A stretch of 52,745 nt of DNA, from the IMG/VR virus record IMGVR_UViG_3300043184_000117. One strand, 5' to 3'. Below the pieces are notes generated by a model. That model was not told the origin of the DNA. It worked only from the letters and a program-made list of their open reading frames with translations, and made no database searches. This stretch comes from a virus. Of the stretch, positions 1 through 52,745 are shown one piece after another. Each line of letters starts with the position of its first letter. Within the stretch, counting starts at the first letter, position 1. A program made the position numbers and the translations under genes.

Positions 1-127
1 TGCGTCCAATTTTTTAAATTTAAGCGCCCTAGATACCGCAATTGAAGCCCTATTGACTATACTTGCGGATAATGATTGGATTTGAAAGTTGCGTCCATTA
101 CCAATATAGTTTTTCATTCTATTTCTA
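1..127. repeat. Terminal direct repeat, identical to 52619-52745 (circular-contig overlap)
   Basis: Both termini read tgcgtccaatttttt...ttcattctatttcta verbatim; unique genome length 52618 bp. Confidence 0.9.
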
Positions 128-2037
128 ACTTCTTTCATTTCTTCATATATAGCTGGATTTTCGTTATATTTTTTCCATAGTTCTAAGCTGTCTAGTATAC
201 CTTCTCCGTGTTCTTTGTAGATAATAGGCGCTTCAGGCATTCTTCGTTTTCTACCCACTAACGTGCACACCCACCCTTGAGTTTTAACTTGTAGGTCGGT
301 GCGGTCCATCCAGTTTTTGAGATCAGGAAAAGCGCTTAAATATTGATTAATAAGTCGTTGCGCTTCCGCTTGAGGGATATCCAATTCTTTTGATAATTTG
401 TAATCTGACATTGAGTAGGGGATTCCAAGTGAGTATGCTTTGGCTTTTTGCCGCGCAGATTTATTTACCTTACCCAAATAATTTTCGGCTTTTTTGTCCG
501 CGCTTACCCCCTCCAATTTTTCCGTCATAATTGCAATTGTTGAATAGAAGTCGTCGCCTCGATTAAAGATATCTTGTAATTTTTTATCACCAGAAACACT
601 GGCAAAAACATGCGGCTCAAGGGATTCATAGTCCGAATCTACAAATATGTGCCAAGGGCGTGCTATAAAAAACTCTCGTATTACATTATTATACTTTAGT
701 AATATAGGGTTACCTTCCTCCATTGGACGAGGTAATTGTTGGATATCTGAACCAAATCTACCAGAAATGGTGCGGTGCTGATTGAATTCCGGATAAAAAA
801 TACCATTTTCTTGTCCTTCCAAAATTCTATCGTAATAAGTTGATGAAATTTTAGATAATTTGTTAAAGATTAAAAGGGGGGGAATAAAATCATATTTATG
901 CGCTATTGAGTGGAGAAAATCATCGCCTAACTGCCAGCCGCCTTTATCTGTTTTTCTATCCGGTACTTCCCCAAGATAATTGAAAATAATTCGTTTTAAG
1001 TGATCTTTTGATTTAATATTGATAAAGTACTTTCCCTTTTCAGTTCCGTGAATTTCCCATTGAATTTTTTGCACCAATTCTGCAGGTAGTTGGCTTTTTC
1101 CTAGCAAAAAATCTTTAGCTATTGATGGCGGTAGACTAGAAACGGCGGCTTTAGCAAGAGAAGTTTTACCGGTTTTTGTTAGTGGTAGTGGTAGATTCAT
1201 AATTTTAACTAATTCTTGCGCAAAAGCACCGGTAGGTTTTGGAGCGTACTCTTTTTCAAAAAACCATTTCTTAAAATTTTCAGAGTATTTAGTTAATTTA
1301 TCTTGTACTTCAATTTCAAGTTTTTCTAAATCCTCTTTAATCTGTATTTGATACTCTTTTATTCGATCAACATTAACTTTTATACCACGCTCCATCATTG
1401 GTATACTAACTTCTTTATATAAAGGCATAACTTCATCTTTGTAGTAAAAATCCACCAAACCCTCTTCAATAAGCTTTTCACTAAAAAAAGTAAAAAGTTT
1501 CCAAGTTAACACACAGTCTTGTATGCAGTATCTAGCAATTATGTCTGGGTTAGCTTTATATAGTTCATATTGATCTTTTGTACATTTACCGCCAGCAGCT
1601 TTTATAGATTCTTCCATTTCTTTTTTTTCTTTAGTCGGATCAGTATAAAATCCTAATTCATTAGCATATTTTACTGCAATATCTTTTAAGCCAAAAGGAC
1701 GCTCTTCATTAACTGTATGTTTTAATAAAATGGTGTCGGCGTACAAGTAAGGAACTAAATCAACACCAAAATTATGCTTTATTATTCTTAAATCATATGC
1801 CGCATTATGGCATATTATTTTTTTATTAATTAATTTTTTTAAAACACAAATAATTGCTTCATCTGTACACTTTCGTTCTAGTTCTTGACCATTCCATGAC
1901 CAAATAATTACATAATCGGAGTTACTGCCATTCGATAATCCAATACCAATAACTTTATCTTTACGTACATTGAGTCCGGTAGATTCTATATCTAGTACTA
2001 TATATTCAGATTCTAATATAGCTTGCAAGTTTTGCAT
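1..2037 (-). CDS. polA: DNA polymerase I family A with 3'-5' exonuclease; 679 codons here, ORF continues over the circular junction into 52454-52618 (about 733 aa in total)
   Basis: Own translation from ATG 2037 (RBS AGGAGA): MQNLQAILESEYIVLDIESTG (ExoI), CHNAAYD (ExoII), DYESLEPHV (motif A), RQKAKAYSLGIPYS (motif B). Codon phase joins the HDQLVIE (motif C) ORF at 52454-52735. Absent from the ORF track because there is no stop inside the window. Confidence 0.9.
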   Translation of the reverse strand, partial: MQNLQAILESEYIVLDIESTGLNVRKDKVIGIGLSNGSNSDYVIIWSWNGQELERKCTDEAIICVLKKLINKKIICHNAAYDLRIIKHNFGVDLVPYLYADTILLKHTVNEERPFGLKDIAVKYANELGFYTDPTKEKKEMEESIKAAGGKCTKDQYELYKANPDIIARYCIQDCVLTWKLFTFFSEKLIEEGLVDFYYKDEVMPLYKEVSIPMMERGIKVNVDRIKEYQIQIKEDLEKLEIEVQDKLTKYSENFKKWFFEKEYAPKPTGAFAQELVKIMNLPLPLTKTGKTSLAKAAVSSLPPSIAKDFLLGKSQLPAELVQKIQWEIHGTEKGKYFINIKSKDHLKRIIFNYLGEVPDRKTDKGGWQLGDDFLHSIAHKYDFIPPLLIFNKLSKISSTYYDRILEGQENGIFYPEFNQHRTISGRFGSDIQQLPRPMEEGNPILLKYNNVIREFFIARPWHIFVDSDYESLEPHVFASVSGDKKLQDIFNRGDDFYSTIAIMTEKLEGVSADKKAENYLGKVNKSARQKAKAYSLGIPYSMSDYKLSKELDIPQAEAQRLINQYLSAFPDLKNWMDRTDLQVKTQGWVCTLVGRKRRMPEAPIIYKEHGEGILDSLELWKKYNENPAIYEEMKEVRNRMKNYIGNGRNFQIQSLSASIVNRASIAVSRALKFKKLDA

Positions 2038-2053
2038 ATTTGTCTCCTAAATT

Positions 2054-2079
2054 AAAAAGCCCCTTTCGGGGCTTATTTT
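2054..2079 (-). terminator. Rho-independent terminator-like hairpin (bidirectional) between the 104-aa gene and polA
   Basis: GCCCC-TTTC-GGGGC stem-loop flanked by an A-run and a T-run; minus strand reads GCCCCGAAAGGGGCTTTTT. Confidence 0.7.
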
Positions 2080-2080
2080 A

Positions 2081-2395
2081 CTAAGACTTTTTTCTTAGAA
2101 CATCTACGTCGTGGGCACTTTTGCCTTTCATAGGTCCGTCTGCAATTTTTTTCATACCTTTATATTCTAGCCTAATGATTTCACCTTCATTAACTTTTTG
2201 AATTCTAGAATTTAAACTTCCACATCCATTTACAACAACGGTTCCAGTTGGCGTTTGGATTTTGTGGTTAGGACCAAACTTTCCTTCAAATGTGCCTAAA
2301 AACTTTCCTTCAACCTCACGATCCGCTAATTCTGCTGGTTTAATGTAGGTGATTTCAGACTCTTTAGTTACCGAAACAAATTCTGATTGAGCCAT
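2081..2395 (-). CDS. Hypothetical 104-aa protein, apparently monocistronic (own promoter-like motif, strong RBS, own terminator)
   Basis: ORF track; RBS GAGGAGG 6 nt upstream of the ATG; terminator directly downstream. Confidence 0.7.
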   Translation of the reverse strand: MAQSEFVSVTKESEITYIKPAELADREVEGKFLGTFEGKFGPNHKIQTPTGTVVVNGCGSLNSRIQKVNEGEIIRLEYKGMKKIADGPMKGKSAHDVDVLRKKS

Positions 2396-2428
2396 AACAT
2401 TCCTCCTCAGGAATTTTATTACCCGAAA

Positions 2429-2436
2429 TTGGGCAA
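2429..2436 (-). promoter_or_regulatory. TTGCCCAA variant of the recurrent TTGCCCAG motif, followed by TAATAAAAT
   Basis: Minus strand reads TTATTGCCCAATTTCGGGTAATAAAAT, about 34 nt upstream of the ATG at 2395. Confidence 0.35.
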
Positions 2437-2453
2437 TAACTTAATTTATAAAA

Positions 2454-2786
2454 CTATTCTATTTTTGTCAAACTATAGCGATCATCGAGTTCTGGGCATG
2501 TTTCTTGATACTCAATTAAAAAAGCAATATTAGTTAGCACATGAGCAAGATGTGATTTTCCACTCTCAGAATCTACATCCTCCCCACTCCAATATTTGAG
2601 TAAGTGTCTCATAGCTGATGCATAGCAAATTGAGTGAGCCATACCTTTTCGCCAATTATGCAATTCATATTTTTCTGCACCAACTGTAAGAACTTCTGCA
2701 AGCGCTAATATTGCAGACGTCGGTACCAAATCTACTCTAGGTTTACCTTTATTGTATCGCAATCCCCCACCTTTTGCTTCACTCAT
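2454..2786 (-). CDS. DUF5664-type dATP/dGTP pyrophosphohydrolase-like protein
   Basis: GGLRYNKGKPRVDLVP...GAEKY..NWRKG...RHLLKY...D.ESGKSHLAHVLTNIAFLIEY matches the phage DUF5664 pattern. Start moved to MSEAKGG (RBS GGAGG; ATGAGTGA overlap with the upstream stop). Confidence 0.55.
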   Translation of the reverse strand: MSEAKGGGLRYNKGKPRVDLVPTSAILALAEVLTVGAEKYELHNWRKGMAHSICYASAMRHLLKYWSGEDVDSESGKSHLAHVLTNIAFLIEYQETCPELDDRYSLTKIE

Positions 2787-2976
2787 AAGTTGCCTCCAAT
2801 ATCTTAAGTACACCTAATAAGTCACAAATTTTTTGATCACACCTTTCGATTGTGCTCATGTAAATTCCTATTGAGATAGGATTGTAGACTTCTTTAGAAA
2901 ATGCAATTACTAAATCCCTGGCATTTTCATATTCTCTAATACGCGCTTTAATTTCTTTTATTTCATCTTTAATCAT
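2779..2976 (-). CDS. Hypothetical protein (65 aa)
   Basis: ORF track; translationally coupled on both sides. Confidence 0.55.
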   Translation of the reverse strand: MIKDEIKEIKARIREYENARDLVIAFSKEVYNPISIGIYMSTIERCDQKICDLLGVLKILEATYE

Positions 2977-3791
2977 GGAGTTTCCTCATCGGGTAACAGG
3001 GACCAAAATGGCACATCTATTTCCTCAACGTCATCAGATCTCCATATTCCGCTTTTTTTACATTCTTTAAAAATTTTAATAGCTTTTTTATACTTTCTTC
3101 GCCCATTATTGAGGAGAACTGGGCTGGCTTTATACACAATCGAGTCTAATGAATCTTTAGTATTTACAAATAAAAAATAAAAATCCATATGGTCTACGTT
3201 GTTTATTTTCTTAAAGCAATCAACATATAATGCGGCAGATAAATCATAGTGTAGACTAGCAATACTCCCCATTAAAGACTCTTTAGTCAACGGTTTACTT
3301 GTAGTTTTAACGTCCAAAATGTAGTTGTTGTTTAGATTAATGTAGTCCGCTCTTACTTTTATTTTTGTATCCTCTAAGGTAGTGCAATAAGTGTATTCTG
3401 GACTGCCTCCAACTAGCAATTTTTGGACGGCTTTGTTTTTCCTCAATTCTAGTTCCAACTTTTTTCCCAATTCAATAGCAGCTGAGTTTAAGATAATTTT
3501 ATTTTTGTTATTATTGTAAAACTCTAACCACTCTGCACCTCGGCGGATACCACTCCACTCAATAAATTCGTCCTTAGTTTTTTCTGGCTCTAAAATCAAA
3601 GAATGAACATAAGATCCTAAATCCATAGCCGAGCTGCCAACCGAAGAAAAAAAAGCATCTGTGCTTACGTATTTTTTATAAAATTGAAGTGGATCTTCTA
3701 GTAGCAGCTTTAGTGCACTGGAGGACAGGTAATTTCTATCCCCATGATAAGTAGAATTGTCACATTCGTTTATACCATCTTTTAATTCCAT
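2973..3791 (-). CDS. PD-(D/E)XK family exonuclease (Cas4/RecB-like phage nuclease)
   Basis: SSSALKLL...F, GSYVHSLILEPE, DYINL..ILDVKTTSK (D...D-x-K core). Confidence 0.65.
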   Translation of the reverse strand: MELKDGINECDNSTYHGDRNYLSSSALKLLLEDPLQFYKKYVSTDAFFSSVGSSAMDLGSYVHSLILEPEKTKDEFIEWSGIRRGAEWLEFYNNNKNKIILNSAAIELGKKLELELRKNKAVQKLLVGGSPEYTYCTTLEDTKIKVRADYINLNNNYILDVKTTSKPLTKESLMGSIASLHYDLSAALYVDCFKKINNVDHMDFYFLFVNTKDSLDSIVYKASPVLLNNGRRKYKKAIKIFKECKKSGIWRSDDVEEIDVPFWSLLPDEETP

Positions 3792-3795
3792 AAGT

Positions 3796-4257
3796 TTACC
3801 AATGCCTCATTACTAATTTTTTATATACTTCGCGTTTTTCTGGATTACTAGTATTATACCTTGTCCAATAAAACTTGTCACGTTTACCGTAAGATTTTTT
3901 AAAATCCGCAAGAACCAAGACACCAGCAGAAATTGAATAGTGCACATCAGTTAATAGCTTTTGTTTATTAAACTTATATCTAGCTATAGTATGTTTGTTT
4001 ATTTGAGATATCCCATAGTCGTTGCTTTTTTTGTTTATTGCATCTAATTTTAACCCAGATTCTTGAATAAGGATTGCGGTAAATAATCTAGGGTTAATTT
4101 TATGCTGATTGCATATTTTAGTAATAGTGTGGGCAAGCATTATTTGTTCGTATTTTGGTAAATTTGGCGCCCTCTTTTTTAATTGAGATAGTACCGTTCC
4201 GAAATTGCCTGCGTTAGCGCTAACCGTTAAGAAAATACTTAATATTATAGTTTTCAT
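3796..4257 (-). CDS. Secreted lytic transglycosylase (SLT domain) with cleavable signal peptide
   Basis: MKTIILSIFLTVSANA signal; ILIQESGLKLDAIN...DYGISQIN matches the SLT E-S / G-x-x-Q-I motifs. Confidence 0.8.
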   Translation of the reverse strand: MKTIILSIFLTVSANAGNFGTVLSQLKKRAPNLPKYEQIMLAHTITKICNQHKINPRLFTAILIQESGLKLDAINKKSNDYGISQINKHTIARYKFNKQKLLTDVHYSISAGVLVLADFKKSYGKRDKFYWTRYNTSNPEKREVYKKLVMRHW

Positions 4258-4268
4258 AAATCTCCTAA

Positions 4269-4448
4269 TTATTTTAATTTTAAAAGCAATACCGTATCAG
4301 AAAGCTCTTCTACATCAAATAATTCTGTTGTAGATCGCTCAAACATAAAATCTAAAAGTAGTAAATGACTATCAAACTCTAATTCGCAGGCATCAGTCTT
4401 AGTTTCTTTCATGATTTCGTAGATATGATGGCAAGATTGGTTTTGCAT
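4269..4448 (-). CDS. Hypothetical acidic protein (59 aa)
   Basis: ORF track; start moved to MQNQ (GGGGG RBS 6 nt upstream). Confidence 0.5.
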   Translation of the reverse strand: MQNQSCHHIYEIMKETKTDACELEFDSHLLLLDFMFERSTTELFDVEELSDTVLLLKLK

Positions 4449-4495
4449 AGATACCCCCATACTTATATCATATAGGGGTAGTAGATAAAAGGCAA

Positions 4496-5236
4496 CTATT
4501 TTACACTCTCAAGTACTTTTAATATGTTACAAGCTGGAATAAAAAACGCTATATGCTCAGATCTTTGGTCACCTGCAAAAAGAATGCCAACAACATTACC
4601 CCAATCGTTTAAAACCGGAGATCCGGAGTTGCCTCCTCTGGCAAAATTAGATATTTGTACTGCAGAATAAGATACAGGAATAGGTATGCCTAAAAAATAC
4701 TGCATTACCGTAATATCTTTAACCCCTACAATCTCACCGCTTGATTTTCTAAAGATATCACCTAAAGGATGTCCCATTAAGTGAACATTTTGTCCAATAT
4801 AAAAATAATCAGATAAGATTAATGGCGTTTCTTCTCTCTCAACAGGAGTAGTTATACATACGTCGTCTTCAATACTTGCGGCAAGTATTCTAACTCTATG
4901 AGATGTGTGAGGTCTTACTGTAGCTGTAGCTAATAAAAATGGAGTTCCATTATTTAGACCCTGGCAGACATGATAATTAGTAACCAAAAATTTTCTACCT
5001 TTAGGATCTTTAACTATAAATCCAGTACCGGAACCACCATCAATATTATGCAAAGAAGTCATTTTAAAGACTACATTATTTGCTTTATTAATAAGCCATA
5101 AACTGTGTACATGAGGAATAGTTATAGTTCCTAAACTAAAAATCAATAACAATAGCAAAACTTTTACACTATTAAGCATGTTTATTTTTAATATTAAATT
5201 TTTTAATTTTAGTGCTATTTTTTGTAATATAATCAT
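4496..5236 (-). CDS. Trypsin-like serine protease (S1 fold) with N-terminal signal/anchor
   Basis: GSGTGFIV...LVTNYHV (His), EDDVCITT (Asp), GGNSGSPVLNDWGNVVGI (Ser); hydrophobic N-terminus VKVLLLLLIFSLG. Confidence 0.8.
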   Translation of the reverse strand: MIILQKIALKLKNLILKINMLNSVKVLLLLLIFSLGTITIPHVHSLWLINKANNVVFKMTSLHNIDGGSGTGFIVKDPKGRKFLVTNYHVCQGLNNGTPFLLATATVRPHTSHRVRILAASIEDDVCITTPVEREETPLILSDYFYIGQNVHLMGHPLGDIFRKSSGEIVGVKDITVMQYFLGIPIPVSYSAVQISNFARGGNSGSPVLNDWGNVVGILFAGDQRSEHIAFFIPACNILKVLESVK

Positions 5237-5436
5237 TTTTTATCCTTAGTCTGTTGTGGCTTATTGGGTTGCTCCTCAGTGTAAAATACGAACATAACCG
5301 TCCCCTCTTCATCTGAAGCAGAAGTAATTGGTGAACCTACAATAGTATTAGATTGTAAAAATTCATTTAAAGCTGTCATTCTTTCTTGAAATTGAGAAGA
5401 TGATAGCCTTCCAAATCTAAATGCTCTGCACTGCAT
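5233..5436 (-). CDS. Hypothetical protein (67 aa)
   Basis: ORF track; ATGA overlap with the protease gene. Confidence 0.55.
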   Translation of the reverse strand: MQCRAFRFGRLSSSQFQERMTALNEFLQSNTIVGSPITSASDEEGTVMFVFYTEEQPNKPQQTKDKK

Positions 5437-5469
5437 AATCCCTCCTTTTATACTAATTTTAGTATAAAT

Positions 5470-5628
5470 TTATATTATACCTTTATTGGTATAATAAATA
5501 ATTATCCAACTTATTATTAATACAATCCACGCTATTAATTGATTGCGTAAACTTTTCTTTTTTTCTAGCAATTCTGATATAAACATTTTTAAAGCAAGCA
5601 AAAGTAATAATATTGCAACATAAATCAT
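5470..5628 (-). CDS. Small two-TM membrane protein (52 aa), not in the ORF track
   Basis: Own translation: MIYVAILLLLLALKMFISELLEKKKSLRNQLIAWIVLIISWIIIYYTNKGII; ATG 1 nt after the upstream stop (TAATATG). Confidence 0.45.
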   Translation of the reverse strand: MIYVAILLLLLALKMFISELLEKKKSLRNQLIAWIVLIISWIIIYYTNKGII

Positions 5629-5629
5629 A

Positions 5630-5956
5630 TTAATCCCTTAATCCAATATTTCTATATATATTTCCAGTATGCATGTGCCTTTTTAAACCACCTATTTTTT
5701 TAATAAATAAATGAATAATAGCTACTTGTTGCTTATTAAATTTAAATCCAGTTTTTTTTACAATGTGAGATATAACTTCAGAACATCTAACTTTACTAGT
5801 TTTATCAACTATATCAATGTAGTTTAATATATAAAATCCGTCCGTGGATATTAATTCTAAAATAAATGCTGATCGTAGCTTTTTTTTTAAAACTTTGGCT
5901 TTTTTTTCTTGTAATAATAGTTTATTCAGAATCTTTTTCATTAGTATCTGCCACAT
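5630..5956 (-). CDS. Hypothetical basic protein; start uncertain
   Basis: ORF track; 35-nt overlap with the upstream ORF suggests an internal start (MKKILNK). Confidence 0.45.
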   Translation of the reverse strand: MWQILMKKILNKLLLQEKKAKVLKKKLRSAFILELISTDGFYILNYIDIVDKTSKVRCSEVISHIVKKTGFKFNKQQVAIIHLFIKKIGGLKRHMHTGNIYRNIGLRD

Positions 5957-6260
5957 CCATTATGTAAATAACAGGTTCGTCATTTTCAATACAAATAGAA
6001 ATTGTACCAAAAACTTTAACAATGTCCATAAAAGCTTCGGCACAATCTAACTCCCAAACTTTTTTTGTTGGGTATTTATTTTTTAATTCGTCTTCTAATG
6101 TGTTTAACTTATCGTTAATTTCACGCCATTTTTCTGTTTCGTGTTTTTTCGGGGCTTCGCCTAATATTTCCACGCTTTTTTGCTTCCACTCATTAAAAAA
6201 TGCTTTACGATCAGCTAGGTCAATAGGCTTATCGAGAACATGATATACTTTAAATAACAT
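5922..6260 (-). CDS. Hypothetical protein (112 aa)
   Basis: ORF track. Confidence 0.55.
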   Translation of the reverse strand: MLFKVYHVLDKPIDLADRKAFFNEWKQKSVEILGEAPKKHETEKWREINDKLNTLEDELKNKYPTKKVWELDCAEAFMDIVKVFGTISICIENDEPVIYIMDVADTNEKDSE

Positions 6261-6283
6261 AAATACTCCTTTTCTATATATTA

Positions 6284-8356
6284 CTAGTGTTTAGCTTCTT
6301 CGTCAATTAGTTTAGGATTAATGTGGTAGTAGGTTGTGTTTTTTCCATCAACTCTTCCCCGGCAAGGAGATCCTAATAGGTTTACTAATGTGTCACAAAA
6401 TACATGCTTATTAATGCTATATTTATAGCCGTTATTTGAAATCCAAAGAGAAAATTGTTTGTATAAATTATTTCTAGACACTCTTGTAAAAGTTTCATCT
6501 TTTTCTAGGGTTAAGCCCTCTTCTTTAATAAAATGCTCTAGAGGAGTGTGATATTTAAAAGTTTGCTGTTCTTCCTCAAATTCTTTAAATACTGGTTTAA
6601 TAAAAGGCTCAGATTGAGATTCATCAATACTTTGCCACATATTGAGGTAATTTAGTGCGTTAATTTCTTCCCAATCCATCTTATCTAATGTATTTATTTG
6701 AAAAAACCGACGAACAGAGGTGGCGTCTTTAATGACATATTGTAGGTTCAGATTGGATGCGCCTATAAACGTTGAATTGTTATCGCCCACGGCATTACTA
6801 TTTGTGCCTAATCTTCTGTATTGAATTTTTTCAGAAGTTATTTTATTTTTTATGCTTTCTACATCAGCTGTTTCTGCTTTACTCATTTCATCAATAAAAT
6901 ATACAAAATAGTTAATCAAATTAAAAGCTTCTCTAGTGTCTACTAGCTTTTTAAAGTCGCCATCATAATAAACTAGCTCGTGTATAGGATGTAACATTTT
7001 TTTAATTAGTTGAGATTTTCCACTCCCAGATTTGCCTACTAAAACTGGCATATTGTGATAACTTACAGAAATGCCGTAAATTTTACGCTTAACCTGCCAT
7101 AAAAAATGCTTTAAAACGGCAACATGTAAAGTACTATTAGATCCTGTTATTGCTTTTACCAATCTCTCAAAATCAAATTCAGCACTAGGATTAAACGCTA
7201 TATATGATTTTAATTCTTCAAATCGAACTTGTTTTTTGTCAGTACTAAGTTTATTTAAAATAGACGAAATAATTTGAAAACTGATGTTTTTTCCCATAAT
7301 TGTTTGAGAGTAGTTACGTATCTCCTCTAAAACATACTCAATATCTCTTTTGTGCCCGTCTAGATAAAACTGCCCATCAAGGTTAACTGTTAGAAATTTT
7401 TCTGCCATAAAAGTATTAACTATTTCTTGATCAGGAATAGGAGCTAATTTACCATTTTTATCAGTATACCGCATCTTTAGCGGATGCATACTGCCTACCA
7501 TAGATGTATCATAGTTCCAATTTTTATCGGTATAACAATAGCTTATTTGGTACGTATCTTCCTCTGATAAATGCCCAGTAATTTTTCTTATTTTATCTTC
7601 ACACTCCTGCCTAGTAAACCCAGCGGCTTTTAAGTTTTTTACAGCTAAATTCCTATTGGTGTGCCATTCACCGTCGGGCGCACCTGATTGTAAAAATAGC
7701 AAAGTTCGTTTACTGAGTTTTTGTATTTTAGTTTGATCGTCATTGAGGGGGCTTTTAAAAATGGCGGTTTGTGTGGCGCGGTAGTTACTGTTTGTTGGGC
7801 TAATTACTTTTATTCTTTTAACATCTATTTTATTGTGATTAAAAAAGAGCTCTACAGTAGCGGTATTTGAATTAAAAAAAAGATTAGCTGGAGAACAGGT
7901 TTGAGCGTCGTTGTTATTTCTAAAAACGGTAGAAGCTATAAAATTGTAGGTAGCTTTGTACTCTTCTTCAGTAGTTATTAGGGTGCTTGTTGGCATTATT
8001 ACATGAAATTTATCCTCTCCCCAGACTTGGTGGGAATAAGATGTGTATACCGCAAACTCATATCCAGACATGTCTAACTCTACTAAGCAAGAATTTAAAT
8101 CAATCCCACTATCTACATCTAAAACAATAATATTTGTGGATATAAAATTTGCCCTAGCTCTACGACCATCTTTCATTTCTGAGGGAGTAATCGGGACTTC
8201 TGAGGCGCGCTTAGCTACCTCCTCAATAGTTTCAAATTGTTCAGTTTGTCCTTGAATGCAAAACCTACCCCTATCTGCTTTATGAGCTTTTAGTGCCTCT
8301 GGATCTTTAGTTTTAATGTTTAAGGATCCATTAGGATAAGTTGTTATTTTAAACAT
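6284..8356 (-). CDS. Primase-helicase (VirE/BT4734-like N-terminal primase domain plus D5/P4-type P-loop NTPase)
   Basis: RRARANFISTNIIVLDVDS...FAVYTSYSH...KFHVIMP (VirE_N-like); VLVGKSGSGKS Walker A, FIDEM Walker B. Start moved to MFKITTY (RBS AAGGAGA). Confidence 0.8.
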   Translation of the reverse strand: MFKITTYPNGSLNIKTKDPEALKAHKADRGRFCIQGQTEQFETIEEVAKRASEVPITPSEMKDGRRARANFISTNIIVLDVDSGIDLNSCLVELDMSGYEFAVYTSYSHQVWGEDKFHVIMPTSTLITTEEEYKATYNFIASTVFRNNNDAQTCSPANLFFNSNTATVELFFNHNKIDVKRIKVISPTNSNYRATQTAIFKSPLNDDQTKIQKLSKRTLLFLQSGAPDGEWHTNRNLAVKNLKAAGFTRQECEDKIRKITGHLSEEDTYQISYCYTDKNWNYDTSMVGSMHPLKMRYTDKNGKLAPIPDQEIVNTFMAEKFLTVNLDGQFYLDGHKRDIEYVLEEIRNYSQTIMGKNISFQIISSILNKLSTDKKQVRFEELKSYIAFNPSAEFDFERLVKAITGSNSTLHVAVLKHFLWQVKRKIYGISVSYHNMPVLVGKSGSGKSQLIKKMLHPIHELVYYDGDFKKLVDTREAFNLINYFVYFIDEMSKAETADVESIKNKITSEKIQYRRLGTNSNAVGDNNSTFIGASNLNLQYVIKDATSVRRFFQINTLDKMDWEEINALNYLNMWQSIDESQSEPFIKPVFKEFEEEQQTFKYHTPLEHFIKEEGLTLEKDETFTRVSRNNLYKQFSLWISNNGYKYSINKHVFCDTLVNLLGSPCRGRVDGKNTTYYHINPKLIDEEAKH

Positions 8357-8438
8357 AAAATATATCTCCTTGATATGGTTCATACTACTAGATGATTTTT
8401 AGAAAGTAAAGTACTGTAGCATTGGAAATCACCTCAAA

Positions 8439-8581
8439 CAACACTAGAGCAACAAAAAGTAAACAACCTAAACCCTTAAAATTATACGAAAAAAGGTCCT
8501 AAAATATACTGTTGTTGTTTTTTTTGTAAAAACTTAAGGATATATACTATATATAGATTTTTTATTTTTTGTAATATATAA
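8439..8581. repeat. Inverted repeat copy A (143 bp); partner is 43417-43560
   Basis: Base-by-base alignment with the reverse complement of 43417-43560: 2 substitutions and a 1-nt T-run indel. Weaker similarity (~21/32) continues to 8613 vs 43385-43416. No ATG on either strand. Confidence 0.9.
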
Positions 8582-8628
8582 CGGAGTGAGAAGGGAAAAA
8601 TCACCAACAAAATCGTACAATAAAACTA

Positions 8629-8658
8629 TTGACTATGCCAAAAAATTGTGGCATTATA
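8629..8658 (+). promoter_or_regulatory. Sigma-70-like promoter for the plus-strand block
   Basis: TTGACT-N17-CATTAT (or N18-ATTATA), about 30 nt upstream of the RBS AGGAA and ATG 8688. Confidence 0.5.
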
Positions 8659-8687
8659 AAATAAATTAAATTTATTTAGGAACGGAT

Positions 8688-9056
8688 ATGTCACGATCAA
8701 AAAAACACAGAGGATTGTATGCAAATTGCCACTACGATTACAACAAGGAATTTGTTGATATTGATTATATTAATAAACTAACCGATGAAGAAGCGGAATG
8801 GTATAGTAATTTTTTAGACAATTACTACGGTGGTAGATTTAAAAAAGATGACAGTAAAAATCCTATAAAAGACCGAAATGCTTCATATAATGCGGCACAT
8901 GAGCGGCGTAGAGATTTTATGTCAGCTAGGTTTAAATCTAGGATTAAATATTATGAAAATATGCATGAAGGTTTAGAAGCCACTGAACGAGGGATATACA
9001 AAACCACCCAACTCTCAACCCCACCTAAACCATCTCTTTCGGAATCAGATGAATAA
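8688..9056 (+). CDS. Hypothetical protein (122 aa)
   Basis: ORF track; RBS AGGAA. Confidence 0.6.
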   Translation: MSRSKKHRGLYANCHYDYNKEFVDIDYINKLTDEEAEWYSNFLDNYYGGRFKKDDSKNPIKDRNASYNAAHERRRDFMSARFKSRIKYYENMHEGLEATERGIYKTTQLSTPPKPSLSESDE

Positions 9057-9522
9057 CCTACAACTAACCGTATTTGCAGAACCCTTCTCAATTAACAAAG
9101 CTTACTACTTAAAATCATATGGATCTATGTCTGCCACAAAAGTAAGGACTAAGGAATGTAGGGAGTGGGGTGATAAGATATTATTTCAATTTGAAAAATA
9201 TAGTAATGATTTTAAGCAATTTAAAGAATGTTTTAATGAAGATACTGATGCATTGCGCATAGAGTTGACATATAATATACCAAGGGATTATTATTATACA
9301 AAAGAAGGTAAAATTAGTTTGAGGTCTTGTGATTTGACTAATGTAGAAAAGTTGTTGGTTGATATACTATGCGATGAGCGATTTAATGGAAGATATTTAA
9401 ACGGTAATAAAATATTAAATTTAAACATAAATGATAAGTATATTACCGAATTGTTTAGTGAAAAAAAGCCCAGTGATAAGGAGTATAAAATAATTATAAA
9501 AATTATTAAAATACCCAAATAA
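9049..9522 (+). CDS. RusA-like Holliday junction resolvase
   Basis: AEPFSINKAYY (cf. RusA PPSNNRYY) and CDLTNVEKLLVDILCDE (cf. RusA DLDNLQKAAFDAL). Confidence 0.5.
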   Translation: MNNLQLTVFAEPFSINKAYYLKSYGSMSATKVRTKECREWGDKILFQFEKYSNDFKQFKECFNEDTDALRIELTYNIPRDYYYTKEGKISLRSCDLTNVEKLLVDILCDERFNGRYLNGNKILNLNINDKYITELFSEKKPSDKEYKIIIKIIKIPK

Positions 9523-9553
9523 TAACCTTACTAAGTTAGAATAAAGGTGAGAT

Positions 9554-9835
9554 ATGAAATCAGAACTACAAGACGCCCTAGAATCCAGCCAATTGTTAAA
9601 TGAAGCCCTAGACCTTACTCGCGCCCACCTCTCTCAATTATCTCAAAAAGTAAAAGACGGCGAGAGTATTACATCTCAAGATGCGTTTGCTTTATGCTCA
9701 TATATAAAAACCCTTACCGGGTTTGAAAAAGCTAAACGTGAGTTTAAAAAAGACGATAAAAAAGAGATATCACTACTTACAGATGAAGAGCTCCAAGAAG
9801 AATTACGAAAATTGTCTATTAAGGGGGCGGTATGA
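9554..9835 (+). CDS. Hypothetical coiled-coil protein (93 aa)
   Basis: ORF track; RBS AAGGTGAG. Confidence 0.55.
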   Translation: MKSELQDALESSQLLNEALDLTRAHLSQLSQKVKDGESITSQDAFALCSYIKTLTGFEKAKREFKKDDKKEISLLTDEELQEELRKLSIKGAV

Positions 9836-10257
9836 TTGAGTGCATAATCCGTCCTCCAGATATTTCCGACACCGGGTTTATTTTCAATAGCTGGCTAAAA
9901 AGCTACCGCAACTCGGATTTTGCCAAACACCAGTGTAATGCTGTGTATTTTGGATCGTACAAGTTTATTGTTGAAAAAATAATTGAAAAGAGTATGATCT
10001 ATGTGGCATGCGATCCTAAAGATTATACACATGTGTATGGGTATGTAGTTTTTCAAGAACTACCTAAAAATAACCTATTATTACACTACGTATATGTAAA
10101 ACATACCTATAGAAAAATGGGAGTAGCTAAAAAGCTTCTTAAACAAATAGTAAAATCGGAAAACCCAATTCTTGTCACGCACTGGGCTCAATCGTGTAAA
10201 AAAACAGATCAAACAAAATTTATTTACGACCCATACAAAATACAAGGAGCTGTATGA
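9832..10257 (+). CDS. GNAT-family N-acetyltransferase-like protein
   Basis: HYVYVKHTYRKMGVAKKLLKQI resembles the GNAT motif A (R/Q-x-x-G-x-A). Confidence 0.5.
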   Translation: MIECIIRPPDISDTGFIFNSWLKSYRNSDFAKHQCNAVYFGSYKFIVEKIIEKSMIYVACDPKDYTHVYGYVVFQELPKNNLLLHYVYVKHTYRKMGVAKKLLKQIVKSENPILVTHWAQSCKKTDQTKFIYDPYKIQGAV

Positions 10258-10685
10258 TTTTTAAATGCTTAAAATTAGATCAAGAAGCAAGAACGCCCTC
10301 AAAAGCCCACCCTTTAGATAGTGGGTTTGATTTATATACGATTGAGGGGGTGTCACTAAGACCCGGTCAAACTGCGATAGTTAGGACTGGAATTGCTATT
10401 GAACTTCCATATGGGTTTGAAGCCCAAATCAGACCGCGCAGTGGAATTAGTGCCAAATCTGGATTAGTTGTAATGTTAGGAACTATTGATAACCAATATC
10501 GAGGGGAGCTGGGTATTATTGTCAAAAATGTCGGATTTGATTTAGAAGTTATTCCAAAAGGAATGAAACTCGCTCAACTAGTTATTATGCAACTTCCAAT
10601 ATTTGATATGGAATTGGTGGACGAATTAACTCCAGCCAGATCTAGAAATTCCAGCGGATTTGGCTCATCTGGAAACGGGGTTTAG
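10254..10685 (+). CDS. dut: dUTP diphosphatase (trimeric dUTPase)
   Basis: DSGFDLY, IRPRSGISAKSG, GTIDNQYRGELG, SGFGSSG motifs. Confidence 0.9.
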   Translation: MIFKCLKLDQEARTPSKAHPLDSGFDLYTIEGVSLRPGQTAIVRTGIAIELPYGFEAQIRPRSGISAKSGLVVMLGTIDNQYRGELGIIVKNVGFDLEVIPKGMKLAQLVIMQLPIFDMELVDELTPARSRNSSGFGSSGNGV

Positions 10686-10686
10686 T

Positions 10687-10911
10687 ATGGACTTTAAAGA
10701 TTTATTACAAGAGTATTCAAATTTATGTACTCGAATTGGGGATTACACTATACAAATTAATCACCTTTCTAGAAAATTAGATAAAATACAAACAACTGAT
10801 TCTATTATGACAACAGATGACCATAAACAATATTTAAATGCTTTTAATAAACGAAAAGAATTAATTGACGATGCTGAACTTATACTATCAATATTAAGGA
10901 GAGAAGAATGA
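10687..10911 (+). CDS. Hypothetical protein (74 aa)
   Basis: ORF track; start moved to MDFKDLL just after the dut stop. Confidence 0.5.
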   Translation: MDFKDLLQEYSNLCTRIGDYTIQINHLSRKLDKIQTTDSIMTTDDHKQYLNAFNKRKELIDDAELILSILRREE

Positions 10912-11126
10912 ATATCCAAAGAATAAAGTTTTATCTATCAATAAAATGTAGTATTCAAGGCAACGGAAAAACAGAATTTAATTACATAGACACATCCGTC
11001 GATCCTTATATTATTACACTTAAAGATAATTTAGTAAATATAACCCACACATCAACCAATGAGGAAACGTTTACTACACTGAGTAATGTGGTTTACTTTA
11101 CCAAGGTAAATGAAAAATCTAAATAA
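10908..11126 (+). CDS. Hypothetical protein (72 aa) directly upstream of terL (small-terminase position, no motif support)
   Basis: ORF track; overlaps both neighbours by a few nt. Confidence 0.5.
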   Translation: MNIQRIKFYLSIKCSIQGNGKTEFNYIDTSVDPYIITLKDNLVNITHTSTNEETFTTLSNVVYFTKVNEKSK

Positions 11127-13533
11127 AGAGCAAATAAAGTTATATATTGAGGAAGCTAAAAAACGGCTACGGGTGCCGTTTGAAATCAATAATTTTTGCT
11201 TTGACAAGCAATTAAATTTTATTAATGATCCAGCTAGATATAAAACTGCTGTATGTAGTCGTCGATGCTTAGCTGAAAACACCCTAGTTCAAACAACGGA
11301 AGGACCTAAAAAAATTCAGGATATAAAAATTGGAGATTGGGTTTTTGATGAAAACATGAAACCAATTAAAGTTGTTAAAGTGTTTAATAACGGTAAAAAA
11401 GAAGTTGTTGAAGTTTTGCATAATAATAAAATAATGTTTGAAGCCACAACTAACCATGTAATGTTAACCTATCACCCAAGGGCTGGAGGAGTAAAGCAAC
11501 GTCCGCTTAAGAATTTTTATGACGGAGTTAAGATAGTAAGAAATGAAGTAGATCGTAATAATGGCAAAGCTGTAAAATATGCATATGCTATAGGCGCACT
11601 ATTAGGGGATGGGTGTAGTAGAGTAAATTATAAAAGTTATATAACTATATCATCAGAAGATGAAATTATCCCAAATAAAGTTGGTGAATTATTGAATGCA
11701 AGCAGAATCCATAAGTGTCATACAAGTAATTATAATTATTCTATCTACTTAGACAGCATTCCACAAATTTATTTAGATTGGTGTAATACTAGATACGCGC
11801 ATGAGAAAGTATGTGATATTAATGAAATTCTAACGTGGGATAGACCTTCAAGGTTGGCATTTATTGCTGGGCTAATTGATACCGATGGATCAGTGTGCAA
11901 CGCAGCTGACGGCATTCAAATTGATATTAGCATGCAAGCAAAATCAGTTATTGAAGCAGCCCAACTATTATTTCTAGACTTATGGCAATTTAGCCCATCT
12001 ATTTTAGTTGATAGTAGACCTAAATATAAAAACGGTCCCGTATATGTGTTAAGATTTAAACATAATTACTTTGGTAAAAAAATACTTAAAGATTTAGATC
12101 CATATCTCATGACACTACGTAAAAAATGGAAAAGCGAGTATGAGTTTAAATTAGAAAATAATTATAATTCTAAATACGTAGGAGTAGTGTTTGGAAAAAC
12201 CTCAATAAAGCATACTTACGATATCCATGTCGACTCACCATCAAATTTATACATGTTAGCTAATGGATTAATTACTCACAATTCTGGTAAATCTGTAAGT
12301 TGCGCCGCACATCTTGTATCTCAATGCACATCTAAAAAAAATCAAAAATGCTTATATATAACATTAACTCGCGGTACTGCTAAAAAAATTGTATGGAAAG
12401 AGATAAATGAGATTATAAAACTACATAATTTAAACGTTGAAACTAATGGCACTGACCTAACAATGACGTTCCTAGACACAAACTCAATTATATATTTTTC
12501 TGGAGCTAGTAAAAAAGACGAAGTTGAAAAGTTTCGAGGCTTATCATTAAACCTAGTGTATATTGATGAGGTGCAATCATTTAAACCTTTTATAAAAGAG
12601 TTAATTGATGAAGTATTGGCTTACACCGTTTTGGATACCGCCGGCACCATTGCTTTAATTGGAACGCCTGGACCAATACCAGGCGGGTTTTTTTACGAGA
12701 CTTCCCACTCGATAGGCTGGAGCAACCACAAATGGACTGTATTTGATAATCCCCATATTAAACTTAAAACAGGATTAGAACCTGAAGAATTATTAAGGCA
12801 AGAGCGCGAGCGTCGTGGTATTAGTGAAAACGATCCTGCCTACTTACGAGAGGCTCTTGGAATGTGGATTCAAGATTCTGACTCGTTAGTATTTAAATAC
12901 AACCCTAGTATTAACAACTACGATAAATTACCAGATGAGGAATTGGTTCATATTTTTGGAGTAGACTTAGGATATAATGATTCTGATGCAATAGCAGTAT
13001 TAGGCTACTCACGCATTCAAAAAAAAGTATTTTTAGTTGAAGAATGGGTCAAGGATAAGCAGGGTATTACCGAACTTGCTGAACAAATTAAACTGATGAT
13101 CAACAAGTATAAGCCCGTCAAAATAAAGATCGATGCTGGTGCTTTAGGTAAGAAGATTAGTGAAGAATTAATTAGGCGTCATCAAATTCCAGTAGAAGCA
13201 TCTGACAAACACAGAAAATTAGAGTATATTGAGTTTATGAACGACGACCTCCGTACTGGCAAATTTTTAATAAAATCTAACAGTATTACTGCACACGATG
13301 CAATGCTTATGACCTGGGATATACGAACTAAAGATAAACGCACGGTATCCGATCAATTTCACTCCGATATACTTGATGCGGTTTTATATGCTCACCGTGA
13401 GGCAAAACATTATTTTGCCGAAGCTCCAATAAAAGTATACAAATCTGATGAAGTTAAAGTTAACGAGTTTTGGGAAAAAGAAGCCCAGGAATTAGAGCAA
13501 AAAAAATTGAAAGCGGAATGGTGGGATCAGTGA
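11110..13533 (+). CDS. terL: Terminase large subunit, interrupted by an intein (468-aa extein plus 339-aa intein)
   Basis: The spliced junction restores the Walker A SRR|SGKS (cf. T4 gp17 SRQLGKT). LVYIDEV Walker B, ALIGTPG coupling motif, C-terminal nuclease-like FGVDLGY...D. Confidence 0.9.
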   Translation: MKNLNKEQIKLYIEEAKKRLRVPFEINNFCFDKQLNFINDPARYKTAVCSRRCLAENTLVQTTEGPKKIQDIKIGDWVFDENMKPIKVVKVFNNGKKEVVEVLHNNKIMFEATTNHVMLTYHPRAGGVKQRPLKNFYDGVKIVRNEVDRNNGKAVKYAYAIGALLGDGCSRVNYKSYITISSEDEIIPNKVGELLNASRIHKCHTSNYNYSIYLDSIPQIYLDWCNTRYAHEKVCDINEILTWDRPSRLAFIAGLIDTDGSVCNAADGIQIDISMQAKSVIEAAQLLFLDLWQFSPSILVDSRPKYKNGPVYVLRFKHNYFGKKILKDLDPYLMTLRKKWKSEYEFKLENNYNSKYVGVVFGKTSIKHTYDIHVDSPSNLYMLANGLITHNSGKSVSCAAHLVSQCTSKKNQKCLYITLTRGTAKKIVWKEINEIIKLHNLNVETNGTDLTMTFLDTNSIIYFSGASKKDEVEKFRGLSLNLVYIDEVQSFKPFIKELIDEVLAYTVLDTAGTIALIGTPGPIPGGFFYETSHSIGWSNHKWTVFDNPHIKLKTGLEPEELLRQERERRGISENDPAYLREALGMWIQDSDSLVFKYNPSINNYDKLPDEELVHIFGVDLGYNDSDAIAVLGYSRIQKKVFLVEEWVKDKQGITELAEQIKLMINKYKPVKIKIDAGALGKKISEELIRRHQIPVEASDKHRKLEYIEFMNDDLRTGKFLIKSNSITAHDAMLMTWDIRTKDKRTVSDQFHSDILDAVLYAHREAKHYFAEAPIKVYKSDEVKVNEFWEKEAQELEQKKLKAEWWDQ
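11266..12282 (+). mobile_element. Class 1 intein with LAGLIDADG homing endonuclease, inserted in the TerL P-loop
   Basis: Starts with Cys (CLAENTLV, block A); TTNHVM (block B TxxH); two dodecapeptide motifs IGALLGDGCS and IAGLIDTDGS; ends ..GLITHN followed by Ser (+1). Confidence 0.88.
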
Positions 13534-13763
13534 TTAAGTATCAATGGGATAAAGTCCCAAGAGAATTGGTTGATTTGGAAATACCCCTTGATCTTATGAT
13601 TAAGGTTAGTGAGTTCGTGCATTTTGCCGCATCCAGAAAGCACAGTGCATATGAAAAACACGTTATCGACGATCTAGATATTATCCTCAATTCTGGGAAC
13701 TTGCCAGATGTTAACAAAAAGTATATTATATATTTTTTAACGGAGCTAAGACCTATTCAATAA
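13518..13763 (+). CDS. Hypothetical protein (81 aa)
   Basis: ORF track; start moved to MVGSVIK, overlapping the terL stop. Confidence 0.5.
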
Positions 13764-13777
13764 CTAAAGGACTCAGC

Positions 13778-14410
13778 ATGAATGTAGAATTAGTTTCTAT
13801 ATCTAAGCCTTTAAACGACATGACCCCTGAACAGTTTATAGCTTACGTAGCAAGAGTTTCTAACCCTTCAAATCAATTAAATATAGAAACTGCGCCAAAA
13901 TTATTAAAATATTGCATGGATCACGGACATTGGTCTATATTTGAAACAGTTACCTGCACATTTGAAATTAAAACTAGTAGGGCAATTGCCGCACAAATAC
14001 TCAGACACCGATCCTTTACTTTTCAAGAATTTAGCCAAAGGTATGCATCGGTTGCAGAGTTTGAAACCTACAACGCTAGACGCCAAGATACCAAAAATCG
14101 TCAAAACAGCATTGATGATTTACCTCAAGACACTAAAGAGTGGTTTATTTACGCGCAGAAACAAGTATCTGATAGTGCTTACGAATTGTATGTGCAAGCA
14201 TTGAGTAAGGGAGTTGCTAAGGAGCAGGCGCGATTTTTGCTCCCACTTAGCACCCAAACCAAGCTGTACATGACAGGCTCAATACGTAGCTGGATTCACT
14301 ATCTCAATGTGCGTACAACTTCTGATACGCAATTAGAGCATAGAGAAATTGCAATTGAAATTAAGGAAAAATTAAAATTACATTTTCCTAATATTTTTAA
14401 TAATTTATAG
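13778..14410 (+). CDS. thyX: Flavin-dependent thymidylate synthase ThyX
   Basis: ThyX signature [14 protein letters not shown] (RHRxxSxxxxSxR); size 210 aa. Confidence 0.9.
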
Positions 14411-14418
14411 CTCTAAAG

Positions 14419-14481
14419 TTGTACCCGCTAAGGTATAAATATTTATTTTTTTATTTTTTTGTACCTGAAAGGGTATAAATA
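14419..14481 (+). repeat. Two copies (40-bp period) of TTGTACC-N6-GGTATAAATA small hairpin units after thyX
   Basis: ttgtacccgctaaggtataaata and ttgtacctgaaagggtataaata; each can form a UACC/GGUA stem; the first is followed by a T-rich run. Confidence 0.6.
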
Positions 14482-14503
14482 ATGTACATCTTAAAATATA
14501 TAA

Positions 14504-14532
14504 TTGTTAAAAAAGTAAAATTATGATACTAT
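14504..14532 (+). promoter_or_regulatory. Sigma-70-like promoter upstream of the lysis cassette
   Basis: TTGTTA-N17-TACTAT. Confidence 0.4.
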
Positions 14533-14550
14533 ATATAATATGGGGAAATT

Positions 14551-14745
14551 ATGAAAAAAAGTGAAGTAGTAGACTACATAGTAAAAAATGGAAGATGTCA
14601 GATTTCTGAAATTCAAGCAGAAGATGTTTTACGTTTAATTGATGAATTAGGATTTCTTCCGCCAAGAACACAGTTAAATAAATTAAAACTACAAGATAAT
14701 GGATACGATGTTGAGGAGGAACTTTATGGCAGTCGTAAGTTATAA
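14551..14745 (+). CDS. Hypothetical protein (64 aa)
   Basis: ORF track. Confidence 0.5.
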   Translation: MKKSEVVDYIVKNGRCQISEIQAEDVLRLIDELGFLPPRTQLNKLKLQDNGYDVEEELYGSRKL

Positions 14746-15109
14746 AAAAGGATCTAAAACAAAGTTGTCCGATCATTTTAACTCTTCTGAATTTGATTGT
14801 AATTGTACTAATTGTGATACTACTTTGATTGATAGCGAGTTAGTAGAAATGCTAGAGGATTTGCGATCAGAAGTTAATGCGCCAATAAAAATTCATTCTG
14901 GATATAGGTGCGAAAATCATAACCGCGCCATCGGTGGAGCTCAAAATTCAACCCACACTGCCGGCAAAGCAGTTGATATAAGTATAAAAAATTTAGATTT
15001 GTTATATAAAGAAGCTTGTGAGCATTTTTATGCTGTAGGTGATGGTAGAAATAAAGGATTTATACACGTCGACACTCGGTCCGATAAAACCAGACGTTGG
15101 AATTATTAG
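14726..15109 (+). CDS. Endolysin, zinc peptidase M15 (D-Ala-D-Ala carboxypeptidase-like)
   Basis: HSGYRCENHNRAIGGAQNSTHTAGKAVDI...GFIHVD (H-x6-D...H zinc ligand pattern). Start moved to MAVVSYK (RBS GGAGGA). Confidence 0.8.
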   Translation: MAVVSYKKGSKTKLSDHFNSSEFDCNCTNCDTTLIDSELVEMLEDLRSEVNAPIKIHSGYRCENHNRAIGGAQNSTHTAGKAVDISIKNLDLLYKEACEHFYAVGDGRNKGFIHVDTRSDKTRRWNY

Positions 15110-15117
15110 GAGCAATT

Positions 15118-15327
15118 ATGAAGCTAATTATTATAATGGCGTTTTTAGTCTCATGCGCAAATATGAGACATAAATCTATATTTGATGAACCAGTTCCAGA
15201 ATTGACAAGAAGAGAAAAAGAAAGGCGCTCTTTTATTTTATGTGTTCAGAGATTTTGGGATGCAGGGATGACTGCCGAGGATGCAAAAGAAGTTTGTACT
15301 AATTCAATGGCGTTTCCCGAAAGATAA
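15118..15327 (+). CDS. Small lipoprotein next to the endolysin (o-spanin-like)
   Basis: MKLIIIMAFLVSC lipobox (LVSC); RBS AGGAG; position immediately after the endolysin. Confidence 0.55.
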   Translation: MKLIIIMAFLVSCANMRHKSIFDEPVPELTRREKERRSFILCVQRFWDAGMTAEDAKEVCTNSMAFPER

Positions 15328-15795
15328 TACTTTTACCAACTCAGTGGGTGCTTTCATACTAAAATCTTTATTGAGTAACTTGCCTATTACTTCACAACAA
15401 AAATATCTAGAGGGTTTATTAAACTTATTTTTTTCAGGTATAGCCATAAAAAATAATTTAAATAATATAATTCTATAAGCAAAATATAATATGCCTTCGT
15501 AATCATATCTTTTATTTTTTAAATTTTTAAAATGATTTTTTAGTTCTTTATAACATATAGATTGATAAAATGGGATACATTTTATTTGCTCATTTATAGT
15601 TAACCACTTGTTGTACGAAATAATACGTACGCCACTAGTTAGAGTAGATTCAAATACCCAGCGTTTATTGACTAATATTGCCACATGCGAGGGCGTAGGA
15701 ACTTGTGTTTGATTTAAGGATTGAGTAGACCAACTTATCAATTTGCTGCCAATCTTATTGTTGCGACTAAATAAGAAATGGAGTTGTACTTTCAT
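15304..15795 (-). CDS. Permuted papain-fold (NlpC/P60-YiiX-like) hydrolase candidate
   Basis: His-before-Cys order: PSHVAILV ... RYFCCEVI; last gene of the minus-strand block. Confidence 0.35.
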   Translation of the reverse strand: MKVQLHFLFSRNNKIGSKLISWSTQSLNQTQVPTPSHVAILVNKRWVFESTLTSGVRIISYNKWLTINEQIKCIPFYQSICYKELKNHFKNLKNKRYDYEGILYFAYRIILFKLFFMAIPEKNKFNKPSRYFCCEVIGKLLNKDFSMKAPTELVKVLSFGKRH

Positions 15796-16205
15796 AAATA
15801 AAAATGGCGCTGAAGTTTTTCAATCCAACCAAATTTTATTTCATCGGTGATTAGTGGATTGTTAATTGTAATTAATTTTTGTGACGCCAACTCAAAACTT
15901 AATGTAGATACATCATCAAGGACTAACTTTAATCCAGCATCTTGAGTCAACTCAATAAGTTGAGATGTAGTCCACGTACCTGCACGAACCCGCGCCATAT
16001 TTTCACTTGCCATTTCTGCTAAAATTTTATCTTTAGCTTGAGCGCGCTTAAGATAGCGTTCATAATCTCTATCGTATTGAGTTGGTACAACTGGGGCTAC
16101 TGCGTAAGGTGCTAGCACCGATTGCCACACCGATTCCGGAGTATTATTGGGAAGATCCATTTGACCTAAAATATTACCTTGCCAATCAACAATATTTCTA
16201 ATCAT
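15792..16205 (-). CDS. Hypothetical virion-module protein (137 aa)
   Basis: ORF track; ATGA-type coupling. Confidence 0.55.
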   Translation of the reverse strand: MIRNIVDWQGNILGQMDLPNNTPESVWQSVLAPYAVAPVVPTQYDRDYERYLKRAQAKDKILAEMASENMARVRAGTWTTSQLIELTQDAGLKLVLDDVSTLSFELASQKLITINNPLITDEIKFGWIEKLQRHFYL

Positions 16206-16214
16206 AATTACTCC

Positions 16215-17408
16215 TTATAAATCCCTAATACATGATCCACCAGCACCACCACCGCCCCCAGTAATACCAACGTTAGCACTCCCAGCTACACCAGCAGCAC
16301 CTACAGTAGTATTACCAATTTTAGTTAATGTTTCGTGAATTCTTATTCGTCCACCTGTACCACCACCGCCACCTGAACCTCCAAGTCCGGTACCATTACC
16401 ATTACCACCATTACCGCCCATACCGCCTGAAGCATTTATTAACCCAGTTATTGTTGGACCAGAAAGAGTTTCATAAAATATAATTATGTATCCACCACCT
16501 CCACCGGCTCCACCTCCTCCACCCCCAACGTTTCCAACTGACCCAGAAGCGCCGTTTCCTCCCATACCACCTCTTGAAGTAATACAACTTGCTGGGGTAG
16601 ATACAGATTTAGTAATAGTTCTAGCCCAAATACCTATAATTCCTCCACCAGCACCGCCGCCACCACCGCCTCGTCCTGTGTTAGTTCCATCACCACCACC
16701 TGACGAACCACCAGGTCCACCAGCACCTGCTTGAATAAGAGAAACTCCCCTAATAATATCATAAGTAAATCTTGCAAAATCTGTAGGAATTGTTGCTGTA
16801 GCTGCGGATCTTGATATACCACCTGCACTAACACCTGTACCGCCTGCACCACCTGCACCAGATGATCCTCCGTTTGATGGAGTTGTTGCTGTAGTGGCAG
16901 CGGCTTGTGCTCCAGAACCTGTAACCCCAGTACCTCCTGTTCCACCAGCTGTGTTAGCACCAAGTGTTTGAGCTGTATATGCAGCAGACCCAGCAACGCC
17001 TGTTGCAGCCGTGGCGTTGGATCCATTAAGAGCGCTTAGAGTAATAGCGTTAACTCCTGCATTAGATAAATTTAAATTATTTTTTACAAATATTCTGTAA
17101 CCATTTGTACGAATTTGAGCTGAACCGGTTAATGTTAAGTTATTGTAGTACATATCACTAGTTAAAGTAGTAGTACCTGAACTTAACGTAACATCACCAT
17201 CTTCTCCATTACCAAAATCTTGTATGGAGTTAGTTTGTGCTGGTCCTGCTATACCGCCGTATGGTAATAAATTCCAAGTTTGAGTCCCATTACCAATTTT
17301 AAATTGAGATGTGTTTGTTTCTATTCCTATTTCGCCCTGCGCTAAAATAGGGTTAACCGTTGACCAGTTAGTTGAAGTATCCCGTCTTAATTGTATTTGA
17401 ACAGCCAT
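16215..17408 (-). CDS. Glycine-rich tail fibre/receptor-binding protein
   Basis: Conserved fibre N-terminus MAVQIQLRRDTSTNW...GEIGIETNT..FKIGNG; long GGxGG tracts ending GGGGYIIIFYE. Confidence 0.65.
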   Translation of the reverse strand: MAVQIQLRRDTSTNWSTVNPILAQGEIGIETNTSQFKIGNGTQTWNLLPYGGIAGPAQTNSIQDFGNGEDGDVTLSSGTTTLTSDMYYNNLTLTGSAQIRTNGYRIFVKNNLNLSNAGVNAITLSALNGSNATAATGVAGSAAYTAQTLGANTAGGTGGTGVTGSGAQAAATTATTPSNGGSSGAGGAGGTGVSAGGISRSAATATIPTDFARFTYDIIRGVSLIQAGAGGPGGSSGGGDGTNTGRGGGGGGAGGGIIGIWARTITKSVSTPASCITSRGGMGGNGASGSVGNVGGGGGGAGGGGGYIIIFYETLSGPTITGLINASGGMGGNGGNGNGTGLGGSGGGGGTGGRIRIHETLTKIGNTTVGAAGVAGSANVGITGGGGGAGGSCIRDL

Positions 17409-17420
17409 ATGTACTCCTTA

Positions 17421-17786
17421 TTAAATTGCATTTCCACCATCTATTGGACTAATACCACCATACACTGAAGCAGCAGCTCCACCATCAAGATTTATAGCAG
17501 CGCTATTAGCTATTGTAATCGATCCAGCAGCGTTAGTAATTACTATACCAGCCCCAGCAGTTAATGTCGATTGAGTGTATCCGGTGCCATTTCCTATCAA
17601 TAATTGCCCGTTAGATGGTACTGAGCTTATCCCAGTTCCTCCACTAGTAATTCCAAAAACACCTGATATATCAGACGCATCATAATCTCCCGATTGAGGG
17701 AGTACGACGCCTGTGCGTCCATTAAACGAACTAACCCCACCGCTACCACCGCCTGATACGGGTAATTTTATAAATGTACTACTCAA
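17421..17786 (-). CDS. Tail fibre protein fragment/adaptor (Phage_fiber_2-like repeat)
   Basis: SSFNGRTGVVLPQSGDYDASDI and TSGGTGISS motifs; TTG start with GGAGG RBS. Confidence 0.55.
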   Translation of the reverse strand: MSSTFIKLPVSGGGSGGVSSFNGRTGVVLPQSGDYDASDISGVFGITSGGTGISSVPSNGQLLIGNGTGYTQSTLTAGAGIVITNAAGSITIANSAAINLDGGAAASVYGGISPIDGGNAI

Positions 17787-17939
17787 TCGATACCTCCAGC
17801 ATATTCATGGACTCGTATTTTTTGCGGATCGCTAGTTACAAATATACTAGCCATAGTTACACTCCGTACCAAAATTTTAAATTATTACAATTAACTCTTT
17901 CATTTCTACAAACACGCGCAATAGAACTATAATCTATAT

Positions 17940-18311
17940 TTAAAATCCCTTACAGTACGATCGAGCACTTGTTAATGTCCCAGTCCCACTAATCTGCGTC
18001 CAAACAACTCGAACCCAGGCGTAGCCAGCATTTTCAACGGTCCAAGTATGGTTTCCAGCGGCAGTGATAAGTTGTCCGCTATCTGCAATATCTGTCCAGT
18101 TAACTAAACCCGCCTCAATTTGAGCTATTGGCATTCTTGGGTCGACTTCGTCGTTAGATGCTTGTAATTTAAACGTACCGTTAGGAGTTCCGGTAAAGAC
18201 TAATTGAATGGCATAATTGGCAATGTGACCAAGCCATATTGCTTTTAAATTGGCAGAAGTACCCAAACTAACTGGGTTACCATTGAGAAGATCTTCATTA
18301 TTAACACGCAT
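17940..18311 (-). CDS. Small beta-sandwich-like virion protein, paralog of 24796-25149
   Basis: TGTPNGTFKLQASND..NWTDI / WVRVVW..SGTGTL resembles TANTGSFRIECSVDGDLWVDI / KLRVAF in the other ORF. Confidence 0.55.
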   Translation of the reverse strand: MRVNNEDLLNGNPVSLGTSANLKAIWLGHIANYAIQLVFTGTPNGTFKLQASNDEVDPRMPIAQIEAGLVNWTDIADSGQLITAAGNHTWTVENAGYAWVRVVWTQISGTGTLTSARSYCKGF

Positions 18312-18346
18312 TCTTTCCTTCCTTCGTTTGTGTTACTATTACGTAT

Positions 18347-18355
18347 ATTATAGCA
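18347..18355 (-). promoter_or_regulatory. Extended -10 promoter element TGCTATAAT
   Basis: Minus strand reads TAAATGCTATAATATACG, between the holin stop and the 123-aa gene. Confidence 0.4.
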
Positions 18356-18356
18356 T

Positions 18357-18755
18357 TTATTTTCTTAAAGATCCAATTGAGCCCACCACTTTTTCAAGGG
18401 TCCGACCACCGGCATGCACGCCTAAAAATATCTCAATTAAGCTATTCATACTACTGGGCATCGGCACACCAGAATATGAATGATAGATAGCTATGGCTAC
18501 CATTGATAGCGAAGCTATTGGGCGCCACGCCGCTACAATCCAATGGCTCGACGCTAGTTCGGCTTTTTGCACCTCAAGCTGCGCCTCAATTGCCCGCTTT
18601 TCCAACTCAATAACTTGTAGTTGAACTTGACTTTCAATCTTAGCCAACTCATTTCTAAGTTCAAGCCGTTCTTGATCAGTAGTAGATACTTTATCGATTA
18701 GTTTGGTTGCGGGAGCAAATAATCCAGTTATGGCAGTAAGTATAGTGCTAAACAT
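18357..18755 (-). CDS. Holin (3-TM phage/GTA holin family)
   Basis: N-terminal coiled coil then ASSHWIVAAWRPIASLSMVAIAIY, resembling the Holin_of_3TMs pattern (..WRP..). Confidence 0.6.
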   Translation of the reverse strand: MFSTILTAITGLFAPATKLIDKVSTTDQERLELRNELAKIESQVQLQVIELEKRAIEAQLEVQKAELASSHWIVAAWRPIASLSMVAIAIYHSYSGVPMPSSMNSLIEIFLGVHAGGRTLEKVVGSIGSLRK

Positions 18756-18781
18756 AATTTATTCCGTTAGTAAAATTATTA

Positions 18782-18867
18782 ATCTTATATGCATAATTAT
18801 AGCTAATAACTGATTTAATTAATCTTATATGCATAATTATATCCAGTATCTTATATGCATAATTATA
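18782..18867. repeat. Three copies of the 20-bp unit ATCTTATATGCATAATTATA (minus strand TATAATTATGCATATAAGAT), each holding the 10-bp palindrome TTATGCATAA
   Basis: Exact copies at 18782-18801, 18822-18841 and 18848-18867, immediately upstream of the holin ATG (18755). Confidence 0.9.
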
Positions 18868-19120
18868 GCCCTAATTGTTTTAGTGTTGCCGTTATTGCGC
18901 TTACTATGGCGGCTATAAATGCACCTATTTGCAACTTTTCTTTTGTACTCATGCTTTGAGCATTTTTTTCAACCTGCTCTTCTAACTTTTCAACGTGACC
19001 TTCAAGCAAGTCAGTACGCTTGATGTGATACTTTAGGTCCGCTTCCATACGAACTTGAGTTTCTCTAATATCGGCTATGGAATCAGTTAATTTATCTAAT
19101 TTTGATTCTAACTTATCCAT
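18863..19120 (-). CDS. XhlA-like lysis-associated protein (coiled coil plus C-terminal TM)
   Basis: 85 aa; heptad-rich N-terminus, C-terminal IGAFIAAIVSAITATL TM; adjacent to the holin. Confidence 0.45.
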   Translation of the reverse strand: MDKLESKLDKLTDSIADIRETQVRMEADLKYHIKRTDLLEGHVEKLEEQVEKNAQSMSTKEKLQIGAFIAAIVSAITATLKQLGL

Positions 19121-19135
19121 AACCTATTCCCTTTT

Positions 19136-19303
19136 CTATTCTTCAATTACCGGAGTGTTATCTACTATTTCATGAGTATATGTTGGATCCCAGTAGGGGC
19201 GCGTCATTTCTTCAGCTAACCAGCGATTTAGTGATGGCAAATCATTAAAGTGTTCTATCCAATAAATTGATTCATCTTGACGTTTAATAATTAATTGAAA
19301 CAT
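19136..19303 (-). CDS. Hypothetical 55-aa protein, not in the ORF track
   Basis: Own translation MFQLIIKRQDESIYWIEHFNDLPSLNRWLAEEMTRPYWDPTYTHEIVDNTPVIEE; RBS AAGGAG 6 nt upstream. Confidence 0.55.
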   Translation of the reverse strand: MFQLIIKRQDESIYWIEHFNDLPSLNRWLAEEMTRPYWDPTYTHEIVDNTPVIEE

Positions 19304-19313
19304 AAGGTGCTCC

Positions 19314-21608
19314 TTAATAGTAGTATTCTGTTACTATGATATAACCTGATCCACCGGCTCCACCAGCAAGTCCTGAAGTACCTGCAGTCCCTGCTGCACC
19401 AGCAGCTCCAATAGCATAAGAATATGTTGTAGCTGGATTGTTAATTATTGCATCAACATATCCACCGGCTCCACCACCCGATCCACAAAATGAACTGGCA
19501 ACAGTTCCAGCCGATCCTCCACCACCTCCAGAACCAGAATTGGCTATTGCGGCTGAACCAGCACCGTCATATCTCCAAGAACCCTGACCGCCAAACGGAG
19601 AAGAAGCTCCGGTACCAGCAGGTAATCTTATCGCGTTTACCGCAGTGTTTGGATTAACACTTCCTCCAGAACCAACGCCACCTTGAATTGATGTACCAAT
19701 AGGACCAGTACCTAGAGATGCAGCACCGCCTGTTCCACCTGTACCAGCACTAAAAGCTCCTCCACCGCCGCCATTAGCTACAAGAAGGGATGATCCAAAT
19801 GTAGTATCTCCACCAGCTCCTCCATTACCTCCAGCTGCTGTACCAGATCCACCACCACCGCCTCCACCGCCAACCATTTTAACATTGATATAACGGACTC
19901 CAGCAGGTCTTGTATAAGTCCCAGACCCTGAAGTAAACTTTTGAATTGTGGGTAATTGAGGGATGTTTAGTCCAGTTAGGGATGGGTTACGTGAGGCGTT
20001 GATAACTAAATAACCATTTGATGTACTAGTAAGATCTGTGTATCCTAAAAATTTAGTAGTAGTAGTAGTATTTAAATTATATCCAACATCTACAGTTAAA
20101 ATTCCTGTAACTTCATTATACGACTTATAGTATGCACCAGCTTCAGTTGTTGATGATAGTATAATATTGTCTAATTCACCTGATGTAACTTTACCTAAAG
20201 ATTTGTATAAATCTAAAGTTACGCCTTTCATCCCTTTACCAATTTGAATAGCAACTACAGCTGGTTGCGCCGCTGTACTTGCAGCATTATATGCACGGGT
20301 AAATAATTGTATACCATTAACATTCATGCTAGCAGTAGTTTGAGTAGGTGCAGTAGTAGTTTGAGTGCGTGTATTACTAGTAGATGCATATGTAAACGTA
20401 ATAAATGTACCAATTGGTGCATCTGCCAAAGTTGTTAAAGTATACGTTGCTGATCCAGCGTAAACAAGTGAGGCAGTGTCGGTGCTGAATGATTCTGATT
20501 GGGTTACAATTGATGGAACCGTAGCTACTAGACCTGCGCACGGAACTGAAGCAAAAAATGAAAAAGTAGACCCTGCTCCTAATAGTGCACTACCGTTTAG
20601 CTTTGTCAATCCTCCAGTTGCACCATCTTGTCTTCCAAACGTTAAGTAAGTAACAGAAGGTTCAATTAGAGAAGTAACAGAAGCGGCTACAGCACCACTA
20701 AAAGCGCCACTACCCACTACTTGTAAACTAGGAATTATACTTGTGTTTGCAGAAGTTAATGCTGATGGAAGGCTAATACGCGCTTCAGTAGCAGTAGGTG
20801 TTCCAGCAACAAATTTACCCCTAATGTCAACATTTTGCCCACTTTGACGCCACTGAAACTCAATTGCTGTTGCTGTTCCAAATCCTGTAAAAGTTGGAGT
20901 ATAACTAGCCCAAGGTGAATCGTTATCTAAATCAGCATAAACCGTAGCATCACTAGTCAATACAATATCATCAAAATTTAAAATCTTACCACTATTCAAT
21001 ATCTTAGTTTGAAACCCTATACGAATTGATGCACAAGTTGCTGGAATACTAATATTTACTCGATATAGTCCTGTTGTTTGAATCGGAACAGGTACTAATG
21101 AATTAGCTGGCAAAGTTAATTTTTGAGAATTAGTCACATCCCAGACTACAAATTCCATGTCTGAGTTTCCGCCATCATATTGATAATTGAAAAATACAGT
21201 GGCAATGTTGCCGCGAAATTTTACCGGAATCGGCTGTGCCGCACTTGCAATATAATCATTCAATGACCCGGCAGCCTGTGTATATCGGTAATTGGCTACA
21301 CCATTAAGAGGTGAGCTTGTGTTTTTTACGAAGGTTCCGGCTAATGCGCCTCCACCTAAAAATGTCGCGTTGTTACCATTGGACCAATCACTCAATGATT
21401 CATTAGCTACAAGTTGAAAAGCTACGTCTAAGCCTCCACTTGATGCTCCAACTTGTTGCCAACTGCCTTGAATATATTGCCATAGCCCACGTGTACGGGA
21501 TGTACCGTCGGCATAAAATAACATCCCCTCAACTGGCACTGCTGGATCGGCAGATTGAGCGCGGGTTGTAACGTTAGAAAATTTAGGTTGATTTCCAATA
21601 AAACTCAT
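19314..21608 (-). CDS. Tail fibre with C-terminal glycine-rich domain
   Basis: 764 aa; C-terminus FTSGSGTYTRPAGVRYINVKMVGGGGGGGGSG...GGAGGSGYIIVTEYYY, typical of phage glycine-rich fibre domains. Confidence 0.7.
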   Translation of the reverse strand: MSFIGNQPKFSNVTTRAQSADPAVPVEGMLFYADGTSRTRGLWQYIQGSWQQVGASSGGLDVAFQLVANESLSDWSNGNNATFLGGGALAGTFVKNTSSPLNGVANYRYTQAAGSLNDYIASAAQPIPVKFRGNIATVFFNYQYDGGNSDMEFVVWDVTNSQKLTLPANSLVPVPIQTTGLYRVNISIPATCASIRIGFQTKILNSGKILNFDDIVLTSDATVYADLDNDSPWASYTPTFTGFGTATAIEFQWRQSGQNVDIRGKFVAGTPTATEARISLPSALTSANTSIIPSLQVVGSGAFSGAVAASVTSLIEPSVTYLTFGRQDGATGGLTKLNGSALLGAGSTFSFFASVPCAGLVATVPSIVTQSESFSTDTASLVYAGSATYTLTTLADAPIGTFITFTYASTSNTRTQTTTAPTQTTASMNVNGIQLFTRAYNAASTAAQPAVVAIQIGKGMKGVTLDLYKSLGKVTSGELDNIILSSTTEAGAYYKSYNEVTGILTVDVGYNLNTTTTTKFLGYTDLTSTSNGYLVINASRNPSLTGLNIPQLPTIQKFTSGSGTYTRPAGVRYINVKMVGGGGGGGGSGTAAGGNGGAGGDTTFGSSLLVANGGGGGAFSAGTGGTGGAASLGTGPIGTSIQGGVGSGGSVNPNTAVNAIRLPAGTGASSPFGGQGSWRYDGAGSAAIANSGSGGGGGSAGTVASSFCGSGGGAGGYVDAIINNPATTYSYAIGAAGAAGTAGTSGLAGGAGGSGYIIVTEYYY

Positions 21609-21671
21609 ATTAGCTCCTATAGGTATTTTGTACCTGTCTGAATGGTTAAATTCAGATGTAAAAGTTCATTA

Positions 21672-22328
21672 TTACTGGGCAAACACAAAGATATGACCTT
21701 TGTGAGTATGTCTATGTCCGTTTAAACACGAGTTAATTTTACTAGTTTCAAGTCCTAGAGACTCAGCGCAAAGAGATTGACCGGTAAATTTGCCGATAAG
21801 TAGCTGGTTTTTAAGGTCATAGTGGTTTAACTTATTACGTTTTTCAGTTAATTTATACACTAGAAACGATTTAGAATTTTTAGCTAAAGATTGATTCAAT
21901 CTTCTAGTTGTAGTATGTTTTCTATTTAATAAAGATTTTGATGCTTTTATTTTAGACTCTTCTGAAGGAACTCTACCTAGTAATTTTTGCCTACGAAGTT
22001 CTCTAGTTTCTTTAGATTGTTTAACACCAGCTGCAGTTTTCTCTCCTCCAGAGGATATGTTGTATCCAAATTGAGGGTTTTGAAGATTCCACACCTTAAT
22101 CAATTTTCTCTCTATATGGTAACAAGTTTCTGGCTTACAATTCCACACCATATATTTTACTTTACAATTTTTCCATCCATGCTTTTTTATAGCTTTAGTA
22201 ACTAGCATGTCTTTGTGATAACACTTAGAGTGGCTATAAATTCTTTTGCCGGTATTTGTTTCAACACCAACATACTTTTTGCCGTTAGGAAAGGTAATGC
22301 AGTAAACGTTCATTAAATTAACCACCAC
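21672..22328 (-). CDS. Free-standing GIY-YIG homing endonuclease with NUMOD3-like repeats
   Basis: VYCITFPNGKKYVG (GIY-YIG), R..SH, FGYNISSGGE, then repeated K.SKETRELRR / PSEESKIKASKS helices. Alternative start MNVY at 22313. Confidence 0.8.
   Translation of the reverse strand: MVVNLMNVYCITFPNGKKYVGVETNTGKRIYSHSKCYHKDMLVTKAIKKHGWKNCKVKYMVWNCKPETCYHIERKLIKVWNLQNPQFGYNISSGGEKTAAGVKQSKETRELRRQKLLGRVPSEESKIKASKSLLNRKHTTTRRLNQSLAKNSKSFLVYKLTEKRNKLNHYDLKNQLLIGKFTGQSLCAESLGLETSKINSCLNGHRHTHKGHIFVFAQ
21675..21682 (-). promoter_or_regulatory. TTGCCCAG motif (followed by TAATAAT)
   Basis: Minus strand reads TTTGCCCAGTAATAATG; it overlaps the last codons (FAQ*) of the GIY-YIG gene, about 67 nt upstream of the fibre ATG. 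Confidence 0.4.
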
Positions 22329-22777
22329 GAAACGCCATTAGAAGCTAGTGTCAATGATTGACCAGAAATGTCAAAAACGTAATTAGCCGCTACACCTTCA
22401 ATCTGCTCACTTCCTGCACGTACAATAGTGATATTATTAGTGTTAGCATTATTAGATATATCTTTAATATAAATAATTAATCCAGAAGATGCTGCTGGTA
22501 ATGTTAGAGATCTTTCTGCACTAGTATCAACTAAATGAATGGCATAAGCAGTAAGTGTTACGTTTGAGCTGACACTTATAACTTGTCTAGCTAATGGTTG
22601 TCTTGCACCAAGTGCTGTGTTAATCCCATTAAGATGTGCAGATACTTTGTCAGTTCCTTCGGATGCAACTTGAGTGGGTGTATAGTTTGTAGCTGTATTT
22701 GTGGCTGGAATTGGTTGAGCATTAACATCGGTAGACCCAGTTCCAAATCTAATAAATTTTCTAGCTATACGCGACAT
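22313..22777 (-). CDS. Small fibre-associated protein, C-terminal module paralogous to 33611-34267
   Basis: RSLTLPAASSGLIIYIKDISNNANTNNITIVRAG resembles RTITLPLASSVTQGRIYIVKDTLGTANLNNITIATQG. Confidence 0.55.
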   Translation of the reverse strand: MSRIARKFIRFGTGSTDVNAQPIPATNTATNYTPTQVASEGTDKVSAHLNGINTALGARQPLARQVISVSSNVTLTAYAIHLVDTSAERSLTLPAASSGLIIYIKDISNNANTNNITIVRAGSEQIEGVAANYVFDISGQSLTLASNGVSWWLI

Positions 22778-22815
22778 AAATTTCTCCTTTTATCATCAGT
22801 TTTCACTGGTAAGAG

Positions 22816-22833
22816 AAGGCGCCGAAGCGCCTT
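22816..22833 (-). terminator. Stable UUCG-tetraloop hairpin after the 512-aa fibre gene
   Basis: Minus strand AAGGCGC-TTCG-GCGCCTT followed by CTCTT. Confidence 0.5.
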
Positions 22834-22835
22834 AA

Positions 22836-24374
22836 TTATACAAGATACATGTATGATATAATAATAACGTCTCCACTGACAAGCTCTGCAGCGCCGCCAG
22901 TTGCAAGGTCGCCCGCAAATGTAATTCTTGTAACACCACCAGCTCCTCCTGTTAATGATACAGTGTAATCCGTACCTCTAATTTGCTTAGGTCCTTGAGC
23001 AGGACAAAGTGCGATCGATGCAGCAGAATGTGCAGCAAACGCCAAATCTACATATTGATTAGTAATATCGCCAGACACTAATGTAATTACTTGCTCATTA
23101 AGCTTTAAAGATTCTAAATTATTAGATCCATTGATCCTAACTGTAGCGGCATCAACCCTAACACTCAATTGATCAGAAGAAATTTGCAACGCACTAGATG
23201 TGGCTAAATTAACTTCTAAACTACCATCAACGTTTTGTGCAAGCCCTAGACCTGCAACATCGGCAGCAATTTTAGTTCTATCAACAGCGTCATCGGCAAT
23301 TTTTACAGTAGTAATGGCTGAGTTTGCAATAGTAATAGCTCCGGAAGCAACAAGAGTAGCGTCCCCACTCAATGGTTGAGCAACAGCAAGGTTACCAGCT
23401 GATCCAACAAAAATTTGCCCACTTGGAAGTGTAGTAGTCAGTTTTGCATCTAATTGAGTCTGAATATCCGAAGTTACGCCACCAAGATATTGAAACTCAG
23501 TGTTAGTTACTGAACCGTCGGCAATTTTTATAGCATCAACGCCAGTTGCAATTTTAGCATTAGAAATCCCGGCATCTTTTACACGAATACCAGATGCGCT
23601 AGTTTCTACGGTTATATCATCAAGTTTTGCAGCAAGTTGATTAGATCCATCAATTTCAAGTGAGGGATTAGATGCTTCTAATTTAATGCGCAGTTGTCCA
23701 GCATCGTTTCCTGGGTTAGTAGATTCAAGTCCAGATACTGATGCAAGATCAACAGATATAATGTTTACACCTGTAACAGTAATCATATCTCCGCCGGTAA
23801 CTGTACCGGTTGAATTAAAAAATACAAACGTAAGAGGATCAGTACCTAGTGTAGTAACAACTGCAGATTGCACGTATCCTTTAGCGGCGTTTTCGGTTCC
23901 TAATTGAACAAATGTGTAGGCTCCATTTATTTCGTCAACCGGAGTTAATGAATCCATATCAGTTGCGCGTGTCCAAGAACCAACGGCAGCAATATAAATA
24001 CCGTTATTTTGCGCAAGCGTTTGATCCTTTACTAAAATCCTATCCCCAGTAGCGGTTGCAACACCATCAATTGTTTGGTTTCCACTCAAAGTAATGTTTG
24101 CAGTTGTAGCCAATCTTACCGCTGCTTTAGGTTTTAATCCTTCAAGGTTTGCATCAACGTAAGATTTTCTAACAAGGTCATTTGCATTAACCGGATCTGA
24201 GGTTACTTGAGGTACAGATGAAAATTGAATGGTATCAGATGAATCTACTAGAAGTATATTTACGTCTGCAGTGTTAGCATTATTCCGTGCTTTCAATGCA
24301 GCGTTGTTTTCTAATCTAATTTTTGTTGCGCCTACTGCATTGTTAGCAATAAACTTTTTTTGAATTTGTGACAT
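22836..24374 (-). CDS. Tail fibre protein
   Basis: AAVRLATTANITLSGNQTIDGVATATGDRILVKDQT..NNGIYIA..GSWTRATD, a common phage-fibre domain pattern; repetitive downstream region. Confidence 0.7.
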   Translation of the reverse strand: MSQIQKKFIANNAVGATKIRLENNAALKARNNANTADVNILLVDSSDTIQFSSVPQVTSDPVNANDLVRKSYVDANLEGLKPKAAVRLATTANITLSGNQTIDGVATATGDRILVKDQTLAQNNGIYIAAVGSWTRATDMDSLTPVDEINGAYTFVQLGTENAAKGYVQSAVVTTLGTDPLTFVFFNSTGTVTGGDMITVTGVNIISVDLASVSGLESTNPGNDAGQLRIKLEASNPSLEIDGSNQLAAKLDDITVETSASGIRVKDAGISNAKIATGVDAIKIADGSVTNTEFQYLGGVTSDIQTQLDAKLTTTLPSGQIFVGSAGNLAVAQPLSGDATLVASGAITIANSAITTVKIADDAVDRTKIAADVAGLGLAQNVDGSLEVNLATSSALQISSDQLSVRVDAATVRINGSNNLESLKLNEQVITLVSGDITNQYVDLAFAAHSAASIALCPAQGPKQIRGTDYTVSLTGGAGGVTRITFAGDLATGGAAELVSGDVIIISYMYLV

Positions 24375-24385
24375 AATCTATTCTC

Positions 24386-24799
24386 CTATATTAAATTTAC
24401 TACTAGTTTATCGCCTATTTCTAAAACACCATCTAACGTTAATCCATTCCAAGACAATAATGTGCCTGAAATTGTAAAGTCTGTTCCGTAAACTTGTTCA
24501 CTTCCACCAATAACTTGTAATCTTGTTAAACTAGGAAAAGATGGTGTTACTACCAAATCGTAATATTTGTTAGCAATATCAGTACTGTTTAATGTTATAA
24601 CTGGGCGAGGATTGTAACCACCAGCTCCAGAAACTATTTCCCAAGTAACGATTCCAGCATTAAACACATAGAGTTCGTGCGTATCTAAAGTTACTGCAAG
24701 TGTGCCATCTACGGCACTAGTGGGCAACGCTGCAAAATTTGCATAAGTCGCAACTCCAGAACCGGATCCCGATACAGCAGGATAACGATATGAACTCAT
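24386..24799 (-). CDS. Virion protein duplicating the C-terminal module of the 512-aa fibre
   Basis: ITLNSTDIANKYYDL...GTDFTISG...IGDKLVV vs ITLVSGDITNQYVDL...GTDYTVSL...SGDVIII. Confidence 0.55.
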   Translation of the reverse strand: MSSYRYPAVSGSGSGVATYANFAALPTSAVDGTLAVTLDTHELYVFNAGIVTWEIVSGAGGYNPRPVITLNSTDIANKYYDLVVTPSFPSLTRLQVIGGSEQVYGTDFTISGTLLSWNGLTLDGVLEIGDKLVVNLI

Positions 24800-25149
24800 A
24801 ACATTTTACCTGTAATATAACCAACAACTACGCCATTTGGCGTTGAGCCTGCTGGAGTAAACGCAACTCTTAGTTTAGAAAAAGGAAGTTGGGATAAATT
24901 AATGATAATATTATCGTTGGTATTAGCTAAGCTGATTGAGGGGGTAACACCAATGTCAACCCACAAGTCGCCATCAACACTACACTCAATCCGAAAAGAT
25001 CCAGTATTAGCGGTTATACCTGTACATTGAAGGGTAATACCTATATTATCTAGATATTGAATAGTTACTGGTTCGGATGAAAAAGATGCCGCAAGGGATA
25101 CACTATCTAATAATTTAAATGGTAACAAGACATTTTTGCGTCCAGACAT
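24796..25149 (-). CDS. Small beta-sandwich-like virion protein, paralog of 17940-18311
   Basis: See 17940-18311. Confidence 0.55.
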   Translation of the reverse strand: MSGRKNVLLPFKLLDSVSLAASFSSEPVTIQYLDNIGITLQCTGITANTGSFRIECSVDGDLWVDIGVTPSISLANTNDNIIINLSQLPFSKLRVAFTPAGSTPNGVVVGYITGKML

Positions 25150-25203
25150 CTGATTCTCCCTCGTAGGTTATGGCATGGTTAGCCAAAGATTTGCACTATT
25201 ATA

Positions 25204-25211
25204 CTGGGCAA
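25204..25211 (-). promoter_or_regulatory. TTGCCCAG motif fused to TATAAT
   Basis: Minus strand reads ATTAATTGCCCAGTATAATAGTG, about 55 nt upstream of ATG 25149. Confidence 0.45.
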
Positions 25212-25224
25212 TTAATAGGTAATA

Positions 25225-27585
25225 TTAGGTCATTCCTGCCAATTTTTCCCCTTGGGTGGGGTACGTTGTAAATTGAGCGTTAGTATTGCCCTGGGCAGGT
25301 TGCTGCGCATTTGGATCCTCAACTGGCTGCTGATTTACTAATATGGCAAGTGTTTGTTGCCTCAAACTTGGATCCAAATCTATACCTAGAATTAGGGATA
25401 ATTTAAGGCGATTGTTGTATGGGATTGAGGTTGGATTTTTATCCACGGCGTCATAAACACGCTGTTGAATCTCTACTAGTAAATTAGGATATAACCGTGA
25501 AAGTACTTCAACCTGATCTTTGGTTAGGGTATTATCTTTTAAATCATCGATCGCCGATAATGGGTCTATAATTGTCCTCATTTGGCGCTTAAACTTCAAT
25601 AATTCCATATCTGACGGCTTGTATGGTCTATTTTTTAGTAATGGATTATTTGGCGTAAGAGGTTTTGGCATTATTTCATCAATAAATCTTATTGTATCAG
25701 CTGTTTTAACTTGAGCCGCTTGAGCGATTTGAGGGGCACCCATTTCGCCAATATCCGTTAAGGCTTGAGTTATTTCTGATTGGTCAGGGTGCAGCACCGC
25801 GTTTGAAATTTTGTTGCTAAAGTGCTCATAATTGTCATCTTGTTTATCACCGGTTAATTGAGATAAAGATGTGATTGCGCGACCTTTTGTGCGCTGACCG
25901 TAGTCTTTTAACTTTGTACCAATGTCGTCTAATTTTTTAGCGGTCTTTTTCATTTGGTCACTAGTAAATAATAGACCACCAACATTATACATTCCCTGTA
26001 CATATTGCTTAGCTTTGTTTGCTGCTACGCCCGTTGCGGCACCTAAAAGACCTCCAGAGGCAGCACCTGCGCCTCCTAAAATTATATCCGTTAAGCCTAG
26101 CCCTGGACGATTTACCTCACGCGCAGCGCTTCTTGATATTAATGGCTCAATACTTGTTGCCATTCTATAAGTATCATTATGTTGTTTAAACGATTGGGCT
26201 ACATCTTTTAAATCAGGAAAAACTTTAGAAATATTTGGTGCTAAACTATCTTTAAAATAATCTTGAATATCGCGAACAATTTCTTTTCTGGCATCAGTAG
26301 CTAAATCAGAAATATTATTTAGTTTATCGTAATTTATTAAATTTTTAGTGCTTTTTTGAAATTCTCTAAGAGCATTTAAATTAATAGGCTTTGAATCACC
26401 TTGAAAATTAATTTTAACAAAATTACCAATATTACCTAGTTCTTGCTCAACTTTTTGTAATTGAGCGTTGTATCTAATATCATCTTTGTATGGATTAATG
26501 TATTTGTCTTGTATTTTTGTAGCTAATTGAGAATAATCATACATTCCATCTTTTAGCTCTGCAACCGCGGCATCATCTAAAGTTGGCACCATGTTAGTTA
26601 TTCTTTCATCAAGTTGCTTAATTACTCCACCCAGGGCTTTTCCAGATGTAATTTCTACAGCCTTTACTGCATCTGACAATCTCTCAACATCTGTCAAAAC
26701 ACCGGCATCTCCTTTACTAATGTCTCGCAAAAATTGTGGCATTTTTTCAACTACATCAGGAGCGCGTTGTTCTAGTTTTGCTCTTTGAGCAGGCGTAGCA
26801 CCGATTGCGCGAAAAGCACTATCGGTTTCATAATTTTTTAATGTGTCGCCTAATTCTCTTTTTTCTTTTCCTAGTTTAAGAATAGGTTTTAGTGCAGCAC
26901 TGCCGGCACCAAATATTCCACCTAAAGCACCACCAGCAAGCATTGTTTCTGCGGCAGCTTCTGGATCTCCTAAAGCTGCTTCAGTTATTGCAGTCGGAGC
27001 CGCATAAGTTAATCCCTCCGATATTTCTCTAGCTACAGGTGCAATTTTAGATGATACTGCTTTGGCGGCAACATTTTCAGCAGCTTTACCAACTGCGGTT
27101 GCACCGCGCATCAATTGAGAAGCTGGGTTAACTATTTTACCTGCAGTAGTTACGGGATTTAGCAATCCAACACCAAAGCCAGCAAGTCCTCCTGCTGTAT
27201 TTGCTAAATTATGTTCTTTTTTAAGAGCTTCACGTTTAGCAACTTCAAGAGGGTCAGAAGTTTTGTTTAAAATTAACTCTGGTAACCCAAGTGCAGCTTC
27301 ATCAACAAATTGACCCAATGCGACTTTTGCAGCGCCGCCTATGCCTTTATTTTCTTTTACATATTCACGAATTTCGGTTTGATCTGGAGTTTCCAGTTTA
27401 TATCCACCACTTAGTGCTTGGGGGAGTTCAGAGGCATCAAGGTTGTAAGATTCACCTTGTTCGTCGACAACATTAACCTTAGTGCCTTTTTTGTATGCGT
27501 GGGTACCGGCGGCTAACGCTTTTGGTATATTATCCGTGGTTATGTCTTCTGGTAAACCAGTTTGAACATTATATAATTTTTGCAT
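25225..27585 (-). CDS. Internal virion/ejection protein candidate (786 aa)
   Basis: Position equivalent to T7 gp15/16; A/G-rich segments (GGAGAASGGLLGAATG); no enzymatic motif seen. Confidence 0.5.
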   Translation of the reverse strand: MQKLYNVQTGLPEDITTDNIPKALAAGTHAYKKGTKVNVVDEQGESYNLDASELPQALSGGYKLETPDQTEIREYVKENKGIGGAAKVALGQFVDEAALGLPELILNKTSDPLEVAKREALKKEHNLANTAGGLAGFGVGLLNPVTTAGKIVNPASQLMRGATAVGKAAENVAAKAVSSKIAPVAREISEGLTYAAPTAITEAALGDPEAAAETMLAGGALGGIFGAGSAALKPILKLGKEKRELGDTLKNYETDSAFRAIGATPAQRAKLEQRAPDVVEKMPQFLRDISKGDAGVLTDVERLSDAVKAVEITSGKALGGVIKQLDERITNMVPTLDDAAVAELKDGMYDYSQLATKIQDKYINPYKDDIRYNAQLQKVEQELGNIGNFVKINFQGDSKPINLNALREFQKSTKNLINYDKLNNISDLATDARKEIVRDIQDYFKDSLAPNISKVFPDLKDVAQSFKQHNDTYRMATSIEPLISRSAAREVNRPGLGLTDIILGGAGAASGGLLGAATGVAANKAKQYVQGMYNVGGLLFTSDQMKKTAKKLDDIGTKLKDYGQRTKGRAITSLSQLTGDKQDDNYEHFSNKISNAVLHPDQSEITQALTDIGEMGAPQIAQAAQVKTADTIRFIDEIMPKPLTPNNPLLKNRPYKPSDMELLKFKRQMRTIIDPLSAIDDLKDNTLTKDQVEVLSRLYPNLLVEIQQRVYDAVDKNPTSIPYNNRLKLSLILGIDLDPSLRQQTLAILVNQQPVEDPNAQQPAQGNTNAQFTTYPTQGEKLAGMT

Positions 27586-27599
27586 AGTGACCTTTAAAA

Positions 27600-29159
27600 T
27601 TAGTTCTTCTGCAATGATTTTAATTGAGGTTCGTCATTTAGTAAACCAAATCCACGTAATTTTTGAGCCTCGCCTGCCATTTTTATATCAATAAATTCTT
27701 TTAATTTTTGTTCTTTTAGTCTTCGCATACTAGCTGTATCTGTAGGAGCCAATAAAAATGGTTTTACATTTCTTTCAATTTCAGCTTCTTGGATTGTACC
27801 TTGACCAGCCATTGTTTGTCTAATAGCTGACTCTAGTTTAGCATTTTCTGTAGCAAGAATAGTTTTAGCGTCACTTAAAGGAACTACTGCACTAAGTCCA
27901 ATATCTCTAGTTGATCCAAACGTATTTTTTATTGCGTTTAGTGTAGCTTTTCCAGAATCGTAAGTTTCTTTAGCTTTTAATAATGTAGCTTGTGTTCCGG
28001 CAGGAAATTTCATGATTTTTTGAGTAATAGGATCCTGACCTTGACCAATTTGAGCGGCTTCAGCGGCTTTTTGTACCGACTCTTGCGCTTTAATTCCTAA
28101 TTCTTGCGCTTTCATTTGTAATTCTTGCTGTGCTTGTACATTACGAGATTGTTGCGCCATTTCGGTTAATTTAAGTTGCGCCATTTGATACATTTCAGCA
28201 CGTTTTGCATTACGAGCCGCTTCTTTATTTCCATTGTATTTATTGAGGAGATCTTGGTATCTAGAAACTTTATCTTTTGCCGCAGCTTGCTTGCTGGCTA
28301 AAAGCCCCTCTTGCGCCTTTATATCTCTCTCAATTATATTATCAATAAATTTTGTTGGGTTTGCTTGTCCAGAGTAACCGCCCGCAGCTGCGCCAGCAAG
28401 CATAAGCAATTTTCCAAAAAAACCCATATCACTAAAAACTTTATTTGGATTAACTTTACCAGCGGCAATTTCGTCTAAGCCCTCTTGAGCTTTGCCTAAA
28501 TCACTTTCTAATTGCTGCTGCTTCAAATCTTTTTCAATAGCATTATCTGCCTCAAGCTTAGCAAGTTGGGTTTCATAACCTTTAACTACACTCATTTCAT
28601 CATTAGCAGCTTGAGCGCCAATAGCAGCTGGAGCATCCAATACTGGATTCATTTGAGGTGCAATCGGCGCAGGCGGTTGAGTTGCAGGAGCTTTAGCACC
28701 ACTAAGTTCTAATTCTTCTGGACTAACTGGAGTTTGTTGTATTGGTTGAGAAGGGAGACCCACGGCTGCCATGTCTAGATTGAGTTGTTCTTCTTCTAGT
28801 TTTTTAGCTTCTTCCGCGCGTTGGTTTGCAGATTTTAAGGCGTTAATTTCAGTAGCCGCTTCAACAACCTTTCTATCCGTAACCGGACTGCGAGATACAC
28901 CCGACGGACCGACATCGGCTAACTTAGCAGCCGCTCTACCTGTGGATTGCTCAAGCAGTTGTTGTTTAGGATCAATAGCTTGACTAGTCATAGGCTGCAT
29001 TTCTGCAACTCCACTAATTTGGTCTAGTGTGCTATCTAAGCCTGTTTGTTGCGCAACATCGCTGAATGGAGTTTTATTAGATGCCCGGATTTTGTCAAAA
29101 GTTTCTTGACTAATTATTCCAGAGTCTAGCAATGTTTTTGCTTGTTGCGGTGTAAACAT
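27600..29159 (-). CDS. Internal virion/ejection protein candidate (519 aa), Q/A/K-rich coiled coil
   Basis: Composition and position. Confidence 0.5.
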   Translation of the reverse strand: MFTPQQAKTLLDSGIISQETFDKIRASNKTPFSDVAQQTGLDSTLDQISGVAEMQPMTSQAIDPKQQLLEQSTGRAAAKLADVGPSGVSRSPVTDRKVVEAATEINALKSANQRAEEAKKLEEEQLNLDMAAVGLPSQPIQQTPVSPEELELSGAKAPATQPPAPIAPQMNPVLDAPAAIGAQAANDEMSVVKGYETQLAKLEADNAIEKDLKQQQLESDLGKAQEGLDEIAAGKVNPNKVFSDMGFFGKLLMLAGAAAGGYSGQANPTKFIDNIIERDIKAQEGLLASKQAAAKDKVSRYQDLLNKYNGNKEAARNAKRAEMYQMAQLKLTEMAQQSRNVQAQQELQMKAQELGIKAQESVQKAAEAAQIGQGQDPITQKIMKFPAGTQATLLKAKETYDSGKATLNAIKNTFGSTRDIGLSAVVPLSDAKTILATENAKLESAIRQTMAGQGTIQEAEIERNVKPFLLAPTDTASMRRLKEQKLKEFIDIKMAGEAQKLRGFGLLNDEPQLKSLQKN

Positions 29160-29188
29160 AATTTAACCTTATGGTTAAGATTTAATAA

Positions 29189-29377
29189 TTAAAGACCGAT
29201 ATTTTTTTTATAACTTTCGTCGTAAAATCTAGGATTTTTTTCTTTTTGTTTTTCAAACCATTCTTTTTTCTTTTTTGTATACTCATCATCTTCTGGTTTG
29301 GCTAATTTAGAAAAAACTCCTTTTTTAGCATCAGGGGCTCCATATTTTGATTTTAATGCATCTATTAATCCAGCCAT
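29189..29377 (-). CDS. Hypothetical lysine-rich protein (62 aa)
   Basis: ORF track. Confidence 0.5.
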   Translation of the reverse strand: MAGLIDALKSKYGAPDAKKGVFSKLAKPEDDEYTKKKKEWFEKQKEKNPRFYDESYKKNIGL

Positions 29378-29379
29378 AA

Positions 29380-30297
29380 TTACTCCTTATTCTTTTCTAG
29401 TTTTTTTATTTTTTTTGCCAACTCACTAACAGCTGCCATTGTTATTGGAACTGCTTTTTTAAGATCAACCATTTTACCTTCTGGGCTTTCTGACACCAAT
29501 GTTTTACCTAATTTACTTTTTTCAAGATCTTGTGCCATAATGCCAGTAACTGTACCATCCTGATAAGATTCACCATTAGGTTGTTTGTATTGAAATTTCT
29601 TAGCTTTTAATTTGCCAACCATTTCTGACAAATCAGCAGGTTTTATATTAGTTTTCATTTCTTCGTCAGAAAAAGCAGTAGCTGCACCCTGCACTAACCC
29701 ACTAAACATTCCAGCATTTCTTTGAGCGTTAGCCTGATCAATTTGAGTCTGCCTTTCTTGTTTTGCTTGGTATTGTCCTGCCCTCATTGCTTCTCTATCT
29801 TGTAATGCCTGTTGTTGAGCAGCTAATTCTTGACCATAGGCACCTTGAGCTTGTTGCATTTCTTGCGCTCTTAGTATTGCGGATTGTCCAGCCGCTTCTT
29901 GAGTAGCTCCAGCTTGTTGTTGCATAGCTGTACGTTGAGTCAACGCTGGATTCATGCTGCGTGACGCCGCTACTTGTCCAGCTAATTGAGCGATATTACG
30001 GTTAGTGCCAGTTTGGAGTTGTTGTTGTGCTACTGTTGGACCTTCGCCTAAACTCTGCTTTCTGAGTTGCTCAGCAAATGCTTGGCGTTGTGCACTAGGG
30101 GTAAATGCAGCTTGATCCGGATCATACATGCCTCCTGCTCCAGGAGATCCACCTTTGCCCAACCCAAGTCCTTTAGCAATTTCACTAACACCTAAAGCAT
30201 TTAATGCTATTGATGGATTAGCTGCTATAGCAAGCGGATTACGGGCAAATCTTTTAATACCACCAAACATCCCACCACGTTTTTTCTTTCCACCCAT
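29380..30297 (-). CDS. Q/A-rich virion protein with C-terminal peptidase-S74 intramolecular-chaperone auto-processing domain
   Basis: AFSDEEMKTNIKP...FQYK......TGIMAQDLEKS...MVDLKKAVPITMAAVSELAKKIKKLE fits the SDxxxKxNI ... GxxAQE ... coiled C-terminus pattern. Confidence 0.6.
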   Translation of the reverse strand: MGGKKKRGGMFGGIKRFARNPLAIAANPSIALNALGVSEIAKGLGLGKGGSPGAGGMYDPDQAAFTPSAQRQAFAEQLRKQSLGEGPTVAQQQLQTGTNRNIAQLAGQVAASRSMNPALTQRTAMQQQAGATQEAAGQSAILRAQEMQQAQGAYGQELAAQQQALQDREAMRAGQYQAKQERQTQIDQANAQRNAGMFSGLVQGAATAFSDEEMKTNIKPADLSEMVGKLKAKKFQYKQPNGESYQDGTVTGIMAQDLEKSKLGKTLVSESPEGKMVDLKKAVPITMAAVSELAKKIKKLEKNKE

Positions 30298-30299
30298 AA

Positions 30300-30638
30300 T
30301 TACTCCAAAAATTTTATCATTGTAATGACATTATTGTTTGCCGAATGAAACTTATAACCATCAGTTAGCATCATCCTCACACTTCGCTCAGGGATACCTG
30401 TGCCTATTTGAACAGTTCCGGTCATAAATTTACAACCCTTTTCCCTTGCAATATCTTCAATATTTGCACAGATTGCGCTCATAGTAAATTTATTTCTAAA
30501 TTCCGGAACCATATAACAATGATCAATATAGCACTCATCATTATTAATTTGATACGATGCCCAACCACGCCCTTCTGGATCAATATAACAATCATGACCA
30601 GGATAAGTTTCTTTTAAATATGCCTTATACTGTTCCAT
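30300..30638 (-). CDS. Mini GNAT-like acetyltransferase embedded in the virion module
   Basis: CYMVPEFRNKFTMSAICANIEDIAREKGCKFM resembles the GNAT motif A/B region; 112 aa. Confidence 0.4.
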   Translation of the reverse strand: MEQYKAYLKETYPGHDCYIDPEGRGWASYQINNDECYIDHCYMVPEFRNKFTMSAICANIEDIAREKGCKFMTGTVQIGTGIPERSVRMMLTDGYKFHSANNNVITMIKFLE

Positions 30639-30640
30639 AG

Positions 30641-33592
30641 TTACTTAGTTCCAAATGTTTGAGATTGATTAAGTTTTCCAGTTCCAGACTTTAATCCTAC
30701 CTCAAAATTTAAATTAGATAAAGATAGCCCTCTCCCGTAAGTATCGTTTTGGAGTTCAGTTATTTTGATCCTAATAGACTGGGCTTTTTGTACATTCATA
30801 TCTACACGAAATTGATAAGCATTTAACAATCCAGGACCGCCATATAAGGCATCCGATCCATAAGTGGCAGAGTTGCCATAAGTAGATGAGTTAATAAACG
30901 CATCACTATCAATCACTTTTTCACTAATAAATGAGTTATTATAATTATAGGCACATTGCACCATTATTTTGTGTTTACTATAAAATTCACCCAAGCCTAA
31001 CATTTTGTAAACACGTTGAAATCCCTGAATTCCTGCAAAACTCAGCCACCCAGTGTCCACCTGCAGACTAATTGGCTCACTATTGTCCAAATATGAACCA
31101 TCCTCAAAAAATATCATACCATCGTTTCTTAAATACACGTAATTATTAATAAGAATTTCAGCATCTTTTCCACTGTGGTTGTCAAAAATACTCCAGCGCT
31201 CTACATAAAGATCATAAACTAACGCTAGGTTACTTGATGTAAGAAATCTTACTTGATTGTTATTAGGAACCAATGTAGCAGCTGTTACTGTTAGATTATT
31301 ATAGGCTTCTACTTCAGCACCAATATAAGTTAAGCTCGCACCTCTATCAAGTAAATAGATCCCTTTTTCAGACTTAAACATTAAGCCTTTGGGAGTTATA
31401 ACTATTGAGGAAGGGTCGGTACATCCGACATCAGATGCAATCCTGTCGGGAGATCCGAAATCATCTTGCTGCCCTAGGTCGTTTGGTCCGTTACCAGACA
31501 AAATAAACAACGATGAGCGCTTAAATATAACTAATTTATCATCTAATACACCTAAGCCGGTTATTGGTCCGCCCTGGTTACTTATTGTCAATCTAAAAAA
31601 ATCTGAAAATTGGGCAGGGTTTCCAGGGACAAATAGCTTGGAAAACGCAATTTGTTGCGCATTTTCAAGCCCTGCAAGTACAATTCTGTTTTTCCAGTTT
31701 GTGATAATTGAGGCGTTAGGGGCGGGATCATTGTCAAGAACTCCGCCAGTAGTATAAAGCAACTCATTACTTAATATAGTAGCGTCTGCAAGTGTATCAA
31801 CAAATGTTATTGAGTCTACGCTTGTGTTGTTGAATGTGGGGCTTGTTGTAGAGCTTACTTTATAAAAAAGCGTACCGTTCGACTCTGTTCGATATACCTC
31901 AATAAATACATTAGTTTTATATGTTAGCCTTAGTGTTGGAATAATAACTTCTTGGGCATGCGTAGCTCCTCCGGTACTAATTACTTTAGTTTGAGGGATA
32001 GATACTGCGCTTCGATGCAGCTGACCGCGATTATCATACCACGCATAAACTGCAGCATATTGATATGTGCCTGACGCAATAAACCCGCCAGTAGTTTGTG
32101 TTACCCCAAATGTTACATTTTCTGGATAAAGAAAAAAATTATCTTCAGTTACTACCGACCCATCATAATTTTTAAGTATACCACCAGTCACATACAAATT
32201 TTGACCTAATCCCGAATCTTGATAATTTAAAGATGGATTAAAATTTACAAGTGTTCTATTTACACCGTATGTAGATGCAAATGTTGTGCCATTTGATTGA
32301 ACGTTTGATTTTATTTGATTTACACACATAAATTGCCCGTTAGACAATATAGGAAATAAATCTAAACTATTTTGCTCAATTACAGTACCACCAACACCTA
32401 CACTAAATCTTCCTTGAATTTCACCACTAATAGTCGATAAAAAATAAGTGGATTGAAGAGAAGACTCATGCACTAAAAGTGTATACTGTACGCCTTGGTT
32501 TTGAAATAATTTACTAGCCTGCCCAACCGATCTTAAAAAAACACTTGGTGTCCCAACTACGCCTGCTAAAGTTACAGTATTTTTTTTAACAAAATAATTA
32601 GACGCTGGAGAAGCGGTTACTGTGTAAAGAATAGTTTGTGATGTGCTACTAGTACTGATAGCGCTTAGATTGTTTACGTTAGCGATTGTTTCAATAATTG
32701 TAGCACCTAAAAGTACGGCACCTAGTGTATAACTAAAGCATGCCATTTTTACAGCCGTACCATTGTAGTATGATACCCAAATTCTAAATTGATCGTCAGT
32801 GTTTATTGATACGGTGACTGTTGCGGTTTCTCCGGTAATACTCACTGATGAAGAAAGAGCGTCTGTTTCATCAATATAGAAAACTTGTAAAGGATTACCC
32901 AATGATGACTGGTAAGCTACATAAATTCTATTATTTAAGGATACAATGTCGTATCTGGGGTTAGAGGCGCTTAAGTTGTTAACGATCGTAACTTCACTCA
33001 ATATTACCGACGGATTAGCTGAATTAACTTTACGATATTTAATTGCTGTACCTTCAGTAAAGAAAAAATAAAAAAAGTTTTGATTGGAGACTAACTTTGG
33101 ATTATCCCCACCCGCAGTAAGCGGTTGGTCGGATTGAAACAATGTATTAGTATCAAGATCGGATATTGAAAACCGGCAGCCGCCTCTACTATCTTTCCAC
33201 GCGTAAGCGCCAATATTAAAATTAGCGTCACACGTTAATTTAGTTGCATTATATGCGTTTCTCATTATTGAGGAGGACTCGACATTAAGATTAAACATTA
33301 CACCTTTATCAATCCATTTTTGAGTATTACTAGAGTACGAAAATAACCTTTCGTTACCAAAAGCAATTAGTTCATTGTTAAATGCGGCAAGAGATTCTGG
33401 CGTGGGAATTTTTTGTCCATTTATATCGTAGGTTGGATAGGCACTGTATCCGTTTCTTTTTTTTATTTGTTTTGGAGAAGTATATACGCCATTTACAATT
33501 GAATATAGTTGACCAATGTCTAGCTGCTTTTCATCAATTTTGGTGTTCATTCCACCAGAAAAATTGATAGGAAGTGACTGTTTTTGTAACAT
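30641..33592 (-). CDS. Tail tubular protein B / nozzle-like protein (983 aa)
   Basis: N-terminus LPINFSGGMNTKID...NGV......KKRNGY is reminiscent of T7 gp12 (GGISQQP..NG....KRP); size and position. Confidence 0.45.
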   Translation of the reverse strand: MLQKQSLPINFSGGMNTKIDEKQLDIGQLYSIVNGVYTSPKQIKKRNGYSAYPTYDINGQKIPTPESLAAFNNELIAFGNERLFSYSSNTQKWIDKGVMFNLNVESSSIMRNAYNATKLTCDANFNIGAYAWKDSRGGCRFSISDLDTNTLFQSDQPLTAGGDNPKLVSNQNFFYFFFTEGTAIKYRKVNSANPSVILSEVTIVNNLSASNPRYDIVSLNNRIYVAYQSSLGNPLQVFYIDETDALSSSVSITGETATVTVSINTDDQFRIWVSYYNGTAVKMACFSYTLGAVLLGATIIETIANVNNLSAISTSSTSQTILYTVTASPASNYFVKKNTVTLAGVVGTPSVFLRSVGQASKLFQNQGVQYTLLVHESSLQSTYFLSTISGEIQGRFSVGVGGTVIEQNSLDLFPILSNGQFMCVNQIKSNVQSNGTTFASTYGVNRTLVNFNPSLNYQDSGLGQNLYVTGGILKNYDGSVVTEDNFFLYPENVTFGVTQTTGGFIASGTYQYAAVYAWYDNRGQLHRSAVSIPQTKVISTGGATHAQEVIIPTLRLTYKTNVFIEVYRTESNGTLFYKVSSTTSPTFNNTSVDSITFVDTLADATILSNELLYTTGGVLDNDPAPNASIITNWKNRIVLAGLENAQQIAFSKLFVPGNPAQFSDFFRLTISNQGGPITGLGVLDDKLVIFKRSSLFILSGNGPNDLGQQDDFGSPDRIASDVGCTDPSSIVITPKGLMFKSEKGIYLLDRGASLTYIGAEVEAYNNLTVTAATLVPNNNQVRFLTSSNLALVYDLYVERWSIFDNHSGKDAEILINNYVYLRNDGMIFFEDGSYLDNSEPISLQVDTGWLSFAGIQGFQRVYKMLGLGEFYSKHKIMVQCAYNYNNSFISEKVIDSDAFINSSTYGNSATYGSDALYGGPGLLNAYQFRVDMNVQKAQSIRIKITELQNDTYGRGLSLSNLNFEVGLKSGTGKLNQSQTFGTK
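32276..32291 (-). promoter_or_regulatory. Perfect sigma-54 consensus TGGCAC-AACAT-TTGCA inside the nozzle gene
   Basis: Forward tgcaa-atgtt-gtgcca; codes NGTTFA in frame. Confidence 0.35.
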
Positions 33593-33610
33593 ACTAGCCT
33601 CTAGTTTAAA

Positions 33611-34267
33611 TTAACTAACGTACCATTTATCAGTGCCATCAGTTACTACCCAAAAACATCCATAAACTACATCCACTACAAAATTTATATTACCATCAAT
33701 TAAATCAGTACCTTGAGTTGCAATGGTGATATTATTTAAATTTGCAGTACCTAGAGTGTCTTTTACTATGTATATTCTACCTTGAGTTACGGATGATGCC
33801 AAGGGTAATGTAATTGTTCTTGCAGCACTAGTATCCACTAATAGATATACAAATTGCGATGCGGGTGATATAGTAATATCCGAAGCTACTGCTTGTGGCA
33901 AAACTAATTGAGCCGCGCCCGGAGTACTGACAATTGAGCCTCCGTTGGTTAGTTGTACCGCTGCTCCAGAACTATTAGTAAAGTAAAGGTTACCACTAAC
34001 GCTGTGTAATTTTAGTGCATTAACTGGACCGGTTAAAGTGCTAAGATTTGGGTACAATTGAGTGGATTTAGCATTTAACAGCTCTTGGGCTTGCATATCT
34101 AGACTGGCGTTTATATCGATACCGCTGGGCTTAATTTTAACGCCTTTACCGGTAGAGTGATCATGACTATCAATAAGAGTAAGCGCATCATTTATAGACT
34201 GAGCCCAACCTGGACCTACGCTTACGGTTGGAGTAGGTAAATTTAACCCCATAAATGATGTAATCAT
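33611..34267 (-). CDS. Tail/fibre-associated protein (218 aa)
   Basis: LNLPTPTVSVGPGWAQSINDALTLIDSHDHSTGKG, a common small-fibre N-terminus; C-terminal module shared with 22313-22777. Confidence 0.5.
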   Translation of the reverse strand: MITSFMGLNLPTPTVSVGPGWAQSINDALTLIDSHDHSTGKGVKIKPSGIDINASLDMQAQELLNAKSTQLYPNLSTLTGPVNALKLHSVSGNLYFTNSSGAAVQLTNGGSIVSTPGAAQLVLPQAVASDITISPASQFVYLLVDTSAARTITLPLASSVTQGRIYIVKDTLGTANLNNITIATQGTDLIDGNINFVVDVVYGCFWVVTDGTDKWYVS

Positions 34268-34276
34268 AAGTATTCC

Positions 34277-34600
34277 TTAAAACACCCACAAATCAACAGT
34301 TACATTGATATTGGAGTTTAAAATTAACGTTAAATTAGAACTTCTATTAGTATCTTGCTCATCATATATCTGGGCGGCGCCTCTTAATCGAGTTGTAAAC
34401 CAGCCTATCAATTCTCTGCCAAGTTTATGCTCAATAATGTTAGTTCCGTTAACGAGTTTTATATTTGTTAATAATTGCCCTTGAATAATCTGTATAGATG
34501 GTAAGGCATTGATTGCAGTGTCTACATTATCTTGAACTCTAGAGATAAGTTGATCTGGAATTTTTAATTTTTTAAATTTTCTAAATTGCACTAAAACCAC
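34277..34600 (-). CDS. Hypothetical virion protein (107 aa)
   Basis: ORF track. Confidence 0.5.
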   Translation of the reverse strand: MVLVQFRKFKKLKIPDQLISRVQDNVDTAINALPSIQIIQGQLLTNIKLVNGTNIIEHKLGRELIGWFTTRLRGAAQIYDEQDTNRSSNLTLILNSNINVTVDLWVF

Positions 34601-35268
34601 CGCCTGTTATTAAAACGATCTATGCGGTTAAGGTCGGTGATAGACTTAGGCATTCCTGCATCTCTTCGAGCTGCCATATTGATTATACGCTGGCGAAGCA
34701 TTTCTTTTTCTTGAACCATTGCAGACGTATCGGATTCTTCTTTTTGCAAGCATTTTCTAGCCGCATCTACAACAATATATTCTTCCCAACCGTTTATGCC
34801 ATCAAGGGTGTCAGTATCAAGAAGTAAAGTTGTGCATTTTGGAATGTACCAAAGGCGGTAATCTCCGGCAGCATTGTCTTCAGGGGTAATATAAATTTTA
34901 TTACCCACAATTCTATACTGAGTATACCATTGAGAGGCGTTTAAAATTCCTACACCTTGACGATTAATATTTCTTTCGGCAAATTGAAATGGCTGCAACG
35001 TATAGAAATTATTATTATCAAGTTTACCATCTACGCCGCGAAGTTTGTAAAAATCGGTTGGTAGATCAATTGTGCTTCCAGTAGTGATTGTTACTGTTAC
35101 TGGCGGCAACGTGTAGTAATCTTCAAATGATGCAACTAATAAATCATATAATTCTTGATAGCTAGAATTGATATATTGATTGAGTTCGTCCTCCTCAACA
35201 AACAAGGAGTTCTTCATATCGGCACGAGCGCGCACACGCTCACGCATTGTTGCTAAGGTCGTACTCAT
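34591..35268 (-). CDS. Head-tail adaptor / tail tubular A-position protein (225 aa)
   Basis: Position relative to the capsid and nozzle genes only. Confidence 0.35.
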   Translation of the reverse strand: MSTTLATMRERVRARADMKNSLFVEEDELNQYINSSYQELYDLLVASFEDYYTLPPVTVTITTGSTIDLPTDFYKLRGVDGKLDNNNFYTLQPFQFAERNINRQGVGILNASQWYTQYRIVGNKIYITPEDNAAGDYRLWYIPKCTTLLLDTDTLDGINGWEEYIVVDAARKCLQKEESDTSAMVQEKEMLRQRIINMAARRDAGMPKSITDLNRIDRFNNRRWF

Positions 35269-35284
35269 ATATAATCCTTAACTT

Positions 35285-35542
35285 TTATTCTTCAGACTCG
35301 TAAGATTCTTCTTTCATTTCGCACATATCGATAAAATCTTTAAGTGCTGAAACCATCATCTTGGCATCTTTTTTTTCTACAGCTTGCATCATCATTGAGG
35401 CGGCATCTTCAAGCGCCATTGACTTATCATCAACCGCTTCTCCTGGTTGTACTTCATCAACGACTTCTTCTTGTGATTTGCCTGGCTTTATTTTTGCTAC
35501 AATTATGCTCGCCATCTTTTTTTTATCTGGTAACATCATCAT
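35285..35542 (-). CDS. Hypothetical acidic Met-rich protein (85 aa)
   Basis: ORF track. Confidence 0.5.
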   Translation of the reverse strand: MMMLPDKKKMASIIVAKIKPGKSQEEVVDEVQPGEAVDDKSMALEDAASMMMQAVEKKDAKMMVSALKDFIDMCEMKEESYESEE

Positions 35543-35561
35543 ATAATATCCTTAATTTTAA

Positions 35562-35592
35562 CCAGAAACTATTATATTACAACAGTTTCTGG
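35562..35592 (-). terminator. 9-bp stem hairpin after the 136-aa gene
   Basis: CCAGAAACT-13 nt-AGTTTCTGG. Confidence 0.45.
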
Positions 35593-35612
35593 ATTAAATA
35601 ATAGTTAGTTAA

Positions 35613-36023
35613 TTACGCATCAAAAGGAGCAACGCCAGATCTACGAACATGTAAGCAAAACGAAAGAACTGAACCAGCAGTTGCATTAGCAGCAGCTCCA
35701 GTAAAATCTAACATTTGGATTACATATTTTTTATCAGCTTTAAAATCAGTCTGAAGATCCGCTGGATTTTCTAAAACTTGCACAGCTGCAATATTGATAG
35801 GGGTGGCGGCTACGAAGCCTGAACTAGAAAATAAAAAGCGATTCCAGCTATCTTCTAGTTCAATTTCATATTGACCAGCAGTAGCTAATTTTGTAATAGA
35901 CTTAATTCCTCCACCTTTTACTGTGCCTACAGCTCCGGCAGCGCCAATAACTAAAGAGCCAAATAACGCACAAACGTCTTGTTCTAGGGTATACTGAAAT
36001 TGTTTAAGGTATCTGTTAGACAT
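35613..36023 (-). CDS. Virion protein next to the capsid gene (decoration/minor capsid candidate), own promoter motif and hairpin
   Basis: ORF track; long GC-rich 5' leader; flanked by the TTGCCCAG motif and a hairpin. Confidence 0.5.
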   Translation of the reverse strand: MSNRYLKQFQYTLEQDVCALFGSLVIGAAGAVGTVKGGGIKSITKLATAGQYEIELEDSWNRFLFSSSGFVAATPINIAAVQVLENPADLQTDFKADKKYVIQMLDFTGAAANATAGSVLSFCLHVRRSGVAPFDA

Positions 36024-36114
36024 AAAAATCCTTTCACCAAATTAGGTGTGGGCGGTTTCTTCGATCACGCGGTGCCCCCAGTACGTAGATCTAGACAATA
36101 GAATGTCATTTATA

Positions 36115-36122
36115 CTGGGCAA
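36115..36122 (-). promoter_or_regulatory. TTGCCCAG motif fused to TATAAAT
   Basis: Minus strand reads CTAGATTGCCCAGTATAAATGAC, about 92 nt upstream of ATG 36023. Confidence 0.45.
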
Positions 36123-36191
36123 TCTAGGTGGTTTAATTAAGTAACTAATTTCAGCAGTATTACTACTGATTTTGGCTGTAATTTAAACTAA

Positions 36192-36539
36192 TTAGTGGTA
36201 ACTGTGTAATTTGAGGTAATCGATCATTTTTTGGAGTGTATCAATGTTCTCCTTGATAGCACCCAGAGTAGTGTTACACACGCGGCACAATAACTGTCTG
36301 ACATGTTTAGTTGAGTGGCAGTGGTCTACCGCTAGTTTCGCGAGTTTTCCATTTATTTTCAATGTTTCGGGTTGGCTGCAAATAGCGCACACATGTCCTT
36401 GTTTTTCGGACATTTCATTATATTCTTCAAGAGATATTTTGAATTCTTTATTGAGACGATAATTACGATGCTTATTCTCGTTATCTATGCGGTGTTGTTT
36501 AAAATACTCCCGCCTATCCCGTGTGTCTTTTTTTTTCAT
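36192..36539 (-). CDS. Free-standing HNH endonuclease of the endonuclease VII (T4 gp49-like) family
   Basis: CAICSQPE...LAVDHCHSTKHVRQLLCRVCNTTLG. Confidence 0.8.
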   Translation of the reverse strand: MKKKDTRDRREYFKQHRIDNENKHRNYRLNKEFKISLEEYNEMSEKQGHVCAICSQPETLKINGKLAKLAVDHCHSTKHVRQLLCRVCNTTLGAIKENIDTLQKMIDYLKLHSYH

Positions 36540-36578
36540 AAACTTATGTTAGCAGATTTGTTAATTTAAGTAAATTAT

Positions 36579-36830
36579 TTACTCGTGTTCTTTTAGATAA
36601 TCTAACATAGATTGTAATATTTCTTTTGATTCTTGAAGTTTACCCAAGGTAGTGTTACATCTATCACATAATAATTTCCTAACTTTACCAGTCTTATGAC
36701 AGTGATCTACCCTAAGATCTTTCTTTAAGGTAGATGCATCACCTAAACAAATATAACATTTATTTTTTTGCGCTTTTTTTGCTTCTTCAAATTGTGCTAA
36801 GGAGATGTCATAATTTCTTTGTAAAGGGCT
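36579..36830 (-). pseudogene. N-terminally truncated second copy of the EndoVII-type HNH gene, with no start codon
   Basis: Own translation: ..LQRNYDISLAQFEEAKKAQKNKCYICLGDASTLKKDLRVDHCHKTGKVRKLLCDRCNTTLGKLQESKEILQSMLDYLKEHE*. An in-frame TAA lies at 36831-36833 and there is no ATG/GTG/TTG before the catalytic core. Confidence 0.7.
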
Positions 36831-36864
36831 TTATGTTTTTCTACGGCAATTTGGATTTTATGGT

Positions 36865-36895
36865 AATAAAAAAGGCTCCCGTAGGAGCCCTTTTT
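36865..36895 (-). terminator. Strong bidirectional rho-independent terminator after the major capsid gene
   Basis: GGCTCC-CGTA-GGAGCC flanked by A6 and T5 runs. Confidence 0.8.
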
Positions 36896-36917
36896 AATTT
36901 GTAACTATTGGATAACA

Positions 36918-38132
36918 TTAAACTTTAATGTTAACGTTATAGCCCGGGGCACGACAACCTAAATTCCCATAAAATCCATACCTTACCTCAACACCATCAG
37001 CGTTAGCCTGTCTTAACATTTGGAGACCGTCAGAGTCAATAACTCTTACAGCTTTTCCAAGTGAATAAAGCTTCCACATATCCATTTGAAGTCCAAAGAT
37101 TCTATCAGAAGGACAGTTTTGATCAGGGATGCACTTGATAGGTCCACGTGGTCCATTGATCATGATACCTCTGAAACCGATTTCAGCCTTAACTTGAAGA
37201 TCAATATATTGAACTTTAGAACCAAGAGCTTTTTCAAGTTCAGCATACTTTTCGTAAGACATAAAAAAGTGGTCAATCTTAGCGCCTTCACGAGCAGCTA
37301 AAGCAGCAGCATCGATCAACGCTTCTTCGATTGGCAATGCACTTCCATCAATTCTTAATCCACCCAAACGAGTATCAACCGAACGGTCAACGCCAAAAAA
37401 TGGAGTAGAAGTAGGAGTTGTAGAAGGAATCCAAGCCTCAAGACCAGAAACTTTTAATCTTACTGGAGTAGCTGAGTTTTCTCTATCACCTTGAACAAAC
37501 AAGAAATCATTAGCAGCTAAGCCAGTGATACCAGCAGCACTATCAACAGTGATTGTTCCAGCAGTACGATCAACAGCAACAATAATTGCAGATCCAGCTC
37601 TAAGTACAGAAGATCCTTGAGTAGCAGAAGCAACTAGAACCATCCCAACTTCAAAGTTAGTTACTGACTCTTCAGATAAAAGAGTGATTGTGTTTGAGCT
37701 AATTGAAGCAACTTGACCGATGTCACCAAAACCTGAACGGAAAAGAGCGGTAGCAAGTGAACGTGTTAAAGTATTGATTGCTCCATCAATTTCTGTTGTA
37801 GCGGCTTCCATAAATGCGTTTGCGTTGCCTTTAGAAGCTTCAAGAGTTTCGTTATCAATAGTAGCGATTGAGTAGTCTTTAACCCTTGTAAGTACGAAGT
37901 CAGCCAATTTAGAATTGGTTACTTGTCCACGAGTTTGAGCGTTAGTAAAACTTGCGCTTCGTCCTTGTGGGTTACCATAAATTAGAGGAATTGGCAAATT
38001 TCGTCCACCAAAATCTTCCATCTTTTTAACTAAAGCCAAAAATGGATTGTCTTTGTAGACCATCATTTCTACTGTATCATTTGTGTAATGCTGCTTAAGT
38101 GCGGCATCAAAACTGACTAAATCTAAACTCAT
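36918..38132 (-). CDS. Major capsid protein
   Basis: 404 aa, directly after the scaffold gene, followed by the strongest terminator in the genome; no motif check possible. Confidence 0.7.
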   Translation of the reverse strand: MSLDLVSFDAALKQHYTNDTVEMMVYKDNPFLALVKKMEDFGGRNLPIPLIYGNPQGRSASFTNAQTRGQVTNSKLADFVLTRVKDYSIATIDNETLEASKGNANAFMEAATTEIDGAINTLTRSLATALFRSGFGDIGQVASISSNTITLLSEESVTNFEVGMVLVASATQGSSVLRAGSAIIVAVDRTAGTITVDSAAGITGLAANDFLFVQGDRENSATPVRLKVSGLEAWIPSTTPTSTPFFGVDRSVDTRLGGLRIDGSALPIEEALIDAAALAAREGAKIDHFFMSYEKYAELEKALGSKVQYIDLQVKAEIGFRGIMINGPRGPIKCIPDQNCPSDRIFGLQMDMWKLYSLGKAVRVIDSDGLQMLRQANADGVEVRYGFYGNLGCRAPGYNVNIKV

Positions 38133-38184
38133 AAAATTTTCCTTTAAAATAAATTAGTTATTATCTCGATATTGAGATAAAAAA

Positions 38185-39087
38185 TTATGTCCACCTTAGC
38201 AAACTTGCCGCGCGTTTTTTACTTTCTTCAATATCAGTCACCGGTGATTTAAACGATGATGACGAAGAGTTCAAACTGTTCGACAGGGTTTTTGGCTTCT
38301 GATCTTTTGCCGCTTCTTTCTTAGGTGCCTCTTGTTCCGGCTGGGGACTTTCCGACTTAGGGGCAAGTTTTGTACTAAACTTTTTTAATTTGGTTACGCC
38401 TTGTACCAAATCTTCTAAGTATTTCTCAACGTGCTCGGCGGCTGCATCTACTTCCATGACCTCACCGTGCAAATTGTAGTACTCTTCGATCAAATCATAA
38501 ACTAGATCAAAATCCTTCTGATAATTAATTAACTCGTATTTATCAGGCTGGCTTGAAACTTTAGAAATAATCTCGTTTTTGAATGTCTCAAGTATCTGGG
38601 CATTTTCTGCCTCAGCTTGTTGTTCTTTAGCTTTTTTTTCTAATTCGCGCTCTTCTTTAAGCTTTTGAAGCTCTTCGCGCATCTCTTTTTCAAGCTTCGT
38701 ATATTTTTCATTTGGATCGCTTTCTTTGGCTACCGGTTCAATACCTAGCTTTAGATTCACAATATCATCAAAACTAATACCTAGTTCTTGAAAAAGTAGG
38801 TCCGGGTTTTTTTTGAATTCGGACTTTTTACTTTCCCAACTTTGGACTTTACTCAATTGCTCTTTGTGCATTTGCTCTTGTTCTTTAAACTTCCGTTCAC
38901 GCTCAAGGATTTGTTTTTCCCTTCTAGATAGTGCGGCAAACTTTGAAGAATAGTTTAGTTCTTCCTTTGGAGGTTCTTTTTTTTCTACTTTTTCTTCTGA
39001 GGGGTTTAACTGAGCTGGCTGCGCTTTAGGGGCTTCATCTTGAACTGGGGTAGCTTCTACAGCGGATGCTGTAACTTCTGAACTCAT
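38185..39087 (-). CDS. Scaffolding protein
   Basis: E/K-rich coiled coil between portal and capsid; start moved to MSSEVTAS (RBS AAAGGAA). Confidence 0.6.
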   Translation of the reverse strand: MSSEVTASAVEATPVQDEAPKAQPAQLNPSEEKVEKKEPPKEELNYSSKFAALSRREKQILERERKFKEQEQMHKEQLSKVQSWESKKSEFKKNPDLLFQELGISFDDIVNLKLGIEPVAKESDPNEKYTKLEKEMREELQKLKEERELEKKAKEQQAEAENAQILETFKNEIISKVSSQPDKYELINYQKDFDLVYDLIEEYYNLHGEVMEVDAAAEHVEKYLEDLVQGVTKLKKFSTKLAPKSESPQPEQEAPKKEAAKDQKPKTLSNSLNSSSSSFKSPVTDIEESKKRAASLLRWT

Positions 39088-39151
39088 AAATATTCCTTTG
39101 TCTTTTAAGCCTCGAAATTGAGGCAAACTAATTATTAGTTAGTTAAGAAGT

Positions 39152-39159
39152 CTGGGCAA
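39152..39159 (-). promoter_or_regulatory. TTGCCCAG motif (with AATAAT 17 nt downstream)
   Basis: Minus strand reads TTTTTGCCCAGACTTCTTAACTAACTAATAAT; about 65 nt upstream of the scaffold ATG. Confidence 0.4.
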
Positions 39160-39238
39160 AAATACATATATAATTCTTTAAAAATTATGCAAAAGTACAT
39201 ATATAATTGCTTAAAAATTATGCAAAAATACATATATA
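39156..39238. repeat. 33-bp tandem repeat, 2.5 copies
   Basis: gcaaaaatacatatataattctttaaaaattat / gcaaaagtacatatataattgcttaaaaattat / gcaaaaatacatatata. Confidence 0.9.
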
Positions 39239-39246
39239 GTTTTTCT

Positions 39247-39306
39247 GTGTAAACAAAAAGAAAGATATGTAAAGTTGTGTAAACAAAAAGAAAGATATGT
39301 AAAGTT
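39247..39306. repeat. 30-bp tandem repeat, 2 exact copies
   Basis: gtgtaaacaaaaagaaagatatgtaaagtt x2. Confidence 0.9.
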
Positions 39307-39373
39307 ACGTAAAGTACTATATAAGTACTGTTTAAATGATACAAATGGTGGATTTTATATCAATCAATTGGTA

Positions 39374-41263
39374 CTAACCTTGTGGTAACAAATCGCTTAC
39401 TGGTGGCGCTTCGGGCACTGCCTGCGGGACTTCAGGCTGCTCCGGTTGAGGGGGTTGGGCGGCTTCGATTAGTGCCGCGGAATCCTCAATAAACCTACGT
39501 AAAAGCTCCAACTTTTCCTCTTCAACGCGACGCGTTTTGGCTTTTAGATAATATGATTGAGCGATTTGAATACACAGTTGAGGGTTCATAAATGGTTCTG
39601 GAGCCGAATATTCATCGGTTTCCATAATGTGCTCAATTACAGCGTGGATGTCGTTCCAAGCCGCAAGTTCCATATCCATGGCGTCTTCAATATCTGGGAA
39701 ATCCAACAGAGCTTTTGCGGTTGTTTGATTAATCATGCCAGATTGAAGTAATTCTTGAACTTTTTGCAAGCGACCCGCTGGTTGAGTTGGTAACAGCGAG
39801 GCGGGGTAGAGTTGTAGTAAAAATTGATCTTGACCGACTTTAATGTCTTTCCACTTTATCTCTTCAATTAAATTAGATCCTGGAACGGTTATTGAGAGTT
39901 GCGGGTTAAGTTCGGCTAGTTCTGATGCTAAATCAATTATTTGTTCACCTAGTTGAATGAAACAATCTTCGTAATGTTGCGACACTAGTGCAAATCTTTC
40001 TGTTTCAATGTCCTGGTATTCTCTCAATGCTACCCCTGAATTTAATCCGGCGGGTTTTTGTGAAGATGCGGATAATTGAGAAATGCCGGTAATGCTAAAG
40101 GCTTTGTTAAACAAAGTTTCAAGATGATTATACAACTCACTAGGCATGGCGTTGGCAGTAACAATATCAGGCTTTGTGCCAGTATACTTAACAATACTGC
40201 CGATTTTATTATTGATGTGATCTTCAACCACGCTTGAACCAGATTCAATTAGGACCCTTGGCACACATGCTAAATTTTGCGCAGACTGGATATCTCGCAA
40301 AAGTTTATTTATTTCAATCTGAATGCCTAACAATTCCTCACCTAGTCCCATGCCGAAAAAACCTAGTAGTTTGCGCGACCATCGCATAATTATAAATGGA
40401 AAATAATCGCGCTCATAGGGCTCACTCAATAATGTGCAATTTTCAATAGTAATACAGTGTCTGCCATCTTTGGCATTTTTACCTGATCTTAAATGCCAGG
40501 ATTCTCTAACTACAGCCATATCTCCACTAAAAGAAGAGGGCAGTGCTCGATCAAATTTTATCTGACCGCTAGCATTGAGGATTTCTTGCGCCTTTTCTGG
40601 AAACATGTCGATTAGGACATCTTTGCTTATGTATTTAATTTGGTGCATTTGGCGAGGTTTGCCATAAACGCCTTCAGCATCGTCAACAATTAACTCATTG
40701 ATAAATACTCGCTCAGTATGTATCCGCTCACCGTCATGGTATACTTTTACAGCACCTGTGCCAAACACTGCGGCATCTTGGAATGCTGCACTCATTTCTT
40801 GGTACGCATTAGAATCCTTAAATACCCCAGCAATAAATTTACTCAATTTTTTACTACGTTGCTGTAAACTCCAGCTGCCACCAGATGTTAAAGCTATTAC
40901 TCTTGGGCGCATTTTAGCAATTTTACTACACGCGGTATCTACACACGCCTTAACTACATTATAACTAATACGATTGCTAATAGCGGTTTGGTTAGTACGA
41001 TCATATAAACCGACTCCAAAACCTAGTATTTCTTGGTTAGCATAAAGTCGGGCGTAGCGTAGATTTTGAATTTGGCGATAAGATTGAGATTCAATAATCC
41101 CGTTGGTTACGGCGGTAATGTGCAAAAATTGATCTTCTTCCGGTTCTTTCCACCACTGAGATTTGATGCTGCCGGCTTGCGTATTTGTGTTTACGTATTC
41201 TTTAATAACTTTAGTTTTGCTATCATATTCGACCGACTTTTCAACGACTTTATTTTTAGCCAC
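39374..41263 (-). CDS. Portal protein
   Basis: 629 aa, first large gene of the morphogenesis block upstream of scaffold and capsid; GTG start with GAGG RBS; proline-rich C-terminus. Confidence 0.65.
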   Translation of the reverse strand: MAKNKVVEKSVEYDSKTKVIKEYVNTNTQAGSIKSQWWKEPEEDQFLHITAVTNGIIESQSYRQIQNLRYARLYANQEILGFGVGLYDRTNQTAISNRISYNVVKACVDTACSKIAKMRPRVIALTSGGSWSLQQRSKKLSKFIAGVFKDSNAYQEMSAAFQDAAVFGTGAVKVYHDGERIHTERVFINELIVDDAEGVYGKPRQMHQIKYISKDVLIDMFPEKAQEILNASGQIKFDRALPSSFSGDMAVVRESWHLRSGKNAKDGRHCITIENCTLLSEPYERDYFPFIIMRWSRKLLGFFGMGLGEELLGIQIEINKLLRDIQSAQNLACVPRVLIESGSSVVEDHINNKIGSIVKYTGTKPDIVTANAMPSELYNHLETLFNKAFSITGISQLSASSQKPAGLNSGVALREYQDIETERFALVSQHYEDCFIQLGEQIIDLASELAELNPQLSITVPGSNLIEEIKWKDIKVGQDQFLLQLYPASLLPTQPAGRLQKVQELLQSGMINQTTAKALLDFPDIEDAMDMELAAWNDIHAVIEHIMETDEYSAPEPFMNPQLCIQIAQSYYLKAKTRRVEEEKLELLRRFIEDSAALIEAAQPPQPEQPEVPQAVPEAPPVSDLLPQG

Positions 41264-41296
41264 ACAGACCTCGTGGATTTAGGGAATATATAACTT

Positions 41297-41304
41297 CTGG
41301 GCAA
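41297..41304 (-). promoter_or_regulatory. TTGCCCAG motif upstream of the portal gene
   Basis: Minus strand reads GGTTATTGCCCAGAAGTTATATATTCC, about 34 nt upstream of the start. Confidence 0.4.
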
Positions 41305-41325
41305 TAACCAGATATTAAGGTTTAA

Positions 41326-41529
41326 TTAAATTCTAACTACTGCCGGTTCTGGAATAAACTCTCCAGAATCCATAAGTCTTTGAACAAACTTGTTAAAATA
41401 CTCATCTGAATGGGATATGGCATACTTTATTTTCTCATTATGACCCCAACGCTCTTGCACATGTTTCCAATAAAGTTTCATTATTTGGTCGTGGTTTGGA
41501 GCGTAAAATTTCCAAATTTCGTCAGTCAT
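41326..41529 (-). CDS. Hypothetical protein (67 aa)
   Basis: ORF track. Confidence 0.55.
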   Translation of the reverse strand: MTDEIWKFYAPNHDQIMKLYWKHVQERWGHNEKIKYAISHSDEYFNKFVQRLMDSGEFIPEPAVVRI

Positions 41530-41549
41530 AATGATTCCTTAGTTGAGGG

Positions 41550-41807
41550 TTATATGTCTCCATTTATATCAAACTTTTCATGATAGAACAATAAGTCATC
41601 CTCAATTTCTTCTACCGATTTTTCTTTAGGTTTAGTAGGTTGAGGGAGTTGCAGATCTTCGGTTTCTTCGGGGGTTACGCTCAGTATTTGTTTAATAGAC
41701 GGCGGTTTAGGATTTGGACATGCAAGTTTGATGCCATCCATTTCTAGTTGTGTGATGCCGTGGGTATTCATTAGTTTCATAATTGCGGAAAGTTCGGCAA
41801 GTTTCAT
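41550..41807 (-). CDS. Hypothetical protein (85 aa)
   Basis: ORF track. Confidence 0.55.
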   Translation of the reverse strand: MKLAELSAIMKLMNTHGITQLEMDGIKLACPNPKPPSIKQILSVTPEETEDLQLPQPTKPKEKSVEEIEDDLLFYHEKFDINGDI

Positions 41808-41828
41808 AATTAATTCTCTCTATTAATT

Positions 41829-41987
41829 TTAACTATCAATATGACAAATTGTTACTAGTCCAAATGCTTTAAATTTTTTAAAATAACATTTTATTTTTTT
41901 AAGATCCTTACTACTAAACTCATATTTATTACTATAGATATTTCTAAGTCCAACGATGTCCAACTCAGGCAAGTATACTACGTACAT
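41829..41987 (-). CDS. Hypothetical 52-aa protein (MYVVY family copy 2), not in the ORF track
   Basis: Own translation MYVVYLPELDIVGLRNIYSNKYEFSSKDLKKIKCYFKKFKAFGLVTICHIDS; junction TAATTATGTACGT shared with 42297. Confidence 0.5.
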   Translation of the reverse strand: MYVVYLPELDIVGLRNIYSNKYEFSSKDLKKIKCYFKKFKAFGLVTICHIDS

Positions 41988-41989
41988 AA

Positions 41990-42148
41990 TTATAACTCCC
42001 CAATATATTGAAAATAAGTTTTTACTCCAGGTATATAAAGTGCTAAATTGAGAAGAAGCTTTTTATCTTTAGGATCTAAAATTAGCACGTCTTTAGCTTT
42101 ATCATATAATGCAATCATATTTAGTTTATCACAGTATAATACTTTCAT
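41990..42148 (-). CDS. Hypothetical 52-aa protein, not in the ORF track
   Basis: Own translation MKVLYCDKLNMIALYDKAKDVLILDPKDKKLLLNLALYIPGVKTYFQYIGEL; ATGA overlap with the upstream ORF. Confidence 0.45.
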   Translation of the reverse strand: MKVLYCDKLNMIALYDKAKDVLILDPKDKKLLLNLALYIPGVKTYFQYIGEL

Positions 42149-42297
42149 AGTGTGCCTAATACTTCCATACTAAGTGATTTAAATTTTAATAGTTCCAAAA
42201 TTAATTTGCATTTTCGCAAATCGTTAACCTCTAAAAAGCCGGTATTATTATCAAGAGTACACAGTGCATCAACTTCTGGAAAATATACGACGTACAT
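42145..42297 (-). CDS. Hypothetical 50-aa protein (MYVVY family copy 1), not in the ORF track
   Basis: Own translation MYVVYFPEVDALCTLDNNTGFLEVNDLRKCKLILELLKFKSLSMEVLGTL. Confidence 0.5.
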   Translation of the reverse strand: MYVVYFPEVDALCTLDNNTGFLEVNDLRKCKLILELLKFKSLSMEVLGTL

Positions 42298-42299
42298 AA

Positions 42300-42497
42300 T
42301 TAACGCCCATCTAGCGTTCGCTCATAATTTTTATAACCGCTACGTATAATATCAGCTTTCAAAACATCATAATCTGCCTCAGGTTGCATCATGTACATAA
42401 TAACTGCATCCTTGTCAACGTCTTCTTGGTTATCAGCATACCAATCGCGTTCCCAAGGTTCTAAAGTAATTTTAGCAATACGAGGATCAATTTTCAT
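42300..42497 (-). CDS. Hypothetical acidic protein (65 aa)
   Basis: ORF track. Confidence 0.55.
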   Translation of the reverse strand: MKIDPRIAKITLEPWERDWYADNQEDVDKDAVIMYMMQPEADYDVLKADIIRSGYKNYERTLDGR

Positions 42498-42499
42498 AA

Positions 42500-42775
42500 T
42501 TACTTCCTTTGTTTAACTTCACGATATCCACATCGTTCCGAGCACATAACAAGTGTAGCATGAGGTAGTTCAGAAATCAATAACTTTGAGTGGCAGGTGG
42601 GGCAGCCGGGTGGCGATTTTTTATCGGCAGGCAAAGTGTCAGATTGCGCCACTTTCTCAATCTTTTGAATCTTTTTACGCGCCAAGTGCAGCTCTTCCTT
42701 TAATATACGCACCTGTCCTTCTAGTTCTTTAACCTGGCGTTTTAGTGCAAACTCACGATCGCTTAGTTTTGCCAT
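42500..42775 (-). CDS. Coiled-coil plus zinc-ribbon protein (91 aa)
   Basis: CPTCHSKL...CSERCG four-Cys pattern after a heptad region. Confidence 0.55.
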   Translation of the reverse strand: MAKLSDREFALKRQVKELEGQVRILKEELHLARKKIQKIEKVAQSDTLPADKKSPPGCPTCHSKLLISELPHATLVMCSERCGYREVKQRK

Positions 42776-42779
42776 AAGT

Positions 42780-42995
42780 TTACTTAGTAGTTAAGTCTTC
42801 CTTAATATCTAACCCATCCAGGTACATTCGCATGCAAAACATGCCCCACTCCAACGAACCTACTAAACTGGCATCATAGTGTAATGCAAACGCCTCAACC
42901 AACACATCTTGGTTGCGCTGTACATAATTGATAAAGGCTGGCGTGGTGCCTAGATCGACCGTGATTTTGCGTAAGCGAGCGGGCGAATGTTTCAT
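42780..42995 (-). CDS. Hypothetical protein (71 aa)
   Basis: ORF track. Confidence 0.55.
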   Translation of the reverse strand: MKHSPARLRKITVDLGTTPAFINYVQRNQDVLVEAFALHYDASLVGSLEWGMFCMRMYLDGLDIKEDLTTK

Positions 42996-43180
42996 ACTAT
43001 GCCTTTAATTAAAAAACTAGGCGACGTTGTGCGCCACCTAGCCACAAAAAGGAGTAGGGGGTCGTCATCCCCTAAATTTATTTTACTACAAACCCACATT
43101 GAAGTCAACAAAACGGTGCCGTTGGCGTAACTATTTAATTTTATTATACGCCCATCTAAACTCTCCTCTAAATGTAGCAT
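42992..43180 (-). CDS. Hypothetical protein (62 aa), first ORF after the non-coding hub
   Basis: ORF track. Confidence 0.5.
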   Translation of the reverse strand: MLHLEESLDGRIIKLNSYANGTVLLTSMWVCSKINLGDDDPLLLFVARWRTTSPSFLIKGIV

Positions 43181-43416
43181 AATTTGCTTTTACCTGGTAG
43201 TGCCGATTATTTTAAACCACACCATGAACATCGTAAAATCAACTACAATGCATTTCACTGCCAACCCCAACCTAACCTACCCACCGCCAATACTGGAGAG
43301 TTTAAGGCGGTACTTTGTTTGAATTAGGGGTATCAATGGGGGTGGTGATCGTACACCGCGGAATGGTAAAATTGATAGGTATTTATTGTGTGGTTGATTT
43401 CGCCCTGACCAACCCA
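43181..43416 (-). other. GC-enriched non-coding leader with C-rich/G-rich arms around an ACCGCC...GGCGGT hairpin
   Basis: ccaaccccaacctaacctacccaccgcc (43261-43288), hairpin 43283-43311, then ggggtatcaatgggggtggtg (43327-43347); no ORF longer than 13 codons on either strand. Confidence 0.5.
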
Positions 43417-43560
43417 TTATATATTACAAAAAATAAAAAATCTATATATAGTATATATCCTTAAGTTTTTACAAAAAAAAACAACAACAGTATATTTTAG
43501 GACCTTTTTTTGTATAATTTCAAGGGTTTAGGTTGTTTACTTTTTGTTGCTCTAGTGTTG
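43417..43560. repeat. Inverted repeat copy B (144 bp); partner is 8439-8581
   Basis: See copy A. The orientation points the same end of the element at the downstream operon in both places. Confidence 0.9.
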
Positions 43561-43727
43561 CATTAATAGCTTTTTGTGCAAATTTGTTCCTTTTTGTAAC
43601 CGCCTGAAATTACACACCACTACCATAATATCAATAAGTTGCACCACTAGATTTGCCAATACCTGTTTGATATGTCTAACAAAAGTTTGAGTAGAGAGAC
43701 ACCCTCAATGGGGTCATTGGTTGCATT

Positions 43728-43743
43728 TGCAAGATTGGTGCCA
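43728..43743 (-). promoter_or_regulatory. Sigma-54 (RpoN) type promoter, perfect consensus TGGCAC-CAATC-TTGCA
   Basis: Forward tgcaa-gattg-gtgcca; exact -24 GG / -12 GC spacing. Confidence 0.6.
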
Positions 43744-43757
43744 CATTTCATGTACGC

Positions 43758-43773
43758 TGCAAAACTGGTGCCA
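43758..43773 (-). promoter_or_regulatory. Sigma-54 (RpoN) type promoter, perfect consensus TGGCAC-CAGTT-TTGCA
   Basis: Forward tgcaa-aactg-gtgcca. Confidence 0.6.
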
Positions 43774-43790
43774 TTATGACACTACACCAT

Positions 43791-43806
43791 TGGCACCATT
43801 ATTGCA
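43791..43806 (+). promoter_or_regulatory. Sigma-54 (RpoN) type promoter, perfect consensus TGGCAC-CATTA-TTGCA, pointing antisense to the early genes
   Basis: Read directly on the plus strand. Confidence 0.55.
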
Positions 43807-43859
43807 TGTAAAAATACGGGGGCTGTTTTTATTGATGAAGGCTAAAAAACCGGGGGTGG

Positions 43860-44084
43860 TTAAAATACCCACACGACCTCACGCGCCCACTCATCAATTT
43901 GAGCACGGGCTTGCGCCACATCCGAATCTGTTAAATCTTTTGGCAACTTATACAAAAGGTCGACAACTTGCAATTCGCCGTCAGTGTCCTCCATAGCGAC
44001 CGCCTCAATCTTAACCCTGACAGTATGGTCTAAACCATCCAGCTCTAAATCAATTGACTCAGTAAACGATTTGAAGGTTTGCAT
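43860..44084 (-). CDS. Hypothetical acidic protein (74 aa), last gene of the early series
   Basis: ORF track; RBS AAGGAG 7 nt upstream. Confidence 0.6.
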   Translation of the reverse strand: MQTFKSFTESIDLELDGLDHTVRVKIEAVAMEDTDGELQVVDLLYKLPKDLTDSDVAQARAQIDEWAREVVWVF

Positions 44085-44123
44085 AAGTGGCTCCTTGGTA
44101 ATCCGATTTATTAAATCATTATA

Positions 44124-44540
44124 TCACGCCACGATAGAAATGCAAGGTAAATTATTATCATGATTTAAGTAAGCGATTCTTATAGAAATGTCGGTGCTGG
44201 TAAATTGTACCTCAATTTTAACCCTAACAATATCGCCAGGGTTTAGACTGTGCTCGTAACCAATTTTATATTTGCAAATAATTTCTGCACCAATGACATT
44301 TAATTTTATATATACATTATCAAAGATGCAATCGGTGACAACGCCCTCTAATTGCATACCATCTACTAATGGCACGAGCTGTTGGATTTTATCATACTTT
44401 TCTAAATTTAATAATTCCATTATTTCAAAAACTAACAGTACTTTTGGCGTATATATTTGGTCTATGCTCCATTCTATAGTATTGAGTTCTTTGATTAAAT
44501 CGTCAATAAATTTAATATCTTCTTGAAGCTGCTTAATCAT
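44124..44540 (-). CDS. Hypothetical protein, possible S1/OB-like C-terminal half
   Basis: Start moved to MIKQLQ (RBS AAGGAG); LEGVVTD..FDNVYIKL......GDIVRVKIE pattern is only suggestive. Confidence 0.5.
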   Translation of the reverse strand: MIKQLQEDIKFIDDLIKELNTIEWSIDQIYTPKVLLVFEIMELLNLEKYDKIQQLVPLVDGMQLEGVVTDCIFDNVYIKLNVIGAEIICKYKIGYEHSLNPGDIVRVKIEVQFTSTDISIRIAYLNHDNNLPCISIVA

Positions 44541-44635
44541 AAATAACTCCTTTGTCTCAAAAAAGTGGAGGTTTGTCTCAATTCCACCTACTTGTCCCAA
44601 TTATATCACACGCACTAATGAAGTCAACAAAATAA

Positions 44636-44971
44636 TTATTCGTGTAGATTGAGGTAGATGTCATGGACCCAATGCGCCCACAAATGCCAACACTTACCAT
44701 TGATTTCCGCCATCACTTCTTCCATTTGAGCTTCTGTCAACTCTGCCGAACTTGTATTCATTTGAAAATACACCACGTGGGTCAACTCGTGTGCTACATC
44801 AGCGTGGTCCATATCGTTCATTATAAACGTAACTACCTTTGGCTTAAACTCGGTTATAGCAGCACTGTCGGATCCATAAAGTTTGCAATATTTGGCGCGC
44901 GGCAACGTCCTAAACGTCCACTCCTCATTCAATATCTTACGCTTTATTTCTTTCACACAATCTCCCATCAT
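44636..44971 (-). CDS. Mini zinc-metallopeptidase-like protein (HExxH)
   Basis: DVAHELTHVVYF contains HELTH; 111 aa. Confidence 0.45.
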   Translation of the reverse strand: MMGDCVKEIKRKILNEEWTFRTLPRAKYCKLYGSDSAAITEFKPKVVTFIMNDMDHADVAHELTHVVYFQMNTSSAELTEAQMEEVMAEINGKCWHLWAHWVHDIYLNLHE

Positions 44972-45008
44972 AATGTAATTTCAAATACTTAACAATGGTT
45001 TCACTTAT

Positions 45009-45051
45009 TATATTGCACCAAAAAAAGCATTATTGCACTATATTGCACCAA
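45009..45051. repeat. 13-bp direct repeat TATATTGCACCAA x2 plus a partial ATTGCAC between them (10/20-bp phasing)
   Basis: 45009-45021 and 45039-45051 are identical; ATTGCAC at 45013, 45033 and 45043. Confidence 0.8.
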
Positions 45052-45373
45052 TTAATTCAATGTGAGGCATTAGCTCATTCATAAACTCTTCCTGGTCTAC
45101 TACCGACACTGTCAACTCGGTCTCGTCCGGGTGCACCGCCGTAATTACAATAAGTTTTGCAATCGGCATGTAGCCCAACTCAATTATCTCGCCCGATTCT
45201 TTTATAACCGCCACCATGTTCGGATTCTCATCTGGCACCATATTTGTCTCCTCTATTGCGTCGTAGTTTAGTTCTTCCGCAAGTGTAATATTGCGCATGT
45301 GGTTTCTTGCCCAGGGCGCTTCAGGTACGTCTATTTCAAGGTTAGGGTATTGAATGATCATTTGGTTATCCAT
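45038..45373 (-). CDS. Very acidic early protein (111 aa)
   Basis: ORF track; D/E-rich throughout. Confidence 0.6.
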   Translation of the reverse strand: MDNQMIIQYPNLEIDVPEAPWARNHMRNITLAEELNYDAIEETNMVPDENPNMVAVIKESGEIIELGYMPIAKLIVITAVHPDETELTVSVVDQEEFMNELMPHIELIGAI

Positions 45374-45376
45374 ATA

Positions 45377-45386
45377 CCCCCCCCCC
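45377..45386 (-). repeat. G10 homopolymer (C10 on the plus strand) forming the RBS region 3 nt upstream of ATG 45373
   Basis: Forward catata-cccccccccc-ttta. Confidence 0.9.
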
Positions 45387-45525
45387 TTTACGCCGTTTTA
45401 TTGTGTCATTAAATCGCAAAGTCTTTAATTTCAACAATATAGTAAGTTTTACACCATTTACACTATTCTGTACTATTTGTTTGTCTGGGCTAAACCATCC
45501 AAGTAAATAAAATTTGTTTAGTTTT

Positions 45526-45825
45526 TTAAGCCGCTTTACTATCCATCACACGTTTTGCAAACCTATAAAATGCATTAATATCCTCTTTCATTTTATTAAA
45601 CTTTTTAAGAGTACGTTCTGTTAAAACTACTGGTTTAATTGATTGTTCGTATTTAATTTGTAATACTTCACCATGTTCCAAAACAAACTCATCTAAATCT
45701 GTGATCCCGCCTAAGCACATATTAATATCATTATCCATGGATTTTACAAATTGTTTTCTAATATCTAGATCAATTAATGGATCGTACTGTCTTCTTTTTA
45801 CGTAAATTTCATTAGACTTTTTCAT
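45526..45825 (-). CDS. Hypothetical protein (99 aa)
   Basis: ORF track; start moved to MKKSNEI (RBS AAGGGG). Confidence 0.55.
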   Translation of the reverse strand: MKKSNEIYVKRRQYDPLIDLDIRKQFVKSMDNDINMCLGGITDLDEFVLEHGEVLQIKYEQSIKPVVLTERTLKKFNKMKEDINAFYRFAKRVMDSKAA

Positions 45826-45829
45826 ACAG

Positions 45830-46021
45830 TTACCCCTTTTTTGTGGTGTTAATTGCCGCCCAGTAAGCCGCAATTTCTGGTTGACTTATATCTAGTCCGC
45901 TGTCTATGGCGTATTTTAGTAAGTTCCCCTCAATTTCTGAGTACGGTATATAATATCCGTTTCTAAATACTATAGTTGTTTTTATAAAAGTAACAATTAA
46001 ATCATCAGCAACTAAACTCAT
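45830..46021 (-). CDS. Hypothetical protein (63 aa)
   Basis: ORF track. Confidence 0.5.
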   Translation of the reverse strand: MSLVADDLIVTFIKTTIVFRNGYYIPYSEIEGNLLKYAIDSGLDISQPEIAAYWAAINTTKKG

Positions 46022-46038
46022 AGAAACCCCCTCAATTA

Positions 46039-46170
46039 TTATTTCATTTTAATTAAATCATATGAGTTATTAATACTTTTAACATTATTACTTACTTGAT
46101 TAAATGATAGAATAATATCACATAAAGCAAATACTAAAATTACAATTGCTAAACCTTTTAACCATGTCAT
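46039..46170 (-). CDS. Small single-TM protein (43 aa), not in the ORF track
   Basis: Own translation MTWLKGLAIVILVFALCDIILSFNQVSNNVKSINNSYDLIKMK; RBS GGGAGG. Confidence 0.5.
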   Translation of the reverse strand: MTWLKGLAIVILVFALCDIILSFNQVSNNVKSINNSYDLIKMK

Positions 46171-46285
46171 AAACCCTCCCAAGTTATGCTTATATTTAAA
46201 TTATAGCACACCTAAAATGAATTACAACAATTATTTTTTTTATTTGCAAATATTGAGGGGTATTAGGCACTTAAGTATGGTAAAA

Positions 46286-46306
46286 GGAGGCATTGCGCCC
46301 CCCTCC
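46286..46306 (-). terminator. Hairpin plus T-run after the PA14 lipoprotein gene
   Basis: Minus strand GGAGG-11 nt-CCTCC-TTTTA. Confidence 0.4.
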
Positions 46307-46307
46307 A

Positions 46308-46853
46308 TTAAAATAGAATAACTTCTGTTAAATTGGACCCTTTTCTAACTACTGATAATTGCAGCCCTTTTTCACCCAAATTTTGAAAATACTCTACCCT
46401 CAATTTTATTTTACCTTCGGTCATTTTACTTTTAAAAATCTTAGTACTAAATGAGTGCAATCCATCATGATTAATTACAAGCACATCGTTAATAAATAAT
46501 TTGGCGCCGTCATCTGAGCTTAATCTAAATGTATATTCACCATCACTACTAATCTCATACTCACCGCTACACACTAACCCAAAGTTAACCTCAGCAAATT
46601 CTTCAACGGTAGTTCCTTTAAGGAAATCAAAAACCTCTGTAGACGATAGTCTACCATTATCCAACCTGTCTGTTCTGATAGTAGCGGTTTCGGTAATATG
46701 TTTAAAATTTGGCATACTGCTTAAGTTTGGCAACTTATAAAATTTACAAACCGCACTAGTGTCTTCTTGTTCCAATACAATTTCTCTTTTAGTTTTTGTC
46801 TGTTTGCCGCATGCTGATAAAAGTAAAATACCTGCTAAAATAAGTCTAATCAT
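46308..46853 (-). CDS. PA14-domain lipoprotein
   Basis: Lipobox MIRLILAGILLLSAC; GEYEISSDGEYTFRLSSDDGAKLFINDVLVINHDG...GKIKLRVEYFQNLGEKGLQL fits PA14. Confidence 0.65.
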   Translation of the reverse strand: MIRLILAGILLLSACGKQTKTKREIVLEQEDTSAVCKFYKLPNLSSMPNFKHITETATIRTDRLDNGRLSSTEVFDFLKGTTVEEFAEVNFGLVCSGEYEISSDGEYTFRLSSDDGAKLFINDVLVINHDGLHSFSTKIFKSKMTEGKIKLRVEYFQNLGEKGLQLSVVRKGSNLTEVILF

Positions 46854-46888
46854 AAATTCTCCTAGAGTGGTTAGGTTTTATTAACTAT

Positions 46889-47134
46889 CTAATACTCCCC
46901 AAACAAATTTAATCCTCTCTCATTAGCTTCAGAATTGAGTAAATCCCTAATATCTTGCAGATGCCGTACTGTTTCTTCGCTTAAATCTGCGGCGTATTTT
47001 ATTTTTGATCTCAATGCTTGATCCACTGTCTCAAGGACAATATGGGCATCCGACCCTTTAATTGCCATATTAAAATCTTGCCGTTGATCCGGGTCTAATA
47101 AATCAAAGTGCATAGTAATTTTTCTACTTGTCAT
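46889..47134 (-). CDS. Hypothetical protein (81 aa)
   Basis: ORF track; start moved to MTSRKIT (RBS AAGGAGA). Confidence 0.55.
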   Translation of the reverse strand: MTSRKITMHFDLLDPDQRQDFNMAIKGSDAHIVLETVDQALRSKIKYAADLSEETVRHLQDIRDLLNSEANERGLNLFGEY

Positions 47135-47159
47135 AAATTTTTCTCCTTTGGAATTTTTT

Positions 47160-47885
47160 TTAATATTCACATTTTAGTTTATTATTAAAACTATATAACA
47201 TTTGACCAACTTCTTTGGGAGCACCTTTTAAGCTTTTAAGTTTGTTGTTATAACAATGATATTGTCCTTCAACTTTCTTAGGACCTCCTTTTAAATTTAT
47301 AAGTTTGTTGTTAGAACAATAAAACGTTCCTCCAACTTTTTTAGGGGCGCCTTTTAAACTTTTAAGATTATTATTATGACAATAAAAACTTCCGCCAACT
47401 TCTTTGGAAGCACCTATTAAGTTTATAAGTTCATTATTGTCACAATGAAATCCTTTACCAACTTTTTGAGGAGCACCTTTTAGACTTGTAAGTTCGTTAT
47501 TATGACAAGAAAAACATTCACCAACTTTTTTAGGGGCGCCTTTTAAACTTTTAAGTTTATTCCCATAACAAGAAAAACTTCCACCAACTTTTTGAGGAGC
47601 CCCTATTAAGTTTTTAAGATTATTATTATGACAATAAAAACTTCCGCCAACTTCTTTAGGAGCGCCTTTTAAACTTTTAAGATTAATACTATGACAATAA
47701 AAATTTCCATTAACTTCTTTGGGGGCACCGTGTAAACTTGTAAGTTGTTTATAAGAACAATTAAAATGTAACTCCCAACAAGCTTCTTCACCTCTTAAAG
47801 GATTGTTATTTTCATCAAATAATTGAATACTACGAGTGTTACCTCTAACTTTAACTTCCCATCTAACGGCTTTTTTAAGGCTCAT
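47160..47885 (-). CDS. Tandem 23-aa leucine-rich-repeat-like protein (about 8 repeats)
   Basis: Repeat L.SLKGAPK.VGGSFYC.NN.L x8, also visible as 69-bp DNA repeats from about 47230 to 47720; start moved to MSLKKAV (RBS AAGGAG). Confidence 0.7.
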   Translation of the reverse strand: MSLKKAVRWEVKVRGNTRSIQLFDENNNPLRGEEACWELHFNCSYKQLTSLHGAPKEVNGNFYCHSINLKSLKGAPKEVGGSFYCHNNNLKNLIGAPQKVGGSFSCYGNKLKSLKGAPKKVGECFSCHNNELTSLKGAPQKVGKGFHCDNNELINLIGASKEVGGSFYCHNNNLKSLKGAPKKVGGTFYCSNNKLINLKGGPKKVEGQYHCYNNKLKSLKGAPKEVGQMLYSFNNKLKCEY

Positions 47886-47898
47886 AACAATCTCCTTA

Positions 47899-48192
47899 CT
47901 AAACAAATATATCGTTTATTTCTTTTTTTACTAATTGTTGATACTTTTCAGAAGCAAATCTAAAAATAGTTTTTCTTTGCTCTAAACTCAAATCAATATC
48001 CATAGTTTTATATTTTACCGTATATTCGTCGTAGATTAAATTATCTTGAGATATATATGATTTATAAGTAATAAAAATAACATTTTCAATAACAAAACTA
48101 GTTTCATTTTTCGTAACTTTTTTTTCAAACAAATCTAAATTGTCTTGATTATTGATGTAAATCTTTAATTTTTTCATATAATCCATATACAC
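47899..48192 (-). CDS. Hypothetical protein (97 aa)
   Basis: ORF track. Confidence 0.55.
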   Translation of the reverse strand: MYMDYMKKLKIYINNQDNLDLFEKKVTKNETSFVIENVIFITYKSYISQDNLIYDEYTVKYKTMDIDLSLEQRKTIFRFASEKYQQLVKKEINDIFV

Positions 48193-48200
48193 CTCTTAAC

Positions 48201-50051
48201 CTATTTTATCTCACAGACAGAACCTGCGCAAGCTAATATTTCCGCTCGGTTAGTATTATCATCTAATTCCAATACTTCCGATAAGTTAATATCCGCCACC
48301 ATAGCATCATATTTGTCAAATTGCTCTTTACTACACGTTTCAAATGGCGCTTGCACATAAGTATGTCCATCATAAGGAAGTAAACTAATGCCGGAATAGT
48401 TATTTTTTTGCAGCCACATTGTAGATTTTAATATTTCTATTTCTTCCTGTTTATAATTGAGGGTGCAACTTACGTTGTGGGTGTTGTCTCCTCGGCGGTG
48501 CCCGGGCTCAATCCAATTTTTGTTATAAAATAAAACTCGTAAAAATGCTTCCATAACTGACTCTTGCTCTCTAGTTACGCAATCCTTAGGGGATTCTTGT
48601 GGTATGGTTACAACTATACCGTTTTTATCAAATTGATCAGCTTCTACTAACTCAGGCACAACTCGCATTAAATAATTTGCAAGACTATCATTTGAGTTCA
48701 TCCTGACCCGTCTTAGGTAATAGTTTGAAAATCTAGCATGTATTCCAGAAGATGAGCCAAGTACGCAACTTGCCGTACCTTCGGGTTTTATTGCAGTTGC
48801 TCTAGCGGCTAAATTTATCCCTATTTTTTTTGCATATTTTTCGTTTACCGACAATACCAACTGTGCAAGTTTTTGCAACGAATCCGAGGTTAAATTAGGT
48901 GAATCGGCAATTCCCGTAAAAGAGCAACCCAACAGCGCTTCTTCCTCGGTTACTTGCTGCCATTTTTGCGATAAATAAGGAAACTGAGTATATGAAGCTT
49001 GTAGTGTGCCAATAAGCGCTGCCGCATAAACGCGGTTTTGCATATCCTTTTCATTTTTAATTTGAGTAAGATTTGTAGTTGTTAAATTACAAAATTGATT
49101 AGTGTGTAAACTAATCTCATGGCATGGATTGTACCCCATCTCAATATTATTAGTCCAGCTAAAACCTGGCTCTCCGGAATTAGATTGGATGCACATATCA
49201 AATACGTGGCAAAATTCTTCATAAGTAGTGCTGCTCCTTAATAAAACAGCGCTGTTATTTGCTCTAGCTCTATATGGATGCTTTTCCCACCAAGATCCAT
49301 GTTTGCATGTCAACATTTTTTCATCGTGCTTATCAAATAAACAAATAAGCGCTGCTCTGCGAATGCCCCCACTAAGAACACAATCAGCAATAATACAAAT
49401 AATATCATGCAACTCAATTGAGGTTAATTGCCTGCCTGTTGCCGCCTTTAGTTTTAATTCTACCAACTGCAGCATATGTTTAAGAGGCTCGGGTCCAGGG
49501 GCTTTGGCGCCAGTGGTTACAAGATACGATCCCTTAGATCTAATTTGTGAAAAGTCAAAAATTGGTCTAATTGCGCCATTAAAGTATGCTGAAATAAGCG
49601 CGTTCAGACTTTCCGCCCACCCCTCAATACTATCGTGGATAATATGCAAATTTTCTTCTTTTGGCAGTTTAATTCTGGGTAGTTGCTTTATGTGGTGTGA
49701 TTGAATTGAGTAGCCCACTCCCACTCCGCTTAGCAACAGATACAATATTTCGGCAAAAACGCGATCATAAGTAATATGTACAAAAGAACAGTTATATTGC
49801 CGCGCATTATTTTTTAAAATTGCTTCTCCGCCAAATTGTAATCCTCTCATTGATGGCATAACTTTTAAATCATGGACTTGTTTATAAGCTTTAATAATAT
49901 CGGCAGATAAATTAGGGAACCTATCTAGGTGCATATTCATATTTCTATTGATAGTTTCACTCAACAACTCTCTTCTTCCAAGATGTGGTAAGTATTTGGC
50001 ATAAGTTCTAAAGCTAACAATTTTAGACAACAATGCATTTGATTTATTCAT
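48201..50051 (-). CDS. Class II (adenosylcobalamin-dependent, RTPR-like) ribonucleotide reductase
   Basis: YNPCHEISLHTNQFCNL (NPC-E...CNL thiyl-radical loop), N-terminus SFRTYAKY..GRRE, C-terminal CAGSVC redox pair. Start moved to MNKSNALL (RBS AGGA); the upstream extension overlaps the next gene. Confidence 0.8.
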   Translation of the reverse strand: MNKSNALLSKIVSFRTYAKYLPHLGRRELLSETINRNMNMHLDRFPNLSADIIKAYKQVHDLKVMPSMRGLQFGGEAILKNNARQYNCSFVHITYDRVFAEILYLLLSGVGVGYSIQSHHIKQLPRIKLPKEENLHIIHDSIEGWAESLNALISAYFNGAIRPIFDFSQIRSKGSYLVTTGAKAPGPEPLKHMLQLVELKLKAATGRQLTSIELHDIICIIADCVLSGGIRRAALICLFDKHDEKMLTCKHGSWWEKHPYRARANNSAVLLRSSTTYEEFCHVFDMCIQSNSGEPGFSWTNNIEMGYNPCHEISLHTNQFCNLTTTNLTQIKNEKDMQNRVYAAALIGTLQASYTQFPYLSQKWQQVTEEEALLGCSFTGIADSPNLTSDSLQKLAQLVLSVNEKYAKKIGINLAARATAIKPEGTASCVLGSSSGIHARFSNYYLRRVRMNSNDSLANYLMRVVPELVEADQFDKNGIVVTIPQESPKDCVTREQESVMEAFLRVLFYNKNWIEPGHRRGDNTHNVSCTLNYKQEEIEILKSTMWLQKNNYSGISLLPYDGHTYVQAPFETCSKEQFDKYDAMVADINLSEVLELDDNTNRAEILACAGSVCEIK

Positions 50052-50064
50052 TTTATTCCTACGG

Positions 50065-50253
50065 TTATTTGTTGTTATTAAAAATAATTTTTGTTGGAGT
50101 TTCGATTTTTTCGATTTCTTCTTTTTTTGCATCACATTTTTGACAATTAAAAACCGTAGTATGAAGTAATAGTATAGGTTTCCATACATGGTAACATTTT
50201 GATTCGTAGTAAGCGTCAGTATTTACCCAATAAGAATCCATACCATAATCCAT
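50065..50253 (-). CDS. Hypothetical Cys-containing protein (62 aa)
   Basis: ORF track; RBS GGAGGAA. Confidence 0.55.
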   Translation of the reverse strand: MDYGMDSYWVNTDAYYESKCYHVWKPILLLHTTVFNCQKCDAKKEEIEKIETPTKIIFNNNK

Positions 50254-50256
50254 AAT

Positions 50257-50364
50257 TTATTCCTCCGTACCATCAAAGGTATAAATACACATAATAACTA
50301 TAGTAATAAAAACTCCTATACAAAACCCAAAAGCAAAGATGTAGGTATCAAGTAATGTTATCAT
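50257..50364 (-). CDS. Small TM protein (35 aa), not in the ORF track
   Basis: Own translation MITLLDTYIFAFGFCIGVFITIVIMCIYTFDGTEE. Confidence 0.4.
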   Translation of the reverse strand: MITLLDTYIFAFGFCIGVFITIVIMCIYTFDGTEE

Positions 50365-50467
50365 GTTTACAACTTTTTCTAAATTTAGAATATAAGTTTA
50401 CCATATAATTAAATAAATAAAAAGTAACTGCACCAAGTACATAAGCTTTAAATTGTTTTATTTCCAT
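50348..50467 (-). CDS. Small TM protein (39 aa), not in the ORF track
   Basis: Own translation MEIKQFKAYVLGAVTFYLFNYMVNLYSKFRKSCKHDNIT; RBS AGGAG. Confidence 0.45.
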   Translation of the reverse strand: MEIKQFKAYVLGAVTFYLFNYMVNLYSKFRKSCKHDNIT

Positions 50468-50475
50468 AATTACTC

Positions 50476-50661
50476 CTAATTGTTTACTAATTCTTCAGCC
50501 ATATCTACCAATTCACAATCTAAGCTTGCAAGTAAGGACTCCCTCAATTCGATAAGTTCAGAGCATATATATAACTTAACCTCATTATTAAAATCTTGGT
50601 TTACCAACGTTCTGTCAATCCGTGCATTGATTGCGCTAATAGCTTCTGTGATTCCTGGCAT
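50476..50661 (-). CDS. Hypothetical acidic protein (61 aa)
   Basis: ORF track; RBS GAGGAGG. Confidence 0.6.
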   Translation of the reverse strand: MPGITEAISAINARIDRTLVNQDFNNEVKLYICSELIELRESLLASLDCELVDMAEELVNN

Positions 50662-50891
50662 AAATCCTCCTCTGATTGAATTTGTAATCTAACTTTCACA
50701 GCTTCATTTCTTTTGCGTAAAAATATGCCGCCAGCATATATTACCTTACCTTCGTTTTTTGGAGTATTGGCTAAAATTTGTTTAACTTGTAGGTATTTTT
50801 CGTAAGGTGTCGTAATTTCTCCTAATCTTTTATCCAAAAGGTTGTAAATAATAATACAATTAAAAATCCACCAAATCCATAAGCACCGCAA
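50601..50891 (-). CDS. Hypothetical protein; true start probably internal (about 50837, TTG)
   Basis: The N-terminal 20 codons of the track ORF overlap the better-supported TM ORF at 50822-50995 in another frame. Confidence 0.35.
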   Translation of the reverse strand: MRCLWIWWIFNCIIIYNLLDKRLGEITTPYEKYLQVKQILANTPKNEGKVIYAGGIFLRKRNEAVKVRLQIQSEEDLCQESQKLLAQSMHGLTERW

Positions 50892-50995
50892 AAAAGTAAT
50901 ACTACTCCTATTAACGCTAAAAAAATAATAATTTTTTTAAAAGGCACCAATTGAGAAACGATTTGTAAATTACTGGGTTCATTATTATCACTCAT
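50822..50995 (-). CDS. Small two-TM protein (57 aa), not in the ORF track
   Basis: Own translation MSDNNEPSNLQIVSQLVPFKKIIIFLALIGVVLLFCGAYGFGGFLIVLLFTTFWIKD; RBS GGAGG; ATGAGTGA coupling. Confidence 0.5.
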   Translation of the reverse strand: MSDNNEPSNLQIVSQLVPFKKIIIFLALIGVVLLFCGAYGFGGFLIVLLFTTFWIKD

Positions 50996-51140
50996 ACTTA
51001 CCTCCGTGGGTTAGACTTTGCTCAAGCCTAGTTATGGCTAAATCGCATAATAACTGATAAATTTGGAATTTTCTAACGGTTGGTTCTGATGTAATTAATT
51101 CAATTTGACGAAGCTCTTCTTCCAGGATTTGTCTCTCCAT
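50988..51140 (-). CDS. Hypothetical 50-aa protein, not in the ORF track
   Basis: Own translation MERQILEEELRQIELITSEPTVRKFQIYQLLCDLAITRLEQSLTHGGKYE; RBS AGGAGG. Confidence 0.5.
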   Translation of the reverse strand: MERQILEEELRQIELITSEPTVRKFQIYQLLCDLAITRLEQSLTHGGKYE

Positions 51141-51171
51141 AGTGCCTCCTAATGATTTAATTATATCATAT

Positions 51172-51696
51172 TTAGGAGGGATTGCTAGTTATTTTTTTAA
51201 ATAAAATGTCTGAATAATAAAAAGCGGCTTTAGTCTTTAAATACGATAGTTTAGGTTCAGACTGTACACTTAAAAGCTCTTCAAAAGCCACAATATTTTG
51301 TATAATAACTTCTTGAGGGGATATTTGCATGCACATAACCACATAATGTCCATAAAATTTATTTAGACTGCTTTTTTCCATCAACCACGACATTCCATAT
51401 CTGCGTACACTATCGAGGGTTTGGGTCTTTACATCAAACATAATAGTATCAGCTACTAAATCTGCGCCATGAGTTTTTTTATTAGTTATAATCATATCAG
51501 GAGGTGTAACATCTTTATATTTAGATTTTAAAAATTCGTACACCGCCCACTCGCCCAGTTTTCCCACATATATATCATTTACTATTTTATCTATATTTGA
51601 TTGACCGCGAGATGCATAATACTTATTTGTTTCAACGCATTTTTTTGCAAAATCTAGACATTCCGAAATTTGCAAATTTGATAATTGAATTAGCAT
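51172..51696 (-). CDS. Possible PD-(D/E)XK-fold nuclease (174 aa)
   Basis: GKLGEWAVYEFL ... GADLVADTIMFDVKTQ (D ... D-x-K arrangement); weak. Confidence 0.3.
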   Translation of the reverse strand: MLIQLSNLQISECLDFAKKCVETNKYYASRGQSNIDKIVNDIYVGKLGEWAVYEFLKSKYKDVTPPDMIITNKKTHGADLVADTIMFDVKTQTLDSVRRYGMSWLMEKSSLNKFYGHYVVMCMQISPQEVIIQNIVAFEELLSVQSEPKLSYLKTKAAFYYSDILFKKITSNPS

Positions 51697-52445
51697 AGCT
51701 CACCTGTAATCCATGGGTGATTTTGATAATTTGCAGTAGGTAAATCTTTAGTCTTAAATAAAAGCATATTTGGGATGGTGCCATACTCTCTAAGTACTTT
51801 AGTCCAAGCTAAAAAGAAAATTAATTTACCCTCTATTCCTAGTTTAAATTTTTTATTATTTAAATGTAATAATGGTAGAACTAATAATAAATCCGGGTCG
51901 TTCTTTTTCCAAAACACAATTGAGAATAACGATGCTAGTACAAACCAAATTTTTTCAAATAGTGATGGTGAAATCATGGCGGCTCGTTTATACACCCACC
52001 GATATTCCGGTTTTTGCCAAAATGTAATATTCCACAGATCTGGATAATTTTTGACCGCAGTCCTAGGATTGGCTTCCTTACTCAATTGATAAAATCTTTT
52101 AATTGTACTAAATAAATTTAGTTTAGTCCATTTTTTGGGCACAAACGCTGGATTGTCACAAAATTGATTATAACTATGTCTGAGGTAGTGGCATATTTTA
52201 ATTGCCATTGAGGGGGACAACAGTGCCACTCCCATAATCTCGTCGTGAGACACATATGGGCAATTTTCAACCGGTACAGGGTGTCTAGAAAATGGTACGT
52301 AGTTAGGCAAATATCCTAAATATTTATTATTTGGATGGATTGCCAAAAAATAAGCGGTATAAATGTACGCATTATTAGTAGGAATGTGTCCTGCGTGCTG
52401 CACTGGTTTTGTGTGTAGTCGATTCCACTGGTCTACAAATTTCAT
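51690..52445 (-). CDS. Hypothetical 251-aa protein next to polA, one predicted TM; no recognisable motif
   Basis: ORF track. Confidence 0.55.
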   Translation of the reverse strand: MKFVDQWNRLHTKPVQHAGHIPTNNAYIYTAYFLAIHPNNKYLGYLPNYVPFSRHPVPVENCPYVSHDEIMGVALLSPSMAIKICHYLRHSYNQFCDNPAFVPKKWTKLNLFSTIKRFYQLSKEANPRTAVKNYPDLWNITFWQKPEYRWVYKRAAMISPSLFEKIWFVLASLFSIVFWKKNDPDLLLVLPLLHLNNKKFKLGIEGKLIFFLAWTKVLREYGTIPNMLLFKTKDLPTANYQNHPWITGELC

Positions 52446-52453
52446 AATTGCTC

Positions 52454-52745
52454 CTAATGTGATTCTCTTAAATTTTTACCAACAGTGGGTGGCGCCTTCA
52501 ATTTAACTGGTAAACTAATAGCATTTTCCATACATAATTGTACCACTTCGCTTACAGCTTGTACATCACTAGACCTACACTCAATAACCAACTGATCATG
52601 AATATTGAGAAGGATGTGTGCGTCCAATTTTTTAAATTTAAGCGCCCTAGATACCGCAATTGAAGCCCTATTGACTATACTTGCGGATAATGATTGGATT
52701 TGAAAGTTGCGTCCATTACCAATATAGTTTTTCATTCTATTTCTA
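52454..52745 (-). CDS. polA: C-terminal end of the polA gene (same ORF as 1-2037 across the circular junction)
   Basis: LLNIHDQLVIEC is pol motif C. The Met at 52735 is internal: 52619-52745 duplicates 1-127 and the frame is continuous. Confidence 0.9.
   Translation of the reverse strand, partial: RNRMKNYIGNGRNFQIQSLSASIVNRASIAVSRALKFKKLDAHILLNIHDQLVIECRSSDVQAVSEVVQLCMENAISLPVKLKAPPTVGKNLRESH
52619..52745. repeat. Terminal direct repeat, identical to 1-127
   Basis: See 1-127. Confidence 0.9.

Follow-up and report, generated by a model that had tools for sequence, protein, structure and literature searches.

Inverted copies of an intergenic element upstream of two operons of an uncultured phage, most likely a paired cis-acting module under concerted evolution

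The window analysed here, which is the whole 52,745-nucleotide stretch of IMG/VR virus record IMGVR_UViG_3300043184_000117, carries two near-identical copies of a 143-bp AT-rich, non-coding element in inverted orientation, one upstream of each of two operons and each with the same end toward its operon. The favoured reading, given a rough probability of 0.45, is that the two copies are a paired cis-acting promoter or protein-binding module that has been homogenised by intragenomic gene conversion. We infer both the promoter or regulator-binding function and the role of gene conversion from comparison with a small set of related phages. The system is of interest but most likely belongs to a known type, that of paired intergenic sites which act in cis and evolve in concert.

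The ends of the window are identical over 127 bp (1-127 and 52619-52745), which indicates a circular assembly (k = 127) and a complete genome of 52,618 bp. Gene calls and family searches place the repeat in a four-part setting made up of a replication arm, a plus-strand block, a virion block and the two gaps that bear the copies. The replication arm lies on the minus strand and runs leftward from a VapE/DUF5906 helicase-primase via a PDDEXK nuclease and a DNA polymerase, across the window ends to a ribonucleotide reductase (48201-50189) and on to 43860. The true start of the helicase-primase is the ATG at 8356, which has AAGGAG just before it and agrees with a database protein of 690 aa as well as with the homologues' consensus MFKITTYPNG; the mechanical ORF list had placed it at 8383. 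The plus-strand block (8688-15478) encodes a 122-aa ORF, a RusA-like protein, an acetyltransferase, a dUTPase, a TerL with a LAGLIDADG insertion, ThyX and an endolysin. The minus-strand virion block, from 15304 to about 42995, contains SU10-type portal, capsid and adaptor genes.

Copy A is located in the 331-bp divergent region (8357-8687; region A) between the helicase-primase start and the 122-aa ORF, and copy B in a non-coding gap of ~860 bp (42996-43859), below which the first credible ORF of the virion block begins at 42995. A listed ORF at 42992-43180 is probably not a gene, because it has no homologue and overlaps a promoter-like site and two hairpins. The initial annotation had described the repeat as standing in front of "both late operons". 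There are indeed two operons, but the plus-strand block is mixed in content, from RusA, acetyltransferase and dUTPase to TerL, ThyX and endolysin, and each operon has a proximal promoter of its own.

Direct reading of the sequence, a repeat finder and global alignment agree that the core of copy A (8439-8581, plus strand) equals that of copy B (43560-43417, minus strand) except at three places. Two are substitutions (8478 A versus 43521 G, and 8488 G versus 43511 A), and the third is a difference in run length, T8 in copy A and T9 in copy B. The two cores are ~98% identical, with exact runs of 39, 9, 29 and 64 bp in the global alignment, and alignment of the copies with their flanks gives the near-identical tract sharp edges. 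Beyond the core, on the operon side, a degenerate tail continues for ~32 bp, to about 8613 and 43385 respectively, with 17 of 27 aligned columns (63%) identical. Local alignment of the two intergenic regions gave z = 48, a score that none of 300 composition-matched shuffles reached. With 22% G+C, the core includes tracts of T and of A, and neither strand contains an ATG. The inverted repeat with its two substitutions and one run-length difference, the degenerate similarity, the common geometry toward the operons and the absence of ATG had all been noted in the initial annotation and are borne out here, save that the second substitution lies at 8488 and not at 8489. The parts of the repeat are as follows.

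8439..8581, plus strand: core of copy A, 143 bp, flanked by the divergent promoter region of the helicase-primase on one side and by the RusA-TerL-lysis operon promoter on the other
8582..8613, plus strand: degenerate extension of copy A, ~63% identical to copy B and orthologous to region A of the sister lineages
43417..43560, minus strand: core of copy B, 144 bp with the T9 run, within the non-coding gap of ~860 bp that precedes the virion block
43385..43416, minus strand: degenerate extension of copy B, from the repeat finder and the alignment
8518..8533, strand not applicable: T8-G-T-A5 near-palindrome, the sole block that this element shares with those of the sister lineages (there T6-A-T-A5/6)

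The halves of the near-palindrome give -35-like hexamers, one in each direction. At the position equivalent to the extension of copy A, the sister lineages keep CGGAGTGA / CGGACTGA.

A consensus scan found promoter-like hexamer pairs, matching at 8-10 of 12 positions, in both directions in every copy of the element. One rightward pair reads TTGTAA-N18-TATATA, and a TATAA(C/T) stands at the extreme edge of the core. The candidate signals in and around the two copies are these.

8503..8530, minus strand: best promoter-like match in copy A, TTTACA-N16-TATATT (10/12), directed toward the helicase-primase; a consensus match only
43468-43496, plus strand: twin of that match in copy B, with spacer N17
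8408..8437, minus strand: tentative helicase-primase promoter, TTGAGG-N18-TACTTT (8/12, a weak match), abutting the left edge of copy A
8629..8657, plus strand: TTGACT-N17-CATTAT preceded by TG, the sigma-70-type promoter proximal to the plus-strand operon, its position kept in all relatives examined
43080..43108, minus strand: TTGACT-N17-TAAAAT, the sigma-70-type promoter proximal to the virion block, 309 bp beyond copy B on the operon side
43015..43043, minus strand: terminator-like hairpin, a 12-bp stem followed by T6, between the virion promoter and the ORF at 42995

The promoter-like hexamers to which attention had been drawn are thus present, but their count is not clearly above chance: 8 matches were observed against 4.8 +/- 2.3 in shuffles, an enrichment that is not significant in such AT-rich DNA. 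No -35/-10 pair was found conserved at aligned positions across lineages. The proximal promoters stand at unequal distances from the element, 48 bp from copy A and 309 bp from copy B, and a role as a fixed-distance upstream activator of both operons is therefore impossible. Two minus-strand hairpins at 43015-43074, one of them canonical and terminator-like, follow the proximal virion-block promoter and precede the first virion ORF; such hairpins ahead of the virion genes suggest control by attenuation or antitermination. No terminator-like site was found in 8000-9000.

A profile search found exactly two copies of the element in the window. BLAST of the element against phage records gave no match, and exact 23-26-mers from either half of the core were absent from viral, metagenome and genome contigs, where the metagenome k-mer result covers relatives only. 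The phage, present in run SRR13020431, is carried by only one sample, and the element is private to its lineage. A MITE- or IS-like mobile element was considered and rejected, as the aligned flanks show neither terminal inverted repeats nor a target-site duplication, and copies elsewhere were absent from the phage records and contig collections searched. Among cultured phages, neither the portal nor the major capsid protein had a tblastn match, and the hits of the helicase were just 23-27% identical.

Relatives were recruited through homologues of the helicase-primase and the portal, and their contigs fall into three groups (D, J and S). The helicase-primase alone brought no further relative from viral contigs and a helicase-primase profile brought one, while searching with the 122-aa first gene contributed no relatives other than ones whose intergenic region is short. 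Group D, with helicases 47-50% and portals about 71% identical to those of the window, comprises the loci L003/L019, L004/L011 (one 50.4-kb contig), L005, L006, L014 and L018, the last by portal and synteny only. L003/L019 is a complete circular genome of 47,376 bp with identical 127-bp ends (k = 127). The loci L015-L017 resemble group D: their region A is short, L016 has a D-type helicase of 681 aa, and the first-gene product shares 63% identity with that of the window. Group J consists of L002, whose helicase is 74% identical to that of the window. Group S consists of L012/L013 (region A) and L007-L009 (virion side), with a helicase 74% and a portal 82% identical to those of the window and two sequencing runs in common. 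The sources of the sister lineages are runs ERR8576885/6 and the JGI samples 3300063078 and 3300063111. The S and J helicases are 82% identical to each other.

In group D, region A measures only 71-159 bp between helicase and first gene and holds back-to-back canonical promoters. The element profile found no copies in this group, and its regions A and B have nothing convincing in common (z <= 3.3 in the same orientation). Here a single strand carries TerL, an ORF homologous to that at 44636-44971, a non-coding gap of 0.6-1 kb, small ORFs and the portal. This co-directional order of TerL and portal is probably ancestral, because it is seen in the genomes of L003/L019, L004/L011, L005, L014 and L018. 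Relative to these five, the block of the window from 15304 to about 45400, which includes the virion genes, the gap and two ORFs (44636-45373), is inverted in place. The breakpoints lie near 15.3-15.5 kb and 45.4-46.3 kb, away from the repeat, and an independent k = 31 contig (L001, from 8552 to about 39275) covers the junction of the plus-strand and virion blocks. It is this block inversion in the window's lineage that makes the two copies an inverted instead of a direct repeat.

Ahead of the virion block, the gap of each relative has lineage-specific iteron-like repeats and a (TA)n-rich stretch. The gap in L018 (1984-2880) holds ACGTGAAAACGC-type repeats and that in L011 (2577-2634) holds AATCTAAC three times, while the gap in L008 holds TTTGG(C/T)ATACCTAACAA three times and AAAAAATAGT twice (1990-2080, 2162-2182). 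By their motif content, these gaps appear to have an origin-like or complex regulatory architecture.

The same gap also carries sigma-54-type motifs. In the window they form one cluster.

43728..43805, both strands: upstream of copy B, three perfect motifs of the form TGGCAC-N5-TTGCA (sigma-54-type), of which two are directed toward the virion block and one away from it

Perfect motifs of this type number four in 52.7 kb, three of which lie within 80 bp upstream of copy B; sites elsewhere in the window are listed at 41721 and 32276. Every relative whose equivalent gap was recovered has at least one such motif in it (L008 1702-1934; L011 2155; L003 558; L018 2048; L019 635 and 847). Around one of the sites, a block of ~40 bp shows ~85% conservation between window and sister phage, a higher value than that of the repeat element. 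No gene for an enhancer-binding protein, regulator, sigma factor or RNA polymerase was recognisable among the phage ORFs scanned.

The phage of group S, an apparent sister phage (Logan runs ERR8576885/6), has its own AT-rich element of 110-113 bp at both sites, in region A (L012 4747-5099; L012/L013) and in the virion-side gap (L008 1614-2656; L008/L009), oriented as in the window. The two S copies are 77% identical (E = 1e-17, z = 17.9-18.6), with a longest exact stretch of at most 15 bases, where L012 and L008 are taken as one genome from their shared runs and matching divergence, the contigs themselves not overlapping. Region A of J is homologous to both S copies (z = 12.4). Over the aligned core, S copy A is 79% identical to S copy B and 59% identical to J copy A, and J copy A is 68% identical to S copy B. 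A profile built from the five known copies recovers two in the window and, in every J and S locus, one where it is expected.

The core of the window has no detectable similarity to the J and S elements, with z about 0 for its 5' 74 bp and 1.4-2.0 for its AT-rich half; the 5' 74 bp have no counterpart at either site of any relative. What the window core and the J and S elements have in common is a T6-(A/G)-T-A5 block and their base composition. The adjoining flank (8582-8687), with CGGAGTGA and the proximal promoter in it, is clearly an orthologue of region A in J (L002; z = 6.4). Paralogous copies are thus alike within genomes while orthologous copies are unlike between lineages, a pattern that points to concerted evolution, by repeated exchange between the two sites or by co-evolution with one reader. 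The sharp-edged 143-bp tract of the window would be its most recent episode. Of the explanations put forward in the initial annotation, gene conversion together with a shared regulatory cassette is the one best backed by these comparative data. Related genomes yielded an apparent sister phage with its own pair at the same two sites, although the sequence there is different and the more distant relatives are without a pair.

Two further observations bear on function. The best-conserved stretch of the S pair contains a TATAAT-type box followed by ACTACAGAG, and ATATAATACTA recurs in the short region A of L015/L016, where a TTGAC-type promoter is absent; together these favour a real promoter within the J and S element. 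The 10-mer AAAAA[AG]TAG[CT] is confined to the two regions in the J and S lineages (4/4, 4/4 and 2/2 occurrences), which suggests a site-specific binding protein.

According to the favoured reading, the copies would be paralogues of an AT-rich non-coding control module, each upstream of one morphogenesis-related operon and directed at it. The AT-rich part may be an old feature of the long non-coding gap before the virion block, and in the small clade of the window a second copy lies between the back-to-back promoters of the helicase-primase and the RusA-TerL-lysis operon. Through promoter-like and factor-binding sequences, the module would supply one common regulatory input to the two operons in addition to their proximal promoters. 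The 98% identity over exactly 143 bp would then reflect a recent intragenomic gene conversion or copy-paste event rather than functional constraint, probably aided by the phage's own recombination genes (PDDEXK nuclease, RusA). A regulatory role is preferred because promoter repeats are common in phages, the -10-like stretch is conserved and group D has no copy in region A. Several points weigh against it: the promoter-like matches are not significantly above shuffles, the distances to the two proximal promoters are unequal, no regulator gene was recognised among the ORFs scanned, both operons already have conserved proximal promoters, distant relatives manage without a copy in region A, and iteron-like repeats with AT-rich DNA beside a primase-helicase gene would suit an origin equally well.

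Among described repeats, the PeSL cassettes (promoter-early stem-loops) of the T4-type phages RB49 and phi1 appear to be the closest analogue, though the stem-loop and the copy number of those cassettes are not matched. PeSL cassettes occur ~50 times per genome, flank ORFans and combine strong consensus sigma-70 boxes with a G/C-rich stem-loop terminator (PMC2839356; PMC4122927). Like them, the present element is a repeated, AT-rich intergenic cassette of ~100 bp with promoter-like boxes directly upstream of genes, and its homology is sufficient for exchange between copies by phage recombination. Unlike them, it occurs in two copies, lacks a G/C stem-loop and a strong consensus promoter, and has two large core operons downstream.

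Several of the same features would also be expected of paired origin-type sites, the main rival to the favoured reading though rather unlikely. DNA would then unwind in the AT-rich core, and short motifs would bind an initiator, either the VapE/D5-type helicase-primase or some other protein. Copy A stands right beside the gene for the helicase-primase, with copy B 35 kb off, the core is poor in G+C with T and A tracts, and the virion-side gap of the relatives combines 0.6-1 kb of non-coding DNA with repeated motifs of its own and an AT-rich stretch. If one protein had to recognise both sites, they would be expected to co-evolve inside each genome, as observed, and the operons' own promoters make an extra promoter not obviously needed. 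In the Bacillus phage SPP1 (oriL/oriR) and the satellite phage P4 (ori/crr), one origin site likewise lies by the initiator gene and a second far away. The likeness extends to two homologous, distant cis sites, to AT-rich DNA with candidate short repeated motifs at each site, and to sites that would have to match if one protein reads both; binding and origin activity are demonstrated for SPP1 and P4 and would be predictions for the present sites. An iteron-like motif restricted to these regions is available in the J and S 10-mer. In the window core only AACAAC is repeated, four times, and the signal is weak, the 6-mer occurring 53 times genome-wide. The distant relatives, with helicase-primases 47-50% identical, also differ from SPP1 and P4 in lacking an initiator-proximal copy, their region A of just 71-159 bp being without the element. 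GC skew follows gene orientation and adds no independent origin signal, and paired origins are rare among phages while repeated promoter regions are common. A transcribed element, that is a leader, an sRNA or a nut/put-like antitermination RNA that starts both operons, is highly improbable. Its orientation relative to transcription is equal at both sites, as in lambda nutL/nutR and HK022 putL/putR, which are also paired cis elements in the same orientation to two operons and inverted in the genome. Transcription through the element could start from the sigma-54-type motifs that lie before copy B, and a terminator-like hairpin precedes the virion genes. However, nut and put sites are transcribed RNA stem-loops downstream of promoters, whereas the element lies upstream of the proximal promoters and has neither a conserved structure nor an Rfam match. 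Rfam gave nothing over the whole window at gathering thresholds and only noise (E about 0.6-0.7) for the two regions at E = 1, fold energies were no better than those of shuffles (z = -0.81 and +0.14), and RNAalifold on the five copies found no consensus structure. The leader or sRNA suggested in the initial annotation is, as a structured RNA, not supported. In region A no upstream promoter able to drive transcription across the entire element was found, the 82 bp from the helicase-primase start holding only the tentative promoter that faces the opposite way. A hairpin seen by eye in the sister phage (CTACAGA / TCTGTAG) was rejected, as its pairing is out of register in the other copies.

The repeat could also act through recombination. 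Inversion of the 34.8-kb segment 8582-43416 would be geometrically coherent, and both isomers look viable because each operon would carry its own proximal promoter. It is improbable that this is a working device in which phage recombination flips the segment during replication, to give isomers or, by double rolling circle, packaging concatemers, with the identity of the arms under selection. More improbable still is a selected recombination substrate in which homologous recombination between the arms yields two isomers or a switch from theta to rolling-circle replication; the Futcher model for the yeast 2-micron plasmid reportedly proposes that recombination converts one mode to the other. The exact run of 64 bp within 143 bp at 98% identity would be ample for phage recombination systems, and the phage encodes both a PDDEXK nuclease and a RusA-like resolvase. 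For T4, a homology requirement of <50 bp is cited in the PeSL study (PMC2839356). Identity of the arms with free choice of sequence is the outcome expected of selection for recombination. As in the Mu G and P1 C segments (Gin/Cin), plastid genomes, herpes simplex virus and the 2-micron flip-flop, inverted repeats bracket a large segment, and gene order would stay coherent after a flip. Unlike in those systems, the arms are 143 bp long instead of 26-34-bp crossover sites and come with no recombinase gene found, and the segment makes up two thirds of the genome and has a single assembled orientation. Site-specific recombinases were sought among the window ORFs scanned (PHROGs, Pfam) and in the precomputed Pfam lists of syntenic relatives, and none was found. 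The S copies, 77% identical, share at most 15 exact bases; arm identity is therefore not a conserved requirement and inversion is unlikely to be the conserved function. The sole inversion seen between lineages, which affects the virion block, breaks at places other than the repeat. Only one orientation was assembled, and the copies differ enough for an unambiguous assembly at k = 127, while k = 31 contigs break inside the repeat. Given the short exact matches in S and the lack of a recombinase among the genes scanned, inversion is more likely an occasional by-product than a selected function. It is quite unlikely, finally, that the repeat has no function of its own and is a neutral patch of recent conversion or duplication in a fast-evolving spacer, or an assembly artefact. 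The 5' 74 bp without detectable counterpart in relatives, the sharp edges and the single sample that carries the phage would suit this explanation, but an equivalent pair at the same two sites of the sister phage is hard to account for without constraint or recurrent exchange. An assembly artefact is unlikely because the copies differ at three positions and a second assembler reproduces the flanks; that assembler (k = 31) breaks where the graph predicts, 30 bases inside the shared 64-mer.

If the paired control module is real, one control signal would act over two separated morphogenesis operons and would have been kept after a large block inversion, and the pair would be a clean, small case of concerted evolution in viral non-coding DNA. 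The pair marks a candidate promoter or origin region of an uncultured lineage without a cultured relative. The genome may exist as two isomers, which bears on its assembly and on comparisons of gene order.

Other repeats and insertions were observed elsewhere in the genome. TerL (11110-13533) is 807 aa long and contains a LAGLIDADG_3 homing-endonuclease-like insertion (30 bits, residues about 237-330), which looks like an intein-type element. The TerL of the L002 lineage also has the insertion (805 aa), and those of phage S and the distant relatives are 461-473 aa long. In the gap between the portal and the next gene, tandem duplications at 39156-39305 comprise 33 bp present twice and 30 bp present twice, the second pair being exact, and the k = 31 contig ends there. 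At 47106-47828, inside the ORF at 47160-47906, ~8 tandem units of 63 bp are 64-78% identical to the reference copy, which indicates a protein made of 21-residue repeats. Gly-rich repeat families (CCACCACC, plus strand) lie at 16226-16667 and 19331-19478, inside two genes (16215-17408 and 19314-21608) in the part of the virion block where the tail genes are; a protein with a Pfam collagen domain is found in relatives.

Follow-up and report, generated by a model that had tools for sequence, protein, structure and literature searches.

In phages phiEco32 and SU10 (Kuravirus), three middle promoters and three late ones carry a single short motif near position -10 and are recognized by the phage sigma factor gp36 together with its co-factor gp79, and the early genes rely on sigma70 (PMC4281155, PMC12276001). 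The middle promoters of phage T4 combine a MotA box at -30 with a sigma70 -10 element and depend on sigma appropriation by AsiA and MotA (in part PMC12276001). The phage described here shares with phiEco32 and SU10 the SU10-type portal, capsid, and adaptor families and, like them, appears to have few phage-specific promoters marked by one short motif, next to sigma70 early promoters. The word in question, TGCCCAG, most likely serves to switch on the late genes, since it precedes blocks of virion genes and is found in the same places in related phages.

Genome and lineage

The window, that is, the whole stretch of DNA analysed (52,745 nucleotides; IMG/VR record IMGVR_UViG_3300043184_000117), represents a complete, circularly permuted genome of ~52.6 kb from an uncultured SU10-like podophage. 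None of 50,697 deposited phage genomes matched it, and tblastn searches of deposited phages with its portal and capsid proteins gave no match at E-value limits of 1e-3 and 1e-5; metagenomes are the sole source of this lineage. The late genes are co-directional and densely packed, with few terminators. Elements of the homing-endonuclease type are abundant in this genome.

Distribution of the motif in the window

The preliminary description listed five minus-strand copies of TTGCCCAG and a single plus-strand copy (at about 45307, inside a coding sequence), more than chance should produce. An exhaustive count on both strands of the whole window recovers these six, the last of them at 45307 to 45314, and no others. 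The total compares with 1.21 expected and was reached in none of 100 dinucleotide shuffles, in agreement with the rarity claimed. With one mismatch allowed, the pattern is not enriched (38 observed versus 31.9 expected), so that the exact word alone stands out. In an unbiased enumeration of words in the 13 late spacers of the window, TGCCCAG proved to be the most widely shared 7-mer that is not AT-rich (5 of 13 spacers, a value equaled in 0 of 300 shuffles; the other 8 spacers lack it), and TTGCCCAG the most shared 8-mer overall.

All five minus-strand copies lie on the coding strand, at the 5' edge of intergenic spacers. They are found 0 to 69 nt past the upstream stop codon (214 nt where repeats are inserted) and 33 to 91 nt upstream of the next start codon, which bears out the earlier estimate of about 34 to 92 nt. 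The copy at 41297 to 41304 is located 33 nt upstream of the GTG codon (41263) of the portal gene (39374 to 41263) and 21 nt past the stop codon of a 67-aa gene; syntenic CCCAG copies are present in the portal spacers of related metagenomic contigs (L034:923, L031:854, L001:2206, L007:1407, L009:1573, and L042:5411). The copy at 39152 to 39159 is found 64 nt upstream of the ATG codon (39087) of the gene in the scaffold position, with the SU10-type capsid gene (36918 to 38132) coming next. Its syntenic counterparts are L034:3386, L031:3189, L035:11947 and 11978, L001:4173, L007:3401, and L042:7357; at this site, conservation extends to the leader 3' of the motif (TAACTAA ... CCTCAATTTCGAGG) but not to the upstream side. 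A 33-nt repeat containing ATGTAT is seen in the portal-scaffold spacer only.

Directly after the capsid gene, the minus strand carries an intrinsic terminator (36867 to 36889; GGCTCC-TACG-GGAGCC and a T-run), with equivalent hairpins following the capsid gene in L008, L002, L022, and L039. It marks off the scaffold/capsid unit from the one headed by the motif copy at 36115 to 36122. This copy, downstream of the terminator and of Endonuclease VII genes, lies 91 nt upstream of a 136-aa gene that opens the adaptor/tail block and is directly followed by TATAAAT. It has syntenic counterparts at L036:194, L031:6935, and L039:2032, and the sequence identity among the window, L036, and L031 begins at the motif. 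The copy at 25204 to 25211, with TATAAT directly after it, is found 13 nt past the stop codon of the 786-aa gene and 54 nt upstream of a 117-aa gene, whose spacer carries the motif also at L036:11124, L037:8075, L022:15090, L039:12305, and in L041 (reverse strand, about 20844). The copy at 21675 to 21682, followed directly by TAATAAT, lies 66 nt upstream of a 764-aa fibre-like gene; syntenic copies in spacers of fibre homologues are found at L022:18334, L039:15584, and in L041 (ATGCCCAG). The same bases double as the last codons (TTT GCC CAG TAA) of a GIY-YIG homing-endonuclease ORF (21672 to 22328), an overlap absent from the preliminary description; at L039:15584 there is no endonuclease gene.

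Two of the five copies thus adjoin homing-endonuclease genes, the GIY-YIG ORF and an Endonuclease VII gene (36192 to 36539), which, together with the abundance of such elements, would suit an origin of the motif as a by-product of mobile DNA or recombination, such as a homing-endonuclease target, an insertion scar, or a module boundary. We consider this highly improbable: the other three copies have no mobile gene nearby, the motif is kept at endonuclease-free sites of relatives (L039:15584 and L039:2032), a stretch of eight bases is not long enough for homologous exchange, and the strict sense-strand orientation would be unexpected.

Several other occurrences were evaluated one by one. A minus-strand TAGCCCAG(A) at 45485 to 45492, in the small-gene region 111 nt upstream of a 111-aa gene (45038 to 45373), is probably a weaker member; the orthologous spacer of L032 has GTGCCCAGA at position 806, upstream of a 42% identical homologue of that gene. 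The plus-strand TTGCCCAG at 45307 to 45314 runs antisense within the same 111-aa gene and is judged to be a chance copy. A possible member is AAGCCCAG(T) at 9466 to 9473 on the plus strand, which encodes the inverted packaging module; the end of a RusA-like gene follows 53 nt later, and the gene at 9554 to 9835 lies 80 nt downstream. L035 has GTGCCCAGTAAT at the homologous place (L035:513), a similarity that may reflect coding conservation, since the bases encode a conserved Pro-Ser in both genomes. The variant TTGCCCAA, which the preliminary description had assigned to the family, is indeed present (2429 to 2436, minus strand) but is probably not a member, because it falls at about +1, 6 nt 3' of the -10 element, of a canonical sigma70-like TTGACA-17-TAAATT promoter (2471 to 2443), and because the orthologous spacers of L040 and L041, upstream of the conserved 104-aa gene, contain neither CCCAG nor CCCAA. 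We have rejected it as a motif copy and assign it to that promoter.

Conservation in related contigs

The preliminary description looked to related phages for conservation of the motif position. The (G)CCCAG(A/T) core does recur in the same syntenic spacers of about twelve related metagenomic contigs, with diverged flanks, and the orthologous portal, scaffold, 136-aa, 117-aa, and fibre spacers carry CCCAG in relatives with 67 to 84% portal identity. Chance products for three syntenic spacers are 4.5e-9, 2.9e-10, and 3.6e-7, which are rough figures because the lineages were treated as independent. The motif takes the forms KTGCCCAG, AAWCCCAGAT, TRGCCCAGAA, and YCCCAGTAA in different subclades, its 5' flank being TTG, GTG, TAG, or AAT; among close relatives, conservation begins at the motif and runs through the leader, and the upstream side is diverged. 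It was not found in the distant relatives L024 and L043 or in the replication-module spacers of the relatives. On the sequences compared, conservation applies to (K)TGCCCAG(W)A, or clade-wide to CCCAG(A/T), rather than to the 8-mer itself.

In 12 loci, the density of CCCAGW is 1.75/kb in sense spacers, compared to 0.42/kb in coding DNA and 0.24/kb in antisense spacers (binomial p of 1e-8 for the sense-strand excess in spacers). A matrix trained on 27 sites, none of them from the window, ranks the copies at 21675, 36115, and 41297 first, second, and third among its window matches on both strands, although a core of 5 to 8 nt yields false positives in coding DNA. A chance or compositional artefact might be suspected from the shortness of the core, the lack of enrichment of the one-mismatch 8-mer, and the even distribution of bare CCCAG between the strands of the whole window (33 versus 31). 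However, the exact word is enriched, is confined to spacers, is recovered by a matrix from other genomes, and is conserved in synteny, all of which speaks against an artefact, and the comparative data effectively refute it.

Promoter architecture

Information content is confined to positions -3 to +8 around CCCAG and spans about 8 to 13 bp. There is none at -35 and none from -20 to -5, and no match of at least 9/12 to the sigma70 consensus overlaps the five motif sites, so the lack of a -35 element seen at the outset stands. Reading TTGCCC itself as the -35 element gave, by eye, no consistent -10 at 16 to 18 bp at the five sites. The canonical sigma70 class was rejected, there being no -35 hexamer 16 to 18 bp upstream of the -10 at any of these sites. 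In contrast, the early and replication spacers contain sigma70-like -35/-10 pairs with 10 to 11 of 12 matches (2471 to 2443, 8530 to 8503, 8629 to 8657, 44627 to 44600, and 46227 to 46200), none of which overlaps the five copies. A sigma54 promoter, defined by GG and GC elements 10 bp apart (TGGCAC-N5-TTGC), was likewise rejected, as 0 of 5 sites have GG 10 bp upstream of the GC in TTGC. True matches to the sigma54 consensus are present elsewhere, at 43729 to 43805.

The motif is followed by an A+T-rich, -10-like tract, and TA and TAnnnT directly 3' of it are enriched relative to other CCCAG copies (p values of 1e-4 and 7e-4, respectively). The fused -10 box reported earlier exists in that TATAAT, TATAAAT, and TAATAAT directly follow the copies at 25204, 36115, and 21675, but it has no fixed register: over 39 sites, TAnnnT shows no single register, with a fixed offset in subclade B only (5 of 10 sites), and at 39152, 41297, and the sites of many relatives no good -10 hexamer occurs at a constant distance. 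Such near-consensus boxes right after the motif could mean that the A+T box is the real, sigma70-dependent promoter and the motif a binding site for a phage regulator, for instance an operator that silences -10-only host promoters early or a loading site for a Q-like anti-terminator. A short motif with a subclade-variable 5' flank would also be expected under co-evolution with a phage DNA-binding protein. We regard this as rather unlikely, given that the sites show neither operator-type dyad symmetry nor repeats and only one copy per spacer, that no helix-turn-helix or other DNA-binding protein was detected among the scanned ORFs, that the -10 hexamer is missing at the sites just named, and that neither a TG extended -10 nor a -35 element is available for unaided use by sigma70.

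The distance from the motif to the start codon ranges from 15 to 111 nt. At the short end, in L042:4836 and L001:1632, the motif lies 15 to 17 nt from the ATG with a Shine-Dalgarno sequence between them, and a start at or just after CCCAG, or a role in RNA, fits better than a downstream -10. Acting in RNA, the motif would be a cleavage, processing, or protein-binding site that makes or marks 5' ends in polycistronic late transcripts, which would agree with these short leaders, the strictly sense orientation at the 5' edge of conserved leaders, and the tight, co-directional, terminator-poor gene arrangement. Nevertheless, we think such a role unlikely. No common secondary structure surrounds the copies (z-scores of -1.3 to +1.5 against shuffles), and the spread of distances to the start codon is unlike that of a translational operator. 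RNase E prefers A/U-rich single-stranded sites, which CCCAG does not resemble, and no dedicated endoribonuclease was detected; at 36115, moreover, the motif follows a strong terminator, where new initiation is needed. The motif was also rejected as an intrinsic terminator, having no hairpin with a T-run and folding at the five sites no better than shuffled sequences; a 5-bp hairpin is possible at 41297 only, with no T-run.

Proposed mechanism and its putative reader

A strand-specific intergenic element with a syntenic core and no -35 is to be expected of phage-specific late promoters and activator sites. On balance, we favor a reading in which clade-specific middle/late promoters have the motif as their sequence-specific core and are recognized by the host RNA polymerase through a putative phage factor; that the motif acts in transcription initiation, that it does so late, and that such a factor exists are what we infer from this pattern. 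Each copy, at the upstream edge of its spacer, would head one late transcription unit: the portal; the scaffold and capsid genes up to the terminator; the block opened by the 136-aa gene, with the adaptor, tail, and 786-aa genes; the 117-aa to the 154-aa gene; and the fibre gene through lysis. The promoter would consist of (K)TGCCCAG followed by the A+T-rich -10-like tract, with CCCAG(A/T) as the clade form. A specificity factor that the phage encodes and produces earlier in infection would direct the host core RNA polymerase to these sites, either as a very divergent sigma-like protein or as an activator or appropriator reading CCCAG beside the melting region, and ordinary sigma70-type promoters would serve the early and replication genes.

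The preliminary description had likewise pointed to an activator or alternative sigma factor. The DNA element agrees with this, but the protein has no recognizable counterpart: Pfam and PHROGs searches of nearly all ORFs of at least 85 aa gave no sigma factor, activator, or RNA polymerase, and no scanned ORF matched the PHROG transcription-regulation category. A phmmer search with phiEco32 gp36 (NC_010324) against all window ORFs of at least 40 aa gave a best E value of 0.46, and PDB sequence searches with five candidates found no regulator. We tentatively suggest that CCCAG may be read by a new phage-encoded specificity factor, sigma-like or sigma-appropriating, with no detectable similarity to known ones, which would redirect the host RNA polymerase to promoters devoid of a -35 element and whose DNA-reading surface would have co-evolved with the 5' flank across subclades. 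Among the candidate readers are two small conserved proteins whose genes lie directly before the late region: a 91-aa protein with a coiled coil and a C4 zinc ribbon (42500 to 42775) and an 85-aa protein (41550 to 41807) that subclades A, B, and C encode next to the portal.

Instead of a specificity factor, the phage could encode its own RNA polymerase (T7-like, N4-like, or novel non-canonical), which would start transcription at CCCAG or directly beside it. A short, phage- and strand-specific motif with no -35 and the short leaders would fit, and four large structural-module proteins (983, 786, 519, and 512 aa) are not assigned to any family. Yet their genes are interspersed with those for the adaptor, tail, and fibre, and relatives have the 983-aa and 786-aa proteins encoded in the same place. 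No scanned ORF matches an RNA polymerase family, and the only PolA-family protein in the window, which carries a 3'-5' exonuclease domain, is a DNA polymerase. Promoters of T7-like single-subunit RNA polymerases are conserved over about 20 bp, compared to ~8 to 13 bp here. We consider such a polymerase very unlikely and have rejected the T7-like promoter class on the last two grounds, the lack of a family match and the short span of the information.

As a late-promoter word, the motif would divide the genome into transcription units and could serve as a marker for annotating related metagenomic contigs and as bait for finding a host-transcription-takeover protein that homology searches miss. 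With a box that varies by subclade at fixed positions, the lineage offers a natural series for the co-evolution of promoter and reader. If real, a reader of a new type would extend the still short catalogue of ways in which phages redirect bacterial RNA polymerase.

Comparison with known systems

The similarities with phiEco32/SU10 noted above do not extend to the motif, which is tAATGTATAtA, 6 to 8 nt upstream of the start, in those phages and (K)TGCCCAG here, or to the ECF-like sigma factor gp36, of which no homologue was detected; their genome has 77 kb, versus 52.6 kb here. The gp36-dependent class was rejected, as the window copies read (K)TGCCCAG(W)A and gp36 has no match. Like the system proposed here, T7-like promoters are a recurrent, strand- and phage-specific word before late operons, but no RNA polymerase gene was detected in this phage.

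Late promoters of the T4 type have TATAAATA at -10 and no -35, and use the gp55 sigma factor, the gp33 co-activator, and the gp45 clamp. The window sites may share with them a layout confined to the -10 region before virion genes; -10-like boxes follow 3 of the 5 copies, and TAnnnT keeps no single register over the 39 sites outside subclade B. Here, however, the G+C-rich pentamer CCCAG is conserved and the A+T box varies, and gp55, gp33, and clamp homologues gave no PHROGs or Pfam match in the window. Extended -10 sigma70 promoters (TGnTATAAT) have TG at -15/-14, one base before the hexamer, so that, as may be the case here, specific bases just upstream of a -10-like hexamer offset a missing -35. 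The window sites have CCCAG or GCCCAG instead of TG, with inconstant spacing to the A+T box; this class was rejected, because CCCAG precedes the box and the TG of KTG is 5 bases further upstream.

In T4 middle promoters, the MotA box lies 11 to 13 bp upstream of the -10, whereas the box described here abuts the A+T tract or lies within a few bases of it, and MotA and AsiA homologues were not found in the window. Still, they exemplify the kind of mechanism proposed here, in which a phage-specific box replaces the -35 element and a phage protein redirects the host polymerase.

Genome and Virion Module

The window ends in an identical 127-nt repeat (1-127 and 52619-52745), and the gene for a 733-aa family A DNA polymerase, located on the minus strand, starts at 2037 and ends at 52454, spanning the window junction. 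Therefore, this sequence represents a circularly closed, complete genome of ~52.6 kb. Its G+C content is 36%, and most genes are on the minus strand, with a plus-strand block at 8688-15478 encoding a RusA-like protein, GNAT, dUTPase, the large terminase, ThyX, and an M15 peptidase. The virion genes form an SU10/P22-type module comprising the portal (39374-41263; P22_portal and SU10_portal), capsid (36918-38132; SU10_MCP), and adaptor (34591-35268; SU10_adaptor). Megablast of 5.5 kb and tblastn of the capsid and portal found no match among 50,697 deposited phage genomes, so this phage is known only from metagenomes. Scans of the window for tRNAs and Rfam families returned none.

The packaging and nucleotide-metabolism block (RusA-like, GNAT, dUTPase, and terminase) runs opposite to the late genes; in the related metagenomic contig L035 (1-4528), it is codirectional with them and lies upstream of the portal gene. 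The large terminase (11110-13533, plus strand) is 807 aa long versus 461 aa in L035, and its residues ~237 to 330, ahead of the Terminase_6N/6C regions, match LAGLIDADG homing endonuclease domains; this part is probably an intein or a fused homing endonuclease. A 119-aa protein (2454-2813, minus strand) hits PF18909, the N-terminal domain of dATP/dGTP diphosphohydrolase (E value, 6e-33), and we take it to be a MazZ-like enzyme, a type known in phages whose purines are modified; we noticed no PurZ-like gene in the window. A 397-aa protein with the Mtd_N (major tropism determinant) N-terminal domain is encoded at 16215-17408 (minus strand), where the local G+C content is richer, at 42%. Neither a template/variable repeat pair nor a reverse transcriptase was found near this gene, which leaves a diversity-generating retroelement without support. 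At least 8 tandem 63-nt repeats (47106-47828, minus strand) encode a 21-residue leucine-rich-type repeat (LKSLKGAPKEVGGSFYCHNNNL) in a 248-aa protein (gene 47160-47906), and a 40-nt A+T-rich unit is duplicated in tandem at 18778-18857, in the spacer between an 85-aa gene and the holin-like gene (18357-18755; GTA_holin_3TM). Two poly-G runs on the coding (minus) strand, 10 G at 45377-45386 just upstream of the start of gene 45038-45373 and 6 G at 46298-46303 upstream of an ATG adjoining gene 46308-46853, look like unusual ribosome-binding sites.

Distribution of the Motif in the Window

The preliminary description listed the 8-mer TTGCCCAG, which contains TGCCCAG, at five minus-strand positions (21675, 25204, 36115, 39152, and 41297) and once on the plus strand inside a coding sequence. 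A word count on both strands confirmed this: there are 6 exact copies versus 1.21 expected, a number reached in 0 of 100 shuffles. With one mismatch allowed, the enrichment vanishes, so the signal is the exact word. All minus-strand copies read with the coding strand and sit at a spacer's upstream edge, 33 nt (41297, portal), 64 nt (39152, scaffold), 91 nt (36115, 136-aa gene), 54 nt (25204, 117-aa gene), and 66 nt (21675, 764-aa fibre-like gene) from the start codon; the plus-strand copy is antisense within a gene. When all words in the 13 late spacers were enumerated, TTGCCCAG was the most shared 8-mer overall, and TGCCCAG was the most widespread 7-mer that is not A+T-rich (5 of 13 spacers, matched in 0 of 300 shuffles). 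Chance is a practically negligible explanation of the motif.

Additional candidate copies differ in their standing. The orthologous spacer of TAGCCCAGA at 45485 carries GTGCCCAGA in the related contig L032, so this copy is probably a weaker member of the set. At 9466-9473 on the plus strand, the coding strand for the inverted packaging block, the word AAGCCCAGT has a match, GTGCCCAGTAAT, at the equivalent position of L035; since these bases encode a conserved Pro-Ser in both genomes, its membership is only possible. The variant TTGCCCAA at 2429, originally grouped with the others, is not counted as a member: a canonical TTGACA-17-TAAATT promoter lies immediately upstream of it, and the orthologous spacers before the conserved 104-aa gene in contigs L040 and L041 do not have the word.

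The portal-scaffold spacer is 247 nt long in the window versus 63 to 87 nt in contigs L001 and L007, expanded by two tandem arrays at 39156-39313 (33 nt, 2.5 copies; 30 nt, 2.3 copies). Each 33-nt unit holds TATATATGTAYTTTTGC, and the TTGCCCAG copy forms the end of the final unit. The ATGTAT core of the repeat resembles the motif of gp36, the sigma factor of phage phiEco32, possibly by chance. Free-standing homing endonuclease genes are found between the late operons: a GIY-YIG/NUMOD gene (21672-22328, minus strand), whose 3' end overlaps the motif and which is missing at the equivalent place in L039, and an intact Endonuclease VII gene (36192-36539, minus strand). By eye, a decayed second Endonuclease VII frame is seen at ~36580-36830 (minus strand); its counterpart in L031 is intact (199 aa).

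Conservation in Related Phages

Relatives were found via homologues of the portal, a 786-aa protein, and the polymerase, yielding ~12 independent metagenomic contigs with a portal identity of 67 to 84%. A locus search with the 786-aa protein among viral contigs gave nothing, and a polA scan of viral contigs gave only distant phages (41 to 45% identical). The late-region gene order is the same in the window and its relatives, and conservation of the motif's position, suggested as a check in the preliminary description, was indeed found: on the coding strand, orthologous spacers that are unalignable beyond the bases flanking the pentamer carry CCCAG with A or T as the next base. The pentamer precedes the portal gene in L034, L031, L001, L007, L009, and L042; the scaffold-position gene in L034, L031, L035 (2 to 3 copies), L001, L007, and L042; the 136-aa gene in L036, L031, and L039; the 117-aa gene in L036, L037, L022, L039, and L041; and the fibre gene in L022, L039, and L041. 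The flanking bases vary by subclade, being KTGCCCAG(W) in the window's group, AAWCCCAGAT in L001/L042, TRGCCCAGAA in L007-L009, and YCCCAGTAA in L039. For three positions, the products of chance probabilities are 4.5e-9, 2.9e-10, and 3.6e-7, which treat the lineages as independent and serve only as a guide.

In 165 kb of these loci, the density of sense CCCAGW per kb is 1.75 in spacers versus 0.42 in coding regions, and the antisense strand of the spacers has 0.24 (binomial P of 1e-8 for the surplus of sense copies in spacers). A matrix built from 27 sites of the relatives only and run on both strands of the window ranked 21675, 36115, and 41297 as 1 to 3, with 25204 at rank 8 and 39152 at rank 16. 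The motif is absent from the replication-module spacers of the relatives and from two distant relatives, L024 (capsid 61% identical) and L043 (portal 55% identical). Spread of the word as a by-product of mobile DNA might be considered for the copy at 21675, which doubles as the final codons of a GIY-YIG homing endonuclease open reading frame (ORF), and for the one at 36115, which comes after two Endonuclease VII reading frames and the strong terminator that follows the capsid gene; such an origin appears extremely unlikely.

The 5' leader of the 136-aa gene (36024-36110, minus strand) is itself conserved, with counterparts in L036, L031, L039, L008, L022, and L035. It contains a GGGG ... CCCAC block and, just before the Shine-Dalgarno sequence, a small hairpin with three pairs maintained by compensatory changes in 7 sequences. 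It may be a structured regulatory leader.

Anatomy of the Motif and Possible Placements of the Start Site

Across 34 sites, the only informative positions around the pentamer are those from -3 to +8 (K, T, G, CCCAG, W, A, W, T, A, n, T). The interval from -20 to -5 shows no conservation and hence no -35 element, in agreement with the initial observation. As for the proposed fusion to a -10-like box, the motif is directly followed by TATAAT at 25204, TATAAAT at 36115, and TAATAAT at 21675, and TA and TAnnnT within 4 bases downstream are more common than after other CCCAG copies (P of 1e-4 and 7e-4, respectively, in spacers that are A+T-rich anyway); only subclade B shows a fixed register, CCCAGA-TAnnnT (5 of 10 sites). 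We regard a regulator-binding site adjoining ordinary -10-only promoters as an unlikely reading.

In close relatives, sequence identity starts at the motif and runs through the leader, with the upstream side diverged, a pattern that a site acting in RNA, through processing or protein binding, could also produce. The RNA around the five copies folds no better than shuffled sequences do, the copies have no structure, including a hairpin, in common, and we consider an RNA-level role quite improbable.

At L042:4836 and L001:1632 (contig and position), only 15 to 17 nt, including a Shine-Dalgarno sequence, separate the motif from the ATG. If the downstream A+T tract were the -10 element, these two transcripts would be nearly leaderless; were initiation to occur immediately after CCCAG, the upstream bases, which are TATAAT-like in subclade B only, would have to serve as the -10 element. 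The early/replication spacers have sigma70-like -35/-10 matches (10 to 11 of 12 positions) at 2471-2443, 8530-8503, 8629-8657, 44627-44600, and 46227-46200, and none of these overlaps the five motif sites.

Several other promoter types were tried and rejected. TTGCCC as a -35 hexamer has no consistent -10 at 16 to 18 bp, and a sigma54 reading of the TTGC part is missing the GG at the right distance. For a sigma28-like -10 (GCCGATAA) with upstream TAAA, TAAACC-like words occur 6 to 21 bp away at some sites and carry no matrix information. Bacteroidetes-type promoters were ruled out because the genes have strong Shine-Dalgarno sequences.

Proposed Function and Candidate Reader Proteins

In our view, the box is rather likely to be the specific core of clade-specific middle/late promoters. 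A putative phage factor would redirect the host RNA polymerase to these CCCAG-box promoters, which would split the late region into ~5 transcription units. Pfam and PHROGs searches of nearly all ORFs of at least 85 aa, as well as PDB sequence searches with five candidates, revealed no sigma factor, RNA polymerase, or known activator, and phmmer with gp36 found no homologue in the window. A promoter for an unrecognized phage RNA polymerase would likewise account for a private word, but the sole PolA-family protein is the DNA polymerase with a proofreading domain, and this option seems very unlikely.

For the putative factor that would recognize the box, our best leads are two small conserved proteins whose genes immediately precede the late block: a 91-aa coiled-coil and C4 zinc ribbon protein (42500-42775), which has a homologue in L032, and an 85-aa protein (41550-41807), whose gene is, in subclades A, B, and C, adjacent to that of the portal. 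The zinc ribbon protein is below every family threshold, with no Ogr/Delta-family match. Both are leads and not findings.

Sigma54-Like Cluster in a Noncoding Gap

The most notable side observation is a 679-nt noncoding stretch (43181-43859) with three perfect matches to the sigma54 consensus (TGGCACC-N4-TTGCA). The matches to TGGCAC-N5-TTGC fall within 77 nt (43729-43805), at 43773-43759 and 43743-43729 on the minus strand and at 43791-43805 on the plus strand; from base composition, ~0.04 exact matches are estimated per whole window. At up to one mismatch, there are 9 matches versus 2.4 expected (0 of 100 shuffles). The element (TGGCACCAnTnTTGCA) is the sole conserved block in comparison with the corresponding noncoding regions of L001 and L032, and it is found in three copies, in both orientations, in L032 and in one copy in L035. 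Candidate roles are host sigma54-dependent promoters, which would be an unusual feature for a phage, and operator or iteron-like sites; we saw no enhancer-binding AAA+ protein among the phage's gene products. A strong intrinsic terminator (43015-43043, minus strand; 12-bp stem and T-run) lies within a called 62-aa ORF (42992-43180), possibly a spurious one, and a noncoding transcript may run from the sigma54-like sites to this terminator.

Comparison with Known Systems

A phage-specific late promoter word without a -35 element is a well-known kind of element. What is new here is the word TGCCCAG, its conservation pattern, and the phage lineage, along with a putative reader protein that is invisible to homology searches; the literature on TGCCCAG as a phage promoter word yielded only primer noise. 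The motif has one aspect in common with each of T4 late, extended -10, MotA-dependent, and T7-type promoters, but in every case a defining feature is absent. In phiEco32/SU10, three middle and three late promoters, recognized by the phage sigma factor gp36 together with its cofactor gp79, have tAATGTATAtA at 6 to 8 nt before the start (PMC4281155, PMC12276001). Since its word differs and there is no gp36 homologue, the motif falls outside this family; in logic and phage type, phiEco32/SU10 is nevertheless the closest known system.

Follow-up and report, generated by a model that had tools for sequence, protein, structure and literature searches.

The window, that is, the whole stretch of 52,745 nucleotides that was analysed, represents the circular, 52.6-kb, podovirus-like genome of an uncultured phage. 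Its portal, capsid and tail genes form a single-strand virion operon of around 28 kb, and this block is headed by a long control region, which we call the hub. The replicative helicase is a VapE/D5-type protein, an SF3-type primase-helicase, and the genome also has a family A polymerase, within which the 127-bp overlap of the circular assembly is located, outside the hub. Neither RNA polymerase nor sigma factor genes were detected in the phage, therefore it must use the polymerase of its host. A blastn search with positions 42000-45000 and a tblastn search with the portal gave zero matches among 50,697 phage records (INPHARED). The portal family comprises 1,773 homologs.

The gene-free region and its borders

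The gap analysis showed that positions 43181-43859 (679 bp) contain no credible ORF and that they are the largest gene-free gap of the genome. The next gaps are 411, 378, 344 and 304 bps long, and the first of these contains two mini-ORFs with ribosome-binding sites. All the ORFs lying wholly inside 43181-43859, on both strands, are at most 49 aa long, and a 91-aa plus-strand ORF (43721..43996) begins in the hub and exits it antisense to the neighbouring gene. The codon-usage scores of the hub ORFs ranged from -0.29 to +0.08, which is the level of non-coding DNA, the 5th percentile of the real coding chunks used as reference being 0.12. The gap analysis, the ORF list and the coding score thus bear out the first-pass annotation, which had described 43181-43860 as the longest ORF-free stretch. 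Those positions are the upstream 680 bp of the hub as defined here (Table 1), because the gap grows to 864 bp once ORF62 is discounted as a gene. ORF62 had zero homologs in the relatives and belonged to no Pfam family; its coding score is 0.084, and two conserved small genes score equally low. As it lacks homologs and holds promoter-like sites as well as terminator hairpins, the non-coding region most likely extends to 42996.

The same syntenic position is occupied in four related phages (L011, L013, L016 and L018) by gene-free gaps of 610-1044 bps. Downstream of the hub there are eight small, fast-evolving ORFs without assigned function. The region had been described as separating early genes from the virion block, but this label is oversimplified, since in L013 and L018 the terminase gene is placed just upstream of the hub (around 1.5 kb), on the same strand.

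Table 1. Features of the hub and of the inverted duplicate of its core, in positions of the window
Feature	Position	Strand	Remarks
Whole control region (hub)	42996..43859	-	between orf74 (43860..44084) and orf71 (42780..42995)
C-rich/T-run segment	43806..43859	-	after orf74 stop codon (sequence)
Exact sigma-54 -24/-12 element TGGCACCATTATTGC(A)	43791..43805	+	points back to 3' end of upstream operon
Exact sigma-54 -24/-12 element TGGCACCAGTTTTGC(A)	43759..43773	-	directed at virion block
Exact sigma-54 -24/-12 element TGGCACCAATCTTGC(A)	43729..43743	-	30 bp downstream of the 43759..43773 site
18-bp near-palindrome TGTTAGACATATCAAACA (family TGTTWGNYATAYCWAACA)	43664..43681	.	single copy in window
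IHF-consensus match TATCAATAAGTTG	43629..43641	+	pattern scan
AT-rich core (IR copy B)	43417..43560	-	19-22% GC, two ~45-bp tandem sub-units, TTACAAAAA-type words
Sigma-70-like promoter TTGAAA-18-TAAAAT	43523..43494	-	consensus match only
TGTATAAT	43511-43518	+	within core, accompanies plus-strand promoter-like site
Sigma-70-like promoter TTTACA-17-TATATT	43468..43496	+	consensus match only
Leader segment	43181..43416	-	C-rich then G-rich on transcribed strand (composition)
ORF62 (62 aa), doubtful gene	42992..43180	-	overlaps promoter-like sites and both terminator hairpins
Sigma-70-like site TTTAGA-18-TATAAT	43172..43143	-	inside ORF62
Sigma-70-like site TTGACT-17-TAAAAT	43108..43080	-	inside ORF62
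Tandem intrinsic terminators	43009..43074	-	two hairpins; fold z = -3.5
IR copy A, inverted duplicate of core	8439..8581	+	98% over 144 bp

Read along the minus strand, the hub consists of the three sigma-54 sites, the palindrome, the 144-bp core, an unstructured leader of around 400 nt and two terminators. The C-rich/T-run segment that had been noticed after the last early gene is indeed present, but it makes no convincing intrinsic terminator, its fold z being -0.9 and the terminator scan having found only weak hairpins there; the upstream operon has no good terminator of its own. At the other side, the segment of 236 bp before the first ORF had been called GC-enriched. The segment exists, although its enrichment is only modest (40-51% GC at 43200-43360), and no significant secondary structure was found in it (fold z of -1.35 and -0.7). 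By reading the sequences, we saw CACCCCCAT-type C-rich tracts again in L011 and L018, downstream of their TA-rich cores.

Regarding the terminators, the first hairpin (43074..43055) is followed by CUCCUUUUU, whereas the second one (43043..43015), with 12 pairs, precedes U6, and from the end of this terminator to the orf71 ATG there are 14 nt. This second hairpin is the top-ranked terminator on the minus strand within 33-52.7 kb. Neither L011 nor L013 shares the tandem hairpins. The promoter-like sites score 10/12.

Sigma-54-type sites in the hub and in the relatives

Three exact TGGCAC-N5-TTGC sites lie within 77 bp of the hub. Chance would give 0.06 exact matches to the sigma-54 consensus in the whole window, but there are 4, including the three of the hub; with at most one mismatch 9 matches are found, and 2.4 would be expected. 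The first-pass annotation had recognised this cluster, and the counts agree with it. In the hub sites the GG and GC dinucleotides are spaced exactly 10 bp, with TGGCAC at -24 and TTGC at -12. Two of the sites form a tandem pair, 30 bp apart, aimed at the virion genes, and from their position transcription would start near 43748 and near 43718. They face the virion block across a leader and the two terminators; measured by coordinates this leader is 540-750 nt long, in line with the more than 500 nt anticipated before. The third site is aimed at the preceding operon and has only antisense sequence ahead of it.

These elements are among the few conserved islands when the diverged hub DNA of the window, L011 and L059 is compared. 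The upstream site of the tandem pair aligns with positions 1919-1933 of L011 and with a TGGTAT variant in L059, a 23-nt block at the downstream one is common to the window and L011 (1876-1898), and the block CATGCAATAATKGTGCCAA at the plus-strand site is likewise shared with L011. Moreover, the equivalent hubs of ten related phage genomes are marked by sigma-54-type sites in both orientations, so that conservation in relatives, where its absence would have spoken against a function of the region, was found together with enrichment. The hubs of seven genomes together span 6.1 kb and hold 16 sites, whereas the remaining 181 kb of the loci hold 13. The densities are 2.6 and 0.07 per kb, a difference of around 36-fold, and at the background rate about 0.4 hub sites would be expected. 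The search for additional hubs by means of orf111 homologs yielded just two short contigs, of which L059 was useful. Sigma-54-type sites were absent from the examined DNA of L004, L023, L025, L026 and L028.

Across the sites of the relatives TGGCAY and TTGC(A) are constant and the spacers are variable, the commonest flanks being a T before TGG and an A after TTGC. The extended sigma-54 consensus is YTGGCACG-N4-TTGCW, and this pattern of flanks and spacers fits it. The conservation reaches relatives with 36-46% portal identity and with 44-53% GC. For instance, just ahead of its portal block L024 (46% portal identity, 53% GC) packs 6 sites into 190 bp, and in L027 (36% portal identity) a single leftward site is accompanied by a rightward tandem pair, behind which come hairpins with T-runs. 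The number of sites per hub goes from 1 to 6. A site pointing backwards, 40-110 bp past the upstream stop codon, is also found in L011, L013, L016, L018 and L059. In L001, L015, L018, L024 and L027 there are sites at an ordinary promoter distance, around 80-160 bp, ahead of genes of the same strand. Nevertheless, in L013, L016 and L018 the sites point only away from the virion genes, and consensus sigma-70 promoters are located directly before the downstream genes; therefore, sigma-54 is not the universal driver of the virion block. Consensus sigma-70 promoters are also present in the hub region of L001, L013 and L015.

The AT-rich core, its inverted duplicate and the short motifs

At 43400-43520 the GC content is just 19-22%, the mean of the window being in the mid-30s %, and a TA-rich, low-complexity centre is found in the hub of every relative. 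The core carries TTACAAAAA words in 2 direct and 2-3 inverted copies, and its two sigma-70-like promoters, predicted from consensus matches, would be divergent and overlapping. As proposed in the first-pass annotation, the core is one copy of an inverted repeat of 144 bp whose partner is 98% identical and located 34.8 kb away, with weaker similarity extending around 40 bp further. Copy A sits in a divergent gap of 304 bp, with the primase-helicase gene (6284..8383, minus strand) on one side and, on the other, a plus-strand block which begins at 8688 and includes dUTPase, terminase, ThyX and endolysin. With respect to the gene block that follows, both copies are oriented alike. In L021 and L022 a core-like sequence is found in the helicase-side gap, inverted relative to the L011 hub. 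The copies within a genome are alike (98%; 77% in L011/L021), whereas between phages the core diverges fast. When the repeat was sought by exact pattern at the other end of the L001 contig, just one match turned up. We also considered a cruciform, but the DNA folding z was about -0.6 and the dyad is no stabler than in shuffled sequence. The special feature of the core is its long-range duplicate and not the internal dyad.

Between the sigma-54 sites and the core lies the near-palindrome, a possible operator for a protein that binds DNA as a dimer. The same family is present in the hubs or in the pre-portal non-coding gaps of L011 (three copies), L016 (two copies), L001, L015, L018 and L013, and in L001, L015 and L018 it is placed around 8 nt upstream of a sense sigma-54-type site. 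As it abuts several sites, it would also be the candidate operator if a phage protein opened the polymerase complexes by a non-AAA+ route, a reading discussed below.

Two other words had been reported in this interval. The TTGCACCA word, located at 43640 by the first reading, was found at 43639-43646, within 1 nt; it has 7 copies in the window, all on the plus strand, against 2.05 expected. We discarded it as an NtrC-type regulatory site, because the second half-site is missing and all seven copies are on one strand genome-wide, and its enrichment is read as a putative coding-strand effect. The IHF-like site is also present, one base off the 43628-43640 given before; nevertheless, its pattern occurs 8 times in the window against 6.7 expected, so taken alone it is at chance level and was not retained as a regulatory word. 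A similar AACYTATTGATA motif is found in the hubs of L016 and L018, and the L018 copy lies at the edge of the TA-rich core.

Possible roles of the hub and comparison with known systems

We propose, with moderate confidence and from the sequence comparisons, that the hub is a conserved transcription-control region of around 865 bp heading the portal/capsid/tail block, a switch which would use the host sigma-54 polymerase. Among the three roles suggested before (regulatory switch, replication origin and source of a non-coding RNA), the switch is the best supported, by the non-random conserved sites and by the strongest intrinsic terminator on the strand at the end of the region. The host sigma-54 (RpoN) RNA polymerase would dock on the cluster as closed complexes and fire only once these are opened, either by a host enhancer-binding ATPase or by an unrecognised phage factor; as closed complexes need an opener, the virion block would be conditional. 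The transcript would cross the AT-rich module, with its own overlapping sigma-70-like promoters, and then read through the terminators. The opposed plus-strand site might produce an antisense transcript or might act as a block against read-through from the upstream operon. By analogy with the tandem-promoter-plus-AT-rich layout of the T7 primary origin, the AT-rich module may also be the stretch that unwinds in a replication origin, which hub transcription would activate.

Against such a switch speak the leader of 540-750 nt, which ends in terminators that L011 and L013 lack, the sites of L013, L016 and L018, which face away from the virion genes, the relatives without sites and the fact that an activator gene was not found in the phage. 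Scans for GAFTGA/GESGTGK and Walker A motifs together with Pfam/PHROG searches on about 50 ORFs detected no enhancer-binding activator; there was no hit to Sigma54_activat, Walker A was absent among the ORFs without assigned function and the single GAFSGA match, at about 20.7 kb, is in the tail-gene region. The MAG bins of the relatives pointed to Peribacteria, Elusimicrobiota, Rhodobacteraceae, Caulobacterales, Chlorobiales and Myxococcales, which is inconsistent and uninformative about the host. In a more far-reaching reading, which we consider unlikely, this widespread lineage, and apparently other phage groups in IMG/VR too, would depend on the host sigma-54 polymerase for the main control region while coding for no AAA+ activator; a small phage protein might then open the closed complexes by a new, non-AAA+ route, or the site clusters might be decoys or insulators, exploiting a holoenzyme that can occupy DNA and stay silent.

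It seems improbable that the sites serve without productive transcription, either as a sink for the scarce host sigma-54 holoenzyme which would shut host regulons, or as a roadblock or insulator before the hub, and we know of no sigma-54 decoy of this kind. The repetition of the sites, their two orientations and their varying number (1 to 6 per hub) would suit this role, as would the missing activator gene and the fact that one site always faces the incoming upstream transcription, precisely where a good terminator is missing; furthermore, sigma-54 holoenzyme is described as binding promoters in a transcriptionally inactive state (PMC4591121). The ordinary promoter distances in L001, L015, L018, L024 and L027 argue against it, and the roadblock idea is weakened by E. 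coli, where, in the account of Bonocora et al. (2015, PMC4591121), intragenic sigma-54 binding left the expression of the overlapping genes unchanged.

That the hub is a replication origin is possible, although tentative. The AT-rich core would be the unwinding element, the palindrome and/or the TTACAAAAA words would bind the SF3-type primase-helicase, IHF would bend the DNA, the nearby promoters would activate initiation, and copy A would be a second origin or a helper site like crr of P4. The low GC over around 120 bp and the TA-rich centre in every relative point in this direction, as do the IHF-consensus match of the window, the AACYTATTGATA motifs of L016 and L018, and short iteron-like repeats in relatives' hubs (in L016 and L018 these are TTTCACG words, in L011 three copies of TGTTTGGYATACCTAACAA). 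The VapE/D5 class includes origin-binding initiators, such as P4 alpha, and copy A abuts the helicase gene. Besides, copies that are alike within a genome and divergent between phages are what would be expected from a phage-specific binding protein. Nevertheless, two origins are not required in one 52-kb genome, and the helicase-side gap of the L015/L020 phage has just 72 bp; copy A lacks the palindrome, IHF matches are no commoner in the window than chance predicts, the dyad inside the core has ordinary stability and the GC skew follows gene orientation and hence gives no information. The universal sigma-54 consensus would also be left unexplained. This reading is compatible with the sigma-54 switch, and promoters would explain most of the features favouring an origin equally well.

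We give little credence to the hub being the physical ends of the packaged genome or a packaging recognition site. The left end of T7 is long and non-coding, with strong host promoters ahead of small early genes, and the hub would resemble it. The eight small ORFs that follow, the consensus sigma-70 promoters of L001, L013 and L015 and the terminase gene upstream in L013 and L018 are in favour. In addition, two assemblies made independently, L001 and L015, have their first bases no more than about 20 nt from one homologous point, the outer edge of the core, but a poly-A run or a repeat explains these contig breaks equally well. The window is circular with its overlap in the polymerase gene, L011, L013, L016 and L018 assemble straight through the hub and a terminal repeat was not seen.

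It is highly improbable that the hub is a gene for a non-coding RNA, be it large and structured or small and regulatory, in spite of the long gene-free stretch with promoter-like sites. The TTGACT-17-TAAAAT site would start an RNA of around 65 nt with a 5' hairpin, the CUCCUUUUU segment complementary to a ribosome-binding site and a terminator, and in L001 and L015 a consensus promoter is followed by a conserved element of 137 nt whose 5' part forms a 10-bp hairpin; this element is absent from the window. Rfam gave 0 matches at the gathering score and, at permissive thresholds, only chance hits at E of at least 1 in the window; it found no family in the loci of nine relatives, and ARAGORN found nothing. 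Folding of the leader segments was not significant on either strand (z = -0.3 to -1.35), the terminator hairpins alone standing out, and the conservation of the hub is confined to short motifs resembling protein sites. The large structured RNA suggested at first is therefore disfavoured, whereas a short terminated transcript from the hub is possible.

Finally, the inverted repeats might be recombination sites that flip a 35-kb segment with the hub as one border, which we judge very remote. The two copies are 98% identical, inverted and 34.8 kb apart, and the terminase block is upstream of the hub in L013, L015 and L018 and converges on the tail genes in the window. However, an invertase/recombinase gene was not detected, the window assembled in a single orientation and, by our reasoning, flipping between the copies would not yield the rearrangement of the relatives.

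No other non-coding feature of this lineage, which has no relatives in the INPHARED collection and spans hosts of very different GC content, is as conserved as the sigma-54 consensus, and the sites are always at one control point. If the sites are active, virion production would be tied to the signalling state of the host, i.e. to whichever activator is on, and the absence of an activator gene in the phage would raise the question of how the complexes open. The duplicated AT-rich module is a concrete candidate for a replication origin or for the co-regulation of two gene blocks. Even if the hub were ordinary, it would be a useful annotation landmark for the clade. Tandem sites are also carried by the unrelated contigs L031 and L033.

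The primary origin of T7 consists of the tandem promoters 1.1A/1.1B followed by an AT-rich segment. The hub has a similar order, with two tandem putative promoters around 160 bp upstream of an AT-rich segment in a podovirus-like genome with primase-helicase and family A polymerase. Unlike in T7, the putative hub promoters are of the host sigma-54 type instead of being read by a phage polymerase, there are two copies of the AT-rich module, three relatives have their sigma-54 sites directed away from the core and the origin is putative. In the late switch pR'-tR' of lambda, which depends on the antiterminator Q, we see the same succession of promoter-like sites, strong terminators close behind and then, here, a virion operon of around 28 kb. 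Nevertheless, family searches found no Q-like gene, these terminators are not conserved in the closest relatives and the putative upstream promoters are of the sigma-54 type. P4 has two separated cis sites, ori and crr, with defined octamer iterons, bound by the alpha primase-helicase. As in P4, a cis element is found at two distant places, one of them beside the gene of a D5/VapE-class helicase, but octamer iterons are not evident in the hub (L011, L016 and L018 have clearer short repeats than the window), the copies are inverted and helicase binding is putative.

Phage expression programmes are known mainly through sigma-70 promoters, phage sigma factors and phage polymerases, and there are just sporadic reports of phages that use the enhancer-dependent sigma-54 polymerase. 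The intragenic and antisense sigma-54 sites of E. coli and Salmonella (PMC4591121) are comparable to ours in being conserved while their position and orientation do not fit a simple picture of promoter and then gene; as that paper presents them, they are single and inside host genes, whereas the hub sites are clustered and intergenic in a phage. The same source mentions sigma-54 promoters of E. coli whose 5' UTRs are unusually long. In the literature we did not find sigma-54 site clusters described in control regions of lytic phages, the only precedent found being Pseudomonas phage YuA, for which a sigma-54-like promoter is backed by TSS mapping and promoter trap (Ceyssens 2008, as cited in PMC10914365). 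Like YuA and RpoN promoters, the hub sites, which are predicted promoters, have the exact -24 GG and -12 GC with canonical spacing and flanks, and, as in YuA, a phage without a detected polymerase gene would draw on an alternative sigma factor of the host. Unlike those promoters, the hub is accompanied by no enhancer-binding gene or recognisable upstream activator site found in the phage. It also differs from YuA in that one site always points into the preceding operon and in that the hubs of a whole uncultured lineage conserve clusters of 1-6 sites facing both ways.

The gene-free region and its genome setting

The elements that the first-pass annotation described for a 680-bp non-coding hub at 43181-43860 were all present in the window. 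No ORF contained in 43181-43859 exceeds 49 aa on either strand, a 91-aa plus-strand ORF (43721..43996) begins inside and exits antisense to orf74 (a 74-aa ORF), and the coding score of every hub ORF is non-coding-like. The hub is also the longest gap of the genome with small genes taken into account; the only other gap above 400 bp (50190-50600, the second longest) carries two hydrophobic mini-ORFs of about 35 aa, each with a ribosome-binding site. The gene taken there as the first, ORF62, is doubtful: it has a homolog in no relative and no Pfam match, and its span includes two sigma-70-like sites and two terminator hairpins. Therefore, we treat the 864 bp at 42996-43859 as the unit.

Features of the window and of the control region
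Feature	Position	Strand	Remarks
Virion genes	42995 down to 15304	minus	portal, major head protein, internal virion protein, tail genes
SU10/T7-type portal	39374..41263	minus	
VapE/D5-type primase-helicase	6284..8383	minus	
PD-(D/E)XK nuclease		minus	replication/nucleotide gene set
Family A DNA polymerase	across window ends	minus	
Ribonucleotide reductase	48201..50189	minus	
Short plus-strand block	8688..15109	plus	dUTPase, terminase, ThyX, M15 endolysin
C-rich/T-run segment	43859-43806	minus	
Three exact TGGCAC-N5-TTGC(A) elements	43805-43729	two minus, one plus	minus-strand pair 30 bp apart
18-bp near-palindrome TGTTAGACATATCAAACA	within 43728-43561		occurs once in genome
IHF-consensus match	43629-43641		
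AT-rich core (copy B)	43560-43417		19-22% GC
Sigma-70-like match in core		minus	TTGAAA-18-TAAAAT; consensus match only
Sigma-70-like matches in core		plus	TTTACA-17-TATATT; extended -10 TGTATAAT; consensus matches only
Leader	43416-43181	minus	modest GC, 40-51%
Promoter-like sites, then two hairpins with U-runs	43180-42996	minus	
ORF62	42992..43180	minus	first gene of the first-pass annotation; doubtful

The window is a circular assembly of a phage genome of about 52.6 kb. Its ends share 127 identical bases (1-127 and 52619-52745) that fall within the DNA polymerase gene, and the window boundary splits this ORF. Searches of the window gave no tRNA gene or Rfam family. Neither its DNA nor its portal protein retrieved a relative from the INPHARED phage collection; metagenomic homologs of the portal number 1,773.

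Between orf111 (44636..44971) and the hub lies a cassette of orf158 and orf74 (43860-44627) with its own near-consensus sigma-70 promoter (TTGACT-16-TGnTATAAT, 44627..44600). This cassette is missing in L011, one of the metagenomic viral contigs compared here (L-numbers), where the hub directly follows the orf111 homolog. It is a moron-like insertion, whose transcript would enter the hub.

Some other features of the genome were recorded. The large terminase has 807 aa (11110-13533), the terminase match being limited to residues 389-769 and the N-terminal ~320 aa matching helicase and endonuclease PHROGs, which looks like a fused or inserted domain; the terminases of relatives have 460-473 aa, except that of L022 (805 aa). 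A nucleotide-metabolism set (2454-2813, 10254-10685, 13778-14410, 48201-50189) comprises a MazZ-type dATP/dGTP diphosphohydrolase (PF18909), a dUTPase/dCTP-deaminase-like protein, ThyX and ribonucleotide reductase. Within 46308-47906, in the replication-gene block, about nine tandem 22-aa repeats (LKSLKGAPKEVGGSFYCHNNN) make up a 248-aa protein. A 93-aa ORF separates it from a downstream PA14-domain protein whose N-terminus (LLSACG) resembles that of a lipoprotein. Among the small genes from hub to portal, 41829-42297 holds three paralogous ORFs in tandem, 50-52 aa long (MYVVY.PE.D...). The small gap separating two 111-aa genes (44972-45050) holds TGGTGCAATATA twice, 30 bp apart, and the word TTGCACCA has 7 copies in the window, every time on the plus strand, against 2.05 expected.

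Sigma-54-type sites in the window and in other phages

Where 0.06 exact sigma-54 matches would be expected, the window contains 4, and none of 100 shuffles gave more than one. The only one outside the hub, TGGCACAACATTTGC at 32277-32291 (minus), is on the sense strand within the 983-aa internal-virion-protein gene and could be an internal promoter or chance. The IHF-consensus pattern, by itself, occurs at chance frequency (8 in the window, 6.7 expected).

Contigs of relatives were retrieved via homologs of the portal, the helicase and orf111. The position of the hub is conserved, after the orf111 homolog and before the small ORFs leading to the portal, the gene-free gap measuring 1044 bp in L011, 625 bp in L013, 898 bp in L016 and ~610 bp in L018. 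The hub sequences are almost unalignable apart from short motifs, namely the 18-bp palindrome family, the sigma-54 elements together with a few adjoining bases, and some further words. With GG and GC fixed and at most one other mismatch allowed, the hubs of seven genomes (6.1 kb) contain 16 sigma-54-type sites, versus 13 in the remaining 181 kb (2.6 vs 0.07 per kb). TGGCAY and TTGC(A) are retained and the spacers vary among sites, as would be predicted for sigma-54 recognition; this would not be expected of a phage-specific iteron co-evolving with its binding protein.

Six genomes (window, L011, L013, L016, L018, L059) show the hub's left edge with upstream genes in the same orientation, and in all of them one or two sites are aimed back at the upstream operon, 40-110 bp past its stop codon. 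The hubs of L013, L016 and L018 carry such backward-pointing sites only, and their downstream genes are immediately preceded by consensus sigma-70 promoters (TTGACA-17-TATAAT). Sites aimed at virion genes occur in the window, L011, L059, L001, L015, L018 (second gap), L024 and L027; in L001, L015 and L018 the virion-directed site stands ~8 nt after a palindrome copy and 80-160 bp before a gene. In L059, a closer relative, two leftward and then two rightward sites directly follow the last gene. Among distant relatives, L024 (46% portal identity, 53% GC) places six sites, facing both ways, in 190 bp of a divergent gap just before the portal block. In L027 (36% portal identity, 44% GC), a leftward site is followed by ~700 bp of tandem repeats, then by a rightward pair spaced 27 bp apart and hairpins with T-runs. 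In the contig sequence compared for L004, L023, L025, L026 and L028 no sigma-54-type site was found. As the hub of L024 and L027 is a divergent region, its leftward sites are ordinary promoters of leftward genes, and on this ground the opposed site of the window may be the retained half of an ancestral divergent promoter region, which would now face the end of an operon lacking a good terminator.

Two side observations concern these hubs. The centre of the L027 hub (1800-2500), between the opposed sites, is made of tandem CACACATCCACA-type and longer repeats, partly masked. L001 (541-677) and L015 (727-862 and 538-632, a partial duplication) share a conserved element of ~137 nt, which is preceded by a consensus sigma-70 promoter, opens with a 10-bp hairpin (GGAAGUAGCG/CGCUACUUCC) and is missing from the window.

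We also scanned IMG/VR with the block CATGCAATAATNGTGCCA (17 specified bases), which matched unrelated viral contigs; the search design guarantees one site per contig, not the additional ones. L031 (7131-7200), L034, L040 and L057 have three tandem sites spaced 25-30 bp and L042 two, in a long divergent gap. L033 (288-496) has a hub-like architecture: two rightward and two leftward sites, then a TA-rich core and consensus sigma-70 promoters. These six contigs, whose sites fall within long non-coding control regions, have no portal, capsid or helicase similarity to the window, and five of them give only a weak terminase match (~24% identity). Their site arrangements suggest that a hub-like architecture recurs in other phage groups.

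The duplicated AT-rich core

When the hub was searched against the whole window, its core (43417-43560, copy B) matched 8439-8581 (copy A) in inverted orientation, with 98% identity over 144 bp and weaker similarity over ~40 more bases. Copy A lies 35 kb from the hub, in the 304 bp that separate the primase-helicase gene from the divergently oriented plus-strand block with the terminase. Owing to the inversion, both copies are oriented alike with respect to the blocks that they face and precede: the virion genes for copy B, the terminase block for copy A. The core contains two tandem sub-units of ~45 bp and several TTACAAAAA words; its sigma-70-like matches on the two strands overlap in opposite orientations, and the stability of its internal dyad does not exceed that of shuffled sequence.

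An inverted match to the L011 hub core (77% over 112 nt) is present in the helicase-side gap of L021, which derives from the sample set of the L010/L011 phage; the L022 gap also aligns with this core (90% over 48 nt). Not every phage has the duplication, the L015/L020 phage having a helicase-side gap of only 72 bp. As the core is barely alignable from phage to phage, the two copies within a genome stay alike while the element evolves fast, a pattern that points to a phage-specific binding factor or gene conversion. In two independent assemblies, L001 (1-40) and L015 (1-30), the contig starts at nearly one homologous position (within ~20 nt), on the outer margin of the core and adjacent to a poly-A run. 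Either a repeat or homopolymer may have interrupted assembly here, or the genome may physically end at this position.

Proposed roles in transcription control and replication

The reading with the best support is that the hub controls transcription and is organised around host sigma-54 promoter elements. Transcription of the virion block would be conditional on opening of the sigma-54 closed complex and on read-through of the tandem terminators, and the opposed site would antagonise transcription coming from upstream. The hairpins of the last segment (43180-42996) fold with z = -3.5. The second (12 pairs and U6) ends 14 nt short of the orf71 ATG, and no terminator on the minus strand within 33-52.7 kb ranks higher; the C-rich/T-run segment gave z = -0.9 and no credible terminator. 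The long leader is no obstacle to this reading, since sigma-54 promoters with unusually long 5' UTRs are described for E. coli (PMC4591121). Among phages, a sigma-54-like promoter is reported for the Pseudomonas phage YuA (PMC10914365). A scan of ~50 ORFs detected no sigma factor, RNA polymerase, recombinase or Sigma54_activat family, and the unannotated ORFs contain no GAFTGA-type or Walker A motif; a single GAFSGA match in the tail-gene region (~20.7 kb) was taken as chance. Because the clade has Shine-Dalgarno sequences and consensus sigma-70 promoters, a Bacteroidota host would be unlikely. The interest of the region lies in conserved sigma-54 site clusters without an activator gene and in a duplicated AT-rich module.

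Among the three roles put forward initially, a regulatory switch is likely. A large structured RNA found no support and is unlikely, folding having detected no significant secondary structure in the leader; a small terminated RNA could start from 43108..43080, but this is speculative. A replication origin is possible and a serious rival, compatible with a switch. Several features speak for an origin: the core is very AT-rich and all relatives have TA-rich centres, short words are repeated, the IHF-like motif is common to the window, L016 and L018, and the second core copy adjoins the gene of a D5/VapE-type helicase, a class that includes origin-binding initiators. The primary origin of T7 consists of tandem promoters followed by an AT-rich segment, and the order of tandem promoters and AT-rich core in the hub recalls this layout.

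Follow-up and report, generated by a model that had tools for sequence, protein, structure and literature searches.

Clustered sigma-54-type sites at the early/late gene junction of an uncultured phage genome and in other uncultured phages

Sigma-54 is the one bacterial sigma factor that is unable to initiate transcription without an ATP-driven activator, and a phage genome in which consensus sigma-54-type sites are crowded between two gene modules raises the question of how phages activate, or in some other way turn to their advantage, a sigma factor that is ordinarily locked. To our knowledge, phage use of sigma-54 amounts to essentially one studied case, that of the phage YuA. In this study, we analysed such a genome, the IMG/VR record IMGVR_UViG_3300043184_000117 of an uncultured phage, and we refer to this whole stretch of 52,745 nt as the window. 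The novelty lies in the architecture, with consensus cores that are clustered, bidirectional and located in the non-coding region (NCR) of a module junction, in the conservation of the sites throughout an uncultured clade, and in their belonging to a far larger population of sigma-54 site arrays in viral metagenomes that appears not to have been described. One possible answer to the question is promiscuous, enhancer-independent activation that would tie phage development to the physiology of the host, for example to nitrogen, envelope or RNA-damage stress; other possible answers are a new class of phage activator and the use of DNA to sequester a transcription factor of the host. It may be that many phages use or capture host sigma-54 in ways that have scarcely been explored, and clusters of sigma-54 sites provide a simple sequence marker that should restrict the hosts to rpoN-bearing lineages.

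The module junction and its sites

A comparison of the window ends revealed that nt 1-127 are identical to the last 127 nt, from which we conclude that the genome was assembled as a circle and measures 52,618 bp. The window boundary splits the gene for a family-A DNA polymerase. By its sequence, the phage is an SU10-like podovirus (Table 1), and it additionally encodes a class I ribonucleotide reductase, ThyX, a dUTPase and an M15 endolysin; ARAGORN found no tRNA genes in the window. The replication and early genes run along the minus strand from 52735 to 43860, and the virion genes follow on the same strand from approximately 42995 to 15304, a block that extends to 43180 if an ORF at 42992-43180 is counted. 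This ORF is probably not real because it overlaps a sigma-70-like promoter and two hairpins, and when it is discounted the NCR between the modules measures ~0.86-0.9 kb (42996-43859). No cultured relative was found among 50,697 cultured phage records, either by DNA search or by tblastn with the portal and major capsid proteins, and the primase-helicase query returned only remote VapE matches. Host assignment from MAG labels was rejected, as the bins of the portal relatives (Peribacteria, Elusimicrobiota, Rhodobacteraceae, Saccharibacteria, archaea and others) are mutually inconsistent, a sign of mis-binning.

The pattern TGGCACNNNNNTTGCW (TGGCAC-N5-TTGCA) occurs in four exact copies in the window, and three of these lie within 80 bp, in the gap separating the replication (early/middle) genes from the virion block. 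Against these four, 100 dinucleotide-preserving shuffles gave a mean of 0.06 exact sites per window and a maximum of one, which is of the same order of magnitude as the roughly 0.01 per genome estimated in a preliminary description of this DNA. An exact pattern scan bore out the coordinates, sequences and orientations which that description had given for the three clustered sites, here called A, B and C, along with the extended form TGGCACCA that it had found common to all of them. In each of the three, the -24 GG and the -12 GC stand at the exact 10-bp spacing. Sites A and B point the same way as the minus-strand virion block, whereas site C, as had also been described, is arranged back-to-back with site B, the -24 ends of the two being 17 bp apart, and points antisense into the last early gene. 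The 30-bp spacing of A and B, counted from start to start, falls at the top of the 25-29 bp peak that same-strand neighbours show in the phage arrays considered below.

Read along the minus strand, the NCR contains, in this order, two G5-containing repeats, site C, 17 bp, site B, site A, a short imperfect hairpin, a palindrome and a putatively decayed site, beyond which follow an AT-rich stretch, a sigma-70-like promoter, two hairpins and the first ATG of the late block at 42995. The hairpin region folds with an MFE of -29.4 kcal/mol (z = -3.3), and 0 of 200 shuffles were as stable; the second hairpin is predicted to be a strong intrinsic terminator, and it ends 20 nt before the ATG. The order of promoter, terminator and late gene suggests that the late block could be controlled by antitermination. 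RNA folding downstream of sites A and C gave nothing significant nearby, the direct repeats gave no hairpin on folding, and Rfam yielded nothing significant on the NCR, the sole match being IS128 RNA at E = 0.95. The 18-bp palindrome, which relatives retain, is likely a protein-binding site. The AT-rich segment is a candidate for the origin or for a genome terminus; two relatives, L001 and L017, have contigs that both start in an AT-rich tract of their own NCR, a tract that is not alignable to the window, and among the fetched loci the ends are reliable as contig ends for these two and L019 only.

The preliminary description had proposed that late transcription is wired to sigma-54. The sites and their sigma-54 reading were upheld, but control of the late genes was supported only in part: some 700 nt separate the sense sites A and B from the first ATG of the virion block downstream, and the sigma-70-like promoter and the strong terminator lie between. 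Owing to this distance and to the two elements in between, the proposed control of late genes by sigma-54 is not established for this genome, and a transcript from A or B would need to read through the terminator to reach the virion genes.

Table 1. Features of the window discussed in the text, with positions in the 52,745-nt stretch.
Feature	Position	Strand	Remarks
TerL	11110-13533	+	carries LAGLIDADG insertion
Primase-helicase	6284-8383		
Internal virion protein, 983 aa	30641-33592	-	
Fourth exact site, TGGCACAACATTTGCA	32276-32291	-	sense, inside internal-virion-protein gene
Major capsid protein	36918-38132	-	
Portal	39374-41263	-	Pfam SU10_portal on homologs
Near-consensus TGGCAT site, TGGCATCAAACTTGCA	41721-41736	-	1 mismatch; inside 85-aa ORF upstream of portal gene
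Two hairpins	43015-43074	-	second (43043 to 43015): 12-bp G+C stem, then U6
Sigma-70-like promoter, TTGACT-N17-TAAAAT	43080-43108	-	just upstream of terminator hairpins
AT-rich segment	43411-43547	.	several A/T inverted repeats
Putative decayed sigma-54 site, TGGCAA-N8-GTGCA	43640-43658	-	adjoins palindrome; spacing 3 nt too long
18-bp imperfect palindrome, TGTTAGACATATCAAACA on minus strand	43664-43681	.	kept across clade
Site A, TGGCACCAATCTTGCA	43728-43743	-	exact core; faces virion block; predicted start near 43717
Site B, TGGCACCAGTTTTGCA	43758-43773	-	exact core; tandem, 30 bp upstream of A; predicted start near 43747
Site C, TGGCACCATTATTGCA	43791-43806	+	exact core; antisense into last early gene
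Two direct repeats, TAAAAAyaCGGGGGyKGTT	43809-43861	.	contain G5, 34 bp apart; between C and early-gene stop
Last early gene	43860-44084	-	

Conservation and turnover in relatives

Relatives were collected via the portal protein, and a metagenome scan contributed few more. In all relatives for which the region is available, a similarly large NCR precedes the small-ORF/portal module and contains sigma-54-type sites, and relatives down to 43-46% portal identity, of differing GC, carry 1-11 sites in the equivalent region. The closest, L006/L007 (portal identity 82%), have three exact sites and one TGGCTC site. Among those at 71-72%, L001 (identical to L011) and L017 carry one exact site each, TGGCAC(C/G)ATTCTTGCA, and also the palindrome, 8 bp and then TGGCAT-N5-TTGCA. 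At 71%, L018 has one exact antisense site and the palindrome 8 bp upstream of a TGGCAT site, L008 has one exact antisense site, and L009 has one antisense site with one mismatch (TTGCG). Further away, L021 (portal identity 46%, GC 53%) has 6-7 sites within a divergent region of 420 bp that precedes the portal operon, and of the more distant members L077 has 11 sites and L111, L101 and L107 have two each.

When the window NCR was compared with the NCRs of relatives by short-word BLAST, nothing aligned except the palindrome and the sigma-54 sites with a few adjoining bases, which amounts to a phylogenetic footprint. Site A has its ortholog at L006 1876-1898, site B aligns to L006 1909-1934, and site C aligns to L006 1700-1717 and 1787-1806 and to L001 451-469. 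Relatives differ in their N5 spacers, in how many sites they have and in how these are oriented, and this variation is the turnover that is expected of selected factor-binding sites; the comparison indicates that the window sites are under selection. The sites are kept in related phages with GG and GC invariant, the spacer variable, and TGGCAT and TTGCT tolerated, which is how sites recognised by sigma-54 are conserved. The relatives' TGGCAT-N5-TTGCA occupies the equivalent place to the element that adjoins the window palindrome (L001 662-677, L017 847-862, L018 3661-3676), and by comparison with these three loci the window element at 43640-43658 is likely a decayed sigma-54 site.

The most constant element across the clade is an antisense site that lies a short way beyond the stop codon at which the last early gene ends and that faces this gene. 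The distance between stop codon and site is 54 bp in the window, counted to the end of site C, 89 and 176 bp in L006, 84 bp in L008, 50 bp in L009 and ~150 bp in L018. Orientation differs elsewhere: in L111, L101, L001 and L017 every site is co-directional with the downstream structural operon, and those of L021 are directed at genes to either side. In L001, L017 and L018, a strong sigma-70 promoter follows each sigma-54 site after 35-66 bp in the same direction, an arrangement that suggests dual-sigma transcription units.

Identity of the motif and its clusters in viral metagenomes

Tandem exact pairs, 5-35 bp apart, were present in at least 120 IMG/VR contigs and back-to-back exact pairs in 57, compared with one for a reversed, non-complemented motif as the control; the matches are partly redundant, as ~54-68 loci represent one marine lineage. 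In that lineage (L042-type), the array is located just upstream of genes for a small AT-hook protein, an M15 peptidase, TerL and the portal. Many of the matches are close-packed arrays of 4-11 sites. The largest cluster per locus comprised 2-11 sites across 157 new loci, with clusters of two, three, four, five and six sites in 38, 35, 18, 20 and 13 loci, and clusters of seven, eight, nine, ten and eleven sites in 13, 5, 7, 3 and 5 loci, respectively. These loci form 44 groups without a common flanking protein, and their GC content ranges from 0.33 to 0.62. Clusters or arrays are found in the clade of the window and, beyond it, in no fewer than 40 further groups of contigs from uncultured phages; the cluster that the preliminary description had put forward as a candidate novel system is not peculiar to this phage and is one instance of a pattern that is widespread in uncultured phages. 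BLAST of one array against cultured phages returned only a chance 26-bp match, and a literature search for phage sigma-54 site arrays found no paper describing them.

Within the arrays, the spacing between neighbours peaks at 25-29 bp on the same strand, at gaps of 4-5 bp for face-to-face sites, and at 10 or 20 bp for back-to-back sites. The footprint of a sigma-54 closed complex roughly equals this array spacing per site, and since the sites are that close, predicted starts fall inside the neighbouring site. Clusters of mixed orientation have no outward bias (38 vs 42), which weakens a plain promoter model. Unidirectional clusters that point into a downstream, co-oriented operon are also present, in L103, L111, L112, L120 and L127.

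A frequency matrix was built from 762 distinct sites in the IMG/VR clusters. At positions that the search pattern did not force, T precedes TGG in 60% of sites and W follows TTGC; directly after TGGCAC, G is present in 65% of sites, A in 30%, and C and T in 2% each. Sites with one or two mismatches changed C to T (TGGCAT) and A to T (TTGCT), and retained GG and GC in 97-99% of cases. The flanks of the arrays match the extended sigma-54 consensus YTGGCACGr...TTGCW, and one array site, TGGCACGACTTTTGCA, is identical to the S. meliloti nifH core employed in cryo-EM studies of sigma-54. The presence of the same motif in 44 unrelated groups points to a universal host factor and not to a phage-specific protein. 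On this body of sequence evidence, recognition of the motifs by sigma-54 is well supported and likely. The sites were also considered as enhancer sites for NtrC (TGCACC-N5-GGTGCA); they read TGCAAR-N3-GGTGCC, without dyad symmetry, and this reading was rejected because both the spacing and the symmetry are wrong.

Weight-matrix scoring, which the preliminary description had proposed, gave a divided result. On a PSSM derived from 29 Salmonella sites (PMC3844500), a small set, site A scored 16.0 bits and site C 17.5 bits, both within the range of native promoters (15.8-23.4 bits), and site B fell below that range at 9.3 bits. Sites of at least 16 bits on this PSSM numbered 0.2 in shuffled windows. 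The perfect TGGCAC-N5-TTGCA core occurs in 2 of the 29 Salmonella intergenic sites. All three clustered sites have a C directly after TGGCAC, a base on which the preliminary description did not remark and which occurs at this position in 0 of 29 Salmonella promoters and 2% of the 762 phage-array sites.

Activation and possible roles of the sites

The preliminary description had reported no phage AAA+ enhancer-binding protein (bEBP), and both profile and motif scans agree. Neither Sigma54_activat nor any other AAA+ profile from Pfam, PHROGs and NCBIfam matched about 29-39 non-structural ORFs of at least 50 aa (29 ORFs were compared with Pfam and 10 of them again with NCBIfam, most being of at least 90 aa). 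No GAFTGA or Walker-A bEBP motif was present in the six frames of the window, and no bEBP, GAFTGA loop or RpoN box was found in the window or in 189 fetched loci; the sole yield of the motif scans on the window and these loci was GAFSGA strings in structural proteins, attributable to chance. The searches for sigma-54-like and regulator genes were likewise negative. No upstream activator site was recognisable beside the window sites, with the 18-bp palindrome as one possible exception, and no conserved candidate binding protein co-occurred with the sites among the fetched loci.

Activation may not demand any of these. Buck and Cannon, in 1989, are said to have found that high-affinity promoters with T-rich spacers permit activation from solution. 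bEBPs without DNA binding can also activate sigma-54 from solution (PMC3844500). Given activation from solution and high-affinity promoters, the most economical mechanism would be poised promoters that are fired by an active host bEBP. Our model supposes that selection keeps binding sites for host E-sigma54 in the ~0.9-kb NCR and that their high-affinity cores would hold poised closed complexes. Any active host bEBP would fire these complexes, probably acting from solution with no need of a dedicated site upstream. Fired in this way, the tandem sites A and B would transcribe the NCR toward the virion block, with read-through of the terminator needed to reach it, and site C would give rise to a transcript that is antisense to, or converges on, the end of the early operon. 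The sequence shows the motif, its enrichment, its conservation with turnover and the lack of a phage bEBP; from these we infer that E-sigma54 occupies the sites and that they work as promoters, and likewise what activates them and what their transcripts do. That the sites act as enhancer-independent promoters of host E-sigma54, without a phage activator, has in our judgement about an even chance of being correct. In support of promoters are the enrichment of the sites, the phylogenetic footprint in the NCR, the conservation with turnover, the sigma-54 signature, the scale of the pattern, the precedent annotated in YuA, the possibility of activation from solution and the co-directional sites. 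Opposed to promoters are the lack of a bEBP and of an activator site, the ~700-nt distance with a promoter and a terminator in between, the atypical C, the score of site B, the predicted starts inside neighbouring sites and the lack of an outward arrangement.

Alternatively, the sites may bind E-sigma54 without a role in initiation. Closed complexes that lack an activator are stable and silent, and a close-packed set of them could serve as a boundary or roadblock at the end of the early operon, as a fixed landmark near an origin or genome end, or, at phage copy number, as a decoy that titrates the small sigma-54 pool of the cell. In favour of such a role, no bEBP or upstream activator site was found, array spacing approximates one closed-complex footprint, and orientation often alternates with no outward bias; the most conserved site lies just after the last early gene and faces it (window, L006, L008, L018 and L009), and the contigs of L001 and L017 start inside the NCR. 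We know of no phage example of a sigma-54 decoy or roadblock, however, the benefit to the phage is speculative, the unidirectional clusters of L103, L111, L112, L120 and L127 resemble ordinary tandem promoters, and three window sites would make a weak sponge for a decoy. Binding of E-sigma54 to promoters in an inactive state is described in PMC4591121, and all in all we regard a purely non-initiating role as unlikely, though deserving of serious attention. That the 16-bp units bind some other protein, whether a replication initiator (as iterons), a small terminase (in a cosB/pac-like manner) or another host factor, seems to us quite improbable. Units in both orientations do adjoin an AT-rich inverted-repeat segment, contig ends of relatives fall in the NCR, the L042-type array just upstream of the AT-hook protein, TerL and portal recalls what is generally known of the lambda cosB R sites, and the TGGCA and TTGCA blocks form a quasi-direct repeat spaced by 11 bp. 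Yet phage-specific sites co-evolve with their proteins and differ by lineage, whereas here the same 11 bases, with the same flanks and variants, recur in 44 groups, and no candidate binding protein co-occurs. An iteron-origin test found the AT-rich inverted-repeat segment 200-300 bp away, no initiator gene adjacent, and a repeat that is a universal host motif; a cosB/pac terminase array does not fit, with TerL 30 kb off and the motif identical across unrelated lineages.

A chance match, or a recent local triplication without function, is hardly credible. The sharing of TGGCACCA and of some flank similarity by the three sites is compatible with local duplication, and the fourth, intragenic site is not conserved, but only 0.06 sites are expected per window, orthologous sites persist where the surrounding NCR has diverged beyond alignment, and independent lineages carry clusters of their own. 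Returning to host E-sigma54 as the factor that would bind, it is possible, if somewhat doubtful, that close-packed clusters of sigma-54 sites constitute a widespread, undescribed phage device that operates without a dedicated enhancer or phage bEBP. If so, the device would be a promoter battery fired by any active host bEBP or by a non-AAA+ phage factor, or alternatively a DNA sink or boundary that captures scarce host sigma-54 holoenzyme.

The preliminary description had regarded phage transcription wired to host sigma-54 as nearly without precedent, a view that overlooks YuA. This Pseudomonas aeruginosa phage is reported to depend on sigma-54 in addition to sigma-70 (Ceyssens et al. 2008, as cited in PMC10914365), and its record AM749441 annotates three active -24/-12 promoters in the late region. 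As far as these two sources describe it, YuA resembles the phage studied here in being a virulent phage without an RNA polymerase of its own that relies on host sigma-54 and sigma-70, in having three -24/-12 promoters, located in or before its virion and lysis region, and in having no described phage bEBP. The annotated YuA promoters are dispersed singly within the late operon, whereas the window sites are clustered within 80 bp, bidirectional and in a non-coding junction; likewise, none of the promoter fragments annotated in the record corresponds to TGGCAC-N5-TTGCW at 1-2 mismatches, whereas the window cores are perfect. YuA is, moreover, a siphovirus unrelated to the apparently SU10-like podovirus described here, in which the arrangement recurs across an uncultured clade.

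With bacterial sigma-54 promoters, such as S. meliloti nifH and enterobacterial glnK and pspA, the phage sites share the two blocks, their exact spacing, the variants and the flank preferences. A bacterial promoter stands alone, 30-150 nt ahead of a gene, with a bEBP site further upstream, whereas the phage sites are multiple, close-packed and in both orientations, without a visible enhancer. The primary origin of T7 consists of tandem promoters and an AT-rich region, and lambda cosB contains R-site arrays; the window is similar to both in having short repeated protein-binding units in a non-coding region, next to AT-rich DNA and close to the border of a module or the end of a genome. The units of T7 and lambda are specific to their own polymerase or terminase and are not known to be shared by unrelated phages, whereas the unit here equals the site of a universal host sigma factor. 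In E. coli and Salmonella, according to PMC4591121 and PMC3844500, sigma-54 holoenzyme is present on sense and antisense sites, many of them within genes, that have no obvious tie to a gene start, and it can remain silent there. These non-canonical sites are isolated and mostly weaker, whereas the phage sites are of consensus grade and clustered in a regulatory region.

Two further sites lie outside the junction, neither of which was mentioned in the preliminary description. The fourth exact site, at 32276-32291, is in a variable, indel-rich part of the internal virion protein and is not kept in L001, L008 and L009, and it could be lineage-specific or due to chance; only this non-conserved site is intragenic in the manner of the promoters annotated in YuA. 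The near-consensus site at 41721-41736 has no counterpart at one mismatch or fewer in the corresponding stretch of L006 and L019, and it scores 15.8 bits on the Salmonella PSSM.

Elements around the early/late junction

The intergenic region between the early and virion genes carries, besides its sigma-54 sites, several further elements (table). An 18-bp imperfect palindrome, probably a protein-binding site, is conserved across the clade, occurring once in each of the relatives L001, L008, L017 and L018, twice in L009 and three times in L006; in three of these relatives (L001, L017 and L018) a TGGCAT-N5-TTGCA site lies exactly 8 bp downstream of it. L017 and L001 also share a module, duplicated in L017, made up, in this order, of a strong sigma-70 promoter, a perfect hairpin RNA of ~50 nt (GGAAGUAGCG...CGCUACUUCC; z = -3.2 in the second copy) and a sigma-54 site. 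The hairpin may act as a small RNA in regulation or antitermination.

Ahead of the virion genes of the window, a sigma-70-like promoter precedes two hairpins, the second of which is a strong terminator that leaves just 20 nt to the first ATG of the late block. Such an arrangement is reminiscent of lambda PR'-tR' and suggests that antitermination controls the virion genes. On the early side, the stretch from the last early gene's stop codon to the plus-strand sigma-54 site C contains a pair of direct repeats built around a G5 core; they form no hairpin and have no counterpart in the relatives.

Features of the window, its relatives and a sigma-54 array locus
Feature	Location	Strand	Detail
119-aa protein	window 2454-2813	-	PF18909, E = 6e-33
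Large terminase TerL	window 11110-13533	+	807 aa
Sigma-70-like promoter, two hairpins	window 43015-43108	-	second hairpin a strong terminator
Palindrome	window 43664-43681		TGTTWGNYATAYCWAACA
Palindrome, relatives	L001 636-653; L017 821-838; L018 3635-3652; L008 9972-9989		single copy
Palindrome, relatives	L006 1839-1856, 2001-2018, 2060-2077		three copies
Palindrome, relatives	L009 2275-2292, 2306-2323		two copies
Direct repeats	window 43809-43861		TAAAAATACGGGGGCTGTT, TAAAAAACCGGGGGTGGTT; 34 bp apart
~111-aa early protein	window 44636-44971	-	AHELTH or AHEVMH
~111-aa early protein	L018 ~2000-2335
Hairpin-RNA module	L017 540-634, 727-846; L001 543-660
Endonuclease VII or GIY-YIG gene	L005 5586-6750; L009 9662-10114; L017 7071-7478; L019 5121-5717		beside major capsid gene
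Tandem repeat	L042 5962-6146		~46 bp

Arrays of sigma-54-type sites in other phages

Clustered sites were also found in other viral loci. L042 contains a tandem repeat, shared with L048, L083, L156, L175 and ~50 more loci, in which each unit consists of two sigma-54 sites facing each other (TGGCAC-N5-TTGCA-N5-TGCAA-N5-GTGCCA). These phages form a marine lineage that is abundant and has a GC content of ~46%. The repeat lies in their main divergent intergenic region, and 245 bp past it begin genes for a 131-aa AT-hook protein, an M15 peptidase, TerL and a portal protein that is only 24-28% identical to the portals of HMO-2011/CRP-type phages. Two further contigs carry sigma-54-type sites (<=1 mismatch) throughout the stretch examined: 24, mostly on the coding strand, across the whole 11 kb of the 63.8-kb contig L186, and 28 across the whole 6.5 kb of the 147.5-kb contig L049. 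As judged from these sites, both phages may use sigma-54-type promoters genome-wide.

Genome closure and other genes

The first 127 nt of the window (1-127) are identical to the last (52619-52745), so the assembly closes into a circle and the genome measures 52,618 bp; the window boundary splits a family-A DNA polymerase gene. Its TerL is much longer than that of the relatives (~460 aa) and carries LAGLIDADG/homing-endonuclease-type domains at residues ~237-330, N-terminal to the Terminase_6N/6C parts; the extra part appears to be an intein or an inserted homing endonuclease. What look like mobile nuclease genes lie after the major capsid gene in L005, L009 and L017 and before it in L019. This capsid-adjacent insertion varies even between closely related phages, and the window lacks it.

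The 119-aa protein gives a strong hit to the N-terminal domain of dATP/dGTP diphosphohydrolase, a family linked to nucleotide-pool editing in modified-DNA phages. Finally, a conserved early protein, missing from the called genes of L018, is possibly a small metalloprotease, given its HExxH-like motif.
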